Shown here in pieces: positions 1 through 64,000 of a DNA stretch of 64,000 nt; position 1 is the first letter of the stretch, and the number at the start of each line of letters is the position of its first letter. Position numbers and translations under genes: made by a program. The notes beneath the pieces were generated by a model that was not told the origin of the DNA, did not search any database, and worked only from the letters and a program-made list of their open reading frames with translations. The stretch comes from an uncultured Gemmatimonadaceae bacterium. GTDB lineage: Bacteria; Gemmatimonadota; Gemmatimonadetes; Gemmatimonadales; Gemmatimonadaceae. The stretch lies in NCBI GenBank assembly GCA_963781585.1, contig CAWAGQ010000004.1:384001-448000 (forward strand), read 5' to 3'.

Positions 1-2
1 TG

Positions 3-683
3 CACGAGGGTATCGTCGCCGCGCTCCAGAGTGGCAATGCCGCGACGGCGCTCACCTTCGCCGGCGGAAAACCGACCGTGATCGCGGTGATCGGCGTCAA
101 CGGTGCGGGGAAGACCACCTTCATCGGCAAGCTCGCGGCCCGGTTGCGGGCGGAGGGCAGATCGGTCATCGTGGGCGCCGCCGACACGTTTCGCGCGGGG
201 GCGATTGATCAGTTGCGCCTCTGGGCGGAGCGGAGCGGCGCGGCGTTCATCGGCGGCAAGCCCGGGGGCGATCCGGCTGCGGTGGCCTACGATGCGGTTG
301 ACGCCGGCGTGACGCGGGGTGCGGATGTTGTCCTGATCGATACGGCGGGAAGGCTCCACACCAGCGGAAACCTGATGGAGGAGTTGAAGAAGGTAGTGCG
401 GGTTGTGGGACGGAGGTTGCCCGAGGCGCCACACGAAACGCTGCTGGTGCTGGATGGCACCGTGGGGCAGAATGCCGTCGCGCAGGCGAGGACGTTCGCC
501 GAGGCGGTACCAGTCACCGGCCTGGTGGTCACGAAGATCGACGGAACAGCCCGTGGCGGGATCGTGGTGGCGGTGCACGAGGCGATTGACGTCCCGGTCA
601 AATTCATCGGTGTCGGCGAGAAGTTGGAGGACCTCATCCCGTTCGAGGCCGGCGAGTTCGCGCGCAGCGTGCTGGAGGAGTGA
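3..683 (+). CDS. ftsY: Signal recognition particle receptor FtsY, 5'-truncated by window edge
   Basis: GVNGAGKTT P-loop, DTFRAGA, DTAGR, TKIDGTARGG, GVGEKLEDL SRP-GTPase motifs; frame is open from base 3. Confidence 0.95.
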   Translation, partial: HEGIVAALQSGNAATALTFAGGKPTVIAVIGVNGAGKTTFIGKLAARLRAEGRSVIVGAADTFRAGAIDQLRLWAERSGAAFIGGKPGGDPAAVAYDAVDAGVTRGADVVLIDTAGRLHTSGNLMEELKKVVRVVGRRLPEAPHETLLVLDGTVGQNAVAQARTFAEAVPVTGLVVTKIDGTARGGIVVAVHEAIDVPVKFIGVGEKLEDLIPFEAGEFARSVLEE

Positions 684-719
684 GCGCGGCGCCGGTCGTG
701 CGGCTCACGAGAATCCACG

Positions 720-2861
720 GTGCCTGACGACTCCAAGCGCGCCACGCAGCCGGCACGGGATCTCCGCCGCGAGCATCCGGCGGCCGGTACCCGGCCCCGG
801 GTGCGACTCGACATGCCGGTGCAGTTTCTCAAGGGGGTGGGCGAGCGACGCGCCGAGGCGCTGGCGCGGATCGGGATCCACACCGCCGGCGACCTGCTGT
901 ATCACGTCCCGCACCGCTACGAGGATGCCAGCACCATTACGCCGATCGCCGCGGTGCGCGTCGGCACGGACGCGACGATCCTCGGACGGGTGGTCTCCAA
1001 GGGGATTCTGCCGACCCGAAAGGGCCTGCGCATCTTCCAGGTGGTGCTCCGCGACCGGAGCGGGATGATCGAAGCGTCGTGGCCGGGCCAGCCCTTCCTC
1101 GACCGCACGATCGAGAAGGGAGATGTGTTGCTGCTCACCGGACCGTGCCGCTTCTATCATGGGCGTCAGTTGCAACCCCGGGAGTTCGTCAATCTCGGCG
1201 CCGATGACAGCGGCAACGCCGCGGGGCGCGTGCTGGCGGTGTATCCGGCCACCGAAGGGCTCAGCGTCAGGCAGATCCGCGGGATCATCGAGCAGCATCT
1301 CGACGGGTTGCTGGCGCTGGTGGTGGAGCACCTGCCTGACGAGATCAGGGTGGAGGCCGGTCAGCCGCCGCTGCGCGACGCGCTCGAACGGGTGCATCGC
1401 CCGGGCACCGTCGCCGACGCCGAGCGTGGTCGCGCGCGGCTGGCATTTGATGAGCTGCTGTTCGTGCAGATCCTGCACCGTCGGGCCAACATGGTGGCCC
1501 GCGAGCCGCGCGCGGGCATTGTGTTCGCCCGCCGGAGGACGCTCACCACCCGTCTCAAGGACGCTCTGCCGTTCACCCTCACTGGCGCCCAGACGCGAGC
1601 CATTCGCGAAATCGTGGGCGATATGTGTTCGGCGCGGCGGATGCACCGGTTGCTGCAGGGAGACGTGGGCAGCGGCAAGACCGTGGTGGCGGTGTTCGCC
1701 GCGCTGCTGGCGCTGGAGAACGAGTACCAGAGTGCGATCATGGCTCCCACCGAGCTGCTCGCCGAGCAGCACGCCCGCTCGATCGGCCGGTTGCTCGAGC
1801 CGTCAGGGATCGCGCCGCTGCTGGTGATCGGCAGTCTCGGGGCGCGGGAGCGCCGCGCGGCGGAGGCGCGGCTGGCCACGGACGAGCCGCTCCTCGCCGT
1901 CGGGACGCACGCACTGGTGCAGGGGGCTACGCGCTTCGGCCGGCTCGGGCTGGCGGTGGTGGACGAGCAGCACCGGTTCGGCGTGGAGCAACGCGCCGCG
2001 CTGGGCGCCAAGGGCGAGGCGCCGGACGTTCTGCTGATGAGCGCCACGCCAATCCCGCGATCGCTGGCGCTCACGCTGTACGGCGATCTCGACGTGAGCA
2101 TTCTCGACGAACGGCCACCGGGTCGGCGTCCGGTGGAGACCGTGCTCCGGCCGACGTCCGGACGGGGCCGCGTCCTCGAGTTTCTCAACCGGGAGATCGA
2201 GAAGGGCCACCAGGGCTACATCGTCTATCCGATCATCGAGGAATCCGAAAAGGTGGCGCTGAAAGCGGCGACTACCATGTACGAGCAGCTCTCCGACGGG
2301 GTGCTGCGACACCGACGGTTGGCGCTGGTGCACGGACGCGTGCCCGCCGACGAGCGCGATCTGCTCATGCGACGCTTTCGCGATGGTGCAATCGACCTTC
2401 TCGTGGCCACCACGGTCATCGAGGTCGGCATCGACGTACCCAATGCCACGGTCATGGTGATCGAGCATCCCGAGCGGTTCGGCCTCTCGCAGCTTCATCA
2501 GCTCCGCGGCCGTGTGGGTCGCGGGGGCGAGGAATCGTACTGCATCCTGCTGGCTGATACCGGAAACGACGCCGCGGCGCGTCTCCGGCTATTTGCGTCG
2601 ACCGACGACGGCTTCGAGATCGCGCGGGCGGACCTGCGCATGCGCGGCATGGGCGACCTGTTCGGGGAGCGTCAGAGCGGACGTCCCGTGTTCCGGGTAG
2701 CCGATCCGTTCCGGGATGAGGCGCTGAACGTGCAGGCACGCGCGACCGCCGAGCGTTTGATTGGGGCCGATCCCGACCTCACACGGCCGGAGCATTCCGG
2801 ACTGCGTCGCGTGCTGGGTGAGCGCTACGCACGCGCCATGGAGCTCTTCCGCGTCGGATAA
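720..2861 (+). CDS. recG: ATP-dependent DNA helicase RecG
   Basis: LKGVG N-terminus, RLLQGDVGSGKT, DEQHRFGV, MSATPIPR, QLHQLRGRVGRG. Confidence 0.96.
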   Translation: MPDDSKRATQPARDLRREHPAAGTRPRVRLDMPVQFLKGVGERRAEALARIGIHTAGDLLYHVPHRYEDASTITPIAAVRVGTDATILGRVVSKGILPTRKGLRIFQVVLRDRSGMIEASWPGQPFLDRTIEKGDVLLLTGPCRFYHGRQLQPREFVNLGADDSGNAAGRVLAVYPATEGLSVRQIRGIIEQHLDGLLALVVEHLPDEIRVEAGQPPLRDALERVHRPGTVADAERGRARLAFDELLFVQILHRRANMVAREPRAGIVFARRRTLTTRLKDALPFTLTGAQTRAIREIVGDMCSARRMHRLLQGDVGSGKTVVAVFAALLALENEYQSAIMAPTELLAEQHARSIGRLLEPSGIAPLLVIGSLGARERRAAEARLATDEPLLAVGTHALVQGATRFGRLGLAVVDEQHRFGVEQRAALGAKGEAPDVLLMSATPIPRSLALTLYGDLDVSILDERPPGRRPVETVLRPTSGRGRVLEFLNREIEKGHQGYIVYPIIEESEKVALKAATTMYEQLSDGVLRHRRLALVHGRVPADERDLLMRRFRDGAIDLLVATTVIEVGIDVPNATVMVIEHPERFGLSQLHQLRGRVGRGGEESYCILLADTGNDAAARLRLFASTDDGFEIARADLRMRGMGDLFGERQSGRPVFRVADPFRDEALNVQARATAERLIGADPDLTRPEHSGLRRVLGERYARAMELFRVG

Positions 2862-2880
2862 CCCCCCGGTCCGGTGGCGG

Positions 2881-3444
2881 CTAGAGCGGGGGCTTCTTCG
2901 TTTCCGGCTTGGGCATGAGACGGCGCTTGATGCGCTCCAGTTCGCTCAGCGCCTTCTCGAGTTCGTCGGACAGGCGCTTCACTTCATCCTGCTTGGCCTG
3001 GTCGCGAGCGTCGGCGGCAGCGCGCACCGCCACCACCGTCGCACGCGTTGAATCGATGACCTCCACCATCCGACGGAGGATCTCCGCCTCGCCGTAACGG
3101 GGCATGGTGGGACCGCCATTCAGATAGGTATCGAACGCGGCGAGCTGGTCGCGTACGTTCACTTCCTTGTTGAGTGGGTCGGCCCGGAACAACGCGCGCC
3201 AGAAATCCGCGTCGGCGCCTTCTGCGGTTCCGGCGTTTTGCACCGCGAATTCGGCGAGAATGCGATCGGCGTCGGCGAATCGGCCTGACGCGGCGGCACG
3301 GCGGGCATTGGCCAGCACCGCGGGCCAGGGGGAAACCACAGTCGGCGGATCGAGCACGACCACGGGGACCGGCGGAGGAGGCGGCAGCGGCCGACTGCAG
3401 GCGACCGCGACCGTCGCCACGAGGAGCGTGAGGCGCCGCATCAC
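2881..3444 (-). CDS. Hypothetical lipoprotein with Pro-rich linker, TPR-like helices and C-terminal coiled coil
   Basis: Signal peptide with lipobox AVAC; start overlaps the stop of the upstream kinase. Confidence 0.7.
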   Translation of the reverse strand: MMRRLTLLVATVAVACSRPLPPPPPVPVVVLDPPTVVSPWPAVLANARRAAASGRFADADRILAEFAVQNAGTAEGADADFWRALFRADPLNKEVNVRDQLAAFDTYLNGGPTMPRYGEAEILRRMVEVIDSTRATVVAVRAAADARDQAKQDEVKRLSDELEKALSELERIKRRLMPKPETKKPPL

Positions 3445-5027
3445 GCAGCCGCTCCGGCGCCGGTGGTGTCGCCTGCGTGAGCCGGGCCGCCAGGGCTCAG
3501 GGACGGGTCGGATCTGGCCGCGCTGATGACGCGCCGTACCACACGGATGGGAAGTCGAATGATGAACGTGGTACCAACTCCGACGCTGCTCTCGACGGCG
3601 ATGCTGCCGCCGTGCTCTGTGACGATACTCTTGGCGATGGCGAGGCCAAGCCCGGTGCCGCGCAATGCGGTGGGCGTGTTGGTGTCCGCCTGATAGAACT
3701 TCTCGAAGATGTGCGGCAGCTGCTCGGCCGGAATGCCAGCGCCAGTGTCACGCACTCGCATGCTGACCTCGTCGCCGACGCGCGAAACGCTGAGTGCCAC
3801 GCGCCCACCCCGCGCCGTGAACTTGAACGCGTTCGAGAGGAGGTTGCCGAGGACCTCGTTGATGCGTTCGGCATCCCAGGACACCTCGTGCGGGAGGTCG
3901 AGCTCCCGGCGTACCTCGAAGGCGACGTCGCGCTGGAGGGCGAGCACGCGGAACGCACGCTCCAGATCGGAGAGGAAATCCTCGAGCACGAACGGCCGGA
4001 CGTCGAGCTTGCCCCCGCCCGCGTCGAACCGGCTGACATCGAGCAGTTGGCGTACGAGTCGCGACAGCAACTGCGTCTGCGACGTGAGGGTGTCGCAGAT
4101 CTCGCGCTGTTTGGGCGTCAACTCGCCGTACACGTTTTCCTGTAGCAGCTGCAGGTACCCCAGCATGACGTTTACCGGCGTCTTGAGCTCGTGCGATGCT
4201 ACCGACACAAACTCGGCCTTCAGCCGGTCGAGCTCCTGAAGCTGTTGTGCCATGGATCGGAAGCTCTCGGCCAGCCTTCCGAATTCGTCGCTCCGGTCGC
4301 CGGTGATTGCAAGGGGGCGGCTGAAATGGCCTTCCGCCACCGCGCGCATACCAGCCTCGAGCTCCCGCATCGGCGTGTTGATCGACCGACTCAGCCAGAG
4401 GGCGATCCCGAAGGCAAGGAGGATGGCCATCGCCAGCGCAGCGATGGCTACCAATCGCGCCTGTATCGTCTCGTCGGCAAACTCCTGCACGCGATCGGAC
4501 GTTCGCTGCTGCAGAGCGAGCTCGGTGTTCTCGATCATGCGCGCGATGTCCCGCAGGGCAGGCGCCATGACCAGGTCCACGATGGAGTCGGCGGCCGAAA
4601 CGCGTCCGCCGCGCCACAGGGAATAGGCATGCGGCGCCTGCTCCTGGAGCCGCGACACCGCCGGGTGCAGGCGCGACAGGGGAGAACCTTCGGTGAGCCG
4701 CTGGAGGGAATCGGACTGCACCAGGAGCGTCGAGAGTCCGTCGATGAAGAGCCGGAGCTCGGTGTCGCTCGGGACGACCGTCAGCAACTTGTTGTTCTGG
4801 ACCAGCTCATCGTCCACCTGGCGCATCCGCCCCACCAGCAGCGTGGCCGCATACTCATGGTCGCGGAGCTCGATGGTCTGGCCCTGGAGCCGCTGGAGCG
4901 ACTGGAGCGACAGCACAAGCGGCGCCACGAGGACGACCGCAATTGCGATGATGCCGGCGTGGAGTCGGGTCTGGAGATTCAAATCGTGTTGCCGTTGGAA
5001 TGGATTCGCGACGATTCGTCGACCCAC
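3441..5027 (-). CDS. HAMP-domain sensor histidine kinase (start may be TTG at 4982)
   Basis: Two TM helices, HAMP, H-box SVASHELKTP, N-box NLLSNAFKF, G-boxes DTGAGI and GTGLGLAI. Confidence 0.93.
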   Translation of the reverse strand: MGRRIVANPFQRQHDLNLQTRLHAGIIAIAVVLVAPLVLSLQSLQRLQGQTIELRDHEYAATLLVGRMRQVDDELVQNNKLLTVVPSDTELRLFIDGLSTLLVQSDSLQRLTEGSPLSRLHPAVSRLQEQAPHAYSLWRGGRVSAADSIVDLVMAPALRDIARMIENTELALQQRTSDRVQEFADETIQARLVAIAALAMAILLAFGIALWLSRSINTPMRELEAGMRAVAEGHFSRPLAITGDRSDEFGRLAESFRSMAQQLQELDRLKAEFVSVASHELKTPVNVMLGYLQLLQENVYGELTPKQREICDTLTSQTQLLSRLVRQLLDVSRFDAGGGKLDVRPFVLEDFLSDLERAFRVLALQRDVAFEVRRELDLPHEVSWDAERINEVLGNLLSNAFKFTARGGRVALSVSRVGDEVSMRVRDTGAGIPAEQLPHIFEKFYQADTNTPTALRGTGLGLAIAKSIVTEHGGSIAVESSVGVGTTFIIRLPIRVVRRVISAARSDPSLSPGGPAHAGDTTGAGAAA

Positions 5028-5080
5028 CTGGAGCTATCAGAATGTGTGGCGCCGGGTCGAAGCGGTACTAGTCGTTGAAG

Positions 5081-5109
5081 TTGCAGCACATAGAGGGCTC
5101 TCATAGCTT
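5081..5109 (+). promoter_or_regulatory. Putative sigma70 promoter of asnS
   Basis: TTGCAG-17 nt-TAGCTT. Confidence 0.5.
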
Positions 5110-5146
5110 ACGGCCCTTCACTCCCTTTTTCGCCTGGCCACGACCC

Positions 5147-6448
5147 GTGTCGCAGCCGTTTTCCCACGTATCTGACTTGCCGGCCCATGTCGGCGCCACG
5201 ATCACCGTGCGCGGATGGGTAACGCACGTGCGCTCCTCGGGAAAGGTAGCGTTTCTGGTGCTGCGCGATGGCACCGGCCTGCTGCAGGGTGTGCTGATGA
5301 AGAATGACGCGTCCCCTGAGGCCTGGGCACGATTTTCGGCGCTGACACAGGAGACCTGCGTCGCGGTCACGGGACTGGTCCGGGCCGACGCGCGAGCGCC
5401 CGGCGGATTTGAGATGGGGATCACCAACCTCGAGGTCCTGGGTGCGAGTCCGGTGGACTACCCGATCCAGCCGAAGGAACACGGGATCGACTTCCTGCTG
5501 GACAATCGCCACCTCTGGATCCGATCGCCCCGCCAGGTGGCGATCCTCCGCGTGCGCCATGAGATCGAGCAGGCGATCCACGACTTCTTCTACCAGCGTG
5601 GTTTCGTCCATGTGGATACTCCGATCCTTACCGCCGCAATCGGTGAGCGAAGCGGGCTGTTTCAGACCGAGTACTTCGACGAGGGCTTTGCCTACCTCGC
5701 GCAGACCGGCCAGCTCTATGGCGAGGCAGCGGCTGCGGCGCTGGGGTGCATCTACACCTTCGGGCCGACCTTCCGTGCCGAGAAGTCGAAGACCCGCCGC
5801 CACCTGACCGAGTTCTGGATGATCGAGCCGGAGATGGCGTTTTACGACACGAATGACAATATGCGCCTTCAGGAAGATCTGCTCGCCTACATCGTGGAGC
5901 GGGCTCTCGCCCGACGACGCGAAGAACTCCGGGTGCTGGAGCGAGACACGGAGAAGCTGGAGCGTGTACGACCGCCGTTCCCGCGGGTGGAGTACACCGA
6001 GGCGGTGAAGATCCTGAAGCGGAAGGGGAGCGCCATCGAGTGGGGACAGGACCTGGGCGCGGAAGACGAATCGCTGCTGGTGGAGGATCACGAGACACCG
6101 GTGTTCGTCTGCAACTATCCCCGGGAAGCGAAGGCGTTCTACATGAAGGTGAACCCCGCGGATCCCCGAACCGTGCTCTGTGATGATTGCCTGGCCCCCG
6201 AAGGATACGGCGAGATCATCGGAGGTTCGCAACGCGAGGACGACTATGACACCCTCGTGGCCCGAATTCGTGAGGAAGGGCTCCCGTTCGACGCATACGG
6301 ATGGTATCTGGACCTGCGCCGCTACGGCACGTTCGTCCATTCGGGGTTCGGGCTCGGTCTGGAGCGCACCGTCGCCTGGGTCTGCGGCACGCCGCATATT
6401 CGCGAATGCGTGGCATTCCCGCGCATGATGAACCGGTTGAGGCCGTAG
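5147..6448 (+). CDS. asnS: Asparagine--tRNA ligase
   Basis: OB-fold RGWV..RSSGK..FL.LRDG, FGPTFRAEKSKTRRHLTEFWMIEPE, GFGLGLER; GTG at 5147 chosen as start. Confidence 0.95.
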   Translation: MSQPFSHVSDLPAHVGATITVRGWVTHVRSSGKVAFLVLRDGTGLLQGVLMKNDASPEAWARFSALTQETCVAVTGLVRADARAPGGFEMGITNLEVLGASPVDYPIQPKEHGIDFLLDNRHLWIRSPRQVAILRVRHEIEQAIHDFFYQRGFVHVDTPILTAAIGERSGLFQTEYFDEGFAYLAQTGQLYGEAAAAALGCIYTFGPTFRAEKSKTRRHLTEFWMIEPEMAFYDTNDNMRLQEDLLAYIVERALARRREELRVLERDTEKLERVRPPFPRVEYTEAVKILKRKGSAIEWGQDLGAEDESLLVEDHETPVFVCNYPREAKAFYMKVNPADPRTVLCDDCLAPEGYGEIIGGSQREDDYDTLVARIREEGLPFDAYGWYLDLRRYGTFVHSGFGLGLERTVAWVCGTPHIRECVAFPRMMNRLRP

Positions 6449-6459
6449 AGATGCAAGGG

Positions 6460-6530
6460 TCTGCCGTCAGCGATCAGCCATCAGCGCTCGACTGACCGCT
6501 GACCGCTGACCGCTGACTGCTGATGACAGA
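6460..6530. repeat. Intergenic inverted array of heptamer tandem repeats (hairpin-forming)
   Basis: TCAGCGA TCAGCCA TCAGCGC followed by CTGACCG x3, CTGACTG, CTGATGA. Confidence 0.8.
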
Positions 6531-6555
6531 TACCTGAAACCTGCCTTTCCCTTCC

Positions 6556-7113
6556 ATGTCCATCGCCGGTTCGTTTCTCCAGCGTACGCGCTACTACCTG
6601 GTGACGGAGTATCCCGCCAAGATCCGCTCGGCCGTGGAGGCGCTGCCCGCCGACCGCTTGTGGTGGAGGCCTAACGAGCAAAGCAACAGCGCGGGGAATC
6701 TGCTGCTCCACCTGTCCGGCAACGTGCGACAGTGGATTGTCAGTGGTGTGGGTGGCGTACCGGACGTCCGGAAACGCGACATGGAATTTGCGGCGAGGGG
6801 CGGGGCCGGGGCCCCCGAGATGCTCACGATGCTCGACGCGACGATGCGCGAAGCGGATGCCGTCATTCGCGGGCTCATGCCGAGCGAGCTGGTGGAGCGA
6901 CGAACGATCCAGGGACGTGACACCACCGTATTCGAAGCGCTGTACCACGTCGTGGAGCATTTCTCCGGACACGCGGCGCAGATCATTCTGTTGACGAAGA
7001 TGATGGCTCCGGGATCGATCCGTTTCTACGACGATGCCGACGGACTGGCCCGCCCCAATTTCCTGGGTCCGGGGAAGTTCGAGATGGGAGACCGCCGAAG
7101 CCCCGGCGCCTAG
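6556..7113 (+). CDS. DinB/DUF1572-like four-helix metalloprotein
   Basis: LWWRPNEQSNSAGNLLLHLSGN and HVVEHFSGH..QI His motifs. Confidence 0.82.
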   Translation: MSIAGSFLQRTRYYLVTEYPAKIRSAVEALPADRLWWRPNEQSNSAGNLLLHLSGNVRQWIVSGVGGVPDVRKRDMEFAARGGAGAPEMLTMLDATMREADAVIRGLMPSELVERRTIQGRDTTVFEALYHVVEHFSGHAAQIILLTKMMAPGSIRFYDDADGLARPNFLGPGKFEMGDRRSPGA

Positions 7114-7241
7114 TCGCTCACATCGCGCGACCTCGAGGCTCGAGATACGGAAACAACGCTCCCGCCCGAGTCAGGTGTTGCCGCCTCGGCCCGGCAACGG
7201 CCGGTCATGGGCCAGCAGCGTCGATGGAACCGACCGCTGCT

Positions 7242-8033
7242 TCAACCGCCTTGACGTTCGAGGGCCTTCACCTCATCCCAGAGCGCGTCCAGGACGCTGA
7301 GCCCCCCGGCCGACACGTCGATCCCGCGCTCGGCAGCGAGCCGCTCCACCGCGCCGAAGCGGCGAGCGAATTTCGCGTTCGCGCGATCGAGAGCGATCGC
7401 AGCGTGCACGCCGGCCTTTCGGCACAGATTCACTACCGCGAATAGCAGGTCGCCCAGCTCGGCCTCGAGTTCTCCTCGCGGCTCGGCCTGTGTGGATGCG
7501 TACGCCGGTGCCTCCGGTGGAGTCGCCGGCAAGTGTGCGCGTACTTCCCGGAGTTCCTCTTCCACCTTGTCCGCGGGTCCACTCACGTCGCTCCAATCGA
7601 ATCCCACGCCGGCGGCGCGATCCTGCAGGCGATGCGCCCGATGCAACGATGGCAGGCCCGCCGGCAGGCCCGCCTCGATCGACGTGCGCGTACTCGCCTT
7701 CATGCGTTCCCAGGGCTCGCGCACCGAGCCGCTGTAGAGGTGGGGGTGCCGCCGACGCATCTTGGCGATCAGGCCGCCGGCCACCTGGCCGATGTCGAAC
7801 GCGCCGCGTTCTTCGGCGACCACGGAATGGAAGAGTACCTGGAGCAGTACGTCGCCGAGCTCTTCACGCATGGCGCCGTCGTCGGCGTCCCGGATGGCCT
7901 CATCGAGTTCGTTTGCCTCCTCGATGAGATAGGGCCGCAGCGAGTCGTGCGTTTGCGCGGCATCCCACTCGCAGCGGCTGCGAAGATCGCGCATGAGCGC
8001 GAGCGTATCTTCAAGTGTGGCCTTAGCTTGCAT
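7242..8033 (-). CDS. mazG: Nucleoside triphosphate pyrophosphohydrolase MazG
   Basis: CEWD..QTH.SL.PYLIEE, EELGDVLLQVLFH, GFDW, ELGDLLF, AN.KF.RRF. Confidence 0.94.
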   Translation of the reverse strand: MQAKATLEDTLALMRDLRSRCEWDAAQTHDSLRPYLIEEANELDEAIRDADDGAMREELGDVLLQVLFHSVVAEERGAFDIGQVAGGLIAKMRRRHPHLYSGSVREPWERMKASTRTSIEAGLPAGLPSLHRAHRLQDRAAGVGFDWSDVSGPADKVEEELREVRAHLPATPPEAPAYASTQAEPRGELEAELGDLLFAVVNLCRKAGVHAAIALDRANAKFARRFGAVERLAAERGIDVSAGGLSVLDALWDEVKALERQGG

Positions 8034-8056
8034 AGGCTCCTCGGGTCGGGTATACT
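8028..8056 (+). promoter_or_regulatory. Putative sigma70 promoter of the alr operon, overlapping the mazG start codon
   Basis: TTGCAT-17 nt-TATACT. Confidence 0.6.
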
Positions 8057-8080
8057 ATGCCCCTCGCAATTCCCACGTCA

Positions 8081-9151
8081 ATGCAGCCTGAAAAGCGGCG
8101 CGCCTGGATCGAGGTCGATCTTGGCGCGCTGAAGCAGAATGCGGCCATGCTCGCCGCGCGCGGTGGCAGGCCCCTCCTTCCCATGGTCAAGGCGGACGCC
8201 TATGGCCTGGGTGTGCTGCCAGTCATTCGGGAACTGGAAGGGCTCGATCCGTGGGGATACGGCGTGGCCACGCTGGCGGAGGGAGCGGAGATTCGGCGGG
8301 CGGGAATGGAGCGACCGATACTCGTTGTTTCCCCGCTGCTGCCGTGGGACTTCGACACGGCCATGTCTCTGCGCCTCACACCAACGCTGGGCTTTCCCGA
8401 TTCGATCGGGGCATGGACGCGCGCCGGTGGCGCGGCCTGGCACTTGTCGATCGACACCGGAATGAACCGTTCGGGGATTCCGTGGGATCGCATCGGGGAA
8501 GTGGCGGATCTCGTGCGGGCGCATCCTCCCGAGGGCGCCATGACGCACCTGCATTCACCGGACGCGGGCGACGGTTCGATGGAACGGCAGCAGAATCGCT
8601 TCAGAGAGGCACTGGCCAGGCTGCCGGCCCGGCCCCGATACCTGCATGTCGAAGGTAGCGCCGCCATCGAGCGGCAGACGCCCTCACCCTGGGACCTGGT
8701 GCGTCCAGGCGTCTTTCTCTATGGCGTGGGAGGTGGACGCGGATCGGGTTTGGTTCCGCGACCGGTCGCGCATTTCCGGGCTCGGGTGCTCGAGGTACGC
8801 GGCGTGCCGGAGGGAGAGACGGTCAGCTATTCGGGGACGTATCGTACCACGGGACGTCGTCGCGTTGCGACCATCGCAGCGGGATACGCCGACGGTTTCC
8901 GTCGGGCATTCAGCAATCGAGGCGTCGTGCTGGTGCGTGGCGCGCGTGTCCCCGTTGTGGGCCTCGTCAACATGGACATGACGATGGTGGACGTCACCGA
9001 TGTCGCGTGCGAAGCTGGCGACATCGCTACCTTGCTGGGCAGCGATGGCGACCAGCAACTCGACATCAATGAAGTGGCGCGGCACGTCGAGCTGTCTCCG
9101 TACGAGTTGCTGGTGGGGCTGCGCCTGCGTGTGCCGCGCATCTATCTGTGA
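8081..9151 (+). CDS. alr: Alanine racemase (ATG 8081 preferred; ATG 8057 abuts the -10 box)
   Basis: PLP-lysine motif VKADAYGLG, IDTGMNR, VRPG..LYG, GYADG. Confidence 0.94.
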   Translation: MQPEKRRAWIEVDLGALKQNAAMLAARGGRPLLPMVKADAYGLGVLPVIRELEGLDPWGYGVATLAEGAEIRRAGMERPILVVSPLLPWDFDTAMSLRLTPTLGFPDSIGAWTRAGGAAWHLSIDTGMNRSGIPWDRIGEVADLVRAHPPEGAMTHLHSPDAGDGSMERQQNRFREALARLPARPRYLHVEGSAAIERQTPSPWDLVRPGVFLYGVGGGRGSGLVPRPVAHFRARVLEVRGVPEGETVSYSGTYRTTGRRRVATIAAGYADGFRRAFSNRGVVLVRGARVPVVGLVNMDMTMVDVTDVACEAGDIATLLGSDGDQQLDINEVARHVELSPYELLVGLRLRVPRIYL

Positions 9152-10371
9152 AGGAGGCCACCGGCCAGAGGCCACGGGCCAGAGGCCAGAAACCCGGTGA
9201 AGGAAGTTCCCGGCGTGCAGCACTCATCGTGCTGGATGGCGTTGGGGCGGGCGCCGCCGATGACGCGCGTGCGTACGGAGATGAGGACAGCAACACGCTC
9301 GGCCACTTGGCGGAGGCGGTTGGAGGCGCCGAACTGCCCAATCTGGAGCGGCTCGGACTCGGCCGTATCGCGTCGCTGCGCGGAGTGCGCGACGATGTGA
9401 CGCCTCAGGCTGCCTGGGGTACTCTTCAGCCGGCGTCGGCGGGGAAAGACAGTACCACGGGACACTGGGAACTGATGGGGCTCCACCTGGATCGGCCGTT
9501 CCCGACCTATCCAGACGGTTTCCCGGCCGAGCTGGTCGAGGAGTTCAGCCGACGAACCGGGCGTGGGATACTCGGAAACGTCGCGGCAAGCGGTACCGAC
9601 ATCATTGATCGTTATGCGGAGGCGCAGGCGCGGACCGGGTCGTGGATCGTGTACACGTCAGCCGATTCGGTCTTTCAGGTCGCGGCGCACGAGGCCGTCA
9701 TTCCGCTCGGGGAGCTATACGCAGCCTGCGCCGTCGCCCGAGAGATGCTGGTGCCTCCGCATAACGTCTCGCGGGTGATCGCGCGGCCGTTCGTGGGCTC
9801 GGTCGGCCAGTATCGACGGACGGCGGGGCGGCGGGACTTCTCGATTGCGCCGCCCGGGGAGACGCTGCTCGACATGCTGGCGGCCGAGGGAATCGCGCGA
9901 AGTGGGGTGGGAAAGGTCGACGATCTGTTTGCCGGGCGGGGCCTCTCGTCTCGTCACACCGTGGACAACGCCGAGGGAATCGCCGCCATCGGATCGTGGC
10001 TCTCCAGCGGCGAGAGTGGGTTCCTCCTCGCGAACCTTGTAGATTTCGACCAGCAATTCGGGCACAGAAACGACATCCCGGGGTTCTATGGGGCGCTGCG
10101 GCAATTCGATGCGTCGTTGCCGACGCTTCTTCGAGAACTTCGCGAGGGCGATCTGTTTGCCATCACTGCCGATCACGGCAACGATCCGACAACCCGTTCC
10201 ACGGATCATGCGCGCGAGCGCGTGCCCGTGCTGGTAACCGGGGCGTTGTTGAGGTCGTGCGGGATTGGCGAGCGTCCGACATTCTCCGATCTTGGCGCGA
10301 CCATCGCCGAATGGTTCGGGATCGGGTTCCGCGGGCGGGGCACGTCATTTCTCTCGGAGATTCTCGCGTGA
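9148..10371 (+). CDS. deoB: Phosphopentomutase
   Basis: LIVLDGVG.G, GKDSTTGHWE, VYTSADSVFQVAAHE, RVIARPF, NLVDFD..FGHRND, TADHGNDPT..STDH.RE. Confidence 0.95.
   Translation: MKEATGQRPRARGQKPGEGSSRRAALIVLDGVGAGAADDARAYGDEDSNTLGHLAEAVGGAELPNLERLGLGRIASLRGVRDDVTPQAAWGTLQPASAGKDSTTGHWELMGLHLDRPFPTYPDGFPAELVEEFSRRTGRGILGNVAASGTDIIDRYAEAQARTGSWIVYTSADSVFQVAAHEAVIPLGELYAACAVAREMLVPPHNVSRVIARPFVGSVGQYRRTAGRRDFSIAPPGETLLDMLAAEGIARSGVGKVDDLFAGRGLSSRHTVDNAEGIAAIGSWLSSGESGFLLANLVDFDQQFGHRNDIPGFYGALRQFDASLPTLLRELREGDLFAITADHGNDPTTRSTDHARERVPVLVTGALLRSCGIGERPTFSDLGATIAEWFGIGFRGRGTSFLSEILA
9156..9190 (+). repeat. Five tandem GGCCANN heptamers in the 5' end of deoB
   Basis: GGCCACC GGCCAGA GGCCACG GGCCAGA GGCCAGA. 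Confidence 0.8.
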
Positions 10372-10778
10372 CGGAAGGGGGCGACGCCGGGGTGGTATCC
10401 GCCGCGGCGTTTGGGGCAATGGTTCGCGCGTACGCGCCGTATTCGGGGTTCCGCGTCGGGGCAGCGTTGCAGAGCGCCGACGGGGCAATTTCGGTCGGGT
10501 GCAACGTGGAGAACTCGGCGTTTCCGGCCGGCATCTGTGCCGAGCGCTCGGCGCTGGCTGCGGCGGTGGCGGCGGGACACCGCGAGTTCCAGCTGCTGGT
10601 GGTCGCGTCCGAGGCGACAGAGCCCACGCCACCGTGTGGTCTGTGCCGTCAGGCGCTGGTCGAATTCGCGCCGGGCCTCACGGTACTCAGCGTGACGGCA
10701 GGGGGGAAGCGCGCCCGCTGGTCGCTGCGCGAGCTGCTCGCGCAGCCGTTCACGCCAGCGTCGCTGGTGCACCCATGA
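10368..10778 (+). CDS. cdd: Cytidine deaminase
   Basis: AYAPYSGFRVGAAL, GCNVEN, ICAERSA, PCGLCRQ; GTG start overlaps deoB stop. Confidence 0.93.
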   Translation: MTEGGDAGVVSAAAFGAMVRAYAPYSGFRVGAALQSADGAISVGCNVENSAFPAGICAERSALAAAVAAGHREFQLLVVASEATEPTPPCGLCRQALVEFAPGLTVLSVTAGGKRARWSLRELLAQPFTPASLVHP

Positions 10779-11062
10779 GGCTGGGACGGGTGGTGGGGAC
10801 GGTGGTCTCGACGCGCAAGGATGCGTCACTCGAATCGCTGAAGTTGCTGGTGGTCGAGAACCTGGCGACTACGCTGGAACGCGAGGGTGGGTACGTGGTC
10901 GCGGTGGATGCTGTGGGGGCCGGAACCGGGGAGGTGGTCCTGTACGCGAGCGGCAGTTCCGCGCGTCTTACGCCGATTACCAGGGATCGGCCAGTCGATG
11001 CCGTCATCATGGCGATCGTGGACAGCTTCGACGTGGACGGCACGGTGACCCGCCTTGCGTAG
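10775..11062 (+). CDS. EutN/CcmL-family bacterial microcompartment vertex (pentamer) protein
   Basis: MRLGRVVGTVVSTRK..SL...KLLVV, VAVDAVGAG.GE.VL...GSSAR, PVDAVIMAIVD; ATGA overlap with cdd. Confidence 0.92.
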   Translation: MRLGRVVGTVVSTRKDASLESLKLLVVENLATTLEREGGYVVAVDAVGAGTGEVVLYASGSSARLTPITRDRPVDAVIMAIVDSFDVDGTVTRLA

Positions 11063-12308
11063 GCGTGGCTGGTTCGTGCTTGCGGCGCTGGGCGTGAGCG
11101 CGGCGCTCGGCGCGTGCAACGAGGATGTGGAGGGGGGCGCAGCCTGCCCGATCCTCTGTCCGGAGCAGAACGTGTCGGTGTTCGACACCGTCTTCGACGC
11201 GGTGGACATGGACACGTCGTTGAACGGCTATCCGCCGTTCGGGAGCGAGCCCTCACTTGTCCTGGGCGCCCGCGGTGACACGCTCGACACGCGCGCCGTG
11301 CTCCGGTTCGACTCGCTGTTCGCGTTCTTCACGACCGACTTCGGCGATTCGGCGGTCGAAGCGATCGACAGCGCGTATCTGGTGCTGCACATCGACAAGG
11401 CGAACTCGCTTCTTTCGGCGCCGGTCACCATAGACGTGTTCAACGTCGACACGATCGAACCCGATACGCTGACGTCGCTGGAACTGCCGCTGTTTCGTCC
11501 CGACCGACTGATCACCAGCGTCACCTTCGACACGAGCCAGATCGGAGATTCGATTACCATTCGACTCGACAGCGCCTTCGTCATGGGTGGAGTCGTCGAT
11601 CGGAACCGCGTGCGTCTCGGACTGCGCGCGAGCAGCCCCGATCCGCTGATGCTGCAGATTGTGTCGAGCGAAGGCGGCACGCCGCCGACGATCAAGTACG
11701 ACGGGAGCGCGGATACCGCCGTCGGGGTGGTCACCAATACGCCGGTGTCCCTGGCACCGGGGAACAAGACGATCGCGCTGGACTACGCCGACTACCTGCT
11801 GGTGGTGAAAGCGCCGCCGCCGCCGGCCGGCCCGTACCTGCCGATCGGAGGCATTCCCGGACGTCGTGCGTACCTCAGCTTCGTCATCCCCAAGCACATT
11901 CAGGACTCGTCCACCGTTCTGCGGGCGACGCTCGAGCTGACGCAGTATCCCAACCGGGATTTTCCGGACAACCCACTGATCACGCTGTATCCGCAACTGG
12001 TGACTGCCGGGACGGATGTCATCGATCTCCAGAAATCCGCCCTGTTGCTTGCCCCGGCCACCGTACTCTTCGACACCGTCCAGGTGGCGCCGGCCGACAG
12101 CGGCGCCGTCAACCTCGAGGTGGTCAATGCCCTGCGGACATGGGCGCTGCCGATCGCCGTCCAATCACAGCGGGCCGTCGTACTGCGCACGCCCGGCGAA
12201 GGGCTCGCGCCGCGATTCGTCGTCTTCTATTCCACGGCGGCTCCCCCGGGGCTGCGCCCGCGCCTGCGGGTGAGCTACTCACCGCAGGTCATCTTCGGGG
12301 TACCCTGA
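11055..12308 (+). CDS. Hypothetical beta-rich outer-membrane lipoprotein
   Basis: Lipobox LGAC, CPILCP motif, long ORF with typical codon usage, coupled to neighbours. Confidence 0.75.
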   Translation: MRRRGWFVLAALGVSAALGACNEDVEGGAACPILCPEQNVSVFDTVFDAVDMDTSLNGYPPFGSEPSLVLGARGDTLDTRAVLRFDSLFAFFTTDFGDSAVEAIDSAYLVLHIDKANSLLSAPVTIDVFNVDTIEPDTLTSLELPLFRPDRLITSVTFDTSQIGDSITIRLDSAFVMGGVVDRNRVRLGLRASSPDPLMLQIVSSEGGTPPTIKYDGSADTAVGVVTNTPVSLAPGNKTIALDYADYLLVVKAPPPPAGPYLPIGGIPGRRAYLSFVIPKHIQDSSTVLRATLELTQYPNRDFPDNPLITLYPQLVTAGTDVIDLQKSALLLAPATVLFDTVQVAPADSGAVNLEVVNALRTWALPIAVQSQRAVVLRTPGEGLAPRFVVFYSTAAPPGLRPRLRVSYSPQVIFGVP

Positions 12309-13438
12309 TGCGCATCGGGATTCTCTCGTTAGGTTCTCTCGTGCTCGCGGTCGCGACCGTTCAGGGGCAGGGAGCGATCAGCACACAGGGGTTCGGCTAT
12401 CCGGCCGGCGGCGCGAGCACCAGAGCGGCCGCAGGCGGCGCCGCGTTCGCCGAATTCGACTTTGCGTCGCCGCGTAATCCCTCGAGCCTGCTGGCGTGGG
12501 GACGCGGTGGGCTGTACATCCAGTACGATCCGGAGCTGCGGTCGGTCGCGAGCGGAGGCAGTTCCGACAAGACCACCACCATCCGGTTTCCGATGATCGC
12601 TGCGGCCGCGCAGATCGGTCCCAGGACGGTCGTCTCGTTGTCGTCGTCCACGTTCCTGGACCGAACATGGGCCACGCGCGTGCGTGGCGGAGAGATACTG
12701 GGATCCGATTCGGTGGGCTTCTCCGAGTTCGTGCAATCGAACGGCGCCATCAACGACATCCGGTTGGCGGCATCAGTGTCTGTCTCGACCTGGTTCGCCG
12801 TTGGTCTTGGCCTCCACGCCTATGCCGGAGAGAATCGACTCCAGCTGCAGCGGACGTTCGACGACAGTCTCCGGTACGGCTCGATCGATCGCCTCCTCAC
12901 CCTGGGATACCAGGGCACCGGTGTCTCGCTCGGCGCTACCTGGAGACCGAGCCGGAACCTGGCGGTGGCGGGGTCGGCGCGCTCGGGAGGCACGTTTGAG
13001 ATGCGGCTGGCCGATTCCGTCATTGCGTCGGCCAAGGTGCCGAACCGGGTTGGATTCGGCCTGCGTTTCGACGGCCTGCCCGGCGCGAGTATCGCCGTCG
13101 GCGCGGAGCGAACCACCTGGTCCCGGATGTCGGCGCTGTCCTCGTCGTCGCTCGTGACCCGCGACACCTGGGAATACGACGTCGGGACGGAGCTCACCAG
13201 TCCGCACAGCGGCGCCGTCCCGGCGACGTTCTACCTCGGTTTTCGCTCGCGCCAGCTACCGTTCTCCTCCACAGGCGTCAACGTGTCGGAGCACATCTAC
13301 TCGGGGGGCGTGAGCCTCCCGTTGTCCGGCCCGCGAGCGGTCGCGGACCTTGCGCTGGAGCGCGCCACGCGTGGCACCGTGAGTGACGTCAGCGAACACG
13401 CGTGGATCGTGAGCGTGGCTCTCACCATCCGACCGTGA
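12308..13438 (+). CDS. Outer-membrane beta-barrel protein (OmpP1/FadL/PorV-like)
   Basis: Signal peptide, N-terminal G.STRA..GG.....NPSSL-type plug motif, alternating amphipathic strands; TGATG coupling. Confidence 0.68.
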   Translation: MRIGILSLGSLVLAVATVQGQGAISTQGFGYPAGGASTRAAAGGAAFAEFDFASPRNPSSLLAWGRGGLYIQYDPELRSVASGGSSDKTTTIRFPMIAAAAQIGPRTVVSLSSSTFLDRTWATRVRGGEILGSDSVGFSEFVQSNGAINDIRLAASVSVSTWFAVGLGLHAYAGENRLQLQRTFDDSLRYGSIDRLLTLGYQGTGVSLGATWRPSRNLAVAGSARSGGTFEMRLADSVIASAKVPNRVGFGLRFDGLPGASIAVGAERTTWSRMSALSSSSLVTRDTWEYDVGTELTSPHSGAVPATFYLGFRSRQLPFSSTGVNVSEHIYSGGVSLPLSGPRAVADLALERATRGTVSDVSEHAWIVSVALTIRP

Positions 13439-13444
13439 CCTCAC

Positions 13445-14641
13445 ATGACGGCGGCGCGTCCTGAACGGCTGACGCCGGCGCGCTCTGATCGGCCGCTCGT
13501 ACTCGTCGTCGCGCCGGCGACGCTCGCCGCCTCGCGAATCGCCGCCGAACTCGATGCCCTGCGATGTCGCGCGCTGACCACCGTCGATGCGAGCCGGGTG
13601 GTCGACACCGCCGCATCGCAACGCCCGGATCTGTGCATCGTCGAGGAGGAGGGTGCTCCGGACAGCACGGGCACCCCGGTGTCTGGGCTCGACATCTGTC
13701 GCCAGCTGAAGGACGATCCCCGTACGGCGCGGCTCCCCGTGCTGATCCTGACCGCGCGGCCCGACGCGGCCGGGCACGCGCGTGCCGTGGAGGCCGGGGC
13801 GGATGACGCGCTCGACATGCAACACGACCGAGCGCTGCTGGGGACGCGGGTTCGGGCCCTGCTGCGGCTCAAGCTCTCCACCGATGCCCTCGACGAGAGC
13901 GCCCGACGGCTGCGCGAACTCAAGAAGGTACGCGACGATCTGATGAAGATGATCGTGCACGACCTCAAGACGCCGCTCACCAGCGTGCTGGCGACTCTGG
14001 AGATGCTGGGTGATGGCGACCTGGGCAGGTTGGGAGACGTTCAGAAGCGAGCCGTCGAGGACATGCGCGCGATGGGAGATCAGCTGCTCGAACTCATCGA
14101 CGACCTGCTGCAGGTCTGGCGCATCGAGTCCACCACGTTGGCCCTGAGCCCCGAAGTGATTGTCCCGGCCAATTTCCTCCAGGAGATGGTCCGCGATTTC
14201 GCCTATCGCTTCCGTCAGGAGCAGGTCGACGTACGTGTGGACGTCGTCCCCGAAGCGCGGGCCTTCCACGGCGACCGGGCGCTCCTCCGTCGCGTCTTCG
14301 CGAATCTCTTCGAGAATGCCATCCGGCATTGTCCCGCGCCGGTTCGGCTGCGACTGAAGGCGCGCGACGACCGTCGCGGCGTGCTGTTCACCGTGGCGGA
14401 CAATGGCGAAGGGATCGCGCCCGAGTACCACGAAGTCATTTTTCGGACCTTCCATCGGTTGCCGAGGCCGAACGAGGCGCCGGTGCGAGGGTCCGGACTC
14501 GGGCTTGCGTTCTGCCGCCTGGCTGTCGAAGCGCACGGCGGACGAATCTGGGTACAGTCCGAGGAGGGTCGCGGAAGCGCATTCCACGTGCTGATGCCCT
14601 TCGAACCCGGACCTCCCGGGCGCGTCGGAGAGCCGGCGTGA
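13445..14641 (+). CDS. Cytoplasmic hybrid receiver-like domain / histidine kinase
   Basis: Receiver-like N-terminus (GLDICRQLK..P.T..LPVLILTA), H-box HDLKTPL, NLFENAIRH, DNGEGI, GSGLGL. Confidence 0.9.
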   Translation: MTAARPERLTPARSDRPLVLVVAPATLAASRIAAELDALRCRALTTVDASRVVDTAASQRPDLCIVEEEGAPDSTGTPVSGLDICRQLKDDPRTARLPVLILTARPDAAGHARAVEAGADDALDMQHDRALLGTRVRALLRLKLSTDALDESARRLRELKKVRDDLMKMIVHDLKTPLTSVLATLEMLGDGDLGRLGDVQKRAVEDMRAMGDQLLELIDDLLQVWRIESTTLALSPEVIVPANFLQEMVRDFAYRFRQEQVDVRVDVVPEARAFHGDRALLRRVFANLFENAIRHCPAPVRLRLKARDDRRGVLFTVADNGEGIAPEYHEVIFRTFHRLPRPNEAPVRGSGLGLAFCRLAVEAHGGRIWVQSEEGRGSAFHVLMPFEPGPPGRVGEPA

Positions 14642-15879
14642 AGATCTACCTCGAGACATTCGGGTGCCGCGCGAATCAGTACGACACAGAGCGGTTGCGC
14701 GCGATCGTGGAGCACGGTGGCGCGATCGTCGTCGGCGATCCCGCGGCGGCCGATGTTGCGGTCTTCAACAGTTGTGCGGTAACGGCGGAAGCGGAAGCGG
14801 ATCTGCGCAAGAGCGTGCGTCGCGCGGCGAGACACAATCCGAATCTGCGCACCGTGGTCATGGGTTGCGCGGCGGCGCTCGACAACGGGGCACTGAGCGC
14901 GCTGCCGTCCGTGGAGCACGTCGTTCCCGGCGACGACCTCGACGGGGTCGCGCGGGCGGTCGGAGTCGCGGTTCCGGGGTCGCCCTTGCTTGGAGGGCAA
15001 ACGGGAACACGGGCGCTTCTCCGGGTGCAAACCGGCTGCGACGAACATTGTACCTTCTGCGCCACGACCATCGCGCGGGGGGCCAATCGATCGCGGCCGC
15101 CAGAAGAGCTGGTGCGGGAAGCCGGCGCGCTCGCCGAGCGCCATTGCGAGATCGTGCTCACCGGCGTGCACATCGGCACCTACGGGCACGACATCGGTAC
15201 CACGCTCGGCGCGCTGGTGGGGCGACTGGTGTCCTCGGTGCGCGGCGCGCGCTTCCGCCTGTCATCCGTCGAAGCCACCGAGGTGGACGACGAACTCGCC
15301 GTGCTCTTCGATAGCCCGGAGAACCTGACGCCGCATCTTCACGCGCCCCTGCAATCCGGCGCCGACCGCATTCTCAAACGGATGGGTCGGCACTGGTACT
15401 CCGCAAGCAGCTACGCGCGCGCCGTGGAGCGCCTGGTGTCCCGGAAGACTGTGTTTGCACTCGGCGCCGACGTGATCGCGGGATTTCCAGGGGAAACCGA
15501 TGGCGATCATCAGGCGACGCTCGATCTCATTCGCGCGCTTCCCTTCACGTACCTGCATGTCTTCCCGTTCTCGGCCCGTCCCGGCACGGCCGCAACGCGA
15601 CTCCAGGATCAGGTGCGTCCTGAAGTGGCGCACCAGCGGGCCCGGGAGCTGCGGCAACTCGGAGCGAACCTCGGGGTCCGCTATCGTCAGGGTCGGATTG
15701 GCGGGAGCGCGGACGTGATTGTAGTGCGGGGCGAACGACGCGAGGGCCTCACGGGCGACTACCTCACGGTCACCATGGCAGACCGGCGTTTTCCCCGGGG
15801 GGCTCGAGTCCGAACGCGGCTGGCCGGCACGCCCGGGCAATTGCTGGCCGTCTCTACGCCGGCGAGCTTTGGGCCATGA
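14638..15879 (+). CDS. mtaB: tRNA methylthiotransferase, MtaB-like radical SAM enzyme
   Basis: TFGCRANQYD, NSCAVT..A, CDEHCTFC, EIVLTGVHIG.YG, HVFPFS.RPGT. Confidence 0.85.
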   Translation: MKIYLETFGCRANQYDTERLRAIVEHGGAIVVGDPAAADVAVFNSCAVTAEAEADLRKSVRRAARHNPNLRTVVMGCAAALDNGALSALPSVEHVVPGDDLDGVARAVGVAVPGSPLLGGQTGTRALLRVQTGCDEHCTFCATTIARGANRSRPPEELVREAGALAERHCEIVLTGVHIGTYGHDIGTTLGALVGRLVSSVRGARFRLSSVEATEVDDELAVLFDSPENLTPHLHAPLQSGADRILKRMGRHWYSASSYARAVERLVSRKTVFALGADVIAGFPGETDGDHQATLDLIRALPFTYLHVFPFSARPGTAATRLQDQVRPEVAHQRARELRQLGANLGVRYRQGRIGGSADVIVVRGERREGLTGDYLTVTMADRRFPRGARVRTRLAGTPGQLLAVSTPASFGP

Positions 15880-17213
15880 GCGGTCCCCGCGGAAGCGTTT
15901 TTGTCGAGACGTATGGTTGCCAGATGAACGTGAGCGACTCCGAGTTGATTCTCGGAAAGCTCTTGGCCGAAGGCTACGTCGCGGCCGAGGCGGCCGCTGA
16001 TGCGGACGTCATCCTGCTCAATACCTGCGCCATTCGCGATCACGCCGAGCAACGCGTGCTGGGCCGCCTGGGCGAGCTGAAGGGACAGATGCGGCCCCAC
16101 GCCGTGGTCGGCGTTCTGGGGTGCATGGCGCAGCGGCTTGGCCAGTCGCTCCTCGACCGCGCCCGGTTCGTGAGTCTCGTGATCGGTCCCGACGGATATC
16201 GCGCCCTCCCGGAGTTGCTGGAGCGGGCGCGCGCGGGTGAGCGCGCTCTGGAGACCGCGTTCGACCTGGAGGAGCACTACGAGGACTTTATCCCCCGCCG
16301 GTTCGACCGGGTGAAGGCCTGGATCCCGGTGCAACGCGGATGCGACTATCGGTGCACCTACTGCATCGTTCCCACCACGCGAGGTCCGGAACGGAGCCGC
16401 CGCCTCGCCGATGTGGTGCGGGAAGTAGAGGCGGTCGCGGCCGACGCGATGACCGAGGTGGTGCTGCTGGGCCAGACCGTCAACTCCTATCACGACGGGG
16501 CGTACGACTTTGCCGATCTGCTGCGGGCGGTCGGCTCGGTGCCAGGCATCCGGCGGGTGAGGTTCACGAGTCCGCACCCCTGCGATTTCACCGAGCGGGT
16601 GGTGGAGTCGATGGCCACGGTCGCGGCGGTCTGCGAACACGTGCATCTGCCCATGCAGTCCGGGTCGAGTCGGGTTCTGAAGCGGATGCTTCGACGCTAT
16701 ACGCGAGACGGATACATGGACGTGGTTCGACGGTTGCGAGCCGCGATTCCCGGCTTGAGTCTCACCACCGACGTGATCGCAGGATTTCCGGGTGAGACCG
16801 AGGAGGACTTCGATGAGACCCTGGATGCGGTTCGTGAGGTGGGGTTCGACGACGCCTTCACGTTCAGGTTTTCGCCTCGCGAGGGCACGCCCGCGACCCG
16901 CATGCCGGCCGCAGAGACCGTTCCCGACGACCAGGCGTCGGACCGACTGCAGCGGCTGATCGCGCTGGTACGGAGCATCTCGCGTGAGCACAACCTGCGG
17001 TTGTTAGGCGAGCGGCGCGAGGTGCTGGTGGAGCGGGCGGCGCGGCGCGGCGAGCTGCTCCAGGCTCGGACGCGCGACTTCAGGACAGTGCTTGTCCCAG
17101 GCGACGAGTCGATGGTAGGGGCGTACCTGCGGGTCGAGCTGAGCGGCACCACCGGGTCCACCTTTACCGGTGTCCCTGTAACCGAACGGTTTTCCCTTCC
17201 TCTCGCGGGCTAG
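15876..17213 (+). CDS. miaB: tRNA-i6A37 methylthiotransferase MiaB
   Basis: TYGCQMNVSDSE, NTCAIR..AEQ, CDYRCTYCIVP, LLGQTVNSY, RFTSPHP, TRAM-like C-terminus. Confidence 0.93.
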   Translation: MSGPRGSVFVETYGCQMNVSDSELILGKLLAEGYVAAEAAADADVILLNTCAIRDHAEQRVLGRLGELKGQMRPHAVVGVLGCMAQRLGQSLLDRARFVSLVIGPDGYRALPELLERARAGERALETAFDLEEHYEDFIPRRFDRVKAWIPVQRGCDYRCTYCIVPTTRGPERSRRLADVVREVEAVAADAMTEVVLLGQTVNSYHDGAYDFADLLRAVGSVPGIRRVRFTSPHPCDFTERVVESMATVAAVCEHVHLPMQSGSSRVLKRMLRRYTRDGYMDVVRRLRAAIPGLSLTTDVIAGFPGETEEDFDETLDAVREVGFDDAFTFRFSPREGTPATRMPAAETVPDDQASDRLQRLIALVRSISREHNLRLLGERREVLVERAARRGELLQARTRDFRTVLVPGDESMVGAYLRVELSGTTGSTFTGVPVTERFSLPLAG

Positions 17214-17346
17214 CCAGGGCGTCCCTTTCGAGTAGGTGTGACCCGCCGGGCACGGGCGCGTGAGAGGGTGCTTACTTGGAGCGCCATCCGACCGTCTGTA
17301 GTGTGTCAGCAACCCTACCGGTCTGCCCAACTCCTATGGAATTCCG

Positions 17347-17646
17347 ATGAAGAACGCCCTCGAAGAGGCGGTAGCCGACGTCTTCGAGCAGTTGCGCCAT
17401 ATGGAGGCGGGTTTTTGCTCCTGTGAGCAATGTCACGATGACGTCGTGACGCATGCGCTGAACAAAGCTCGGCCCAGATACATCTCGGGTAGCGGGGTTG
17501 GGCCGGCGGTCACGCGGGTGTCGTTGTCGCAGGAACAGGCCCGAGCCGAGATCGCGGTGCTGGTCCTCGAGGCCATGCGCCGAGTTCAACGGAATCCTCG
17601 CCACGGTCCGGAGGGCTTCATCGCGATCGGAGGTGGCGTGGGCTAG
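17347..17646 (+). CDS. ComFB-family (late competence development) protein
   Basis: KN..EE.V, CSCEQC..DV...ALN...PRY, A...V..NPRH pattern. Confidence 0.85.
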   Translation: MKNALEEAVADVFEQLRHMEAGFCSCEQCHDDVVTHALNKARPRYISGSGVGPAVTRVSLSQEQARAEIAVLVLEAMRRVQRNPRHGPEGFIAIGGGVG

Positions 17647-17654
17647 GAGAGGCC

Positions 17655-19871
17655 GTGCCACTCGTCACACTGGCGTACCTTGCCGTCGCCGCCGGGCTCC
17701 TGATGGGGTTCGGCGGCGCGGTGCTGCTGGGGGCCGGGTGCGCCATCGCGCTCTTTGCCGCGGGCGTGCAGCGCCGTCAGGCGACGCCGTCGGTGTTGGG
17801 GGTGCTGGTGGTGGCCGCGGTAGCGCTGGCCCACTTCTCGGGGCGCGCGGACGAGCGATGTGCGCGTGCCATCGCGGCAAGCGGGGCGGCGCGCGTTCGC
17901 CTCGGTGAGGACGTGCGGCCGCGCCGCAACGCGCGGGGCGTGGCGCTGGGAGCGGGATGCCGCGTGCCGGTGCGGGTGGGTGTCGATTCAGGACACGCGG
18001 TCGCGGGTGCGTTGGTGGACGTGCACGGCGAGAGCCGACGCGATGGCGGCATGGTCACGTTCACCGGTGCCCGGATTGCCGTTCGCGCCCAGCCCGGGGT
18101 GCTGGCGAAATGGCGGGCGCGCACCGGACGGACCATCGACGAGATCTACGGAGCTCAGGCGCCACTGGCGCGGGCGCTCCTGATCGCCGACGAACACGAC
18201 ATCGCGCCTGAGGTACGTCGCCAGTTCGCCGACGCCGGGATTATCCACATGCTCTCGGTCTCGGGTCTGCACGTCGGGATTCTGGCGGAAGCGGTGGCCC
18301 TTGCGGCGCTGCTGCTGGGCGCGGGTGTCCGGCGGGCCGAGGTGGCGGCGGTGGTGGTCACCGCGTGCTTCGTGCTGTTCGTGGGGGCGCCGGCGCCCGC
18401 GGTGCGGGCCGGCGCGATGTATGCGGCCGTGGTCGCGGCCCGGCGGCTGCAGCGTCCCACCTCACCGTGGGCGCTGCTCGCGTTAGGCGCGGCGGTTCCG
18501 CTGCTCGATCCGAGGGCGGTGCGCGAAGTGGGGTACCAGCTCAGCAGCGTGGGCATGGCGGGACTGATCGCCAGTGGTGCGCTGTTCCGGCGCCTGTCCT
18601 TCCCCAAAGCACCCGCCTGGACGCTGCGCGCGATGCGCGAGATGCTCGCGACCGTCGTGGCCAGCGCGGTCACGGCGCCGATCGTCGCCTGGCACTTCGG
18701 ACGGGTGAGCCTGGCCGCGCCGATCACCAACCTGGCGGCGGCCCCGCTGTTCGGCCTCGCGCAGCCCGCGCTGTTCGTGTCGCTGCTCTGCTTCCCGGTG
18801 CGCCCGGTGGCGCGGTTCGTGGCCGGCGGCACGGGCGTGCTGCTGGCTGCCATCTCGCGCGTGGCCGCCTGGGGTGCGTCCGTCCCGGGAGCGGCGCTGG
18901 ACGTGATGCCAAGCGCCTTCACCGCGGCACTGATGGCGGTTGCGGCCGGCGCCCTGATCACGACCTGCGCAGCCCGGCGGTGGGCGAGACCGGCGCTTGC
19001 GGGCATTGGCGCAGTGGCTACGGCGCTATGGTGGCCCTTGCTGGCCCCGTCAGGGACGCGGCTCGAGGTGCACATGATCGACGTCGGACAGGGGGACGCC
19101 ATCGCGCTGCGAACACCCGCCGGGCGATGGATCGTGGTGGACGCGGGGGACGCATGGCGGAACGGCGACGCGGGCGCGCGGATTGTCGCCCCCTACCTCC
19201 GGCGGCGCGGCGGAGACGTGGCGGCGCTGGTGCTCACGCATCCGCACAGCGATCACATCGGCGGGGCGGCGAGTCTGCTGCGCCTGACGTCGGTAGCGGC
19301 AGTCTACGATGGCGGTGTGGTGTACCCGAGCGACGTCTATGACTCGCTGCTGACGCGCACCCGGGCCGCGCATGTCGCCTGGCGCCTTGCCCGGACCGGC
19401 GACAGCCTCACGGTCGACGGCGTGCGCCTGCGGATTCTGGGTCCGGATTCGATCACCGCCGCACGGGCTCGGGATCCCAACGAAGCCAGCGTGGTGGTCA
19501 TGGCCGAGTACCGAGGCGCCCGTGTGCTCCTCACCGGCGATGCCGAGCGTGCCGAGGAGTCCCGGATACTCGATCGCTTCGGCGACGAAATACACGCGGA
19601 CGTGCTGAAGGTGGGTCACCACGGCAGCATCACCAGCAGCACGGCACCGTTTCTCGATGCTGTTCACCCGCGCGTGGCGCTGGTGAGCGTCGGCGCCGAC
19701 AACAGCTACGGCCATCCCAGCGCGCAGGTGATGCACGATCTGCAACGGCGGCAGGTGGAACTGCTGCGCACGGACCAGGACGGGACCGTTGTGGTGAGCA
19801 CCGATGGGAAAACGCTCCGCATTCGCACCGACGAGGCGTCGTGGGAGTTGCGAATCCGATCGGTGCGGTAG
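17655..19871 (+). CDS. comEC: DNA uptake channel ComEC/Rec2
   Basis: GIIHMLSVSGLHV competence motif, multiple TMs, metallo-beta-lactamase domain DVGQGDA, THPHSDHIGG, LKVGHHGS, NSYGHP. Confidence 0.94.
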   Translation: MPLVTLAYLAVAAGLLMGFGGAVLLGAGCAIALFAAGVQRRQATPSVLGVLVVAAVALAHFSGRADERCARAIAASGAARVRLGEDVRPRRNARGVALGAGCRVPVRVGVDSGHAVAGALVDVHGESRRDGGMVTFTGARIAVRAQPGVLAKWRARTGRTIDEIYGAQAPLARALLIADEHDIAPEVRRQFADAGIIHMLSVSGLHVGILAEAVALAALLLGAGVRRAEVAAVVVTACFVLFVGAPAPAVRAGAMYAAVVAARRLQRPTSPWALLALGAAVPLLDPRAVREVGYQLSSVGMAGLIASGALFRRLSFPKAPAWTLRAMREMLATVVASAVTAPIVAWHFGRVSLAAPITNLAAAPLFGLAQPALFVSLLCFPVRPVARFVAGGTGVLLAAISRVAAWGASVPGAALDVMPSAFTAALMAVAAGALITTCAARRWARPALAGIGAVATALWWPLLAPSGTRLEVHMIDVGQGDAIALRTPAGRWIVVDAGDAWRNGDAGARIVAPYLRRRGGDVAALVLTHPHSDHIGGAASLLRLTSVAAVYDGGVVYPSDVYDSLLTRTRAAHVAWRLARTGDSLTVDGVRLRILGPDSITAARARDPNEASVVVMAEYRGARVLLTGDAERAEESRILDRFGDEIHADVLKVGHHGSITSSTAPFLDAVHPRVALVSVGADNSYGHPSAQVMHDLQRRQVELLRTDQDGTVVVSTDGKTLRIRTDEASWELRIRSVR

Positions 19872-20125
19872 ACACGCCGGGTGCGTACCCCGGCGACCGG
19901 CGCGGCACGCCGGTGCGGCCCACGCCGCGCGTGTCAGCGGAATTGCCCTTGCACGAGTTTTGCTACCTACCGCAGTTTGAGACCGGCCGCGCACTCCCGG
20001 ATCGTTCCTCGCCCGGGAGCGCCAGATCGCGCGGCGCGAGAATCTGGTCTCGAAGTCGATCCATGGCAGGTCGCCGCGTGATGGTGCGCATCAAACGCCG
20101 ATCCCCCAATCGAGGACGTCCATCC

Positions 20126-21151
20126 GTGGTCAAGCACACCGACACATCGGTCGTCACCATCGAGCGCTTCATCATCGAAATGGAGCGGCAGTTCCCCGAG
20201 GCGACCGGCGAGCTCTCGGGGATTCTGTACGACGTCGCACTCGCCGCCAAGATGATCGCGAACAAGGTCCGGCGGGCCGGTCTGGTCGATATCCTCGGCG
20301 CGCTCGAGACGGAGAACGTGCAGGGCGAGATTCAGCAGAAACTCGATGTGTTTGCGAACGAGACCATCATCAAGGCCATGGACCACGGTGGCCGGCTGGC
20401 CGCGATGGCGTCGGAGGAAGATCCGGACATCATTCCAATCCCGGCCGAGTTCAAGTGCGGGAAGTACGTGCTGCTCTTCGACCCGCTCGACGGCTCGTCG
20501 AACATCGATGTAAACGTACCCGTGGGCACGATCTTTTCCGTACTCAAGAAAATCACCCGTGGGGTTCGCGGCGACATGGAAGACATGCTGCAGCCGGGAC
20601 GCCGTCAGGTCGTTGCGGGCTACGTGATCTACGGTTCGAGCACGATGCTGGTGTACACCGCGGGACAGGGTGTACATGGATTCACCCTCGACCCCACGCT
20701 TGGCGAGTTCCTGCTCACCAATGCCGACATCAAGATCCCCACCCGCGGGCGCTATCTCTCGGTGAACAACGCCTACGAGCAGATCTGGGATGATCCGGTC
20801 AAGACCCTGATGCGGCGCTACCGCGGTCTCGACGGCGTGCAGAAGCCGATGAGCGAGCGCTACGTGGGTTCGCTGGTGGCCGATTTCCACCGCAACCTGC
20901 TCGGGGGCGGGCTGTTCGCGTACCCGGCGAATCGGCAGAGCCACCATGGGAAGCTCCGCCTGCTCTACGAAGCGAACCCGCTGGCGTTCGTCGTCACCGA
21001 GGCGGGCGGCGCGGCCATCGACGGCACCACCGACATCCTCGATATTCACCCCACCGCGCTGCACCAGCGCACGCCGCTGTACATTGGCAGCAAGGGGGAT
21101 GTGGAGACGGCCCGGGAGATTCTCGCCGCCAGGCTGGTGGAATCGGCCTGA
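20126..21151 (+). CDS. fbp: Class 1 fructose-1,6-bisphosphatase
   Basis: NVQGE.QQKLDV, FDPLDGSSNIDVN..VGTIF, RYVGSLVAD, KLRLLYEANP; GAGGA upstream of GTG 20126. Confidence 0.95.
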   Translation: MVKHTDTSVVTIERFIIEMERQFPEATGELSGILYDVALAAKMIANKVRRAGLVDILGALETENVQGEIQQKLDVFANETIIKAMDHGGRLAAMASEEDPDIIPIPAEFKCGKYVLLFDPLDGSSNIDVNVPVGTIFSVLKKITRGVRGDMEDMLQPGRRQVVAGYVIYGSSTMLVYTAGQGVHGFTLDPTLGEFLLTNADIKIPTRGRYLSVNNAYEQIWDDPVKTLMRRYRGLDGVQKPMSERYVGSLVADFHRNLLGGGLFAYPANRQSHHGKLRLLYEANPLAFVVTEAGGAAIDGTTDILDIHPTALHQRTPLYIGSKGDVETAREILAARLVESA

Positions 21152-21214
21152 TCGAGCCCGGAGTACAGAAGCCGGAGTCGCTCTTCGCGTGGCCGGGGGT
21201 TTGATTTCTCGGGC

Positions 21215-22831
21215 ATGACCGACGACACAGACGCGCGTGCCACGCCGTCGGGGATCCCGGTCGAGAGAGTCTACGGTCCGGACGACCTGGCCCCCGACTA
21301 TCGCCAATCGTTAGGCGATCCGGGACGCTTCCCGTTCACCCGCGGCATCCAGGCCACCATGTACCGCGGCCGGCTCTGGACCATGCGCCAGTACGCGGGC
21401 TTCGGAACTGCCGCCGAGACCAACGCCCGGTTCCGGCACCTCCTCGACGCCGGGCAGACCGGCCTGTCGGTGGCCTTCGATCTGCCGACGCAGATGGGAC
21501 TCGACTCCGACGCTCCGCTGTCGCGTGGCGAAGTCGGGCGGGTGGGGGTGGCGATCGATTCGGTCGAGGACATGCACGTCCTCCTGGCCGATCTCCCACT
21601 CGAAGCGGTGACCACCTCCATGACCATCAACGCCACGGCGGCCACGCTGCTGGCGATGTACATCGTGGTCGCCGAAGAGCGCGGCATCGACCGTGCCCGC
21701 CTCGGCGGCACCGTGCAGAACGACATCCTCAAGGAGTACATCGCTCGCGGAACCTACATCTATCCCCCCGGCCCCAGCCTGCGACTCACCACCGAGGTGT
21801 TCCGCTTCTGCGCCGCCGAGGTGCCGAGCTGGAATCCGATCTCCATTTCCGGCTATCACATCCGCGAGGCGGGCGCGACCGCCGTGCAGGAGCTCGCGTT
21901 CACCTTCGCCAACATGCTCGAGTACGCGCGTGGCGCGGTGGAGGCGGGCCTGCCGGTCGACACGTTTGCACCGCGGTTTTCGTTCTTCTTCGCGTCACAT
22001 AACGACTTGTTCGAGGAAGTAGCGAAGTTCCGCGCCGCCCGACGGCTGTACGCCCGCCTGATGCGCGAGCAATTCGGAGCGTCGGATGCCACCTGCCGCC
22101 TGCGCTTCCATACTCAGACCGGCGGCGTAACGCTGACCGCGCAGCAGCCCTTGAACAACGTGGTTCGAGTCACCGTCCAGGCGCTGGCGGCGACGCTCGG
22201 AGGCACCCAATCGCTCCATACCAACGGCTACGACGAAGCGCTGGCCCTGCCTGGCGAGCAGGCGGCGACCCTCGCGTTGCGAACGCAGCAGCTCATCGCG
22301 CATGAGTCCGGGATCGCGAATACGGTCGATCCGATGGCCGGCAGCTTTTACGTCGAACATCTGACCGACGAACTGGAGCGCCGCGCCTGCGAACTGCTGT
22401 CGCGGATCGACGCGCTCGGCGGGGCCGCGCGCGCCATCGCGGCCGGTTTCGTTCAGGAGGAGATCGCACGGAGCGCCTGGGAGGCGCAGCAGCGCGTGGA
22501 GTCGGGAGCCGCCACCGTGGTAGGCGTGAACCGCTACCTGGACGACCAGCCGGCTCCCATTCTGCCCCAGCCCGATTTCTCGCAGCTCGAGCGCGAGCAG
22601 ATCGAACGCGTGCGCGCGCTCCGGGATCGGCGCGACGCGGCAGGCGTTCGATCGGCGCTGTCCGCGCTGCGCGGCATCGCCCGGTCCTATCGCGATGACT
22701 CGTCTTCCGCGGTTCTGTCGAGGCCTCCGGTCGTTCCTGCCATCCTCGGGGCCGTGCGGGCGCGGGCGACGGTTGGCGAAATCTCGCAGGCGCTGGCCGA
22801 GGAGTGGGGTGCCCACGACCACGCGGGCTAG
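21215..22831 (+). CDS. Methylmalonyl-CoA mutase family, substrate-binding (large) subunit lacking the B12-binding domain
   Basis: [47 protein letters not shown]; no DxHxxG C-terminal domain. Confidence 0.92.
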
Positions 22832-22926
22832 ATGCAGGGAGAGCCATGCGACCTGGTTGCGGTCCGACATGGCGCGGTGTGTCCGAGTTCCACGACACGC
22901 GAGATGCATCGTCGTAAGTTCTTCGC

Positions 22927-22955
22927 TTGAAGGAGTTTTCGCGTCCCAGTAGCTT
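22927..22955 (+). promoter_or_regulatory. Putative sigma70 promoter of the fmdB-like/argS operon
   Basis: TTGAAG-17 nt-TAGCTT. Confidence 0.5.
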
Positions 22956-22989
22956 TAGACCCATTCACCCCGCTGACGCGACGGTCGCT

Positions 22990-23343
22990 TTGCCTACCTA
23001 CGAGTATCGGTGCCCCGAGGGGCATGAGTTCGAGCACTTCTACCGCACCATGGCGGGCGCGGAAGCCGAACTGCCATGTCCGGTGTGCGGGAAGACGGCC
23101 CAGCGCAAGGTATCCGGCGGCGCCGGGCTGGTCTTCAAGGGCTCCGGGTTCTACATCACGGACTATGGCAAGGACGGCAAGAAGGATCTGCGGCGGGGCG
23201 GGACTGGTCGCTCGTCAGGCGGCGCGGACGGTGGAGGCTCCACCGGAAGCGAGAAGTCCTCGGCGGGGAGCGGCGACAGCAACTCCTCCAGCCCGGGAAG
23301 CGAGAAGGAGAAGAAGAACGAAGCGAAGAAACCTGACGAATGA
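22990..23343 (+). CDS. FmdB-family zinc-ribbon protein with low-complexity tail
   Basis: PTYEYRC..GH.FE, CPVCG, FKGSGFYITDY; TTG start. Confidence 0.88.
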   Translation: MPTYEYRCPEGHEFEHFYRTMAGAEAELPCPVCGKTAQRKVSGGAGLVFKGSGFYITDYGKDGKKDLRRGGTGRSSGGADGGGSTGSEKSSAGSGDSNSSSPGSEKEKKNEAKKPDE

Positions 23344-24983
23344 CGCGCGAGGCGATTCTGCGCGATGAACTGATCGCGTCCGCGCGAGCATTGGGTGCGC
23401 CCGATTCCGTGGATCCGGTTATCGAACGACCCCGCGATCCGTCCTTCGGCGACCTCTCGACAAACCTCGCGATGACCCTGGCGCGGCACCTTCGTCGCAA
23501 GCCGCACGACATCGCGCGCGAACTCATCGCGCACCTGAACCTCGGGCGCGCGGGCGTGCGCGAGGCCACCGTCGCGGGCGCCGGCTTCATCAACTTCCGT
23601 CTCGACGCCGCAGCGGCGACCCGCGGTCTCGCCGACGCCATTGCCGCCGACGCGCGGTACGGGCGCAGCGACGAAGGGCAGGGGCGCACGTTCAACGTGG
23701 AATTCGTGTCGGCCAATCCCACCGGACCCCTGCATGTGGGGCACGGACGACAGGCTGCGCTGGGTGATGCGATTGCGTCGCTGCTGGACTGGACGGGCTG
23801 GAACGTGACCCGCGAGTTCTACTACAACGATGCGGGTGCGCAGATCGAGAATCTCGCAGGCAGCGTGCAGGCGCGACTGCGGGAGGTCCGTTCCGGGGTG
23901 CTGGAGCTTCCGGAAGGCGGCTACCACGGCGAGTACATCAGGGACATTGCCGCCGCGTACGTGCTCGAGCATCCGGACGATCCGCTCGGCGACCTCCTCG
24001 ACCAGGTCCGATCGTTCGCGGTGCGGGCGCTGCGCCTTGAGCAGGATCGCGATCTCCAGGCATTCGGCGTCCGGTTCGACAAGTACTTTCTCGAATCATC
24101 GCTGTACTCCGACGGGCGCGTCGACGAGACGGTGCAGATGCTGGAGCAGGGCGGCCACGTCTACGACAAGGAGGGCGCTCTCTGGTTGCGCACCACGGAC
24201 TACGGCGACGACAAGGACCGGGTGATGCGGAAGTCGGACGGGACCTACACGTACTTCGTGCCGGACGTGGCCTACCACGTCACCAAGTGGCGCCGCGGGT
24301 TCCGCCACGCGGTGAACGTGCAGGGGAGTGATCACCACGGCACCATCGTGCGCGTCCGCGCCGGCCTGCAAGCCCTCAATCTGGGGATTCCGGACGGTTA
24401 TCCCGAATATCAGCTCCACCAGATGGTGACGGTCACGCGCGGCGGAGACGAGGTGAAGATCTCGAAGCGCGCCGGTAGTTACGTGACGGTGCGCGATCTG
24501 GTGGACGAGGTTGGGCGTGACGCGGTGCGCTATTTCTTCCTGATGCGCAAAGCGGACAGTCAGCTCGTGTTCGACGTCGACCTCGCGCGGTCGCAGTCCG
24601 AGGAGAATCCGGTTTACTACATTCAGATGGCGCATGCGCGGATGTGCGGCATCTTCCGCGTGGGCAACCTGGATGTCGCATCGACCAGCGCCGAGGGAGT
24701 CGACTTTTCGTTGCTGTCCGAAGACGTGGAACGCAACCTTGCCGCGTCACTCTGCGACTTTCCCCGCACCGTGGCCAGCGCGGCGGCCGCACGCGAGCCG
24801 CAGCGACTGGCGGTGTTCCTGCACGACACTGCTCAACTCGTGCACAACTGGTATCATCGGTACCGCGTACTGGAGGCGCCGCCCGGCGTGAGGGAAGCGA
24901 GGCTCGTCCTGGCGCGCGCCTCCCAGATCGTGGTGCGCAACGGCCTCGCCATCCTCGGAATTTCCGCACCGGAGCGAATGTGA
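23340..24983 (+). CDS. argS: Arginine--tRNA ligase
   Basis: VEFVSANPTGPLHVGHGR, DYGDDKDRV, KISKRAG, NPVYYIQMAHAR, APERM terminus. Confidence 0.96.
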   Translation: MTREAILRDELIASARALGAPDSVDPVIERPRDPSFGDLSTNLAMTLARHLRRKPHDIARELIAHLNLGRAGVREATVAGAGFINFRLDAAAATRGLADAIAADARYGRSDEGQGRTFNVEFVSANPTGPLHVGHGRQAALGDAIASLLDWTGWNVTREFYYNDAGAQIENLAGSVQARLREVRSGVLELPEGGYHGEYIRDIAAAYVLEHPDDPLGDLLDQVRSFAVRALRLEQDRDLQAFGVRFDKYFLESSLYSDGRVDETVQMLEQGGHVYDKEGALWLRTTDYGDDKDRVMRKSDGTYTYFVPDVAYHVTKWRRGFRHAVNVQGSDHHGTIVRVRAGLQALNLGIPDGYPEYQLHQMVTVTRGGDEVKISKRAGSYVTVRDLVDEVGRDAVRYFFLMRKADSQLVFDVDLARSQSEENPVYYIQMAHARMCGIFRVGNLDVASTSAEGVDFSLLSEDVERNLAASLCDFPRTVASAAAAREPQRLAVFLHDTAQLVHNWYHRYRVLEAPPGVREARLVLARASQIVVRNGLAILGISAPERM

Positions 24984-25065
24984 CGTCGCCAGGTTCCGCC
25001 GGTGACGCTCGGAGAGATTCCCGCGCCGCGCTCGCGGTTAGGCGCCGTCCCCGTTTCCCTGTCGC

Positions 25066-25986
25066 ATGTCTACGGTTCTGGTAGTCGGCTCGGTCGCGCT
25101 CGATTCGGTGGAAACGCCGTTCGGGCGGATAGAGGACGCGATTGGCGGATCGGGAACGTTCTTCGCCGCGTCGGCCGCCCACTTCACGCCCGTCCAGCTG
25201 GTGGGCGTTGTGGGCAGCGACTACCCGGTGGCCAGGCTCGAGTCGCTGCGCGCGCGCGGCGTGTCGCTCGACGGTCTCGAACAGATCGAGGGTGAGTCGT
25301 TTCGCTGGCGGGGCCGCTATCGGCACGACCTCAATGCCGCCGAGACGCTCGAGACGCGCCTGGGAGTGTTCTCGAACTTTCGTCCCAAGATCCCGGAGGC
25401 GTTTCGGAGCGCGCCCTACGTCTTCCTGGCGAACATCGACCCGCGGCTGCAGCTCGACGTCTTGCGCCAGGTGGATCGTCCCCAGCTGGTGGCGTGCGAT
25501 ACGATGAACTTCTGGATCGAGAGCCGGCGCAACGAGCTGCTCGAGTTGCTCGCCCGGGTCGACATTCTCCTGGTGAACGACGGCGAGGCGCGCCAGCTCA
25601 CCGAGGAGTACAACCTGGTCCGTGCGGCCCGCTGGATTCTGGAGCGCGGGCCGAAGCACGTGGTGATCAAGAAGGGTGAACACGGCGCGTACATGTTCTC
25701 GGCCCACTCGGTCTTCTTCGCGCCGGCGTATCCGCTCGAGAACGTGTTCGACCCCACCGGCGCCGGCGATTCCTTCGCGGGCGGGTTCATCGGATATCTG
25801 GCGCGCACCGGACGGTCGGACGAACAGGCCATGCGACGTGCGGTCGTGTACGGATCCACCATGGGCTCGTTCGCCGTCGAGGCGTTTTCGATCGAGCGCC
25901 TGCTCGAGGTGCATCGGGTGGACATCGCCCGGCGGCTGGAGGAATTCCGGACGCTGGTGGCCTTCGAGGAGGAGATCGAGGGGTGA
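25066..25986 (+). CDS. PfkB-family carbohydrate/nucleoside kinase
   Basis: GSVALD.VETPFG, GGSG, DTMNFWI, DPTGAGDSFAGG. Confidence 0.92.
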   Translation: MSTVLVVGSVALDSVETPFGRIEDAIGGSGTFFAASAAHFTPVQLVGVVGSDYPVARLESLRARGVSLDGLEQIEGESFRWRGRYRHDLNAAETLETRLGVFSNFRPKIPEAFRSAPYVFLANIDPRLQLDVLRQVDRPQLVACDTMNFWIESRRNELLELLARVDILLVNDGEARQLTEEYNLVRAARWILERGPKHVVIKKGEHGAYMFSAHSVFFAPAYPLENVFDPTGAGDSFAGGFIGYLARTGRSDEQAMRRAVVYGSTMGSFAVEAFSIERLLEVHRVDIARRLEEFRTLVAFEEEIEG

Positions 25987-27014
25987 GCACGCCGCTCGAC
26001 TACCGCACGGCGGGGGTGGACATCGCGCTGGCCGACGACGCGAAACGCCGGATGCGCGCGCTGGTGGAGTCGACGCGTACCGCCGACACCCTCGGTGCGT
26101 TCGGTGCCTTCGGCGGGCTCCACCGCGCCCCGGGCGGCCGGCACCCGGTGCTGGTCGCCAGCGCCGACGGCGTGGGAACGAAGATCAGGGTCGCGATCGA
26201 CGCCGGACGCCACGACAGCGTCGGACACGATCTCGTGAACCACTGCGTCAACGACATCCTCGCCCAGGGCGCCACCCCGCTCTTCTTTCTGGACTACATC
26301 GCGTTCGGGGCGCTCGATCCGGCCGTCGCCGAATCCGTGGTGGCGGGCGTGGCCGCTGGATGCCGCGAGAACGGGTGCGCGCTGCTGGGCGGCGAGACCG
26401 CCGAGATGCCGGGCCTCTACACGCCTCCCGACTACGATCTGGCGGGTTTCATGGTCGGGGCGGTGGAGGAGGAGGCGCTGCTCGGAGCGGACCGGGTGCG
26501 GGCCGGCGACGCGGTGATCGCTCTGGAGAGCCGCGGTCTGCATACCAACGGGTACTCACTGGCGCGGCGCATTCTGGCGGACCGGCTTCGGCTCGGTGCC
26601 GATGACCCTTTCCCGGGCGAGGACGGAGCCACGGTGGCCGATGTGCTGTTGCGCGTGCACCGATCGTACCTGGGCGTGCTCCGGCCGTTTCTGCCCGAGC
26701 TGCACGCGCTGGCGCACATCACCGGGGGCGGCATCCCCGGAAATCTCGGCCGCGTTCTGCCGGCCGCGCTGGACGCGGTGGTGCACCTGGCCTCGTGGCC
26801 GGTGCCTAACGTTTTCCGGGTGCTGGCCGGGGCAGGCGAGGTGAAGGCGGAGGAGATGTACCGTGCGTTCAACATGGGGGCCGGCATGCTGGCGGTCGCG
26901 GCGCCGGCGGTGGGCCTGCGACTCATGGCCGCGGCCACCGCCGCCGGCACCCGCGCCTGGCAGGCCGGTGAAATCACAGCCGGATCCGGCCGCGTCGTGC
27001 TGCGCGGGGAGTAG
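25983..27014 (+). CDS. purM: Phosphoribosylformylglycinamidine cyclo-ligase
   Basis: Y..AGVDI, DGVGTK, LFFLDY, GGETAEMPG, GLHTNGYSL, HITGGG, FNMG. Confidence 0.95.
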   Translation: MSTPLDYRTAGVDIALADDAKRRMRALVESTRTADTLGAFGAFGGLHRAPGGRHPVLVASADGVGTKIRVAIDAGRHDSVGHDLVNHCVNDILAQGATPLFFLDYIAFGALDPAVAESVVAGVAAGCRENGCALLGGETAEMPGLYTPPDYDLAGFMVGAVEEEALLGADRVRAGDAVIALESRGLHTNGYSLARRILADRLRLGADDPFPGEDGATVADVLLRVHRSYLGVLRPFLPELHALAHITGGGIPGNLGRVLPAALDAVVHLASWPVPNVFRVLAGAGEVKAEEMYRAFNMGAGMLAVAAPAVGLRLMAAATAAGTRAWQAGEITAGSGRVVLRGE

Positions 27015-27242
27015 AGTCCACATGCGTGGCCCTCCCGATGCGGCGTTAGGCGGCAACCTGGCAGCGTCAGCGGCCGCCGCGCGCGTCCCGCGGGCATTTG
27101 CCGACCCGGCCCTCAACCTGACGCAGGTGCGGGTCGCCCCCGGGGTCGGACGCTCCTTGGGCGAGGTCCGGACGCTCAACTCGTTTGGTCCGGACCGCGC
27201 CGACGACGCCGTGGTGTTCGCCGCACTCGGGGCGCGTGCGCA

Positions 27243-28352
27243 TTGGTAGACGCGCGAGCACCGGACGAGCAGGGCGCCGACGCCGACGCGGCATTCATGC
27301 GTCGCGCGCTCGAGCTCGCGCGGGCGGGTTGGGGGCAGACCTCCCCCAATCCGATGGTCGGCGCGGTCGTGGTACGCGATGGCGCGATTGTCGGGGAAGG
27401 CGCCCATCGGCAGTTCGGGGGCCCCCACGCCGAGGTCGAGGCGCTGAGCGCGGCCGGAAGCAGGGCGCGCGGGGCCACGCTGTACGTCACCCTCGAGCCC
27501 TGCGTGCACCAGGGCAAGACGCCGCCCTGCGTGACGGCAATCGTGGCCGCCGGCATCCGGCGCGTGGTCGTCGCCATGCGGGATCGCAACCCCGAGGCGG
27601 CCGGCGGACTGGAGCGGCTCCGCACGGCCGGGCTGTCGGTCGACGCCGGTCCCGGCGCGGAGGCCGCGCTCGAGCTGAACGCGGCGTACTTCCATTCGTA
27701 TGCAGCCCAACGTCCGTGGACGACCCTCAAGCTCGCCGTGTCGCTCGACGGAGCCATTGCCGACTACACCCGGGAACCCGGATGGATGACCGGAGAGGCG
27801 GCGCGTCAGGCGGTGCACCGCCTGCGGGCGGGCCACGACGTCATCGCGGTGGGAATGGGCACCGTACTCACCGATGATCCGCAACTCACCGTGCGTGACG
27901 CGCCGCTGCCGAGGGTCCCGCCGCTTCGCGCGGTGTTCTCGCGCACCGGCCGCCTGCCGTTGACCTCGCGGCTGGCGCAATCGGTGCACGAGGCTCCGGT
28001 CCTCGTGTTCGCCCAGTCGATCGATCCGGCGTACGAGCAGCTGCTCCGGCAGCTGGGTGTGGAGGTGGTGCTCGTGCCGTTGCTCGACGACGCGATGCGG
28101 CTGCTCGTCTCGCGGGGCCACCGCGCACTCCTCGTGGAAGGAGGCGCGCGGCTGGGTGCATCACTGATGGAGGCGAAGCTCGTTGACCGGCTGGTTGTTT
28201 TTCAGGCGCCGCTCATCCTCGGGGCGGGCGCGGTCAACGCCTTCGCCGCGATTCCATCCCGCCGAGTGGGCGAAGCCCCCCGACTGCGGATCGTGACCCG
28301 CGAACCGCTGGGGGACGATCTGATGACGGTCTTCGCACTGGATCGGTCCTGA
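27243..28352 (+). CDS. ribD: Riboflavin biosynthesis deaminase/reductase RibD
   Basis: PNPMVGAV, HAE, TLEPC.H.GKTPPC, K.A.SLDG, VEGG. Confidence 0.94.
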   Translation: MVDARAPDEQGADADAAFMRRALELARAGWGQTSPNPMVGAVVVRDGAIVGEGAHRQFGGPHAEVEALSAAGSRARGATLYVTLEPCVHQGKTPPCVTAIVAAGIRRVVVAMRDRNPEAAGGLERLRTAGLSVDAGPGAEAALELNAAYFHSYAAQRPWTTLKLAVSLDGAIADYTREPGWMTGEAARQAVHRLRAGHDVIAVGMGTVLTDDPQLTVRDAPLPRVPPLRAVFSRTGRLPLTSRLAQSVHEAPVLVFAQSIDPAYEQLLRQLGVEVVLVPLLDDAMRLLVSRGHRALLVEGGARLGASLMEAKLVDRLVVFQAPLILGAGAVNAFAAIPSRRVGEAPRLRIVTREPLGDDLMTVFALDRS

Positions 28353-28963
28353 TGTTCACCGGAATCGTCGACGACGTGGGCAGCATCGAGCGCGCGGAGT
28401 TGGGCAAGGCGGGGCGCGAATTCCGGGTGCGGTGTCGCTACCAGGACCTGCAGCCGGGAGAGAGTATCGCCCTCAACGGGGCGTGCCTCACGGTGCGTGA
28501 GGCAGGCCCCGGGTGGTTCACGGTGGCGGCGGTGGACACCACGCTGGCTCGCACCACGATGGGTGGCTGGGACGTCGGCACGCGCGTCAATCTGGAGCGG
28601 GCCACCCGGGCGGGTGACCGGATGGGAGGCCACCTGGTTCTGGGACACGTTGACGGAGTGGGGGTGATCCGCCGGGTGGCCCGGGAGGGGACGGCGCTCC
28701 TGATCGATATCGGCGTGGAGGCCGACATCGCGGCGTTGCTTGTGCCGCACGGCTCCGTCACCGTGGATGGGGTCAGTCTCACCGTCAATGCCCTGCCCGC
28801 GCCCCGCGTCCTGCAGGTGGCGATCGTGGACTACACGGAGCGGAATACTACGTTAGGCGCCCGGGCTGCGGGCGATCGGGTCCATGTCGAGGGAGACGTG
28901 ATCGGCAAGTATGTCCGGCAGCTGATGGCCCCCTACGGTCGGATCTCGGGCGGATCCGATTGA
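28352..28963 (+). CDS. ribE: Riboflavin synthase
   Basis: MFTGIV, GACLTV, VNLERA, GGHLVLGHVD, GVSLTVN. Confidence 0.95.
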   Translation: MFTGIVDDVGSIERAELGKAGREFRVRCRYQDLQPGESIALNGACLTVREAGPGWFTVAAVDTTLARTTMGGWDVGTRVNLERATRAGDRMGGHLVLGHVDGVGVIRRVAREGTALLIDIGVEADIAALLVPHGSVTVDGVSLTVNALPAPRVLQVAIVDYTERNTTLGARAAGDRVHVEGDVIGKYVRQLMAPYGRISGGSD

Positions 28964-29009
28964 AGGCCGGTGCTGGCCCTTTCCCCCGGCGTCGCGCTAG
29001 GATTCAACC

Positions 29010-30218
29010 ATGCCATTTGGAACTGTCGAACAAGCCATCCGGGACGTCCGCTCCGGCAAGTTCGTTGTGGTGGCCGACGACGAAGACCGTGAGAACGAGG
29101 GCGATCTGATCTGTGCGGCCGAGCTGGTGACGGCCGAGATGGTCAACTTCATGCTGCGGGCGAAGGGCATGATCTGCCTGCCGCTCCTCCCGGAACGCGT
29201 GGCGCAGCTCGGGCTCGCCATGCAGTCCGACGAGAACACGGAGGCGATGCGCACGGCCTTCACCGTCAGCATCGACGCAGCCGGGAAGTATGGGGTGACG
29301 ACGGGGATCAGCGCCGCCGACCGGGCGATGACCATCCGCGTCGCCGCCGATCCCGCGAAGGGGCCGGGTGATCTCCGGAAGCCCGGACACATCCATCCGT
29401 TGAAGGCACGCAGCGGCGGCGTGCTGCAGCGGGTCGGGCACACCGAGGCCGCCGTTGACCTCTGCCAGCTGGCCGGCCTGCAGCCGGCCGCCGTGTTGTG
29501 CGAGATCCTCTCGGAGGACGGACAGACGATGAAACGCGACGAGCTCGATCGGTTTGCGCAGGAACACGAGCTCACCTTCATCACCGTGGCCGATCTGGTG
29601 GCGCACCGGCTCAAGACCGAGCGCCTCGTGCACCGCGTGGCTGAAGCGCGCCTCCCCTGCGATATCGGCGATCAGGAATGGCGCATCGTGGGGTATCGCA
29701 ACGACGTCGATCAGCAGGAGCACGTGGCGCTCGTGTACGGCCCGCAGGATCGCAGCGAAAACGTGCTGGTCCGCATGCACTCCCGGTGCCTCACGGGAGA
29801 CGTGTTCCACTCACGACGCTGCGATTGTGGCTGGCAACTGCACACCGCTATGGAAATGATCGCCCGCGAGGGCAGGGGTGTCGTAGTGTACCTCGATCAG
29901 GAAGGGCGCGGCATCGGGCTGCTCAACAAGCTCAAAGCGTACGAATTGCAGGACGTCGGCCACGACACCGTGGAGGCCAACGAGAAGCTCGGATTCAAGG
30001 CGGACCTGCGGAATTACGGCATCGGGGCGCAGATTCTGCTCGACCTCGGTGTCCGGTCCATCCGGGTACTCACGAACAACCCCAAGAAGATGGTTGGCTT
30101 GAAGGGCTACGGGCTCACCATCGTGGATCGCGTGCGCATCGCCGCTCCGTCCACCGACGACAACGCCGGCTACCTGGAGACCAAGCGCACCAAGCTCGGT
30201 CACCTCCTCTCGACCTGA
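29010..30218 (+). CDS. ribBA: DHBP synthase / GTP cyclohydrolase II
   Basis: DDEDRENEGD, GHTEA, VRMHS.CLTGDVF.S.RCDCG, QEGRGIGL, TNNP.K. Confidence 0.96.
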   Translation: MPFGTVEQAIRDVRSGKFVVVADDEDRENEGDLICAAELVTAEMVNFMLRAKGMICLPLLPERVAQLGLAMQSDENTEAMRTAFTVSIDAAGKYGVTTGISAADRAMTIRVAADPAKGPGDLRKPGHIHPLKARSGGVLQRVGHTEAAVDLCQLAGLQPAAVLCEILSEDGQTMKRDELDRFAQEHELTFITVADLVAHRLKTERLVHRVAEARLPCDIGDQEWRIVGYRNDVDQQEHVALVYGPQDRSENVLVRMHSRCLTGDVFHSRRCDCGWQLHTAMEMIAREGRGVVVYLDQEGRGIGLLNKLKAYELQDVGHDTVEANEKLGFKADLRNYGIGAQILLDLGVRSIRVLTNNPKKMVGLKGYGLTIVDRVRIAAPSTDDNAGYLETKRTKLGHLLST

Positions 30219-30698
30219 ATGGCGGAATTCGCCGGGACCCCCCTGGGGGAGCGCCGGAGAATTGCCGTGGCGGCAAGCCGATTCAACGAGGCGGTGACGC
30301 AGAAGCTCGTCGACGGGGCACTGGATGCACTGACGCGGCACGGCGTGCAACTCGATGATATCGACGTGGTGTGGGTGCCCGGCGCCTGGGAGCTTCCGGT
30401 AGCAGCCCGGCGGCTGCTGGCGATGGATCGCTACGACGCGGTGGTGGCCCTGGGCGCCGTAGTGCGTGGAGAGACTCCGCACTTCGAATACGTGGCCGGA
30501 GAAGCCGCGCGCGGACTCCAGCAGGCGGCAACCGAATACGAGACGCCGCTCGGGTTCGGTGTCCTCACCTGTGATACGATGGACCAGGCCATGGCGCGCG
30601 CCGGTGGCTCGCACGGCAACAAGGGCTGGGACGCGGCCCTGGCAGTGCTGCAGATGGCCGACCTGCTCGACCGCCTCGATGCCGCTGACCCGGGTTGA
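30219..30698 (+). CDS. ribH: 6,7-dimethyl-8-ribityllumazine synthase
   Basis: SRFN, VPGAWELP, G.VVRGETPHFEYV, FGVLT, GNKG. Confidence 0.95.
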   Translation: MAEFAGTPLGERRRIAVAASRFNEAVTQKLVDGALDALTRHGVQLDDIDVVWVPGAWELPVAARRLLAMDRYDAVVALGAVVRGETPHFEYVAGEAARGLQQAATEYETPLGFGVLTCDTMDQAMARAGGSHGNKGWDAALAVLQMADLLDRLDAADPG

Positions 30699-31110
30699 TC
30701 AGCGCGTACGTCGGCGGTCGCGAGCCCGCGCTCTGCAGGCCGTCTATGCCTGGGACGTTCTCCCGCGAGGTGATCTGCGGCAGATCGCCGAACGCTTGTG
30801 GAGCGATCTCGCCGTGGGGCGGGAGGAGCGTGCGATCGCGGCCCCGCTTGTGGAGGCGGTCGCGTCCCGGTGCACGGAAATCGATTCGTTGCTGGCGCAT
30901 GTTACTACCAACTGGCGTCTCGATCGTCTCGGCGTCGTGGAGCGATCGTTGTTGCGCCTCGGCACGGCGGAGTTGCTCCGCGCCGACGTTCCGGCACGGG
31001 TGGTGATCCAGGAGGCTGTCCGCCTGGCGGAACGGTTCGGCAGCGACGAGAGCGCGCGGTTCGTCAACGGCGTCCTCGACGCCGTCGCCCGCAGGCTCGG
31101 GAGGATCTGA
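30679..31110 (+). CDS. nusB: Transcription antitermination factor NusB
   Basis: RSRARALQAVY, NWRLDRL..VER.LLRL, EAV.LA..FG...S..FVNGVLD; follows ribH. Confidence 0.92.
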   Translation: MPLTRVDQRVRRRSRARALQAVYAWDVLPRGDLRQIAERLWSDLAVGREERAIAAPLVEAVASRCTEIDSLLAHVTTNWRLDRLGVVERSLLRLGTAELLRADVPARVVIQEAVRLAERFGSDESARFVNGVLDAVARRLGRI

Positions 31111-32217
31111 TTGCGGATCCTGGTCGTCAACTGGCAGGATCGCGAGAATCCGCAGGCGGGGGGCGCCGAGACGCATCTGCACGAGATCTTCGGTCGTCTG
31201 GCGCGCGCGGGTCATGAGGTGCGCCTGCTGTGCGGTGGATGGCCCGGTTGCCCGCCGCGGGCCAACCTCGACGGCATTGAGGTTTTTCGCGTGGGGACCC
31301 GGTCGTCCTTCCCGATGCTGGCGCGCCGGGCCTATCGCGACCGATTCGCGCCGGAGCTGGGTAGCGTACTCGTGGAGGACATCAACAAGATGCCGCTCCT
31401 GACGCCCAGGTGGGGAGCGCCGCGCGTGGTCGGCCTCGTCCCGCACCTCTTTGGTGCCACCGCGTTTCAGGAGCTGTCCGCGCCCCTCGCAGCCATGGTC
31501 TGGCTCTCGGAACGGAGCATTCCGCTGGTCTACGCCAGCGTGCCGTTCCAGGCGATCAGCGAGAGCACGGCCGAGGACCTGACGCGTCGCGGTATTCCGC
31601 GCGATCGCATTCGCGTGATCTACTGCGGCGTCGACTCGCTTCGGTTGACGCCCGATGCAGCGGAGCGGGAGCCGCGGCCTCTTTTCGTATATCTTGGTCG
31701 CTTGAAGAAGTACAAGCGCGTTGACCTCGTTCTTCGCGCCTTCGCGCGCATGGCCGTGCCGGAGGCGCGGCTGGAAATTGCCGGAGAAGGGGATGCCCGC
31801 GGCGACCTGGAGCGCCTCGCTGCTTCGCTTGACCTCGGCGATCGCGCAACGTTTCTTGGGCGCATCAGTGAGGAGGGGAAGCTCCATCTGTTGCGGCGCG
31901 CCTGGGCGCTGGTGTTCACGTCGCCGAAAGAGGGGTGGGGAATCACGAATCTCGAAGCGGCCGCCTGCGGGACCCCTGCGCTGGCCTCCAACTCGCCCGG
32001 GATCCGTGAATCCGTGCGGGATGGAGAGACGGGGTACCTCGTGTCCCACGGGGACCTCGAGCAGCTGGCCCGCGTCATGCGTCGCCTGGCCGCGTCGCCG
32101 GATACAGTGACCACGCTTGGTCGGCAGGCGCGGGCATATGCCGAGACGTTTACGTGGGAGCGCGCCGCCAGCGAAACTGAAGCGCATCTGCAGGCAATCG
32201 CGTCGGGCGGAGGCTAG
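31111..32217 (+). CDS. Glycosyltransferase family 4
   Basis: NWQD..NP.AGGAE, YLGRLKKYK, EGWGI..LEA.ACGTP. Confidence 0.9.
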   Translation: MRILVVNWQDRENPQAGGAETHLHEIFGRLARAGHEVRLLCGGWPGCPPRANLDGIEVFRVGTRSSFPMLARRAYRDRFAPELGSVLVEDINKMPLLTPRWGAPRVVGLVPHLFGATAFQELSAPLAAMVWLSERSIPLVYASVPFQAISESTAEDLTRRGIPRDRIRVIYCGVDSLRLTPDAAEREPRPLFVYLGRLKKYKRVDLVLRAFARMAVPEARLEIAGEGDARGDLERLAASLDLGDRATFLGRISEEGKLHLLRRAWALVFTSPKEGWGITNLEAAACGTPALASNSPGIRESVRDGETGYLVSHGDLEQLARVMRRLAASPDTVTTLGRQARAYAETFTWERAASETEAHLQAIASGGG

Positions 32218-32284
32218 GACAGGTGGACATCGTGCTTTATCGGCGCATCACGGGCGTGCAGGTTCCCCCGGGGCACGGCCGCGA

Positions 32285-33256
32285 ATGAACGGGACAGTCA
32301 CGGTCGGACGCCTCATCGAGCGACTGCAGACGCCATTGCAGCTCGAGCAACTGGGCGGCGCATACGGTCACGAGCGCGAGATCGCGACATCGGACGTCTC
32401 CAGCCCCGGACTGGCGCTCGCCGGTTATGTCGGCCGGTTCATGGCGCAACGCGTGCAGGTCATCGGAGAAACCGAGATGACCTACCTGGGTGCGCTCGCA
32501 CCGGAGGAGCGCGAGCGTCTGCTCGAGCAGTACTTCTCCTTCCCCATTCCGTGCCTGCTGGTCTCCAAGGGGCAGGAGTTGGTGGCGGGCCTCCTCGAGA
32601 AGGCGTCGCGCGAGGGAGTCCCCGTGTTCCGGTCACCGCTCAAGACCGCCGAAGTGTACCGGCGGGTCAAACCGGTACTCGAGGATCTCTTCGCGCCCCA
32701 GACCACGCTCCACGGCTCGCTCGCCGATGTGTTCGGAGTGGGCCTGCTGTTCACGGGGCGCAGCGGCATCGGCAAGTCGGAATGCGTGCTGGATCTCGTG
32801 GAGCGCGGACATCGGCTGGTGGCCGATGACCTCGTGATCTGCTCGCGGCGCGGCAACGATCTGGTGATCGGGAGGGGTCACGAGCTGCAACGCCACTACA
32901 TGGAAATCCGCGGGGTGGGACTCATCGATGTGCCGGCCATCTTCGGCGTGCGCGCCGTGCGCCAGCAGAAGCGCATCGAGGTGGTGGTCCAGCTCGAGGA
33001 GTGGGCCGAAAATTCATCGGCCGATCGCACCGGACTGGACGGCGAGACGATTCCCATCCTCGGCGTGGACCTCCCCAAGATCTCGGTGTTCCTGAACCCC
33101 GGAAAGAACATCACTGTGATCGCCGAAGTCATCGCGATGAACCATCTGCTGCGCTACGCGGGCGTGAATCCCGCGGAGGCCTTCAATCAGCGGTTGATGG
33201 GCAAGCTCCGTCGCAAGACGGACGTGCGGCACTATCTCGTTGAGGACGATGAGTAG
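32285..33256 (+). CDS. hprK: HPr kinase/phosphorylase
   Basis: PGLALAG, G.SGIGKSE..L.LV.RGHRLVADD, EIRGVG.ID, PGKNI..I.E. Confidence 0.95.
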   Translation: MNGTVTVGRLIERLQTPLQLEQLGGAYGHEREIATSDVSSPGLALAGYVGRFMAQRVQVIGETEMTYLGALAPEERERLLEQYFSFPIPCLLVSKGQELVAGLLEKASREGVPVFRSPLKTAEVYRRVKPVLEDLFAPQTTLHGSLADVFGVGLLFTGRSGIGKSECVLDLVERGHRLVADDLVICSRRGNDLVIGRGHELQRHYMEIRGVGLIDVPAIFGVRAVRQQKRIEVVVQLEEWAENSSADRTGLDGETIPILGVDLPKISVFLNPGKNITVIAEVIAMNHLLRYAGVNPAEAFNQRLMGKLRRKTDVRHYLVEDDE

Positions 33257-33632
33257 TATTCGCGCCATCATCGCGGGTCACGGTGACTTTGCCAGCGGGA
33301 TGATATCGGCGGTGCAGCAGATTGCCGGGCAGGACGGCATCTTTCTCGGCGTGAGCAACCGGGACCTGAGCGCCGAGTCCGTGGAGTCCCTCCTGCGCGA
33401 GCAACTCGAGGCGTCCGGGGCCCGCGTGATCTTTACCGATCTGGCGGCCGGCAGTTGCACCATGGCGGCCCGTCGCCTGCAGCGCGAGCGTCCCGCCCTC
33501 ACGCTGGTGACCGGCGTCAACCTCGCTACCCTGCTGGATTTTGCCTTCCAGCCTGAGCCGGCGGGTGCGGCGGCGCGACACGCGGCCGACAAGGGGCGCG
33601 CATCTCTTCTCGTGTCGGGAACTGCGCCGTGA
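33249..33632 (+). CDS. PTS mannose/fructose-class IIA component
   Basis: IIAGHG.FA.G phospho-His, FTDL..GS, VTGVNL..LL. Confidence 0.9.
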   Translation: MSSIRAIIAGHGDFASGMISAVQQIAGQDGIFLGVSNRDLSAESVESLLREQLEASGARVIFTDLAAGSCTMAARRLQRERPALTLVTGVNLATLLDFAFQPEPAGAAARHAADKGRASLLVSGTAP

Positions 33633-34120
33633 GCGTCGAGCTCTACCGCATCGACGATCGACTCATCCACGGCCAGGTCGTGGTCGGGTGGGGACAGCCG
33701 CTCGACCTCCGGTTCATCGTGCTGGTGGACGACGAAGTGGCGGCGAGCGATTGGGAGCAGGAGCTGTACCGCATGGGTGTGCCGCCGGAAATGGACGTGT
33801 ATTTCGATTCCGTCCAGTCGGCGGTGGAACATCTGGCGCGATACCAGGGCGACGCACGGCCAGGCCTCCTCCTCACCGGCGACATCGACACCATGCGACG
33901 CCTCATCGAAGCCACCGGGTCGATCCACGAGGTGAATCTGGGGGGGATTCATCACCGTGCCGGCCGCGCGCAGCGCCTGCGCTACGTCTTCCTGTCGCCT
34001 GACGAGGAGACCGAGCTCCGATCGCTGAGCGAGCGCGGGGTCGCGGTGTCGGCGCAGGATGTGCCCGGGGCACGCCCGCTCCCGCTGGGCGAGGTTCTCG
34101 CCGGAGACGGCAGCCGATGA
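33629..34120 (+). CDS. PTS mannose-class IIB component
   Basis: RIDDRLIHGQVV..W, VNLGG. Confidence 0.93.
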   Translation: MSVELYRIDDRLIHGQVVVGWGQPLDLRFIVLVDDEVAASDWEQELYRMGVPPEMDVYFDSVQSAVEHLARYQGDARPGLLLTGDIDTMRRLIEATGSIHEVNLGGIHHRAGRAQRLRYVFLSPDEETELRSLSERGVAVSAQDVPGARPLPLGEVLAGDGSR

Positions 34121-34800
34121 CCCCGCTCGACGTCGCGATCCTGATCATTCTCGGCGGCGTGCTTGGCCTGGACACGGTGAGCTTCCCGCAGGCGATGCTG
34201 TCCCGGCCGATCGTGGCGGGAACCCTCGCGGGTGCACTCATGGGACAGGCGGGGCGCGGCCTGCTGCTCGGCGCGGCCCTCGAGTTGTTCGCGGTCGATA
34301 CGCTGCCATTTGGAGCGTCGCGCTATCCCGAGTGGGGGTCGTCGTCAGTGGTCGGCGCCGGACTGTTCGCGATGCTCCCCGGGTCCATGGCGGGAGGCCT
34401 TACGACATCGGTGCTGGCTACCCTGATCGTCGCATGGGTGGGCGGCTGGTCGATGGTGCGGGTGCGCCTCTACAATGCGCGGCGGGCGCGGATGCACCAG
34501 CCGGAGGTGGCACGCGGGGATCGGAGGGCGGTGATCGGCTTGCAGCTCTCGGGACTCACGGTCGACCTGCTGCGCGGCATGCTGCTCACCGGTGCGGGAC
34601 TGCTGGTGCTGGGACCGCTGCAGCACGTGGCGCTCGCGGCGTGGGGTGTGGGGCCGGCGGCGTCGAGGGCGGTGGTCGTGTCGGCGGCGGCCGCGGTGTC
34701 GCTGGGTGCCGCGTACAAACTCTTCCACGTGATCCCGGGGTTCCTCTGGCAGTTTCTGCTCGGGCTCGGTGCGGGTCTCGTGATTGTGGTGCTGCGATGA
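34117..34800 (+). CDS. PTS mannose-class IIC component
   Basis: Q.MLSRPIV, G..LEL....LP.G, multiple TMs. Confidence 0.9.
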   Translation: MTPLDVAILIILGGVLGLDTVSFPQAMLSRPIVAGTLAGALMGQAGRGLLLGAALELFAVDTLPFGASRYPEWGSSSVVGAGLFAMLPGSMAGGLTTSVLATLIVAWVGGWSMVRVRLYNARRARMHQPEVARGDRRAVIGLQLSGLTVDLLRGMLLTGAGLLVLGPLQHVALAAWGVGPAASRAVVVSAAAAVSLGAAYKLFHVIPGFLWQFLLGLGAGLVIVVLR

Positions 34801-35555
34801 GCGACGGCGCCGTAATCCCGGCCTGGACCCGGGTGGCCATGTTTGTTCGCCTCCTGGCCGTACAGGGGTCCTGGAATTACGAGACCATGCTCGGCAACGG
34901 ACTTGGTTTCTGCGTGGAGCCGGCACTGCGGCGCCTTCCGGGTGGCGTTGACGGTGATGCCTACCGCGCGGCGCTGGCACGGCAGAGCCAGTATTTCAAC
35001 GCGCATCCGTACCTGGCGTCGGTGGCGGTGGGCGCTCTGGCTCGCGCCGAACTCGAGGGAGAGCCTCCCGCGCGCATCGAGCGCTTCCGCACGGCGCTTT
35101 GCGGCCCGCTGGGCAGCGTCGGTGACCGGCTGGTGTGGGCTACGATGCTACCAGCCTGCTCGTTCGCCGCCCTGTTCGTCTTCGGCATGGGTGGCGGACC
35201 GTTGCTTGTGGCCCTGGTGTTCCTGGTCGCCTATAACAGCGGGCATCTGGCGTTGCGGTTGTGGGGCTTGCAGGTCGGGCTGCGGCACGGATTGCAGGTG
35301 GCGCATTCGTTAGGCGCTCCGCTGCTGCGCCAGGCGCCGTTCTCGCTCGGCCGCGTGGCCACGGTTCTCGCGGGCCTGAGTGTTCCGCTGTCGGCGGCGC
35401 GCATCGTGCTGCCTCACGGTGTGCTGCTGGGGACGGTGATGGCCGTGACCGCGGTCGGTGGGGGGGTGATCGCCCGGCTGCACGGGCGGGTGGTGGGATG
35501 GAAGGTGTCGGTGGTGGTGCTGGTGGGATTCGTTCTGTGGGCGGTGATCCGGTGA
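34797..35555 (+). CDS. PTS mannose-class IID component
   Basis: QGSWNYE.M...G, FN.HPY, GPL.SVGD.LVW. Confidence 0.92.
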   Translation: MSDGAVIPAWTRVAMFVRLLAVQGSWNYETMLGNGLGFCVEPALRRLPGGVDGDAYRAALARQSQYFNAHPYLASVAVGALARAELEGEPPARIERFRTALCGPLGSVGDRLVWATMLPACSFAALFVFGMGGGPLLVALVFLVAYNSGHLALRLWGLQVGLRHGLQVAHSLGAPLLRQAPFSLGRVATVLAGLSVPLSAARIVLPHGVLLGTVMAVTAVGGGVIARLHGRVVGWKVSVVVLVGFVLWAVIR

Positions 35556-35821
35556 CCGCCGAGCGCTCGGTGCAGATCGCCAACCGGAACGGGTTGCACG
35601 CGCGCCCGGCGGCGGAGATCGTCAAGACCGCGGCTCGGTTCCGCAGCGAGATCACGATTGCGCGCGAGGATCTCGAGGTCAACGGAAAGAGCATCATGGG
35701 CGTGATGATGCTCGCCGCCGAGTACGGCACGCTGCTTCGGCTGCGCGCCGAGGGCCCCGACGCCGAGGAAGCCGTGGAGTCGATCGCGCAGGTCATCACC
35801 AGCCGGTTCGGCGAGGCCTGA
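35552..35821 (+). CDS. ptsH: Phosphocarrier protein HPr
   Basis: GLHARPA (His15) and NGKSIMGVMML (Ser46). Confidence 0.95.
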   Translation: MTAERSVQIANRNGLHARPAAEIVKTAARFRSEITIAREDLEVNGKSIMGVMMLAAEYGTLLRLRAEGPDAEEAVESIAQVITSRFGEA

Positions 35822-35825
35822 CGCC

Positions 35826-37589
35826 ATGGATCGCACGCTCCAGGGCCGCTCCGCCTCTCCGGGCATCGTGGTCGGCCCGGTACGGTTGCTGCGCTGGGAG
35901 GTGCCCGACGTGCCCCATCGCGTTGTCGGCGATGACGAGGTCGAGGCGGAGATCGAACGCCTCCACGCGGCCATCGACCGTGCGCGGGAGCGACTCCTCA
36001 GCGTGCGCGATCGCGCCGACAAGCACGCCGGGCCGGAGGAAGCGGCGATCTTCGACGTGCAGATTTCCATCCTCCAGGACCGCGAGCTCCTGCGCGAGAT
36101 CGAATCCTACATCCGGCAGAACCTTGCCGCGGAGAAGGCATTCGATCTGGTGATGCTCGAGTGGCGCCAGCACTTCGCCCGGAGCATCGCGCCGATGCTC
36201 CGCGAGCGCGTGGGCGACCTGACCGACGTCCAGATCCGTGTCCTGTCGGTGCTCATGGACCTGCCCGATCACGACCCGGTCGATGTGCCGAAGGGGACGA
36301 ACGCGATCCTGGTTACCCATGACCTGACACCGAGTCTGACGGTCCAGCTCGACCGCGACGCCATCGCAGGCATCGCCACCGATTCGGGCACGCCCACGTC
36401 CCACGTCGCCATTCTCGCCCGCTCGTTAGGTCTGCCGGCGGTGGTCGGTCTGCGCGACGCCACCGCCCGGCTGCGCGGCGACGAGATGGTGGTCCTGGAT
36501 GGCTCGCATGGGTTGCTGGTGGTCAACCCCAGCCCGGATGAGATCGCCGCTTTTCGCAATCGCGCGGCCGCCGAGGCCCGCAGCGAAGTCGAGCTGCTCA
36601 AGTTCGCCGGCGTCGAACCGGTCACCACCGACGGCGTCCGCATCACGTTGCGCGCCAACGTTGATCTTCCCGACGAGGCGGTGCAGGCGGCGCGCAGCGG
36701 TGCCCACGGCGTGGGACTGATGCGTACCGAATTCCTGGTGGTGGGCCGCGCCAGCATGCCCGACGAGGAAGAACAATATCGGTGCTACCGCGGTGTGGTT
36801 GAAGCGTTCGCCGGCCATCCGGTAGTCATCCGCACCTTCGACGTGGGCGGCGACAAGCTCCCCGCGGGCGGATATCCCAGCGAGCCGAATCCGTTCCTGG
36901 GGTGGCGTGCCATTCGCATGTGTCTCGACCAGCCGGAGATCTTCAAGGTCCAGCTGCGAGCCCTCCTCCGTGCCGGGCTCCACGGCGACGTGCGCATCAT
37001 GCTGCCGCTGGTGGTGACGCTCGACGAAGTGGTGGGCGCGCGCAAGCTGCTGGCCGAAGCCGCCGCCGAGCTCGATGCGCGAGGCGTCGCTTACTCGCAC
37101 AACGTCCCGCTGGGCGTGATGGTCGAGACGCCGGCCGCCGCGGTCGCCGCCGACACGCTCGCCCACGAGGTGGCCTTCTTCAGCATCGGTACCAACGACC
37201 TCGTGCAGTACACGCTGGCCGTCGATCGCGGCAACGCCAACCTGGTGGCCCGGTTCACACCGCTCCATCCGGCGGTTCTGCGGCTGCTCAAGCAGATCGT
37301 GGATGTGGCGCAGGCGCATCGCCTCAATGTGGCCGTTTGCGGCGAGATGGCGTCGCAGCCGCTGATGGTCTTTGCGCTCATCGGACTCGGCCTGCGAGAT
37401 CTCAGCGTGAACCCCCGCTCCGTGCCTCTGGTGAAGCGCGTGGTGCGCGCCATCAGCATCGAATGTGCCCAGGAGGCGGCCACCGCGGCTCTGGCGACAC
37501 GCACCGCCGCGGAGGCCGAGCGCGAGCTGAGGCAGCGCCTCCTTGCCACCTATGGCGACGCGGCCTTTCTCGGAGAGACACCAGCATAA
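35826..37589 (+). CDS. ptsI: PTS enzyme I
   Basis: [49 protein letters not shown]. Confidence 0.96.
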
Positions 37590-37684
37590 GGTCCACCGGC
37601 GACGGGTTGTCTGCCGCTCCTGCTCGCGCCCGGTTACGTTTCGGGTCGCCCTCGTCGTCCCTCTCCCGTTCGCGCGCGGCGGTC

Positions 37685-38857
<1,173 letters not shown>

Positions 38858-38884
38858 TACGATTGGCGCAGCGGTGAAGGTGCG

Positions 38885-39418
38885 ATGAGCGACATGGTCG
38901 AAGTGATCGTGGCCCGGCTCGGCCTCGACGGTGGGACGAACTCCTATGTGGTCATTCTCCGGGAAAAGGAGGGCGACCGACTGCTCCCCATCTGGATCGG
39001 CCAGGCGGAGGCCGAGTCGATCCTGCTCGAGATGAACAGCGTGAAGAAGGAACGCCCGCTCACGCACGACCTGTGCAAGAACCTCGTGACCGGACTGGGC
39101 GGCGACTTGCGCCGCGTCCAGATCACCAAGGTCCTCAAGGGCACGTACTACGCCGAGATGCACATCCAGCGCGGCGAGAGCGTGGTGCAGGTCGACGCGC
39201 GTCCATCCGACAGCATCGCCATCGCGCTCCGTTTCCCCGCTCCGATCTTCGCCGACGAGGGGCTGTTCGTTGGCGCGATCGATGACGAGAGCGCGGACAG
39301 CGACGCCGTCATTCCCGAGCCCGAGCCGCGACAAAGCACCGACGAGATGACGGCCGAACAACTCAAGCGCTACCTGTCGAATCTCCGCCCGGAAGACTTC
39401 GGCAAGTTCAACCTCTGA
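38885..39418 (+). CDS. Bifunctional nuclease (DUF151) family protein
   Basis: LPIWIG..EA, RPLTHDL, DARPSD.IA.ALR. Confidence 0.9.
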   Translation: MSDMVEVIVARLGLDGGTNSYVVILREKEGDRLLPIWIGQAEAESILLEMNSVKKERPLTHDLCKNLVTGLGGDLRRVQITKVLKGTYYAEMHIQRGESVVQVDARPSDSIAIALRFPAPIFADEGLFVGAIDDESADSDAVIPEPEPRQSTDEMTAEQLKRYLSNLRPEDFGKFNL

Positions 39419-39429
39419 TCGGCCGCCGG

Positions 39430-40602
39430 TTGCCATCGCTCGGCCGTTCCTGGCATGCGATCGTCGCGGCCTGCCTGGTCGGGGCGGTCGTGCTGTCGGC
39501 GCAGACCACCGGCGGCTCGCCGGTCTCGCAGGCGAGGACGGTCGACGGACGGGTCCTCCGTGGCACCCCGAGCGGAGAAAAACCGCTCGGCGGGCAGGTC
39601 GTGGTGCTGCATCGCATTGCCTCCGACAGCGCGGGGCCGGTCGATTCGGTCCGCACGGCGCAGGACGGACGATACCGCTTCCGCTATCGCGCCGCGGAGG
39701 ACAGCGTGCTGTACATCGTCTCCGCGCGCTACGCGGGAGTGGCCTACTTCACCGCGCCGCTGCGGGCGGCCGCGGTGCGCGGCAGCGATGCGGACATCGT
39801 GGTCTTCGATACTACCTCCGCCCCGATCGCGTTGTCGGTCCGCGGCCGCCACTTCGTCGTGACGAGGTCACCGAACGGGGGCGTGCGACGCGCCGTGGAT
39901 GTGTTCGAGATCGCCAACGACACGTCGGTCACGCGAATCTCCGGTCCGGCCACGCCGTCCTGGTCGGTTCGGCTGCCGGATGGGGCGACGACGCCTCGTG
40001 TCGAGCAGGGTGATGTGCCGGCGGGAGCGGTGAGCTTCGTGGGCGGTGTGGCCGAGGTGTTCGCGCCGTTTCCGCCGGGTCTCAAGCAGGTCGTTTTCTC
40101 GTACGAACTGCCGGCCACGGCGTTCCCCGCGCGAATTCCGGTCGAGTCACCCACCGGCGTGCTCGAGGTGTTGCTCCAGGAGTCGGGCGCCCGCGTCGAC
40201 GCGCCCGCGCTGGCGCGTCAGGACTCGGTCACGCTGCAGGGGACGAGCTATCAGCGGTACCTCGGCCAGAACCTGCCGGCGGGTTCACCGGTGCGCATCG
40301 TTCTCGAGTCGTCCGCGTCGGGCGGCCGGCTCCTGACCGGGGCCATGGTCCTGCTGTCGGGCGCGTTGCTGGCGTTAGGCTTCCGGGCCGGCCGGATCCG
40401 CGGGACGAGCCTGCCGGCCCGGCGCGGACGGCCCGATACCGCGGCACTGGCGCGCGACATCGCTACGCTCGACGCCGCGTTCGAGTCTCAGGGCGATCGA
40501 AGCGAGGCGTCGCGCACGGCCTACCAGCGGCGTCGCGCCGAGCTGAAGTCGCAACTGGTGCAGGCGCTGGCGGCTGTTGAATCCGCCGACCGCGGGCGCT
40601 AG
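39430..40602 (+). CDS. Exported hypothetical protein: carboxypeptidase-regulatory-like N-terminus, C-terminal TM and helical tail
   Basis: Signal peptide, T..DGRYRF motif, C-terminal TM then IA.LD.......Y..RR.EL tail. Confidence 0.65.
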   Translation: MPSLGRSWHAIVAACLVGAVVLSAQTTGGSPVSQARTVDGRVLRGTPSGEKPLGGQVVVLHRIASDSAGPVDSVRTAQDGRYRFRYRAAEDSVLYIVSARYAGVAYFTAPLRAAAVRGSDADIVVFDTTSAPIALSVRGRHFVVTRSPNGGVRRAVDVFEIANDTSVTRISGPATPSWSVRLPDGATTPRVEQGDVPAGAVSFVGGVAEVFAPFPPGLKQVVFSYELPATAFPARIPVESPTGVLEVLLQESGARVDAPALARQDSVTLQGTSYQRYLGQNLPAGSPVRIVLESSASGGRLLTGAMVLLSGALLALGFRAGRIRGTSLPARRGRPDTAALARDIATLDAAFESQGDRSEASRTAYQRRRAELKSQLVQALAAVESADRGR

Positions 40603-40605
40603 ACT
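40577..40605 (+). promoter_or_regulatory. Putative sigma70 promoter of the riboswitch/btu operon
   Basis: TTGAAT-17 nt-TAGACT immediately upstream of the aptamer. Confidence 0.65.
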
Positions 40606-40611
40606 TCCCGG

Positions 40612-40765
40612 CACAATTCACGCGACGAGTGGGGGCCACGGAAACCGGTGCGATGCCGGTGCGGCCCCGCCACTGTAACGGGCAGAGCATGCGCACTCAA
40701 CGCCACTGACCGCGAGCGGTCGGGAAGGCGAGTTGCGCAGCCCGGAGCCAGGAGACGACCTCCGC
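40612..40765 (+). ncRNA. Cobalamin riboswitch (boundaries approximate)
   Basis: GGAA-CCGGTG-CGATGCCGG, GCCCCGCCACTGTAA, GCCACTG...GGGAAGG, AGCCAGGAGAC B12-box; precedes btu genes. Confidence 0.92.
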
Positions 40766-40862
40766 TCGTGCCACCACAACAGTTCCTCGGGGGAGGGCTG
40801 GTGGCGACATCGGGTCGCGCGCCGCGACCTGCTGCGCACGGGCATTCCCCCAGGTGGGTCGG

Positions 40863-41753
40863 ATGTCCGTGTTTCGGTTTTCAGGGAGAAGGGCGTGGGT
40901 GTTCGCCGTGGTCGCCGCCGTGGCCTGCGGCGGCGACCGGTCGGCGCGCGGCGGCGTCATCGATGACTTCGGCGACCCGGTTCGCTCACCCGCATCTCCG
41001 CGGCGCATCGTATCCCTGAGCCCCGCCACCACCGAGATCCTCTTCGCGTTAGGCGCGGGGCCCCGGGTCGTGGGCCGGACCCACTGGGACACGTCGCCCG
41101 ACTCGGCGCGCCTCGTCCCCGACCTCGGGGACGGGATCCGGCCGAACGTGGAGCGCGTGCTGGCCGCCCACGCCGACCTCGTGGTGCTCTACGCCAGCAG
41201 CGAGAACCGTGACGCGGCGCAGGCGCTCCGGGCCGCAGGCATTCCGGTAGTGGCCCTTCGCATCGACCGGATCGCCGACTTTGGCCGCGCGACCCTGCTG
41301 CTGGGCCGGCTGGTCGGTGCCGAGTCGCGGGCTGGCTTGCTGGTGGACTCCGTCACGCGCACGCTCGATCGCGTCCGTGAAGCCACCCGCGGACTGCCGC
41401 GGCCTTCGGTCTTCCTGCCGGCCTACGATCATCCCCTCATGGCCATCGGAGCCGGCAGCTTCCTGTCCGAGCTGGTGGGAATCGCCGGCGGCCGGAACGT
41501 GTTCGGCGACCTGAGCGCTCCATCGCCCCAGATCTCGTTCGAAGAACTGCTGCGCCGGAACCCTGACGTGGTCCTCGCGGCACCCGCGACCGCGATGGCG
41601 ATTGCAAGGGAGTCGCGCTGGGACGCCCTGCCGGCGGTGCGCGACGGACACCTGCTGGTGCGCGACACGATGATCACGGCGCGGCCCGGTGTTCGATTGG
41701 GCGAGGCGGCCATGTCGTTCGCCCGTCTGCTGCACCCCGGCGCGGTGCCCTGA
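40863..41753 (+). CDS. btuF: Cobalamin ABC transporter substrate-binding lipoprotein
   Basis: Lipobox AVAC, DDFG, RRIVSLSP.TTEILFALG, PNVE; downstream of B12 riboswitch. Confidence 0.87.
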   Translation: MSVFRFSGRRAWVFAVVAAVACGGDRSARGGVIDDFGDPVRSPASPRRIVSLSPATTEILFALGAGPRVVGRTHWDTSPDSARLVPDLGDGIRPNVERVLAAHADLVVLYASSENRDAAQALRAAGIPVVALRIDRIADFGRATLLLGRLVGAESRAGLLVDSVTRTLDRVREATRGLPRPSVFLPAYDHPLMAIGAGSFLSELVGIAGGRNVFGDLSAPSPQISFEELLRRNPDVVLAAPATAMAIARESRWDALPAVRDGHLLVRDTMITARPGVRLGEAAMSFARLLHPGAVP

Positions 41754-41754
41754 C

Positions 41755-42729
41755 ATGCGCCTGCGTCTGTTCGCCGTTCTGGGGGGCGCGCTGGTGGTGG
41801 CCGCGCTGGCCGGCATCGCAATCGGGGCCGTGACAATCCCGTTAGGCGGCGTGTGGCGCGCGCTGGGCGGAGCGGGGGACCCGGCCGTGATCGCGATCGT
41901 GCGCCAGGTGCGGCTCCCGCGCGTGGCACTGGCGGTCGCGCTCGGGGCCGCCCTCGGCATGAGCGGTGCGGTGTTGCAGGGTACCCTCCAGAACCCCCTC
42001 GCCGAGCCGTACCTGCTCGGCATCTCCGGTGGGGCGGCCGTGGGGTCGGTGACGGCGGTCGTGTTCGGCGCCACGCGGGTCGCTGTCGTGTCGGGCGCCG
42101 GCTTCCTCGGCGCGGTGGCCGCGGTCGGGCTGGTGCTGGCGGTGGCTCGCGCCGCGGTGGGTCGCGCCGATCCGCGCGTACTCCTCATGGCCGGCGTGGT
42201 CGTCGGGGCGTTCGCCAACGCCGCCATCATGGTGATGCTCGCCAACGCGCCCGCCACGCAGGTGCGCGGCGCTCTATGGTGGATGATGGGGTCGCTCGGC
42301 GCGGCCGACTGGGGTGATGTCCGGTGGCTGACGGCCGCACTCGTGGTGGCCGGAGGCCTGCTGGTCCATTGGGCCCGCGACATCGACGCGCTCGCCCTCG
42401 GACACGATGCCGCAGCCGCACTCGGCGTCTCACCGGAATCGGCCAGCCGCCGACTCTACCTGCTGGCGTCCCTGCTCGCCGCCGCCACCGTCGGCGTCGC
42501 CGGCCTGGTGGGATTCGTGGGGCTGGTGGTGCCGCACATCGCGCGCGCGTTGACCGGCTCGCGTCATCGACCGCTCCTGGCCGCCGCCGCCCTGGCCGGC
42601 GCGGCGCTCGTGGTGGTCGCGGATCTCCTCGCGCGCACGGTCCGCGCGCCCGCCGAGTTGCCACTCGGCGCGGTGACCGCTGTGCTCGGTGTGCCGTTCT
42701 TTCTGATTCTGCTCCGCCGCGCGTCATGA
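41755..42729 (+). CDS. btuC: FecCD/BtuC-family ABC permease
   Basis: RLPR, NPLAEPYLLGISGGA, GFVGLVVPH, ELPLGAVTA..G.PFF. Confidence 0.88.
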   Translation: MRLRLFAVLGGALVVAALAGIAIGAVTIPLGGVWRALGGAGDPAVIAIVRQVRLPRVALAVALGAALGMSGAVLQGTLQNPLAEPYLLGISGGAAVGSVTAVVFGATRVAVVSGAGFLGAVAAVGLVLAVARAAVGRADPRVLLMAGVVVGAFANAAIMVMLANAPATQVRGALWWMMGSLGAADWGDVRWLTAALVVAGGLLVHWARDIDALALGHDAAAALGVSPESASRRLYLLASLLAAATVGVAGLVGFVGLVVPHIARALTGSRHRPLLAAAALAGAALVVVADLLARTVRAPAELPLGAVTAVLGVPFFLILLRRAS

Positions 42730-43517
42730 TCGGCTTTCAGCAGGTTACCGCCCGCTATCCCGGCGCGGCCGCGCCGGCGATCTCCGACGTCTCCTTCGAC
42801 GCACCCCGCGGCGCGCTGACCGCGGTGGTCGGGCCTAACGGGAGCGGCAAGAGTACGCTGGTGCGCACGCTGCTGGGACGGGTGCCGGTGGTTGCCGGAC
42901 GCGTGGTCATTCACGGACGGGACATCGGCACGATTCCCCGACGCGCCGTCGCTCGCCTGGTGGCTGTTGTGGTACAGCGGGAGGAACCCGTCTTCGCGAT
43001 GCCGGTTCGCGAGTACGTCGCCCTTGGCCGCCACCCCCACGCCGGTTCGTGGTCACCGGTGCGGCCCGACGCCGGTCCCGTCTCGCGCGCCTTCGCCCTG
43101 GCGGGTGTCGGTGCCCTGGAAACGCGGCGTACCGACACGCTCTCCGGCGGGGAATGGCAACGCGTCCGGATCGCACGCGCCCTCGCGCAGGACACCGCGG
43201 CGCTGGTGCTCGACGAGCCCACGACGTTCCTCGACATCGCCCACGAAATGGAGTCGTTCGAGGTGCTGGCGCGACTGGCCGCGGATGGACACGCCGTCCT
43301 GGCTGTGAGCCACCAGCTCAACCTCGTCGCGCGATTCGCGGATCGCGTGATCCTGCTGCACGACGGCCGCGTGGCCGCTGCCGGGAGTCCCGACGAGGTG
43401 ATGCAGGCGCGCCTCCTCGAGACGATCTACCAATGGCCGCTGGTTGTTACGCGTGATCCGGCGGTCGGCGCGCCCACACTCGTTCCGCTTCGCCGTCGCC
43501 CGGCCCGTCCGCTCTGA
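42726..43517 (+). CDS. btuD: ABC transporter ATP-binding protein (BtuD-like)
   Basis: GPNGSGKST, LSGGEWQRV, LDEPT.FLD, H-loop. Confidence 0.87.
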   Translation: MIGFQQVTARYPGAAAPAISDVSFDAPRGALTAVVGPNGSGKSTLVRTLLGRVPVVAGRVVIHGRDIGTIPRRAVARLVAVVVQREEPVFAMPVREYVALGRHPHAGSWSPVRPDAGPVSRAFALAGVGALETRRTDTLSGGEWQRVRIARALAQDTAALVLDEPTTFLDIAHEMESFEVLARLAADGHAVLAVSHQLNLVARFADRVILLHDGRVAAAGSPDEVMQARLLETIYQWPLVVTRDPAVGAPTLVPLRRRPARPL

Positions 43518-43556
43518 TGTCATCCGGCCTCCCCCTCACACTCCCTTCCTGGCGCC

Positions 43557-45515
43557 ATGACACGCTTCTTCCCCCACCACGCCCTCGTGGCGACGATCGC
43601 TACCGCCGGCGCACCCGCGCTGCTACCGGCGCAGCGCGCCGATTCCACCGCACTGCCTCGCGTCGTGATCACCGCAACGCGGCTCGACGCCGCACTCGGG
43701 TCGGACCTGTCCGCGACCACGGTGCTCAATGGGGACGACCTCCGACGGTCGGGAGTGCGCGATGTGGCGGCCGCTCTGCGTCTCGTGCCAGGCATGACCG
43801 TGGTGCGCAGCGGCGGGGCCGGAGCGCAGACTTCGATATTCCTGCGAGGCGGCGAGAGCGACTACGTGCGCGTGCTGGTGGACGGGGTGGCCATCAACGA
43901 TGCCGGCGGGTCGATCGATCTCGCAGGATTGACGCTCGACAACGTCGACCGCATTGAGGTGGTTCGAGGGCCCACCAGCGTGCTGTACGGGACCGACGCG
44001 GTGACCGGAGTCGTGCAGATCTTCACGCGTGGTGCGGACGGACATTCCGCCATCGAGGGCACGGCCCGTGCCGGTCGCTATGGCACGAGAGCGGTGGACG
44101 CGTCGGCAAGCATTGGAGGGGCGGCGCTGGGCGCTACCATCGGCGGCGCCCACAGCGCGACGAACGGTGTCCTCCCGTTCAACAATGCCTACCGCAACGA
44201 TGTCGGCACGGCGCGGATCAACGCGGCCCCCGATGACGCGACCCGGATCTCCCTCTCAGCGCGGCTCGGCAGTGACACATACCACTATCCCACCGACGGT
44301 GCGGGGAACGTGGTGGATCACAACGCTCGCCGAATGGGGCGCCAGACGGTGGTCGCATTCGACGCCACGCGGCGCATCTCCTCACGCTTGCGTGGGGGCG
44401 TCTCCCTGGGCGCGTTCGACGCGACTGGGCGTACGTTCGACGCGCGCGACGATGTCGCCGACACCCTCGGGTTCTACGCCTACCGCAGCGCCACCCAACT
44501 GCGTCGCCGGGTCGCCGACGCACGGCTGCACGTCTCCCTGTCGCCGGAGGCGGTCCTCACCGTCGGGGGAGAATGGACTTTCGAGGCGCAGCGCAGCACC
44601 GACAGCTCCAACTATGATGCAGCCCCGTCGCGATTCCACGCCGATCGGTCGAACCGAGCCGCGTATGCGCAGGTTCTCGCGGAACACGGCAGGTTCTCGT
44701 ACGTGGTGGGGGGACGCTATGACGACAATCGTGTGTTCGGCGCGTTTCGAACGGCCCGAACCGCGGTCGCGGTGCATCCGTGGCATGGCGGAATCCTCCG
44801 CGCCGCAATCGGGGGCGCGTTCAAGGCGCCGACGTTCTTCGAGACGTTTTCCAGCGCCTTCTCGATCGGTAACCCGTCCCTTCGCCCCGAGCGATCGCAC
44901 AGCTGGGAACTGACGGCAGGGCACGAGCTCGCCGGCGGCCGCCTTGCCCTCTCCGCCAGCTGGTTCGATCAGACGTTCCGGGATCTGATCCAGTACACCT
45001 ACCAGGCACCCGACCTGCCGAACTACTTCAACGTGGTGGCCGCGTCGGCGCGCGGACTGGAGCTGGAAGCGAGCGGTTGGGTGATCAGTGGAGTGCACGC
45101 CGTGGCGTCGGCGACACTCCTGCGCTCGCGCGTGGATGACGCCGGGTTCGAAACCGGCGCGGGGGCCACGTTCGTTCGTGGCCAACGCCTGCTGCGCCGG
45201 TCGCCCCAGAGCGCAACGCTCGACGTGGCCGCCAGTCGGTGGAGACGAGCCACGATCGACGCGTCCCTCGTCTACACCGGCAGGCGCGACGATCGCGACT
45301 TCTCCGCGTATCCCGCCTCACCAGTAGTGCTCGATGCATACACACGGGTGGATATCGCGTCCGTCATTCCACTCAGGAACGCCAAGGACGGAACTTCCGT
45401 CGCGCTGCAGGTGCGTCTCGACAACGTCCTCGGCGAAGGGTACCAGGAGGTCTACAATTTCCCGTCGCCGGGACGCGGCCTCTCCGTCGGAGTGCGTGTT
45501 GGCGCCAGCCGGTAG
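43557..45515 (+). CDS. btuB: TonB-dependent receptor, probable cobalamin transporter
   Basis: VVITATR, plug LRGG...VLVDG, RIEVVRGP.S.LYG.DA..GVV.I.T, GNP.LRPE; lies in B12-riboswitch operon. Confidence 0.87.
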   Translation: MTRFFPHHALVATIATAGAPALLPAQRADSTALPRVVITATRLDAALGSDLSATTVLNGDDLRRSGVRDVAAALRLVPGMTVVRSGGAGAQTSIFLRGGESDYVRVLVDGVAINDAGGSIDLAGLTLDNVDRIEVVRGPTSVLYGTDAVTGVVQIFTRGADGHSAIEGTARAGRYGTRAVDASASIGGAALGATIGGAHSATNGVLPFNNAYRNDVGTARINAAPDDATRISLSARLGSDTYHYPTDGAGNVVDHNARRMGRQTVVAFDATRRISSRLRGGVSLGAFDATGRTFDARDDVADTLGFYAYRSATQLRRRVADARLHVSLSPEAVLTVGGEWTFEAQRSTDSSNYDAAPSRFHADRSNRAAYAQVLAEHGRFSYVVGGRYDDNRVFGAFRTARTAVAVHPWHGGILRAAIGGAFKAPTFFETFSSAFSIGNPSLRPERSHSWELTAGHELAGGRLALSASWFDQTFRDLIQYTYQAPDLPNYFNVVAASARGLELEASGWVISGVHAVASATLLRSRVDDAGFETGAGATFVRGQRLLRRSPQSATLDVAASRWRRATIDASLVYTGRRDDRDFSAYPASPVVLDAYTRVDIASVIPLRNAKDGTSVALQVRLDNVLGEGYQEVYNFPSPGRGLSVGVRVGASR

Positions 45516-45588
45516 TCTCCGCACGCTTGCCGAGGCACTCGTCGCGCTTCCACCCTGTCACGGGTGTGGCGTGAGGTATCTTTAGCGC

Positions 45589-46350
45589 ATGGCGCTCGTG
45601 GTTGCCGATGTCGTGGTTCTGCACGTGTTCGACTATCTGGAGTCGTCCCGCATCCTGCGCCTGGCCACGCGCACGCTCGGCGTCCAGTCGGTTCTCGCGC
45701 GCGGGGCACGGAGGCCCCGCAGCCGATTCGGGTCGTCGCTCGATTTCTTCGCCAGCGGTGTCGCGCAGCTGCACACGCGACCGGGGCGCGATCTGCACAC
45801 GCTGTCCGGGTTCGACCTGGTTCGCAGCCGGCTCGTGCTCGCCGGCAATCTGGAGCGGTTTGCCACGGCCGCCGCGCTCGCGGAGCTTGCCCTGGCATTC
45901 CTTCATCCCGACCCCGATGACGCTGCGTTCGACGTACTGACCGAATCGCTCGACGCTCTTTCCGGCGCATGTGATGACGCCGCGGTGGACATCGGCCTCC
46001 TCTCGGCATGGCGGTTGATTGGCGCGTTGGGGTTTGCGCCGAGCATGGCGGCGTGCTGCGTCTGTTCGCGGGACGTCCCGTTCGACGCTTCCGTGCCGTT
46101 CAGCCACGCCGGGGGCGGGGTGGTGTGTGCGCGTTGCAGGACGGCGGTCTCGCTGAGTCGCACGCTGACACCCGCGGCGCGCCGGGCGCTGGCGCGCTGG
46201 GTCGACGGCACGCCTAGCTCGCTCTCCTCCACCGGGGAGCGGCGCGCGCACGTCCGACTGGTGCGCGAGTTTCTGCAGCACCACCTGGCCGATGGGCGCG
46301 ACTTGCGCGCCCTCGCGGCGTGGGAGGCGGGCCGGCAGCGCCCCGCATGA
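45589..46350 (+). CDS. recO: DNA repair protein RecO
   Basis: VL...DY.ESSRI....T...G....ARGARR..SRFG, CxxC...CxxC zinc finger. Confidence 0.9.
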   Translation: MALVVADVVVLHVFDYLESSRILRLATRTLGVQSVLARGARRPRSRFGSSLDFFASGVAQLHTRPGRDLHTLSGFDLVRSRLVLAGNLERFATAAALAELALAFLHPDPDDAAFDVLTESLDALSGACDDAAVDIGLLSAWRLIGALGFAPSMAACCVCSRDVPFDASVPFSHAGGGVVCARCRTAVSLSRTLTPAARRALARWVDGTPSSLSSTGERRAHVRLVREFLQHHLADGRDLRALAAWEAGRQRPA

Positions 46351-48194
46351 TCATCGGAACCGCCGGTCACATCGATCACGGCAAGACCGCGCTGGTGCAG
46401 GCGCTCACCGGCATCGACACCGATCGCCTTCCGGAGGAGAAGCGGCGCGGTATCACCATCGAGCTCGGTTTCGCGCCGCTCCACCTGGAGGGCGCCGGCA
46501 CGGCCGGGGTGGTGGACGTGCCTGGGCACGAGGCGTTCGTGCGCACGATGGTCGCCGGCGCCTCCGGGATCGATCTCGCCCTGCTGGTGGTGGCGGCCGA
46601 CGAAGGGGTCATGCCGCAGACCCGCGAACACCTCGAGATCCTCCGCTTGTTAGGCACGCGGGGCGGCGTGGTGGCGATCACCAAGAGCGACCTGGTGGAC
46701 GCCGAGTGGCTGGAGCTGGTGCGCGCCGACGTGGTGCGCGCGGCGAGCGGCACCCCGCTCGAGGGGGCCCCTGTCTTGGCCACCTCCGTCGTCTCCGGGC
46801 GCGGCCTCGACCAACTGCGACAGGCCCTGGTCGCGGCTGCGGCCGGGTTGCCGGGCCGGGATGCCGACGACCGCTTCCGCATGCCCGTGGACCGCGTGTT
46901 CACCGTGCGCGGTACGGGGACCGTCGTCACGGGCACGGTGTGGACCGGTCGCCTCGAGGTCGATGCGACGGCCGTCCTGCAGCCGGCCGGACGTCAGGTG
47001 CGGGTGCGAGGCATCCAGGTCCACGGGCACGACGTGCGCGCCGTGGGGCCGGCGACCCGCGCCGCCGTTGCCCTCACCGGAGTGGAGGTTCCGGACGTCG
47101 CGCGCGGGACGTGGCTGCTGGATGCCGCCGAATGGCCGACCACACTCGTTATGCGCTCCGAAGTCCGGCTCGTTGCGGGCGCCCGGCCGCCAAGGCCGCG
47201 CGAGTGGCTGCGGCTCCACATCGGGACCGCGGATGTCGGGGCGCGGGTCATCGTGGCCGATGGCAGGCTCGCGGTGGGTGCTGAATGCGCCGCACGCATC
47301 GTCCTCCAGGAACCCGTGATCGCGCGCGCCGGAGATCGATTCGTCTTGCGCCGGAGCGAGGGAACACAAGTCGCCACCGTCGGCGGGGGCCGCGTGGTCG
47401 ATCCGGTTCCAGCCCGTCGGCGCGGGCGCCCCTGGCCCGTGGAAACCCGGCATCTCGAGGGGTTGCTGCCGCTGATGCTGAACGAGTCGGCCCGTCAGGG
47501 GCTTGAACGTCACATGCTGCCCCTGCGTCTCGGCGTGCCGGAACGCGACGTCGATGCGTTGCTGCGGGATGCGCCGGGGGTGGCGGTCATCGGCACGCTC
47601 GTGTTCGCCGCTGCGGCGCTCGACGATCTGGCTGCCGAGCTGCGGCGCGTTGTTGCCGAATTCCATCGGCAGCACGCGCTCGAGGAAGGCATGCGGCTCG
47701 CGGAGCTCCGCCGGCGCGTTCAGGCGAATCCCGCCCTTCTGGAGCGCGCGCTGGAAACCCTCGCGGGGGCGGGAGACATCGAAGTACGGGGGACCCTGGT
47801 AGCCGAGCGGCTGTGGCGTCCGCGCCTCACTGCATCGCAGGTCGCGTTGCGTCGTCTCATCCTTGAGGCCATCCGAGCCGCCGGCTCGGAGCCTCCCCTT
47901 GTGTCTGCGTTGTCCGACCAACATCACAGCGATTTGCTGCCGTTGGCGCGTAGCCTGGAGAGGGAGGGTCTGCTGGTTGCAGTAGAACCGGACCGGTTCT
48001 ACTCGGTGGAGGCGGTGGAGCGGTTGGTGGGGCGTCTGCGAGAGTCCATGGCGACTGGGCGGGAATACTCGCCGACGGAGCTACGGGAGGTGTTGGGGGT
48101 GTCGCGGAAGTACCTGATCCCGTTTCTCGAATACTGTGACCGGATGAGGATTACGGAACGCAGGGCGACGGGTCGGGTATGGCACCGGTCCTGA
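46347..48194 (+). CDS. selB: Selenocysteine-specific elongation factor SelB
   Basis: [35 protein letters not shown]-terminal winged helix [12 protein letters not shown]. Confidence 0.95.
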
Positions 48195-48210
48195 TGCGTG
48201 AACGCCTTTC

Positions 48211-48240
48211 TTGACAGCGGGTTGCCCGAGGTCTTATGTT
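48211..48240 (+). promoter_or_regulatory. Putative sigma70 promoter
   Basis: TTGACA-18 nt-TATGTT. Confidence 0.6.
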
Positions 48241-48316
48241 CGCGCCGGGAGTGATAACGTCCACCTGTTTCAGGAGTTAGAAGCAAGCCCCTTTCTTGTC
48301 AGTTCGGAGAAGTCAC

Positions 48317-48772
48317 ATGGTGCAGCGATGGGCAGCACAGTTGTTCGTGCTTGCTCTCTGTGCGTTGGTTCCTGGTCCGTTGTCCGCCCAGGGTCGGCAA
48401 TCGAGTCGAGACCCGTCGACCGGTTCGCGTCTCGATCAAAACTATCCGAACCCTTTCAATCCCGAGACGAGGATCTCGTTCGCGATTGGAGGCTATCCGG
48501 ACTGTATCTCACCTGCACGGCAGTACAAGGTGAGTCTGCGCATCTTCAACGTGCTCGCGCAGCCGGTGGCGACGCCTGTTCTGCAAGGCGGTTCGGCGAG
48601 TGTCGCTGGTGGGCAGCCGCTGACGAATCTGTTTCTGACGTGCGGAGAATACACGGCATACTGGGACGGTAAGATCATGAATACCGGACGCGAGGCGGCG
48701 TCGGGAATTTATGTCTATCGCCTCGAGATCGATGGGAGTGCCCTGATGCGAAAAATGATGGTTCGCAAATAG
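48317..48772 (+). CDS. Stand-alone T9SS type-A sorting / FlgD Ig-like domain protein with signal peptide
   Basis: L.QNYPNPFNP.T.I.F, V.L.IFN..Q.VAT, G.Y...WDG, ASGIY.YRL, RKM; GGAG RBS. Confidence 0.85.
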   Translation: MVQRWAAQLFVLALCALVPGPLSAQGRQSSRDPSTGSRLDQNYPNPFNPETRISFAIGGYPDCISPARQYKVSLRIFNVLAQPVATPVLQGGSASVAGGQPLTNLFLTCGEYTAYWDGKIMNTGREAASGIYVYRLEIDGSALMRKMMVRK

Positions 48773-48794
48773 GGCGGCCTGCTGAATTGAACCG

Positions 48795-48832
48795 AAGGCG
48801 GCGTCACTTGATGGCGCCGCCTTTTGTTTTTT
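48795..48832 (+). terminator. Intrinsic terminator between convergent genes
   Basis: AAGGCGGCGTCA-CTTGA-TGGCGCCGCCTT stem followed by TTGTTTTTT. Confidence 0.85.
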
Positions 48833-49142
48833 CGGGCACCGGCGGTTTGGATGTCGGCCTCCACTGGTCGATGGCGCGAAACAGCAGTCCGGCGCGATCG
48901 GGTTGGGAGGTGAGCGCCGCGGTGGCCGACTCCAGCTGCGCCGCCGTGACGCCATACAAGCGGAGGATCGAATCGCGGGCGCGTGCTCTCACCAATGTGT
49001 CGCCGGCGGTGGCGGCCGGCAGGTGTCGGAGTGCTCCGATCACCTGGACGTAGGTGGAATCGCTCACGCCGGCTGCGATCGCGGATCGACGGCAGGCGGT
49101 GCAGAGGATCATGGTCGCAACGAACGCGCAGAACCTTCGCAT
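48804..49142 (-). CDS. Small hypothetical lipoprotein (DUF4296-like)
   Basis: Lipobox CTAC, DSTYV.V, RDSIL..YGVT...L pattern. Confidence 0.6.
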   Translation of the reverse strand: MRRFCAFVATMILCTACRRSAIAAGVSDSTYVQVIGALRHLPAATAGDTLVRARARDSILRLYGVTAAQLESATAALTSQPDRAGLLFRAIDQWRPTSKPPVPEKTKGGAIK

Positions 49143-49277
49143 GCGCGCGGAGCCTATCGAGTCGGGCTGAGCGGGTCAAGCGGACCGCTGGCGCCGCCCG
49201 GTTGTGCACGGGTCTGCCGTCCTTGCGCCTCGCCGGCCAGTTCGACGCCAGCCCGGGGTCAAACCGGCGCAGTAGAT

Positions 49278-49294
49278 TCGGCATTGCCATTGCC
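49278..49294 (+). promoter_or_regulatory. Putative sigma54 (-24/-12) promoter of clpB
   Basis: TCGGCATTGCCATTGCC: GG-N10-GC with TTGC. Confidence 0.5.
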
Positions 49295-49348
49295 TCTTCG
49301 GCTACGACAATGTAGGTGTCGCTCCCCGCATCACCATCGACCCGCACC

Positions 49349-52000
<2,652 letters not shown>

Positions 52001-52027
52001 GGGCGCGGCGCGACCCGGCCGGCCGGG

Positions 52028-52561
52028 GTGACGCCAGGCAAGTCGACCGGCCCGGCCCCGGGTGGACACGGCGCCCCGAACGCGATCGCGCTGATGCGTC
52101 AGGCGCTCGATCTGGCGCGCGAGGCCGCGGCGGCGGGCGACGTGCCGGTCGGCGCGCTCTTGGTGTGCGGCGACCGGGTTCTCGGGCGCGGACAGAACCG
52201 CACGCTCCGCGACCAGGATCCCACGGCGCACGCCGAAGTCATCGCCCTGCGCGAAGCCGCCGAGTCGTTAGGCAGCTGGCGCCTGAGCGAGTGCGACCTG
52301 TACGTCACGCTCGAACCCTGCGCCATGTGCGCCGGGGCGCTGGTGCTGGCCCGTGTGCGTCGGGTGGTGTTCGGCGCCTGGGACGACAAGTCCGGGATGG
52401 CCGGCAGCGTCGGCGACCTGTTACGGCATCCCCGTCTCAACCATCACCCCGAGGTGCGCGGCGGGGTGCTGGCGGACGACTGTGGTGCGGTGCTGAAGGC
52501 GTTCTTCCTCGCGCGCCGATCACCTGCCGCGCAGGTTGACTATCTCCGCAAGCCCCAATAA
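52028..52561 (+). CDS. tadA: tRNA adenosine(34) deaminase
   Basis: VPVGA, DPTAHAE, LYVTLEPCAMC, LNH. Confidence 0.92.
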   Translation: MTPGKSTGPAPGGHGAPNAIALMRQALDLAREAAAAGDVPVGALLVCGDRVLGRGQNRTLRDQDPTAHAEVIALREAAESLGSWRLSECDLYVTLEPCAMCAGALVLARVRRVVFGAWDDKSGMAGSVGDLLRHPRLNHHPEVRGGVLADDCGAVLKAFFLARRSPAAQVDYLRKPQ

Positions 52562-52564
52562 CCT
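52536..52564 (+). promoter_or_regulatory. Putative sigma70 promoter of the tRNA-Ser pair
   Basis: TTGACT-17 nt-TAACCT, 12 nt before the tRNA. Confidence 0.7.
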
Positions 52565-52576
52565 ACGCGTCCCGAA

Positions 52577-52663
52577 GGACAGGTGTCCGAGTGGTTGAAG
52601 GAGCCGGTCTCGAAAACCGGTATACGGGTAACCGTATCGTGGGTTCGAATCCCACCCTGTCCG
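52577..52663 (+). tRNA. tRNA-Ser(CGA)
   Basis: GGACAGG/CCTGTCC acceptor, CCGGT-CTCGAAA-ACCGG anticodon arm, long variable arm, GGTTCGAATCC, G73; no encoded CCA. Confidence 0.96.
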
Positions 52664-52742
52664 CTGGCCGCGGATGGAGCGCGGGTGCGAGACCGGCGCG
52701 TGCGACACGGAAGACCCTCGCTCGCGATTCCGATGATGGTGA

Positions 52743-52830
52743 GGACAGGTGGCCGAGTGGTTTAAGGCGCACGCCTGGAGAGCGTGTGGGGCTCACAAGG
52801 CTCTCGTGGGTTCGAATCCCACCCTGTCCG
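52743..52830 (+). tRNA. tRNA-Ser(GGA)
   Basis: GGACAGG/CCTGTCC acceptor, CACGC-CTGGAGA-GCGTG anticodon arm, long variable arm, T-loop, G73. Confidence 0.95.
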
Positions 52831-52849
52831 TCGCATTACCCAGCAGACC

Positions 52850-53908
52850 TCAGCCGCCGGTGCCGCCCTGGGCCGTGCCCGCTCGAGTCATCTGGTCGGC
52901 GCCATGCAGTCGCGCGCGCACGGCGTCGAATCCTACCAGGCGTCGTTGCTCGCGGTCCCAGAGCTTCAACGACAGGGTATGGAAGCTCGACCGCAGCGTG
53001 ATGGCGGGGGCGGCGCGGAATGTCTCGCACGCTTCGTGGCAGCGCCGGAGCAAATAGTTGGGAACCCGCGGGTCGCTGTGGTGCACATGATGGAACCCGA
53101 TGCTGCCCGTCAGCCATTCGAGCACACGCGGCAACCGGTAGTATGAGCTGCCGTGCAGCGCCGCCTCGGCGTAGTCCCAGGTGTCGTGTGATTCCCAGTA
53201 GGCGCCGTCGAACTGATGCTGCACGTAGAACAGCCAGATGCCGGCCGCGACCGCGATCGCATAGACGGGCAGGTAAATGGACAACACCCGGCCCACCCCC
53301 AGGAGCGCGAACAGTGTCAGGAACACCAGGGCGATCACGAGGTTGGTGAGGTGGACGCTCCACGCGCGCTTGCCACCATGCCGGGCCGCTGGGGTCTGGA
53401 TGCGCTGAATCAGCAGCAGATACACCGGCCCCAGGCCGAACAGCACCAGGGGATGCCTGGAGGCGCGGTACTTGAATCGTTGCCAGCGAGTCCGCGCCAG
53501 GTATTCGTCGACGGTGAGCGTATCGATGTCACCGAAGCCGCGGCGGTCCAGGTCTCCGGACGACGCATGGTGGAGCGCATGGTCGGTGCGCCACTGGCCG
53601 AACGGGGTGAGCGTGAGGACTCCGGTGACGAAGCCGATGAGTTCATTGGCCCGGCGCGACGGCATGAACGACCCGTGCGCGCAGTCGTGCATGATGATGA
53701 ACGTCCGGACGAAGAATCCCGCCGCCACCGGCGCGATCGCGATCGCGACCCAGTATGAGTAGGTCCGGACCACGAACATCAGCGTGAGGATGGCGAACAG
53801 GGGGAGCAGGGTGTTCCCCAGTTGAATCACGCCCTGACGCACGCTACTGGTGCGGAACGGCACCGTGGGGGGCGTGTCCCGACGACGTGGCGTGGCGCGC
53901 GCGGTCAT
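52850..53908 (-). CDS. Membrane fatty acid desaturase (Bacillus Des-like)
   Basis: His boxes HDCAH, HALHH, HHVHH; LFYVQHQF. Confidence 0.92.
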   Translation of the reverse strand: MTARATPRRRDTPPTVPFRTSSVRQGVIQLGNTLLPLFAILTLMFVVRTYSYWVAIAIAPVAAGFFVRTFIIMHDCAHGSFMPSRRANELIGFVTGVLTLTPFGQWRTDHALHHASSGDLDRRGFGDIDTLTVDEYLARTRWQRFKYRASRHPLVLFGLGPVYLLLIQRIQTPAARHGGKRAWSVHLTNLVIALVFLTLFALLGVGRVLSIYLPVYAIAVAAGIWLFYVQHQFDGAYWESHDTWDYAEAALHGSSYYRLPRVLEWLTGSIGFHHVHHSDPRVPNYLLRRCHEACETFRAAPAITLRSSFHTLSLKLWDREQRRLVGFDAVRARLHGADQMTRAGTAQGGTGG

Positions 53909-53951
53909 CGATGCGGTGAGAGGGACCGGCCGGGGCGGAGTCGGGATCGCC

Positions 53952-54485
53952 TCAGGTGGTCAGGAGGACGCGATCGATCACGTGGATCACGCCGTTGGAG
54001 GCGCGGATGTTGGTCTGCACCAGGCGCGCGTCGTCGACTCGATAGGCATCGGTCCGTGAGGTGAGCTGGAGCTCATCTCCGTCAAGCGGGGTTGCGACCC
54101 GGGGCAGGTCGGGTTTCGGCGCCCGCACTTTTCCTTGCACCACGTGATGGCGCATCACCTCGCCCAAACGGTCGCTGTCGGCCATGAGGGCGTCGAGCTC
54201 GTTCTGCGGCATTCTGGCGAAGGCGCGATCGCTGGGGGCGAACACCGTCAGGGGACCGGCGCCCTGCAGGAGTTCGGTGAGGCCCGAGGCGCGGGCGAGA
54301 TCGACGAACGTGGTGAGGCGCTTGGAGGCCTCGGCGGTGGTCATCAGGTCGTGCTCGTGCGCGTCGGGTGGCCGGACGGCAGCAGCGCGTGGCGGCGGTG
54401 TGGGGTCGGCCGGGGTCGCGGGCGCGGGGTCGGCCTTCGGCGCGCTGACTTTGGCGGGGCGGTGATTCGCTTGGTCGGGTTTCAT
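53952..54485 (-). CDS. Fasciclin (FAS1) domain protein
   Basis: GPLTVFAPSD.AF, HVV.G, I.ASNGVIHVIDRVL; Pro/Ala-rich N-terminus; start approximate. Confidence 0.88.
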   Translation of the reverse strand: MKPDQANHRPAKVSAPKADPAPATPADPTPPPRAAAVRPPDAHEHDLMTTAEASKRLTTFVDLARASGLTELLQGAGPLTVFAPSDRAFARMPQNELDALMADSDRLGEVMRHHVVQGKVRAPKPDLPRVATPLDGDELQLTSRTDAYRVDDARLVQTNIRASNGVIHVIDRVLLTT

Positions 54486-54575
54486 TGGCACGTCCGGCAG
54501 TGGGCCCGGGGTTCCCCGCTGGACGACCGGCCCGAATGCCGCCCCGCACCGATGAAGTATCACCGGGGGCTCGGC

Positions 54576-54614
54576 GATTGTCAATGTTGTGACCTGAACA
54601 TAAGATTGACAATG
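54576..54614. promoter_or_regulatory. Palindromic operator / divergent promoter between the fasciclin gene and the MerR regulator
   Basis: ATTGTCAAT-N19-ATTGACAAT inverted repeat; TGAACA and TTGACA 11 bp apart. Confidence 0.7.
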
Positions 54615-54637
54615 TACTTCCCTCACCCGAATCGGTC

Positions 54638-55615
54638 GTGACGGCGCCCCGGGCCCCGGCGCGCGCGCGCGTGCATCGCCACCCGATGCGCGTGGTGACC
54701 CGGCGCACCGGTCTCAGCGCCGAGCTGCTGCGCGTCTGGGAGCGCCGGTACCACGTGGTGACGCCCGGGCGCACGCAGACCGGGCGTCGTCTGTACTCCG
54801 ACGCCGAGATCGAGCGCCTGCGCCTGCTGTACCGGGCCACGCTGGCCGGGCGCAGCATCGGCCTGATCGCCGGCCTGTCGATGCCGGCTCTGACCGCGCT
54901 GGTGCGGCAGGACGCCGAAGCGGAGCAGGGCGCGGCACGCGCTCCGGTGGCGCCGCCTAACGCGCCGGAGGCCGGCCGGTTCGTCGATCAGGCGCTGCGG
55001 GCGGTGGAGCGGTTCGACGCGCTGGCGCTCGATACGGCGCTGCGGCGCGCGGTGGTCGCGCTCTCGGCGGTCGCCTTCCTCGACGACGTGGTGGCAGTGG
55101 TGCTGGAGCGCGTCGGGGCGCGGTGGCGTGACGGCACGCTGCGGCCGGCACACGGCCATTTCGCCACCGCCGTGGTGCGCCGCGTGCTCGACCGCGTCAC
55201 CGAAACGACGTCGGTGCCGGGCGCGGCGCCGAGAGTGCTGCTGGCGACGCCGGCCGGGCAGCTTCACGAGCTGGGGGCGATGCTCGCCGCCGCCGCGGCC
55301 GCCGCCGAAGGCTGGTCGGTCACCTACCTCGGCGCCAACATACCGGCCGAGGACATCGCCGAAGCCGCGGTGGCGATTCGCGCGCGGGTGGTGGGTCTGA
55401 GTCTGGTCCATCCGCCTAACGATCGCGGGGTGAGCCACGAACTGCGGCGGCTGCGGACGCTGCTGCCGGTCACGATCGCGCTGGTGGTGGGCGGCGCGGC
55501 GGCCGGGGCGTACCGGGACGTGCTCGACGCCATCGGCGCGAAGCACATGAGCGATCTGCGCGCCTGGCGCGCCGATCTCGAGGAGATGACCCGCCGCCGT
55601 CGGCGCGCCGGCTGA
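54638..55615 (+). CDS. MerR-family regulator with cobalamin-binding-type domain (CarH/LitR-like)
   Basis: TGLS..LLRVWERRY..V.P.RT..G.RLYS HTH; VG..W..G.L.....H; TP.G..HELG; YLG.N.P. Confidence 0.88.
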   Translation: MTAPRAPARARVHRHPMRVVTRRTGLSAELLRVWERRYHVVTPGRTQTGRRLYSDAEIERLRLLYRATLAGRSIGLIAGLSMPALTALVRQDAEAEQGAARAPVAPPNAPEAGRFVDQALRAVERFDALALDTALRRAVVALSAVAFLDDVVAVVLERVGARWRDGTLRPAHGHFATAVVRRVLDRVTETTSVPGAAPRVLLATPAGQLHELGAMLAAAAAAAEGWSVTYLGANIPAEDIAEAAVAIRARVVGLSLVHPPNDRGVSHELRRLRTLLPVTIALVVGGAAAGAYRDVLDAIGAKHMSDLRAWRADLEEMTRRRRRAG

Positions 55616-55787
55616 GCGTCGTGGTCCGCGTCGTCCGCTCACGATCGAGGCATCGATCGCGGCGCGCGAACGCCGACACGGACTTCTGGCACCCCTGCGA
55701 TGTGCCCCCTATACTTTTCCTTCTCCCGCCGCGGCATCGCGGACCGCGATCACGCGGTCGCCGACGCACCGCGGCTGGATCCTCAAT

Positions 55788-58400
55788 GTGACTCCTGAAG
55801 TCGACCTAACCGAGACTCTCGAACGTCTCCAGGCCACGCTCAACGACCGATACAGCGTCGAGCGGGTGCTCGGGCGTGGAGGCATGGCCACGGTCTTTCT
55901 GGCCAGGGACGTGCGGCACGATCGCGAAGTCGCGATCAAGGTCCTGCACCCCGACCTTGCTGCCACGATCGGCGGCGACCGTTTCGAGCGCGAGATCCGA
56001 CTCGCCGCCAAACTGCAGCACCCGCACATCCTCGGTATGTACGATTCGGGCGTCGCCGATGGCCTTCTGTACTACGTGATGCCGTTCGTCCAGGGGGAGT
56101 CGTTGCGTGATCGACTCGAGCGCGAGGGACAGCTCCCCATCGACGACGCGCTGCAGATCACGCTCGAGGTCGCCGACGCCCTCGGATACGCGCATCAGCA
56201 GGACATCGTCCACCGCGACATCAAGCCCGAGAATATCCTCCTCGCAAACGGCCATGCCCTCGTGGCCGACTTCGGGATCGCGCGGGCGGCGCACGATGGC
56301 GGTGGTCAGAAGCTGACGCAGACCGGCATGGCGCTCGGCACACCCGTCTACATGAGCCCCGAACAGGCGTCGGGTGAAGCGGTCGGTCCCGCGGCCGACA
56401 TCTATAGTCTGGGCTGCGTGCTGTACGAGATGCTCGCGGGCGAACCGCCGTTCACCGGCAAGAACGCCATGGCGATCATGGCCCGGCACGCGATGGAGGG
56501 CGTGCCGAGCGTCCGGATCATCCGGGCCTCGGTGCCGGAGGAGGTGGAGGAGGCGATCCTCGCGGCGATGGAGAAGGCGGTCGCCGACCGGCCGAAGTCG
56601 GCGGCCGAGTTTGCGGCGATCCTTGGCACGCCGCTCGGCTCCACAGCCATGCGTCGCGTCACGATGCGCCACACGGCCGCTCGGCGGGTTTCGGGCGCAG
56701 GGCTTCGTACTTTCGCGCAAGCAGGCCCGGTCTGGAAGCGGCCGTGGGTGCTCGGGGGCACCGCGGCCGCGGTCCTCGTGGCGGCGTTCTCGGCATGGAA
56801 GCTCGTTGGGCGGTCGTCTGCCGGCGCGACCGTCGCCTCCGCCGATCCACGCGCCTGGGTGGTCGCGGTGCGCTACCTCGAGGACGGCTCGTCAGGGCAC
56901 GAGTTCGGTGACGTGGCCAGCCGCCTGACCGAGGCGCTGATCGGAGACCTTCAGCAGATCCCCAGGCTCACCGTCCGGACTCGCGGTGCCGTGGCGCCAT
57001 TTCGCGACGCGGATGTCACGCGGGACAGCATCGCTCGCGCGCTCGACGTCGGGACGCTCGTCGAGGGCTCGGTGCAGCCCGACGGGAAGGACAAGGTCAC
57101 CATCTCGACCCGGCTGTACGACGCCAACGGCACGGACCTCGGGGTGCGGAAATCGATTACCGTACCCCGCGACTCGCTCTTCCTGGCCGAGGACGCCGTT
57201 GCCGCGGAAGTGGCCGCCTCGCTGAAGCAGCGGCTCGGCAGCGAGATCGAGCTGCGTACCACGCGCGCCGGCACGCGGAGCATGGCGGCCTGGACGCTGT
57301 TCAGCCGCGCCGAGAAACTGCTGGACGATGCGCAGGCGCTACTGAGGGCGAATTCCGACAGCAGCGCGATGCTCGTCGCGCTGACTGATTCGCTGTTACG
57401 TCAGGCGGAGTCGAGCGATGCCACGTGGATCGAGCCGAAGCTCCTGCGCGGGGAGGCCGCGCTGCACCGCGCCCGCCTGGCGAGCATCGCCCTGGAGCAG
57501 AACCGCGGAAGTGTCGAACAGGTGAGCCGGCTCCTCGACACGGCGCTGGTGCGCGCGAACGACGCGATGGCCGCGGATCCGACGAGCGCGAGGGCGCAGG
57601 CGCTTCGCGGGACCGTGGAGTACGCCAAGTGGCGTGATCGTGCGCTGTCCGACGCCGTGCGCCACGGCTTCCTCGACAATGCCCGCAACGACCTGGAGTC
57701 GGCGGTGCAGCGCGACCCCCGGATCGCGAGCGCCGACGTGACACTGAGCAACCTGTATTACGACGAGGAGGACGTTCCGACCGCGAACAAGTACGCCCGG
57801 GCGGCCTACGAAGCCGACGCCTTCCTCTCGAACACGGCAGGAATCCTGGTGCGACTCTTCTGGACGTCGTACGATACGAACCTCCTCGCCGACGCCCGGA
57901 AGTGGTGCGACGAGGGAGCGAAGCGATTTCCGACGAACTACAATTTCGCGATCTGCGGGCTCTGGTTGATGCTGATTCCGAATGCGGAGCCCGACGCTGC
58001 CAGGGCCTGGAGCCTGGCGGCGCGCGTCGACTCGCTGGCGCCCCAGACAACGAAGTCCTTTCAATCACACCTGGCACGCATGATCGTGGCGGGGGTGATT
58101 GGTCGGGCCGCGAAGGCGGCGCCGATCGCCGGCCAGCAAGCAGCCCTTCGCGACAGCGCGGAGAATGTCATCGCGAGTGCCCGCGCTGATCCCACCATCG
58201 ACCCGGAAGGCGAGCTGCCCGGCTACGAGGCGCTCGTGCGGACGCAGATGGGTGACTACGCCAGGGCGGTTACGATGCTGACGCAATACGTAGCCACGCA
58301 TCCCACGCACACATTCCTTGTCGGATCGAATGTGCACTGGTGGTGGAGGAGCCTGCAGAACCAGCCTGGGTTCCAGGCGCTGAAGGCCCGCGCGCGCTGA
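55788..58400 (+). CDS. Hanks-type Ser/Thr kinase with TM, TolB-N-like and TPR-like extracytoplasmic region
   Basis: LGRGGMATV, VAIK, HRDIKPEN, DFGIAR, GTP.YMSPEQ, DIYSLG. Confidence 0.93.
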   Translation: MTPEVDLTETLERLQATLNDRYSVERVLGRGGMATVFLARDVRHDREVAIKVLHPDLAATIGGDRFEREIRLAAKLQHPHILGMYDSGVADGLLYYVMPFVQGESLRDRLEREGQLPIDDALQITLEVADALGYAHQQDIVHRDIKPENILLANGHALVADFGIARAAHDGGGQKLTQTGMALGTPVYMSPEQASGEAVGPAADIYSLGCVLYEMLAGEPPFTGKNAMAIMARHAMEGVPSVRIIRASVPEEVEEAILAAMEKAVADRPKSAAEFAAILGTPLGSTAMRRVTMRHTAARRVSGAGLRTFAQAGPVWKRPWVLGGTAAAVLVAAFSAWKLVGRSSAGATVASADPRAWVVAVRYLEDGSSGHEFGDVASRLTEALIGDLQQIPRLTVRTRGAVAPFRDADVTRDSIARALDVGTLVEGSVQPDGKDKVTISTRLYDANGTDLGVRKSITVPRDSLFLAEDAVAAEVAASLKQRLGSEIELRTTRAGTRSMAAWTLFSRAEKLLDDAQALLRANSDSSAMLVALTDSLLRQAESSDATWIEPKLLRGEAALHRARLASIALEQNRGSVEQVSRLLDTALVRANDAMAADPTSARAQALRGTVEYAKWRDRALSDAVRHGFLDNARNDLESAVQRDPRIASADVTLSNLYYDEEDVPTANKYARAAYEADAFLSNTAGILVRLFWTSYDTNLLADARKWCDEGAKRFPTNYNFAICGLWLMLIPNAEPDAARAWSLAARVDSLAPQTTKSFQSHLARMIVAGVIGRAAKAAPIAGQQAALRDSAENVIASARADPTIDPEGELPGYEALVRTQMGDYARAVTMLTQYVATHPTHTFLVGSNVHWWWRSLQNQPGFQALKARAR

Positions 58401-58573
58401 GTCGTGCGAGACCTGGCCCGCGTTCCTGGTGCGCGAGTGGTCTCGACCAACTCCGATGGTGCCGATGCGGTGGTTGGGCCTAACTGTATGCGTACCACTG
58501 CCAAGCGGAATCACACGCGTGCGACGGGCAGCTGGCGATTCCTCCACTTGCAGTCCGGCGGTAAGCTTCCCCG

Positions 58574-59431
58574 TCAAGGAGACCATTCGTACTCAGACGC
58601 TGCGGGGGCAGTGGGCCTCGGGAGAAAGGTGAGCGGCGGCACCCGCCCGAGGCTGTCGTGGGGCCGCTGCGTGTTGTAGGTCGTGAGCCACTGCGCGGTG
58701 AGGTCGCGCACTTCCGCGATGGACGTGAAGACGTAGGCATCCAGCACTTCGGTGCGATAGGTCCGGTTGAAGCGTTCGATATACGCGTTCTGCTGCGGCT
58801 TCCCCGGCTGGATGTAGAGCAGCGCGATGCCGCGCTGGGCGCACCACCGGGTGATCGCGATTGAGGTCAGCTCGGGGCCGTTGTCGAGACGCAGGCCACT
58901 GGGCTGGCCGTGGACCGCGACGAGATCATCGAGCACCCCGATGACCCGAATGCTCGGGAGCGAGCGCGCCACCTCGATGGCGAGGCCTTCCCGATTCCCC
59001 TCATCCAGGATGTTGCACGTCCGAAAGCTGCGGCCGTCGTAGAGGGCATCCGTCATGAAGTCGAGCGCCCAGATGTGATTGAGCTGGGCTGGGGCCGCCA
59101 AGGGATGCGGCACCCGCTTCGGACGCCGACGCCGCGTGCGCCGCGGCAGATTGAGGCGGAGCGCGCAGTACACGCGGTGGGCGCGCTTGTGATTCCAGGC
59201 GTGGCCGGTGTTCCGCAACCGATCAAAGCACTTCCAGAATCCCCAGCGGCTATTCACGGCGACCACCGCCTGCAACGCGTCGATCACCGGCGCGTCGTGG
59301 AGCACGCGCTCTGTGGGCGGGCGGTAGTAGGCCGCCCGCGCCAGTCGGACCAGCCGGCAGGCACCCCGCACGGAGAGGCCGTGCGTGCCGGCGAGGATCT
59401 CGACTGCCTCCCGCTTCGCGGACGGCGTCAC
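58574..59431 (-). CDS. IS3-family transposase OrfB (DDE integrase domain)
   Basis: WNHKR..RVY, WALDF, DNGPE, PGKP.QN..IERFN. Confidence 0.93.
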   Translation of the reverse strand: MTPSAKREAVEILAGTHGLSVRGACRLVRLARAAYYRPPTERVLHDAPVIDALQAVVAVNSRWGFWKCFDRLRNTGHAWNHKRAHRVYCALRLNLPRRTRRRRPKRVPHPLAAPAQLNHIWALDFMTDALYDGRSFRTCNILDEGNREGLAIEVARSLPSIRVIGVLDDLVAVHGQPSGLRLDNGPELTSIAITRWCAQRGIALLYIQPGKPQQNAYIERFNRTYRTEVLDAYVFTSIAEVRDLTAQWLTTYNTQRPHDSLGRVPPLTFLPRPTAPAASEYEWSP

Positions 59432-59694
59432 AACTTTCGGCTCAGGACGTCTTTGATCGCCGCATTCTCCAGCGCGAGCTCGGCGTACATGCGTTTGAGC
59501 TTCGCGTTCTCCTGCTCCAGTTCCTTGAGGCGAGCCAGATCCTTCACGCTGGCCCCACCGTACTTCGACTTCCACAGAAAGTAGGTCGGTCGGCTGATGC
59601 CGTGCTTCCGCACAATCTCCGGCACCGGAACGCCGGCCTCGCCTTCCTTCAGAATCGCGACGATCTGCGACTCCGTGAATCGGGACTTCCGCAT
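59428..59694 (-). CDS. IS3-family transposase OrfA (HTH + leucine zipper)
   Basis: MRKSRFTESQIV.IL, RKHGIS..T...WKSKYGG, LKELE.EN.KLK. Confidence 0.93.
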   Translation of the reverse strand: MRKSRFTESQIVAILKEGEAGVPVPEIVRKHGISRPTYFLWKSKYGGASVKDLARLKELEQENAKLKRMYAELALENAAIKDVLSRKL

Positions 59695-59925
59695 GGATGA
59701 TGCCTCCTGTAGGCACCTCGGAAAGTCCAACTACGAACGGTCTGCGCGGAAGGGGAGCTTACCCGGCGATGACTACTTCCCAATCGCCAGCTACATCGAC
59801 CGTCGGTCTATCCCGATGGTGGTTACCGACGTATGATGGGATACCGGTTACCGGTTACGGCTAGCCGCGAGCGCCGGTTACTACTGACTGGCGCATGCTA
59901 GCGTCCGCGCGCACAGGAGACTGCG

Positions 59926-61857
59926 ATGAAACGACTGCTCGCCTGCCTAACGATCCTTGGCCTCGCGGCATGCGCGGGAGGCGATGTTACCACTCCGACG
60001 CGAGTGCCGGCCGGGCCCGCCAGCTTCTCTATATCTGACGGTGCACACACGAACGGGAATCCGGATTTCTTCTTCCTGCCGCCGATGGTGTCGAGTCCGA
60101 CGTCCAATGCTAACTTTGACGCCAATGGCTTTGACGGGGGTCAGACGCCGCAGGTCGTGATCTGCACGGAAGCCGGGACAGGCGAGGCAAGCTTCGTTTC
60201 TGGTTGTGTGACCACTATCACCTCACTTCAGCTCTCGTCAGCCGACGTTTCATCCGGCGAGTACCACGTCAACTGGAAAGTTCCTGATTCAGACGTGGTG
60301 TTCTATCGCGTGGACGTACAGGTGGATGGCACGTCACTGGGCTATGCCGACCTCGAAACCGGGAGCAATGGTTCTCAGCTCAAGAACGTCACGACCGGCG
60401 ACTACGTGCCGCTCGTCGATGGCCGCACGCTTCCGATCAAGTTTCGGATCGAGAAGGGAGCGCTCTGCAGCCTGTCATCATTCGGATGCAACGGCTCCGG
60501 CGTAGTGAACCTGAGGAGCGGCGGTGAGGTAAAAGGCGATCATGGAGGCGTCAGGATTCCACCGCAGGGCAACGGCGGACCAACTACGATTACGGTTGCG
60601 AGCTGCCCCGACATACCGTCGGATCTCCGGCACTTCGGCAGTTGCGTCCGCGTGACGGCAAACCCGCCGCTGACCACTCCACTGACTGTGCCAGCGACCG
60701 TGTTCGTTTGCAACGCCGAGGCGGAAGCGAGTGTGCTTGGTCACCCCCAGGAGGACCGGGTCACGCTGCATCGCTACGATGCGCCCAGCACCCAAGCCCT
60801 GCCGCATGCGAGCGATGACTGCTTGCACCTGATTGGTGCTGTGCCCACGGTTGGCCAGATGTTCGCCAACCTCCTCCACGGTCGACTCAAGTCCGCAGGT
60901 CACGACCTCGTGGCGCTGGTGGGTCCGAAGCCGCTGTACGCGCTCCATCAGGGAGGAGGCGGCGAGTCCGTGGGCTTCAGTGACTTCCAGTTCCTGCTGC
61001 CGGCATGGATGGAGAAGTGCCTTGGCGACCACCAGGTGGCTGACGTTGGCGCAACGCTGTCGAGTCCACAGCCGACGGTGTGCGTTCGGGACGTGCTCGG
61101 GGATCCCGTGGCTGGGGCCACCGTGCACTTCGCCACCATGGACGGGTCCGTCGCACCCGCTTCTGTCACCACCGGCGTGAACGGGCAGGCCGCCGTGGAC
61201 TGGACGCTCGGAACCCTCGGTACAAATACGCTCACGGCGAGTGGCAACGGCTTGGCAGGCGACGATCACAACGGTCCGCGCTCTGGGGTAGATCCGTTCC
61301 AGCCGCTGGATCCGACCTTTGATGGAAGCAACGGACCGGCAGTGCCGGTGGTGACCGGCGCGGTCCAGTTCACGGCAACGGGTCAGCTGCCCTACGGCGG
61401 TGCGTCCGGATGGTCCTATCAGATTGACAACTCCCCGCCGGCCAACTGGTACTCGACGACGACGTCCCCATTCAGCGCTACGGGAAGCACGCCGTTCGGA
61501 AGCGCCAACACGGACTGCGACCTTAACAATGCGGGCTTTAGCACCGATTGGCCCTCGCTTCCACTCACCTACTTGTATGCCAGGAGATCCTTCACCCTGG
61601 CCACCGCAGCGACGGTGTCGATCGGAGTCGCGATTGACAACGACGTTCAGGTGTTTCTTGACGGAACAGACATCACCAGCAACAACGATCAATTGATGAC
61701 GCCGGTCAACGGCGTGCTTGTTCACGAAGGCTGCCCGACCCCCGACTGGGTCACGTTCCAGCGCGCGGTGGTTCCCGGGTCCCACATTCTCGCAATCCTC
61801 GCCAAGGATCGCGGAATCAGTTCGTATCTCGACGTGCGGGTGTCGATTCAGCCATAA
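59926..61857 (+). CDS. Large Cys-containing surface lipoprotein with Big-1-like Ig domain and C-terminal jelly-roll-like domain
   Basis: AGGAG RBS, lipobox LAAC, GDHQ...V.D..G.PVAGATV.F...T..NG.A...WTLG motif, Y.RRSF...IDND..VFLDG. Confidence 0.75.
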   Translation: MKRLLACLTILGLAACAGGDVTTPTRVPAGPASFSISDGAHTNGNPDFFFLPPMVSSPTSNANFDANGFDGGQTPQVVICTEAGTGEASFVSGCVTTITSLQLSSADVSSGEYHVNWKVPDSDVVFYRVDVQVDGTSLGYADLETGSNGSQLKNVTTGDYVPLVDGRTLPIKFRIEKGALCSLSSFGCNGSGVVNLRSGGEVKGDHGGVRIPPQGNGGPTTITVASCPDIPSDLRHFGSCVRVTANPPLTTPLTVPATVFVCNAEAEASVLGHPQEDRVTLHRYDAPSTQALPHASDDCLHLIGAVPTVGQMFANLLHGRLKSAGHDLVALVGPKPLYALHQGGGGESVGFSDFQFLLPAWMEKCLGDHQVADVGATLSSPQPTVCVRDVLGDPVAGATVHFATMDGSVAPASVTTGVNGQAAVDWTLGTLGTNTLTASGNGLAGDDHNGPRSGVDPFQPLDPTFDGSNGPAVPVVTGAVQFTATGQLPYGGASGWSYQIDNSPPANWYSTTTSPFSATGSTPFGSANTDCDLNNAGFSTDWPSLPLTYLYARRSFTLATAATVSIGVAIDNDVQVFLDGTDITSNNDQLMTPVNGVLVHEGCPTPDWVTFQRAVVPGSHILAILAKDRGISSYLDVRVSIQP

Positions 61858-61879
61858 GGTTGGTCTTGACAGACGGACT

Positions 61880-61910
61880 GGAAAGGGCGGCCCACCGGGC
61901 CGCCCTTTCC
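61880..61910. terminator. Perfect 14-bp hairpin, probable terminator
   Basis: GGAAAGGGCGGCCC-ACC-GGGCCGCCCTTTCC after the lipoprotein stop; short U tract. Confidence 0.7.
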
Positions 61911-62124
61911 CGCTCACCGACGACCGTGTATGCAGATTCTACGCCTCCTAGGTGCGAAGGCCTGCGGACACGACCGCCGCGGACGTCTGGACCGCTCGAC
62001 GATCCCGATGTGCGGATTACCTTCTCGATGACGGATCCACCACCGCAGATTCACCCGTCGGTCCGGAGCGGTCCCATCCGAACCCGCACAGATCGCGCCC
62101 TCGCAGCCATCTCGCGCTGAGTCC

Positions 62125-62952
62125 ATGCCCAACATCGGTTCCATGCACCCCTACGTGGTGCACGCTGTCATCGGATTCCTCATCGCCGGCATCATCTTCC
62201 GCCTCGCCTCGCTGGTCCCGCGCTGGAGTGCCCTGAATTATGCCGCGGCGTCGCTCCTGATCGTCGGGGCCGGCACCGCCGTCGTCGCGGTCCGGTCGGG
62301 AAGCGACGCCCACGGTCCCGTGGAACGGGTGCCGGGCGCGCGACAGGCCGTGCAGGACCACGAGGAATGGGGGAACCGCACCCGCAACCTCTTCCTCGTC
62401 ATCGCCGCCGTCGAGCTGGCTGCCCTGGCGCTTCCCTCGCGTCGCCGGCTCATTCACTATGCGTCTGCCACGTTAGGCATCGTCGGCCTCGGATTCATCT
62501 TCGAGACCGGCGACCTCGGCGGCGACCTCGTCTACTCCTACGCCGGAGGCATCGGAATCCGGACGGGCGATCCCGCGGACGTGGATCGGCTGCTGCTGGC
62601 CGGCCTCTACCAGGAGGCAATGAAGGACCGCCGCGAGAACCGTCCCGCCGACGCGGCACGCCTCATCGACGAAATGGGACGCCGCTTCCCGGACGCCGTC
62701 GACGTGGCGCTCCTCCGCGCCGAATCGCTGCTGCGCGATCAGCACGATCCCGTCGCCGCGCTGGCGGCGCTCGACTCCATGCAGCACCTCGCCGCCGACC
62801 CGCGCACACGCCGCAGCATCGCGCTCACGCGCGTCTACGCCCTGCTCGGCGCCGGACGCACCGACACCGCACGCATGGTCGTCGAGCGGCTCGCCGCCGA
62901 GAATCCCAACGTGGCTCGCTACAAGGCGCTCCTGGACTCCATCCCGAAGTGA
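62125..62952 (+). CDS. DUF2231-like membrane protein with TPR-like C-terminus
   Basis: HP.VVH..I, H...G, G.LGG.LVY..G.G and four TMs, then a helical domain. Confidence 0.72.
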   Translation: MPNIGSMHPYVVHAVIGFLIAGIIFRLASLVPRWSALNYAAASLLIVGAGTAVVAVRSGSDAHGPVERVPGARQAVQDHEEWGNRTRNLFLVIAAVELAALALPSRRRLIHYASATLGIVGLGFIFETGDLGGDLVYSYAGGIGIRTGDPADVDRLLLAGLYQEAMKDRRENRPADAARLIDEMGRRFPDAVDVALLRAESLLRDQHDPVAALAALDSMQHLAADPRTRRSIALTRVYALLGAGRTDTARMVVERLAAENPNVARYKALLDSIPK

Positions 62953-63098
62953 CGGTGTCCTCCTCCGGGTGGGTGGCTTGCGGCATGTGTGGCGCCCGCC
63001 GGGGTCCGGGGAGCGCGCCGCTGTCGCGGTACCGCAACGCCGCGATTACTTCGTCCTCCCAGGTGCCGTGATGTCAAGCATTTGGCCTCGGCAACCAA

Positions 63099-63115
63099 CT
63101 GGCATGCACCCTGCG
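63099..63115 (+). promoter_or_regulatory. Putative sigma54 promoter upstream of the lspA-like gene
   Basis: CTGGCATGCACCCTGCG: TGGCA, GG-N10-GC. Confidence 0.45.
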
Positions 63116-63233
63116 TTGAACCACAATCCAAGGGGAGGCTTTCGACGCATCCTCGCTGGCACCTCAGCGATCCGGATGACGACGGCCTCCCCTTGCCACT
63201 CCAGTCAAAGGCGCTCCTCCAGCCCGTGCCCGA

Positions 63234-63992
63234 GTGACCGATCGCAATAGACATTCCGCTGTGCTGCTCCGCATCGCGCTGCTCGTCGCGGTCGGCGACT
63301 ACATCACCAAGGACGCCGCCGTGCGCTGGGTGTCGCGCGAGCCGTCGGTGTGGAGCACCTGGGTGCGTTTCGCCGTGGTGCACAACCAGGGCGCGGTGTT
63401 CGGCCTGTCCCTCGGCGCGTATACCTGGCAGCTGAACCTGATCCTCACGCTCGCGGCGATCGGGCTCGTCATCCCGGTCAGTCGCGACCTGGCGCGGGTA
63501 GACCGCGGAGCGCCGATTGCGCTCGGACTCATCGTGGGCGGCGCACTCGGCAACCTGGCGAGCCTCCTGCTCTCGCCGAGAGGCGTCATCGACTTCATTG
63601 CCGTCAGTGTGGGACCGACGTCGGAAATCGTGCTCAACGTTGCCGACGTGGCGGCCTACGTCGGCCTTGCCCTGGTCATCCGCACGGCGTTCCTGATCGT
63701 GGCGGCAATCCGGCGAGACGCGCAACCGGCTGTCCGCACATTCCGGCGGGCCGGACTGCCCTCGGTGGTCGGTGTCGACTTGTCGGAGCACGAAGTGCTG
63801 CGCGCCGTGTATCGCGAGCCCGTGGCAGGCGACGTGGCACCACGCGGGGCGGATCTTCCGGGAGATGCCCCGGTCGCTGTCCTCGGCCCCGAGATGGGAA
63901 CGCCGCGCGTGCTCGAGTTTCCGCTTTCGCGTCGCGACGCCGCGGACCGGGAGGTCGAAGAGGTCCGTGCCGCGAGGGATCCGCTGCCCTGA
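63234..63992 (+). CDS. Signal peptidase II (LspA)-like protein, divergent, with C-terminal extension
   Basis: D..TK, N.GA.FG, GGALGN, VIDF, NVAD. Confidence 0.8.
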   Translation: MTDRNRHSAVLLRIALLVAVGDYITKDAAVRWVSREPSVWSTWVRFAVVHNQGAVFGLSLGAYTWQLNLILTLAAIGLVIPVSRDLARVDRGAPIALGLIVGGALGNLASLLLSPRGVIDFIAVSVGPTSEIVLNVADVAAYVGLALVIRTAFLIVAAIRRDAQPAVRTFRRAGLPSVVGVDLSEHEVLRAVYREPVAGDVAPRGADLPGDAPVAVLGPEMGTPRVLEFPLSRRDAADREVEEVRAARDPLP

Positions 63993-64000
63993 TGCGACGG

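Follow-up and report, generated by a model that had tools for sequence, protein, structure and literature searches.

A hyper-abundant octamer in Gemmatimonadaceae genomes: a candidate uptake-type self word

What maintains a short, asymmetric DNA word that recurs in genes, on both strands and against codon preference? The question is raised by 64,000 nt of the genome of an uncultured Gemmatimonadaceae soil bacterium (GCA_963781585.1, CAWAGQ010000004.1:384,001-448,000, forward strand; the whole stretch is hereafter the window), in which an earlier note, working by eye, had counted 25 copies of GTTAGGY, 17 of them exact copies of CGTTAGGC. In the following, we describe these copies, their counterparts in related genomes, and the agents that may read them.

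The word in the window

A recount agrees with the earlier one at every position: GTTAGGY occurs 25 times (16 on the plus and nine on the minus strand), compared with 3.57 ± 1.97 (largest 9) in 100 dinucleotide-preserving shuffles of the window, and CGTTAGGC 17 times, compared with 1.01 ± 0.98 (largest 5). All 25 occurrences of TTAGG are these same sites, so that every TTAGG does have a G before it and a C or T after it. The copies are:

6669..6676, minus: CGTTAGGC, DinB/DUF1572 gene (6556-7113, plus), antisense G-CCT-AAC-G
12327..12334, plus: CGTTAGGT, ORF 12308-13438 (no Pfam), NCG-TTA-GGT
17002..17009, plus: TGTTAGGC, MiaB-like radical-SAM gene (15924-17213), NTG-TTA-GGC
18481..18488, plus: CGTTAGGC, comEC (17655-19871), NCG-TTA-GGC
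21309..21316, plus: CGTTAGGC, methylmalonyl-CoA mutase gene (21215-22831), NCG-TTA-GGC
25037..25043, plus: GTTAGGC, preceding base not C, non-coding gap between argS (23340-24983) and a pfkB kinase gene (25066-25986)
26804..26811, minus: CGTTAGGC, purM-like AIR synthase gene (25983-27014), antisense G-CCT-AAC-G
27044..27051, plus: CGTTAGGC, small ORF 27022-27249 (no Pfam), NCG-TTA-GGC
28851..28858, plus: CGTTAGGC, riboflavin synthase gene (28352-28963), NCG-TTA-GGC
35308..35315, plus: CGTTAGGC, PTS IID gene (34797-35555), NCG-TTA-GGC
36424..36431, plus: CGTTAGGT, ptsI (35826-37589), NCG-TTA-GGT
38103..38110, minus: CGTTAGGC, metK (37685-38857), antisense xGC-CTA-ACG
40373..40380, plus: CGTTAGGC, ORF 39490-40602 (no Pfam), NCG-TTA-GGC
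41047..41054, plus: CGTTAGGC, periplasmic binding protein gene (40899-41753), NCG-TTA-GGC
41840..41847, plus: CGTTAGGC, FecCD permease gene (41755-42729), NCG-TTA-GGC
42833..42840, minus: CGTTAGGC, ABC ATPase gene (42726-43517), antisense G-CCT-AAC-G
46648..46655, plus: TGTTAGGC, selB (46347-48194), NTG-TTA-GGC
49644..49651, plus: CGTTAGGT, clpB (49349-52000), NCG-TTA-GGT
52266..52273, plus: CGTTAGGC, deaminase gene (52028-52561), NCG-TTA-GGC
54955..54962, minus: CGTTAGGC, MerR/B12-binding regulator gene (54638-55615), antisense G-CCT-AAC-G
55414..55421, minus: CGTTAGGC, second copy in the same regulator gene (54638-55615), antisense G-CCT-AAC-G
55804..55810, minus: GTTAGGT (8-mer GGTTAGGT), Ser/Thr kinase gene (55788-58400), antisense xAC-CTA-ACC
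58478..58484, minus: GTTAGGC (8-mer AGTTAGGC), non-coding, adjoining an IS3-family element (58574-59694)
59945..59952, minus: CGTTAGGC, signal-peptide region of a lipoprotein-like ORF starting at 59926, antisense TGC-CTA-ACG
62471..62478, plus: CGTTAGGC, DUF2231 membrane protein gene (62125-62952), NCG-TTA-GGC

As had been described, 22 of the 25 copies lie inside genes (here our own gene calls, named from Pfam), core genes among them; the hosts include comEC, the miaB-like and purM-like genes, the riboflavin synthase gene, ptsI, metK, selB and clpB. The gene caller missed the start of one ORF, which carries the copy at 59945 in its signal-peptide region; the copies at 25037 and 58478 are non-coding. 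Frames assigned by hand from the gene coordinates bear out the proposed reading of the coding plus-strand copies as TTA-GGY, although we count 15 of these and not 14, and the eight coding minus-strand copies are read, as expected, as CCT-AAC (five) or CTA-ACN (three).

Enrichment, spacing and maintenance

Genome-wide, CGTTAGGC is the most over-represented 8-mer at Markov orders 1-4, with 1442 copies in 5.72 Mb, or about one per 4 kb, where orders 1-3 predict 44-89; the flanks of these copies add no longer motif. Synonymous shuffling within each gene, which preserves the protein and that gene's codon usage, leaves 43.1 ± 5.9 in-gene copies (20 shuffles, largest 56), far from the 1101 observed, and the enrichment thus persists once protein and codon usage are kept. 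By class, the copies are NCG-TTA-GGC (747), G-CCT-AAC-G (264), GC-CTA-ACG (61) and C-GTT-AGG-C (29), with 341 outside gene calls; the enrichment is one of the DNA itself, seen on either strand and in all stop-free frames. It accounts for 58% of the genome's TTA codons (747 of 1293), and TTA is far from equally used elsewhere: it encodes leucine in 747 of 1977 NCG-Leu-GGC contexts (37.8%), but in only 255 of 117065 cases (0.22%) away from both flanks. No spelling is commoner than the word for either [SPTA]-L-G (747 of 4778 sites) or x-P-N-[G..] (264 of 817), and antisense CCT-AAC is used at 52% in the word context against a baseline of 5.8%. Arithmetic on these context counts gives an odds shift of about 275-fold for the sense frame NCG-TTA-GGC, compared with 5- to 18-fold for the other frames. 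In the proteome, the tripeptides SLG, ALG and TLG occur at 1.06-1.19 times expectation.

The word is best written CGTTAGGY, with C strongly preferred over T at both ends. Its commonest one-letter variants are transitions, namely CGTTAGGT (183 copies), TGTTAGGC (79) and CGTCAGGC (1519); CGTCAGGC and CGTTATGC are weaker variants of the word.

Copies of the word show mutual avoidance over distances of up to about 1 kb. Among 2482 codon-compatible sites, of which 1011 are used, 11 pairs of neighbouring used sites lie less than 300 bp apart and 45 less than 600 bp apart, where 59.2 ± 6.5 and 117.5 ± 8.5 are expected; none of 1000 permutations was as low. Inverted pairs that could act as terminators, which the earlier note had suggested looking for, are nearly absent genome-wide, as only 48 of 1425 gaps between neighbouring copies are shorter than 400 bp; a few -/+ pairs 60-135 bp apart resemble attC sites.

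Close relatives keep the word in place. Between the genomes G000 and G001 (394 kb aligned, 89.0% identity), 76 of 99 copies are intact, as are 72 of 85 between contigs C5 and C8 (340 kb, 88.9% identity); in the main frame, these are 47 of 58 copies compared with 106 of 266 control 8-mers, and 46 of 51 compared with 78 of 198. Conservation at orthologous positions had been proposed as a check; pooling both sister pairs, 93 of 109 in-frame copies are intact, as opposed to 184 of 464 controls (Fisher p = 8e-19). All eight positions are protected from change, the three silent ones included; silent position 2 is changed in 0 of 109 copies and 103 of 464 controls. Antisense CCT-AAC copies are likewise conserved (25 of 37; controls, 74 of 162). 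The commonest difference between sister genomes is C/T at position 8 (11 of 30), and third-position divergence in the flanks is equal near used and unused sites (0.22-0.25). In a more distant pair, G055 and G138 (84.3% identity), 14 of 20 aligned copies are intact, while in a syntenic region shared by G009 and G000, none of the 24 G009 copies lies at the place of a G000 copy; the word has been gained at different positions in different genera.

Taken together, the codon-shuffle null, the shift in synonymous context, the conservation of silent positions and the avoidance between used sites support the view, already put forward in the earlier note, that the DNA word as such, and not codon choice, is the object of selection or biased accumulation.

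Distribution and resemblance to known systems

Among 151 Gemmatimonadaceae genomes from 64 genera, 46 genomes in 22 genera are word-rich (at least 400 copies, up to 6360), 98 have fewer than 100 copies, and no genome reaches 100 among the 92 that represent 11 further families of the phylum. In the sampled genomes the word is thus confined to one family, two thirds of whose genera lack it, and the trait is all-or-little among genera. Rich genera span a more than 30-fold range in density; the densest in the panel is genus g9, and G009 carries one copy per 0.8 kb. Every rich genome sampled uses the same word, with no dialects, and no substitute word was found in the poor genomes G103 and G003. 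Our literature search found no published description of this word.

The closest parallels are the uptake sequences DUS and USS, each likewise a short non-palindromic word of one family, far more frequent than composition and codon usage would predict, present on both strands with no replication polarity, placed in genes against codon preference with a small tripeptide effect, spaced more evenly than chance, conserved in close relatives and gained elsewhere in distant ones. Unlike these, the Gemmatimonadaceae word is shorter (8 bp) and has no flanking consensus, dialects or ties to a ComP-type receptor; it nearly lacks inverted terminator pairs, is absent from two thirds of the genera, and shares its letters with the integron core site. 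The cyanobacterial HIP1 (GCGATCGC) is likewise a hyper-abundant octamer with silent-site conservation, non-random spacing and a patchy distribution within its phylum, and, its function having long been obscure, is now suspected of a role in transformation (PMC5861425, PMC13756078, bioRxiv 10.1101/2024.09.10.611283). However, HIP1 is a palindrome recognised by orphan methyltransferases, whereas the present word is asymmetric and absent from the methylated motifs listed for a word-rich strain; and while HIP1 abundance correlates with type IV secretion genes (PMC13756078), VirB4 is found in only 3 of the 151 Gemmatimonadaceae genomes.

What may read the word

The best reading, which we hold tentatively, is that of a lineage-specific, uptake-sequence-like self word of double-stranded DNA, as the earlier note had listed among its candidates. 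A sequence-specific DNA-binding component, most likely part of a DNA-uptake or transformation route, would prefer DNA segments with at least one word, and homologous recombination would then exchange word-less for word-bearing alleles. Transmission bias (molecular drive), rather than a benefit of each copy, would spread the word, as it does DUS in Neisseriaceae and USS in Pasteurellaceae. Silent or conservative sites would be used first, i.e. [S/P/T/A]-Leu-Gly as NCG-TTA-GGC and Pro-Asn as antisense CCT-AAC; one word per fragment would be enough, and mutual avoidance would follow. The genome encodes ComEC, DprA, a PilQ-like secretin and type IV pilins. Across the family, DprA is present in 144 of 151 genomes and a PilQ-like secretin in 5 of 5 tested, and the three genera that lack ComEC (g18, g45, g64) are word-poor in all 8 genomes. 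However, ComEC, DprA, PilQ-like and ComEA-like genes do not distinguish rich genomes from poor ones, and the pointer offered by comEC in the window is not diagnostic, because 142 of the 151 family genomes have ComEC, whether they are word-rich or not. ComP_DUS (Pfam) gave only weak matches, which occur in 18 of the 46 word-rich genomes and in 41 of the other 105, and our literature search found no paper on natural transformation in Gemmatimonadota. Inverted word pairs acting as terminators are common for DUS and USS, and recA/recX/ftsK-type genes are reportedly rich in uptake sequences in Neisseria and Haemophilus; here, such pairs, dialects and lowered flank divergence near copies are absent or nearly so, and a 38.7-kb stretch with recA, recX and ftsK is word-free, all of which count against an uptake word. 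So does the use of the sense frame, which is far above what a single selection strength predicts, and the uptake model gives no reason for the identity with the integron core site.

A less probable rival, retained from the earlier note's nucleoid-protein alternative, is a binding site of an intracellular chromosomal protein (architecture, segregation, repair or strand discrimination), of which ordinary selection would keep about one per kb or more, as is suspected for HIP1. Purifying maintenance, even spacing and equal presence on both strands agree with it, as do uptake genes that fail to track the word, both Gemmatirosa kalamazoonensis megaplasmids, which are as word-dense as a chromosome (36 copies in 50 kb, 15 in 25 kb), and about 75 kb around dnaA that is nearly word-free; much of this last scarcity, however, can be traced to low GC3 and a shortage of compatible contexts. 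Each site would be under very weak selection, and yet the rarest codon has taken over 38% of NCG-Leu-GGC sites; the density range among rich genera and the many genera without the word also fit poorly, and no candidate protein was found. We consider it improbable that the word is the R-box (GTTRRRY) of attC/attI, serving as secondary sites or decoys for IntI or a related tyrosine recombinase, even though its letters are those of GTTAGGC, the canonical integron core site, an identity that the earlier note had not remarked on, and just 16 of the 65536 possible octamers include GTTAGGC or its reverse complement. Three genomes with few copies (G021, G019, G029) carry same-strand arrays with intervals of about 0.4-1.3 kb and few longer gaps, in which GCCTAAC, an imperfect inverted repeat and CGTTAGGC form textbook attC sites; exact CGTTAGGC is the 3' box of 36 of 48 such sites, and the last position is C or T in both systems. 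IntI occurs in 92 of 151 family genomes, G000 among them, but does not track the word (32 of 46 rich, 57 of 98 poor; p = 0.20), and its absence from all 4 genomes of g9, with only frameshifted pieces in G009, suggests that density is unaffected where an IntI-like gene is missing. Moreover, the dispersed copies lack partner box and hairpin, and 1101 lie in frame within genes, core genes among them; recombination at sites inside core genes would do harm. The tolerated variants differ as well: attC accepts GTTAGAC, unlike the genome-wide word, with CGTTAGAC in 6 of 48 sites but unenriched genome-wide (14 copies), whereas the genome tolerates CGTCAGGC, which breaks the invariant GTT.

The remaining explanations fare worse. 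A context-specific mutation or repair bias without any benefiting reader, such as a deamination hot spot or Vsr-type very-short-patch repair, would account for transitions among the variants and between sisters, and G000 encodes a fused Dcm-Vsr protein; it is nevertheless quite improbable and largely refuted by the protection of every silent position and by an avoidance over 300-1000 bp, far beyond a short repair patch. The putative precursor CGTTGGGC is not drained (243 copies, observed/expected 0.7), and Dcm-Vsr relatives occur in 9 of 46 rich, 26 of 105 other and 0 of 4 g9 genomes. Chi-like hot spots or KOPS-like signals orienting a translocating enzyme are very improbable. The word shares its asymmetric octamer form with Chi (E. 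coli GCTGGTGG) and KOPS/SRS, its density of about one per 4 kb is similar to that of E. coli Chi, and 64% of the copies on contig C4 (167 of 261) are on the leading strand. This excess reflects gene orientation: genes on the leading strand hold 126 sense and 42 antisense copies, those on the lagging strand keep the word on their own sense strand as well (34 to 14; p = 0.58), and intergenic copies split 27 to 18, so that the part of C4 covered shows neither a strand switch nor the polarity that the earlier note had associated with Chi and KOPS. An enrichment of 25- to 100-fold, and a density that in G009 reaches one copy per 0.8 kb, far exceed those of known Chi sites; RecC is found in 0 of 5 genomes tested, and the AddAB-type PDDEXK_1 domain is present in 4 of the 46 rich genomes and 30 of the 98 poor ones.

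Equally little speaks for a word recognised by a DNA methyltransferase or marked by some other modification of base or backbone, although m5C and phosphorothioates are poorly detected by SMRT sequencing and HIP1 is tied to methyltransferases (PMC4390886, PMC13756078). The SMRT methylome of word-rich Gemmatirosa kalamazoonensis lists only RGATCY, ATGCAC and CCAGN7TCA, and the word is thus not in its m6A/m4C motifs (PMC3974934). The only C5-methyltransferase of G000 has no relative in 116 of 151 panel genomes, G009 and G005 included (E <= 1e-10). Since the word is missing from this list and Dcm/Vsr does not track it, methylation, also raised before, is disfavoured. Finally, a role in mRNA or translation, with rare TTA in a fixed context like the bldA-dependent codons of Streptomyces, is barely credible: it would suit the share of TTA codons within the word and the dominance of the sense frame, but not the 325 antisense in-gene copies and the 341 outside gene calls, the enrichment and conservation of antisense CCT-AAC, or G009, where a sample fills all four frames (42/26/23/17) and sense copies hardly outnumber antisense ones (59 to 49).

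The self-word reading therefore stays our preferred, if tentative, candidate: the word resembles the 'self tags' by which some bacteria recognise their own DNA.

Abundance and codon context of the word

The octamer CGTTAGGC, here called the word, is present in 17 exact copies in the window, against 1.01 ± 0.98 in shuffled sequence, and the 7-mer form GTTAGGY in 25 (16 on the + and 9 on the − strand), against 3.57 ± 1.97. These are the counts that the earlier note had made by eye, and its remark that TTAGG is found only within GTTAGGY also holds, as all 25 TTAGG of the window are these sites. It had further placed 22 copies inside genes. Our own gene calls, annotated with Pfam, agree (comEC, miaB-like, purM-like, riboflavin synthase, ptsI, metK, selB and clpB are among them); one further copy lies in a signal-peptide region absent from the gene calls, and two are non-coding. 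Read by hand from the gene coordinates, the eight coding − copies are indeed CCT-AAC (5) or CTA-ACN (3), and the coding + copies are in the TTA-GGY frame, as claimed, but number 15 instead of 14. An IS3-family element in the window (58574-59694, − strand), with HTH_Tnp_1 and rve ORFs, has no copy inside and one 7-mer copy just past its end.

The genome (G000), a 5.72-Mb bin of 17 contigs with 66-68% GC, carries 1442 copies of the word, 724 forward and 718 reverse. The window is 384001-448000 of its contig C4, and comparison with the nearest named ClpB loci assigns the genome to the Gemmatimonadaceae. Contamination of the bin is given as 7.19%, and because synteny links its contigs C5 and C8 for about 340 kb (88.9% identity), two congeneric genomes are represented there, both of which enter the genome-wide word counts. 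When counted genome-wide against Markov models of orders 1-4, as the earlier note had proposed, the word is the top over-represented 8-mer in each (expected 89, 44, 51 and 484). A longer motif around it was rejected, its flanks holding at most 0.29 bits. Next in rank are TTTGGCCT/AGGCCAAA and related TGGCCT words, with 331 copies, where the different models predict 28-149.

Genes were called with our own codon-model caller (4489 genes, 83% of the genome), and a copy in a gene that it missed is counted as non-genic in the following table.

Codon frames of the copies of CGTTAGGC in the G000 genome
NCG-TTA-GGC, sense: 747 copies
G-CCT-AAC-G, antisense: 264 copies
GC-CTA-ACG, antisense: 61 copies
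C-GTT-AGG-C, sense: 29 copies
Outside our own gene calls: 341 copies

Shuffling synonymous codons within each gene yields 43.1 ± 5.9 in-gene copies, where 1101 are observed. Likewise, 747 of the 1293 TTA codons of the genome sit in the word, and TTA accounts for 37.8% of Leu in the context NCG-Leu-GGC, as opposed to 0.22% where neither flank is present. The two outcomes that the earlier note had named as speaking against selection or biased accumulation of the DNA word, namely no excess over a codon-preserving null and equal use of TTA elsewhere, are thus not what we find. In fact, this genome spells [SPTA]-Leu-Gly and x-Pro-Asn-[G..] with the word more often than in any other way. Weaker variants are favoured at silent sites as well (CGTTAGGT, 183 copies; TGTTAGGC, 79 copies): for the variant CGTCAGGC, TCA use is 22.9% against a baseline of 4.9% and CCT use 31.7% against 5.8%, and CGTTATGC is likewise enriched. 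ARAGORN reports 62 tRNAs in G000, one with the anticodon TTA (labelled 'Stop'); tRNA-Leu(UAA), tRNA-Leu(UAG) and tRNA-Sec are all encoded.

Conservation, spacing and distribution

Conservation at orthologous positions, suggested in the earlier note as a check, is pronounced between close relatives. In G001, a genome of the same genus of which 394 kb align to contig C4 of G000 (89.0% identity, third-position divergence 23.8%), 76 of 99 copies have stayed intact; for the main frame, this is true of 47/58 words and of 106/266 control octamers in the same frame. The second sister pair, contigs C5 and C8 inside the G000 bin, gives 72 of 85 intact words (main frame 46/51, against 78/198 controls). 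When both pairs are pooled, word and control octamers differ with a Fisher p of 8e-19, and the silent second position is altered in none of 109 copies, compared with 103 of 464 controls. Flanking third-position divergence (6 to 1500 bp off) is 0.22-0.25 beside used and unused sites alike, which makes the conservation a property of the word and not of its neighbourhood; lower divergence around the copies, a trace of gene flow, was not seen in these flanks. In another genus, g50, 14 of 20 aligned copies are common to G055 and G138 (84.3% identical). We rejected the idea that a third genome of this genus, G103, exemplifies recent loss of the word: at 74% identity to G055 and with 0 of 21 aligned copies kept, it does not represent a recent event.

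The copies also avoid each other. The two main frames offer 2482 codon-compatible sites in G000, of which 1011 bear the word, and neighbouring used sites are close together less often than expected; counts as low as these did not arise in any of 1000 permutations.

Close neighbours among used sites, observed and by permutation
Less than 300 bp apart: 11 observed, 59.2 ± 6.5 by permutation
Less than 600 bp apart: 45 observed, 117.5 ± 8.5 by permutation
Less than 1000 bp apart: 103 observed, 180.3 ± 10.1 by permutation

Such mutual avoidance is not predicted by a process that acts site by site, such as mutation or short-patch repair bias, but it is predicted by a benefit that saturates per DNA segment. 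A single hot-spot mutation as the source of the word is ruled out by the variant counts, the conservation of silent positions and the spacing.

The earlier note had proposed to look for depletion of the word in mobile DNA. The DNA specific to this genome is not poor in it: four blocks without alignment to G001, one of them just a stretch left out of that comparison, hold 10 copies in 34 kb. We also rejected the notion that the word deserts of G000 are foreign DNA, since they hold core genes. Two zones stand out:

C4:866742-905435, 38.7 kb without any copy, with alaS, recX, recA, ftsK, a PilT-like ATPase gene, lptD and tatC
C8:283862-357436 and C5:276646-324259, about 75 kb around dnaA, gidA/mnmG, yidC and mnmE, with almost no copies

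The dnaA zone contains the minimum of the cumulative GC skew and has a GC3 of 0.71-0.73, compared with about 0.84 elsewhere; over 278 windows of G000, word density is correlated with local GC (Spearman 0.46).

Among relatives, we surveyed 151 Gemmatimonadaceae genomes of at least 85% completeness from 64 genera. Their word content is bimodal and mostly uniform within genera: 46 genomes from 22 genera are word-rich, with at least 400 copies (maximum 6360 in 5.1 Mb), 7 have 100-399, and 98 are word-poor, with fewer than 100, a level lower than that of the reversed-word control. The word-poor rows include four unpublished genomes (G008, G042, G205, G232), on which no claim rests. Elsewhere in the phylum, we counted fewer than 100 copies in each of 92 genomes, which represent 11 other families; in a count other than this survey, a genome of another family, G030, has 345. 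In samples of G009, G054 and G001, the word again ranks first among 8-mers, and both megaplasmids of Gemmatirosa kalamazoonensis are rich in it (50 kb of one has 36 copies, with 0.71 expected, and 25 kb of the other 15, with 0.35 expected). Its positions are largely independent between genera, as 0 of 24 G009 copies in a syntenic region match a G000 copy; two G009 positions are common to G005. G009, where the word is denser, has copies in each of the four open frames (42/26/23/17). Long same-strand runs in G054 and G137 proved to be an artefact of match listing, contig C2 of G054 having 27 + and 18 − copies. We also searched word-poor genomes for a substitute word, or 'dialect', and found none in 108 kb of G103 and 200 kb of G003. 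The top words of G103 are a local tandem heptamer; in several intergenic regions of G103:C5:1-40000, tandem (GCTTTCT)n follows a conserved lead that resembles 'GTTCACT'.

Candidate readers and the integron core site

None of the candidates tested qualifies as a reader, that is, a protein recognizing the word. In Neisseria, the DUS has a dedicated receptor, a ComP-type minor pilin. The corresponding pilin profile ComP_DUS (PF16732) finds weak matches in 18 of 46 word-rich and 41 of 105 other genomes and thus does not co-occur with the word; we discarded this domain as receptor, the matches being weak and generic and the one in G000 an ordinary PilA-like pilin. ComEC, whose gene lies in the window, is found in 142 of the 151 family genomes (all 8 genomes of the three genera that do not have it are word-poor), DprA in 144 of 151 and a PilQ-like secretin in 5 of 5 genomes tested, while PilQ-like and ComEA-like genes are present alike in rich and poor genomes; being present nearly everywhere, these components are not informative. 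Type IV secretion, a candidate prompted by a paper on HIP1 (PMC13756078), was dismissed with VirB4 in 3 of 151 genomes.

The earlier note had also considered a Chi-like or a methylation site, and neither is supported by the enzymes and the methylome examined here. A Chi site has a RecBCD or AddAB enzyme as its reader; a search of 5 genomes for RecC found it in none, and the AddAB-type nuclease domain PDDEXK_1 (PF12705, E ≤ 1e-12) in 38 of 151, being rarer in rich (4/46, G000 not among them) than in poor genomes (30/98). This inverse relation is only a weak lead, the genomes being related and kinship uncontrolled. It seems that the Gemmatimonadaceae are mostly devoid of both classical double-strand-end resection complexes. 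Nor is there Chi-type polarity on contig C4, where GC skew and gene strand switch near 580-740 kb: leading-strand genes have 126 sense and 42 antisense copies, lagging-strand genes 34 and 14 (p = 0.58), and intergenic copies number 27 leading and 18 lagging, so that, unlike Chi, the word has no co-orientation with replication beyond the gene-strand bias. As for methylation, the SMRT methylome of the word-rich Gemmatirosa kalamazoonensis comprises only RGATCY, ATGCAC and CCAGN7TCA, and hence no m6A or m4C motif that matches the word (PMC3974934). Dcm-Vsr was rejected, because its relatives (9/46 rich, 26/105 other genomes) do not track the word. The sole C5-methyltransferase of G000 is a 779-aa ORF (G000:C7:476337-478673) that combines an HTH region, the C5-methyltransferase and a Vsr endonuclease; the next ORF downstream, which extends past the end of the locus sequence, may be a restriction endonuclease.

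A different link arises from integrons. The canonical integron core site is GTTAGGC. The consensus of attC and attI cores is GTTRRRY, and in attC, the recombination site of integron cassettes, the core site closes an imperfect inverted repeat on its 3' side, while the inverse core RYYYAAC lies 50-140 bp upstream of it. The GTTAGGC of the word fits this consensus. In relatives with few copies, the copies form same-strand arrays in steps of roughly 0.4-1.3 kb, with a longer gap here and there, and are placed shortly before small ORFs; each is a textbook attC with GCCTAAC, an imperfect inverted repeat and then CGTTAGGC. Exactly this octamer ends 36 of 48 attC-like sites, the variants being mostly CGTTAGAC; given that only 16 of the 65536 octamers hold GTTAGGC on either strand, a chance identity of word and core site is unlikely. 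However, the dispersed copies differ from attC in having no hairpin partner (1101 of 1442 are in frame inside genes, and only a handful of −/+ pairs in G000 are at attC-like distance), and the variants tolerated in attC are unlike those of the genome-wide word. The integron integrase was likewise rejected as reader, as IntI occurs in 32 of the 46 word-rich genomes and in 57 of the 98 word-poor ones (p = 0.20); in the densest genus, g9, it was found in 0 of 4 genomes. Since IntI does not track the word, the hairpin is missing and the variants differ, we retain the integron identity as a link and not as a mechanism. G000 itself has an integron, with the intI and the attC-like box pairs that head the following list; the other elements were seen in this genome as well:

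C7:185857-186859 (−), intI
C7, between 160 and 185 kb, attC-like box pairs
C7:172407, C7:183006 and C13:309021, three identical 303-aa tyrosine recombinase genes
C13:313349-316813, five same-strand copies of the word in a cluster

Possible origin and significance of the word

The data show that the double-stranded word as a whole is subject to a force, on a scale of roughly one copy per kb or more and in some lineages only. The best-known process with such properties is an uptake- or recombination-linked drive, as in the DNA uptake sequences (DUS/USS) of Neisseriaceae and Pasteurellaceae, and by analogy the word may have spread by such a drive. Like DUS and USS, it is enriched far above base composition and codon usage, is equally frequent in both orientations without replication polarity, is spaced more evenly than chance and occurs in genomes that encode uptake machinery, though rich and poor genomes do so alike. 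Against a drive stand the missing reader and the want of dialects, and also the following. DUS and USS frequently form inverted pairs that serve as terminators between genes, whereas such terminator-like pairs are nearly absent for the word: over all gaps in G000, 48 of 1425 are shorter than 400 bp, and the few −/+ pairs 60-135 bp apart are attC-like. Repair genes are reported to be rich in uptake sequences in DUS/USS systems; here, the stretch with recA and ftsK has no copy. Finally, a single strength of selection would predict less use of the sense TTA frame than is observed.

The main rival explanation is that the word is a cellular binding site, with a function like that suspected for HIP1, the cyanobacterial octamer. 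HIP1 is similarly hyper-abundant, conserved at silent sites and distributed at a spacing; yet it is palindromic and has cognate methyltransferases, whereas the word is asymmetric and absent from the methylome of a word-rich strain (PMC3974934).

It appears rather improbable to us that the word is at once a self or uptake tag and the integron core, in which case DNA-selecting uptake or recombination machinery would prefer the same sequence as the ends of attC. If this dual role were true, no DNA of the community would be tagged better than cassette arrays, in which every cassette has one word, and there would be a mechanistic coupling between transformation and the exchange of integron cassettes. 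In a bolder form, the thousands of chromosomal R-boxes would let an integron-type recombinase make cassettes of ordinary genes, which would bear on the unsolved origin of gene cassettes.

In our literature search, we found no published description of the word, even by sequence (its letters occur in 478 papers, and the 20 matches listed were primers or unrelated), and no paper on natural transformation in Gemmatimonadota, a soil phylum that is abundant yet little studied. To our knowledge, hyper-abundant 'self words' have been described in few bacterial groups only, the Neisseriaceae, the Pasteurellaceae and the cyanobacteria, where DNA exchange or chromosome handling is able to rewrite thousands of codons; a signal of this type is now seen in Gemmatimonadota. 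The on/off pattern over 64 genera of one family is well suited to finding the reader by comparative genomics, and Gemmatirosa kalamazoonensis, which is cultured, fully sequenced and word-rich, makes direct tests possible. Should the word serve as a signal for uptake, this would suggest that natural transformation with a preference for self DNA takes place in this phylum and would provide a practical handle for its genetics, as the word could be added to introduced DNA. If it is no accident that word and integron core site are identical, two major routes of gene exchange would be joined.
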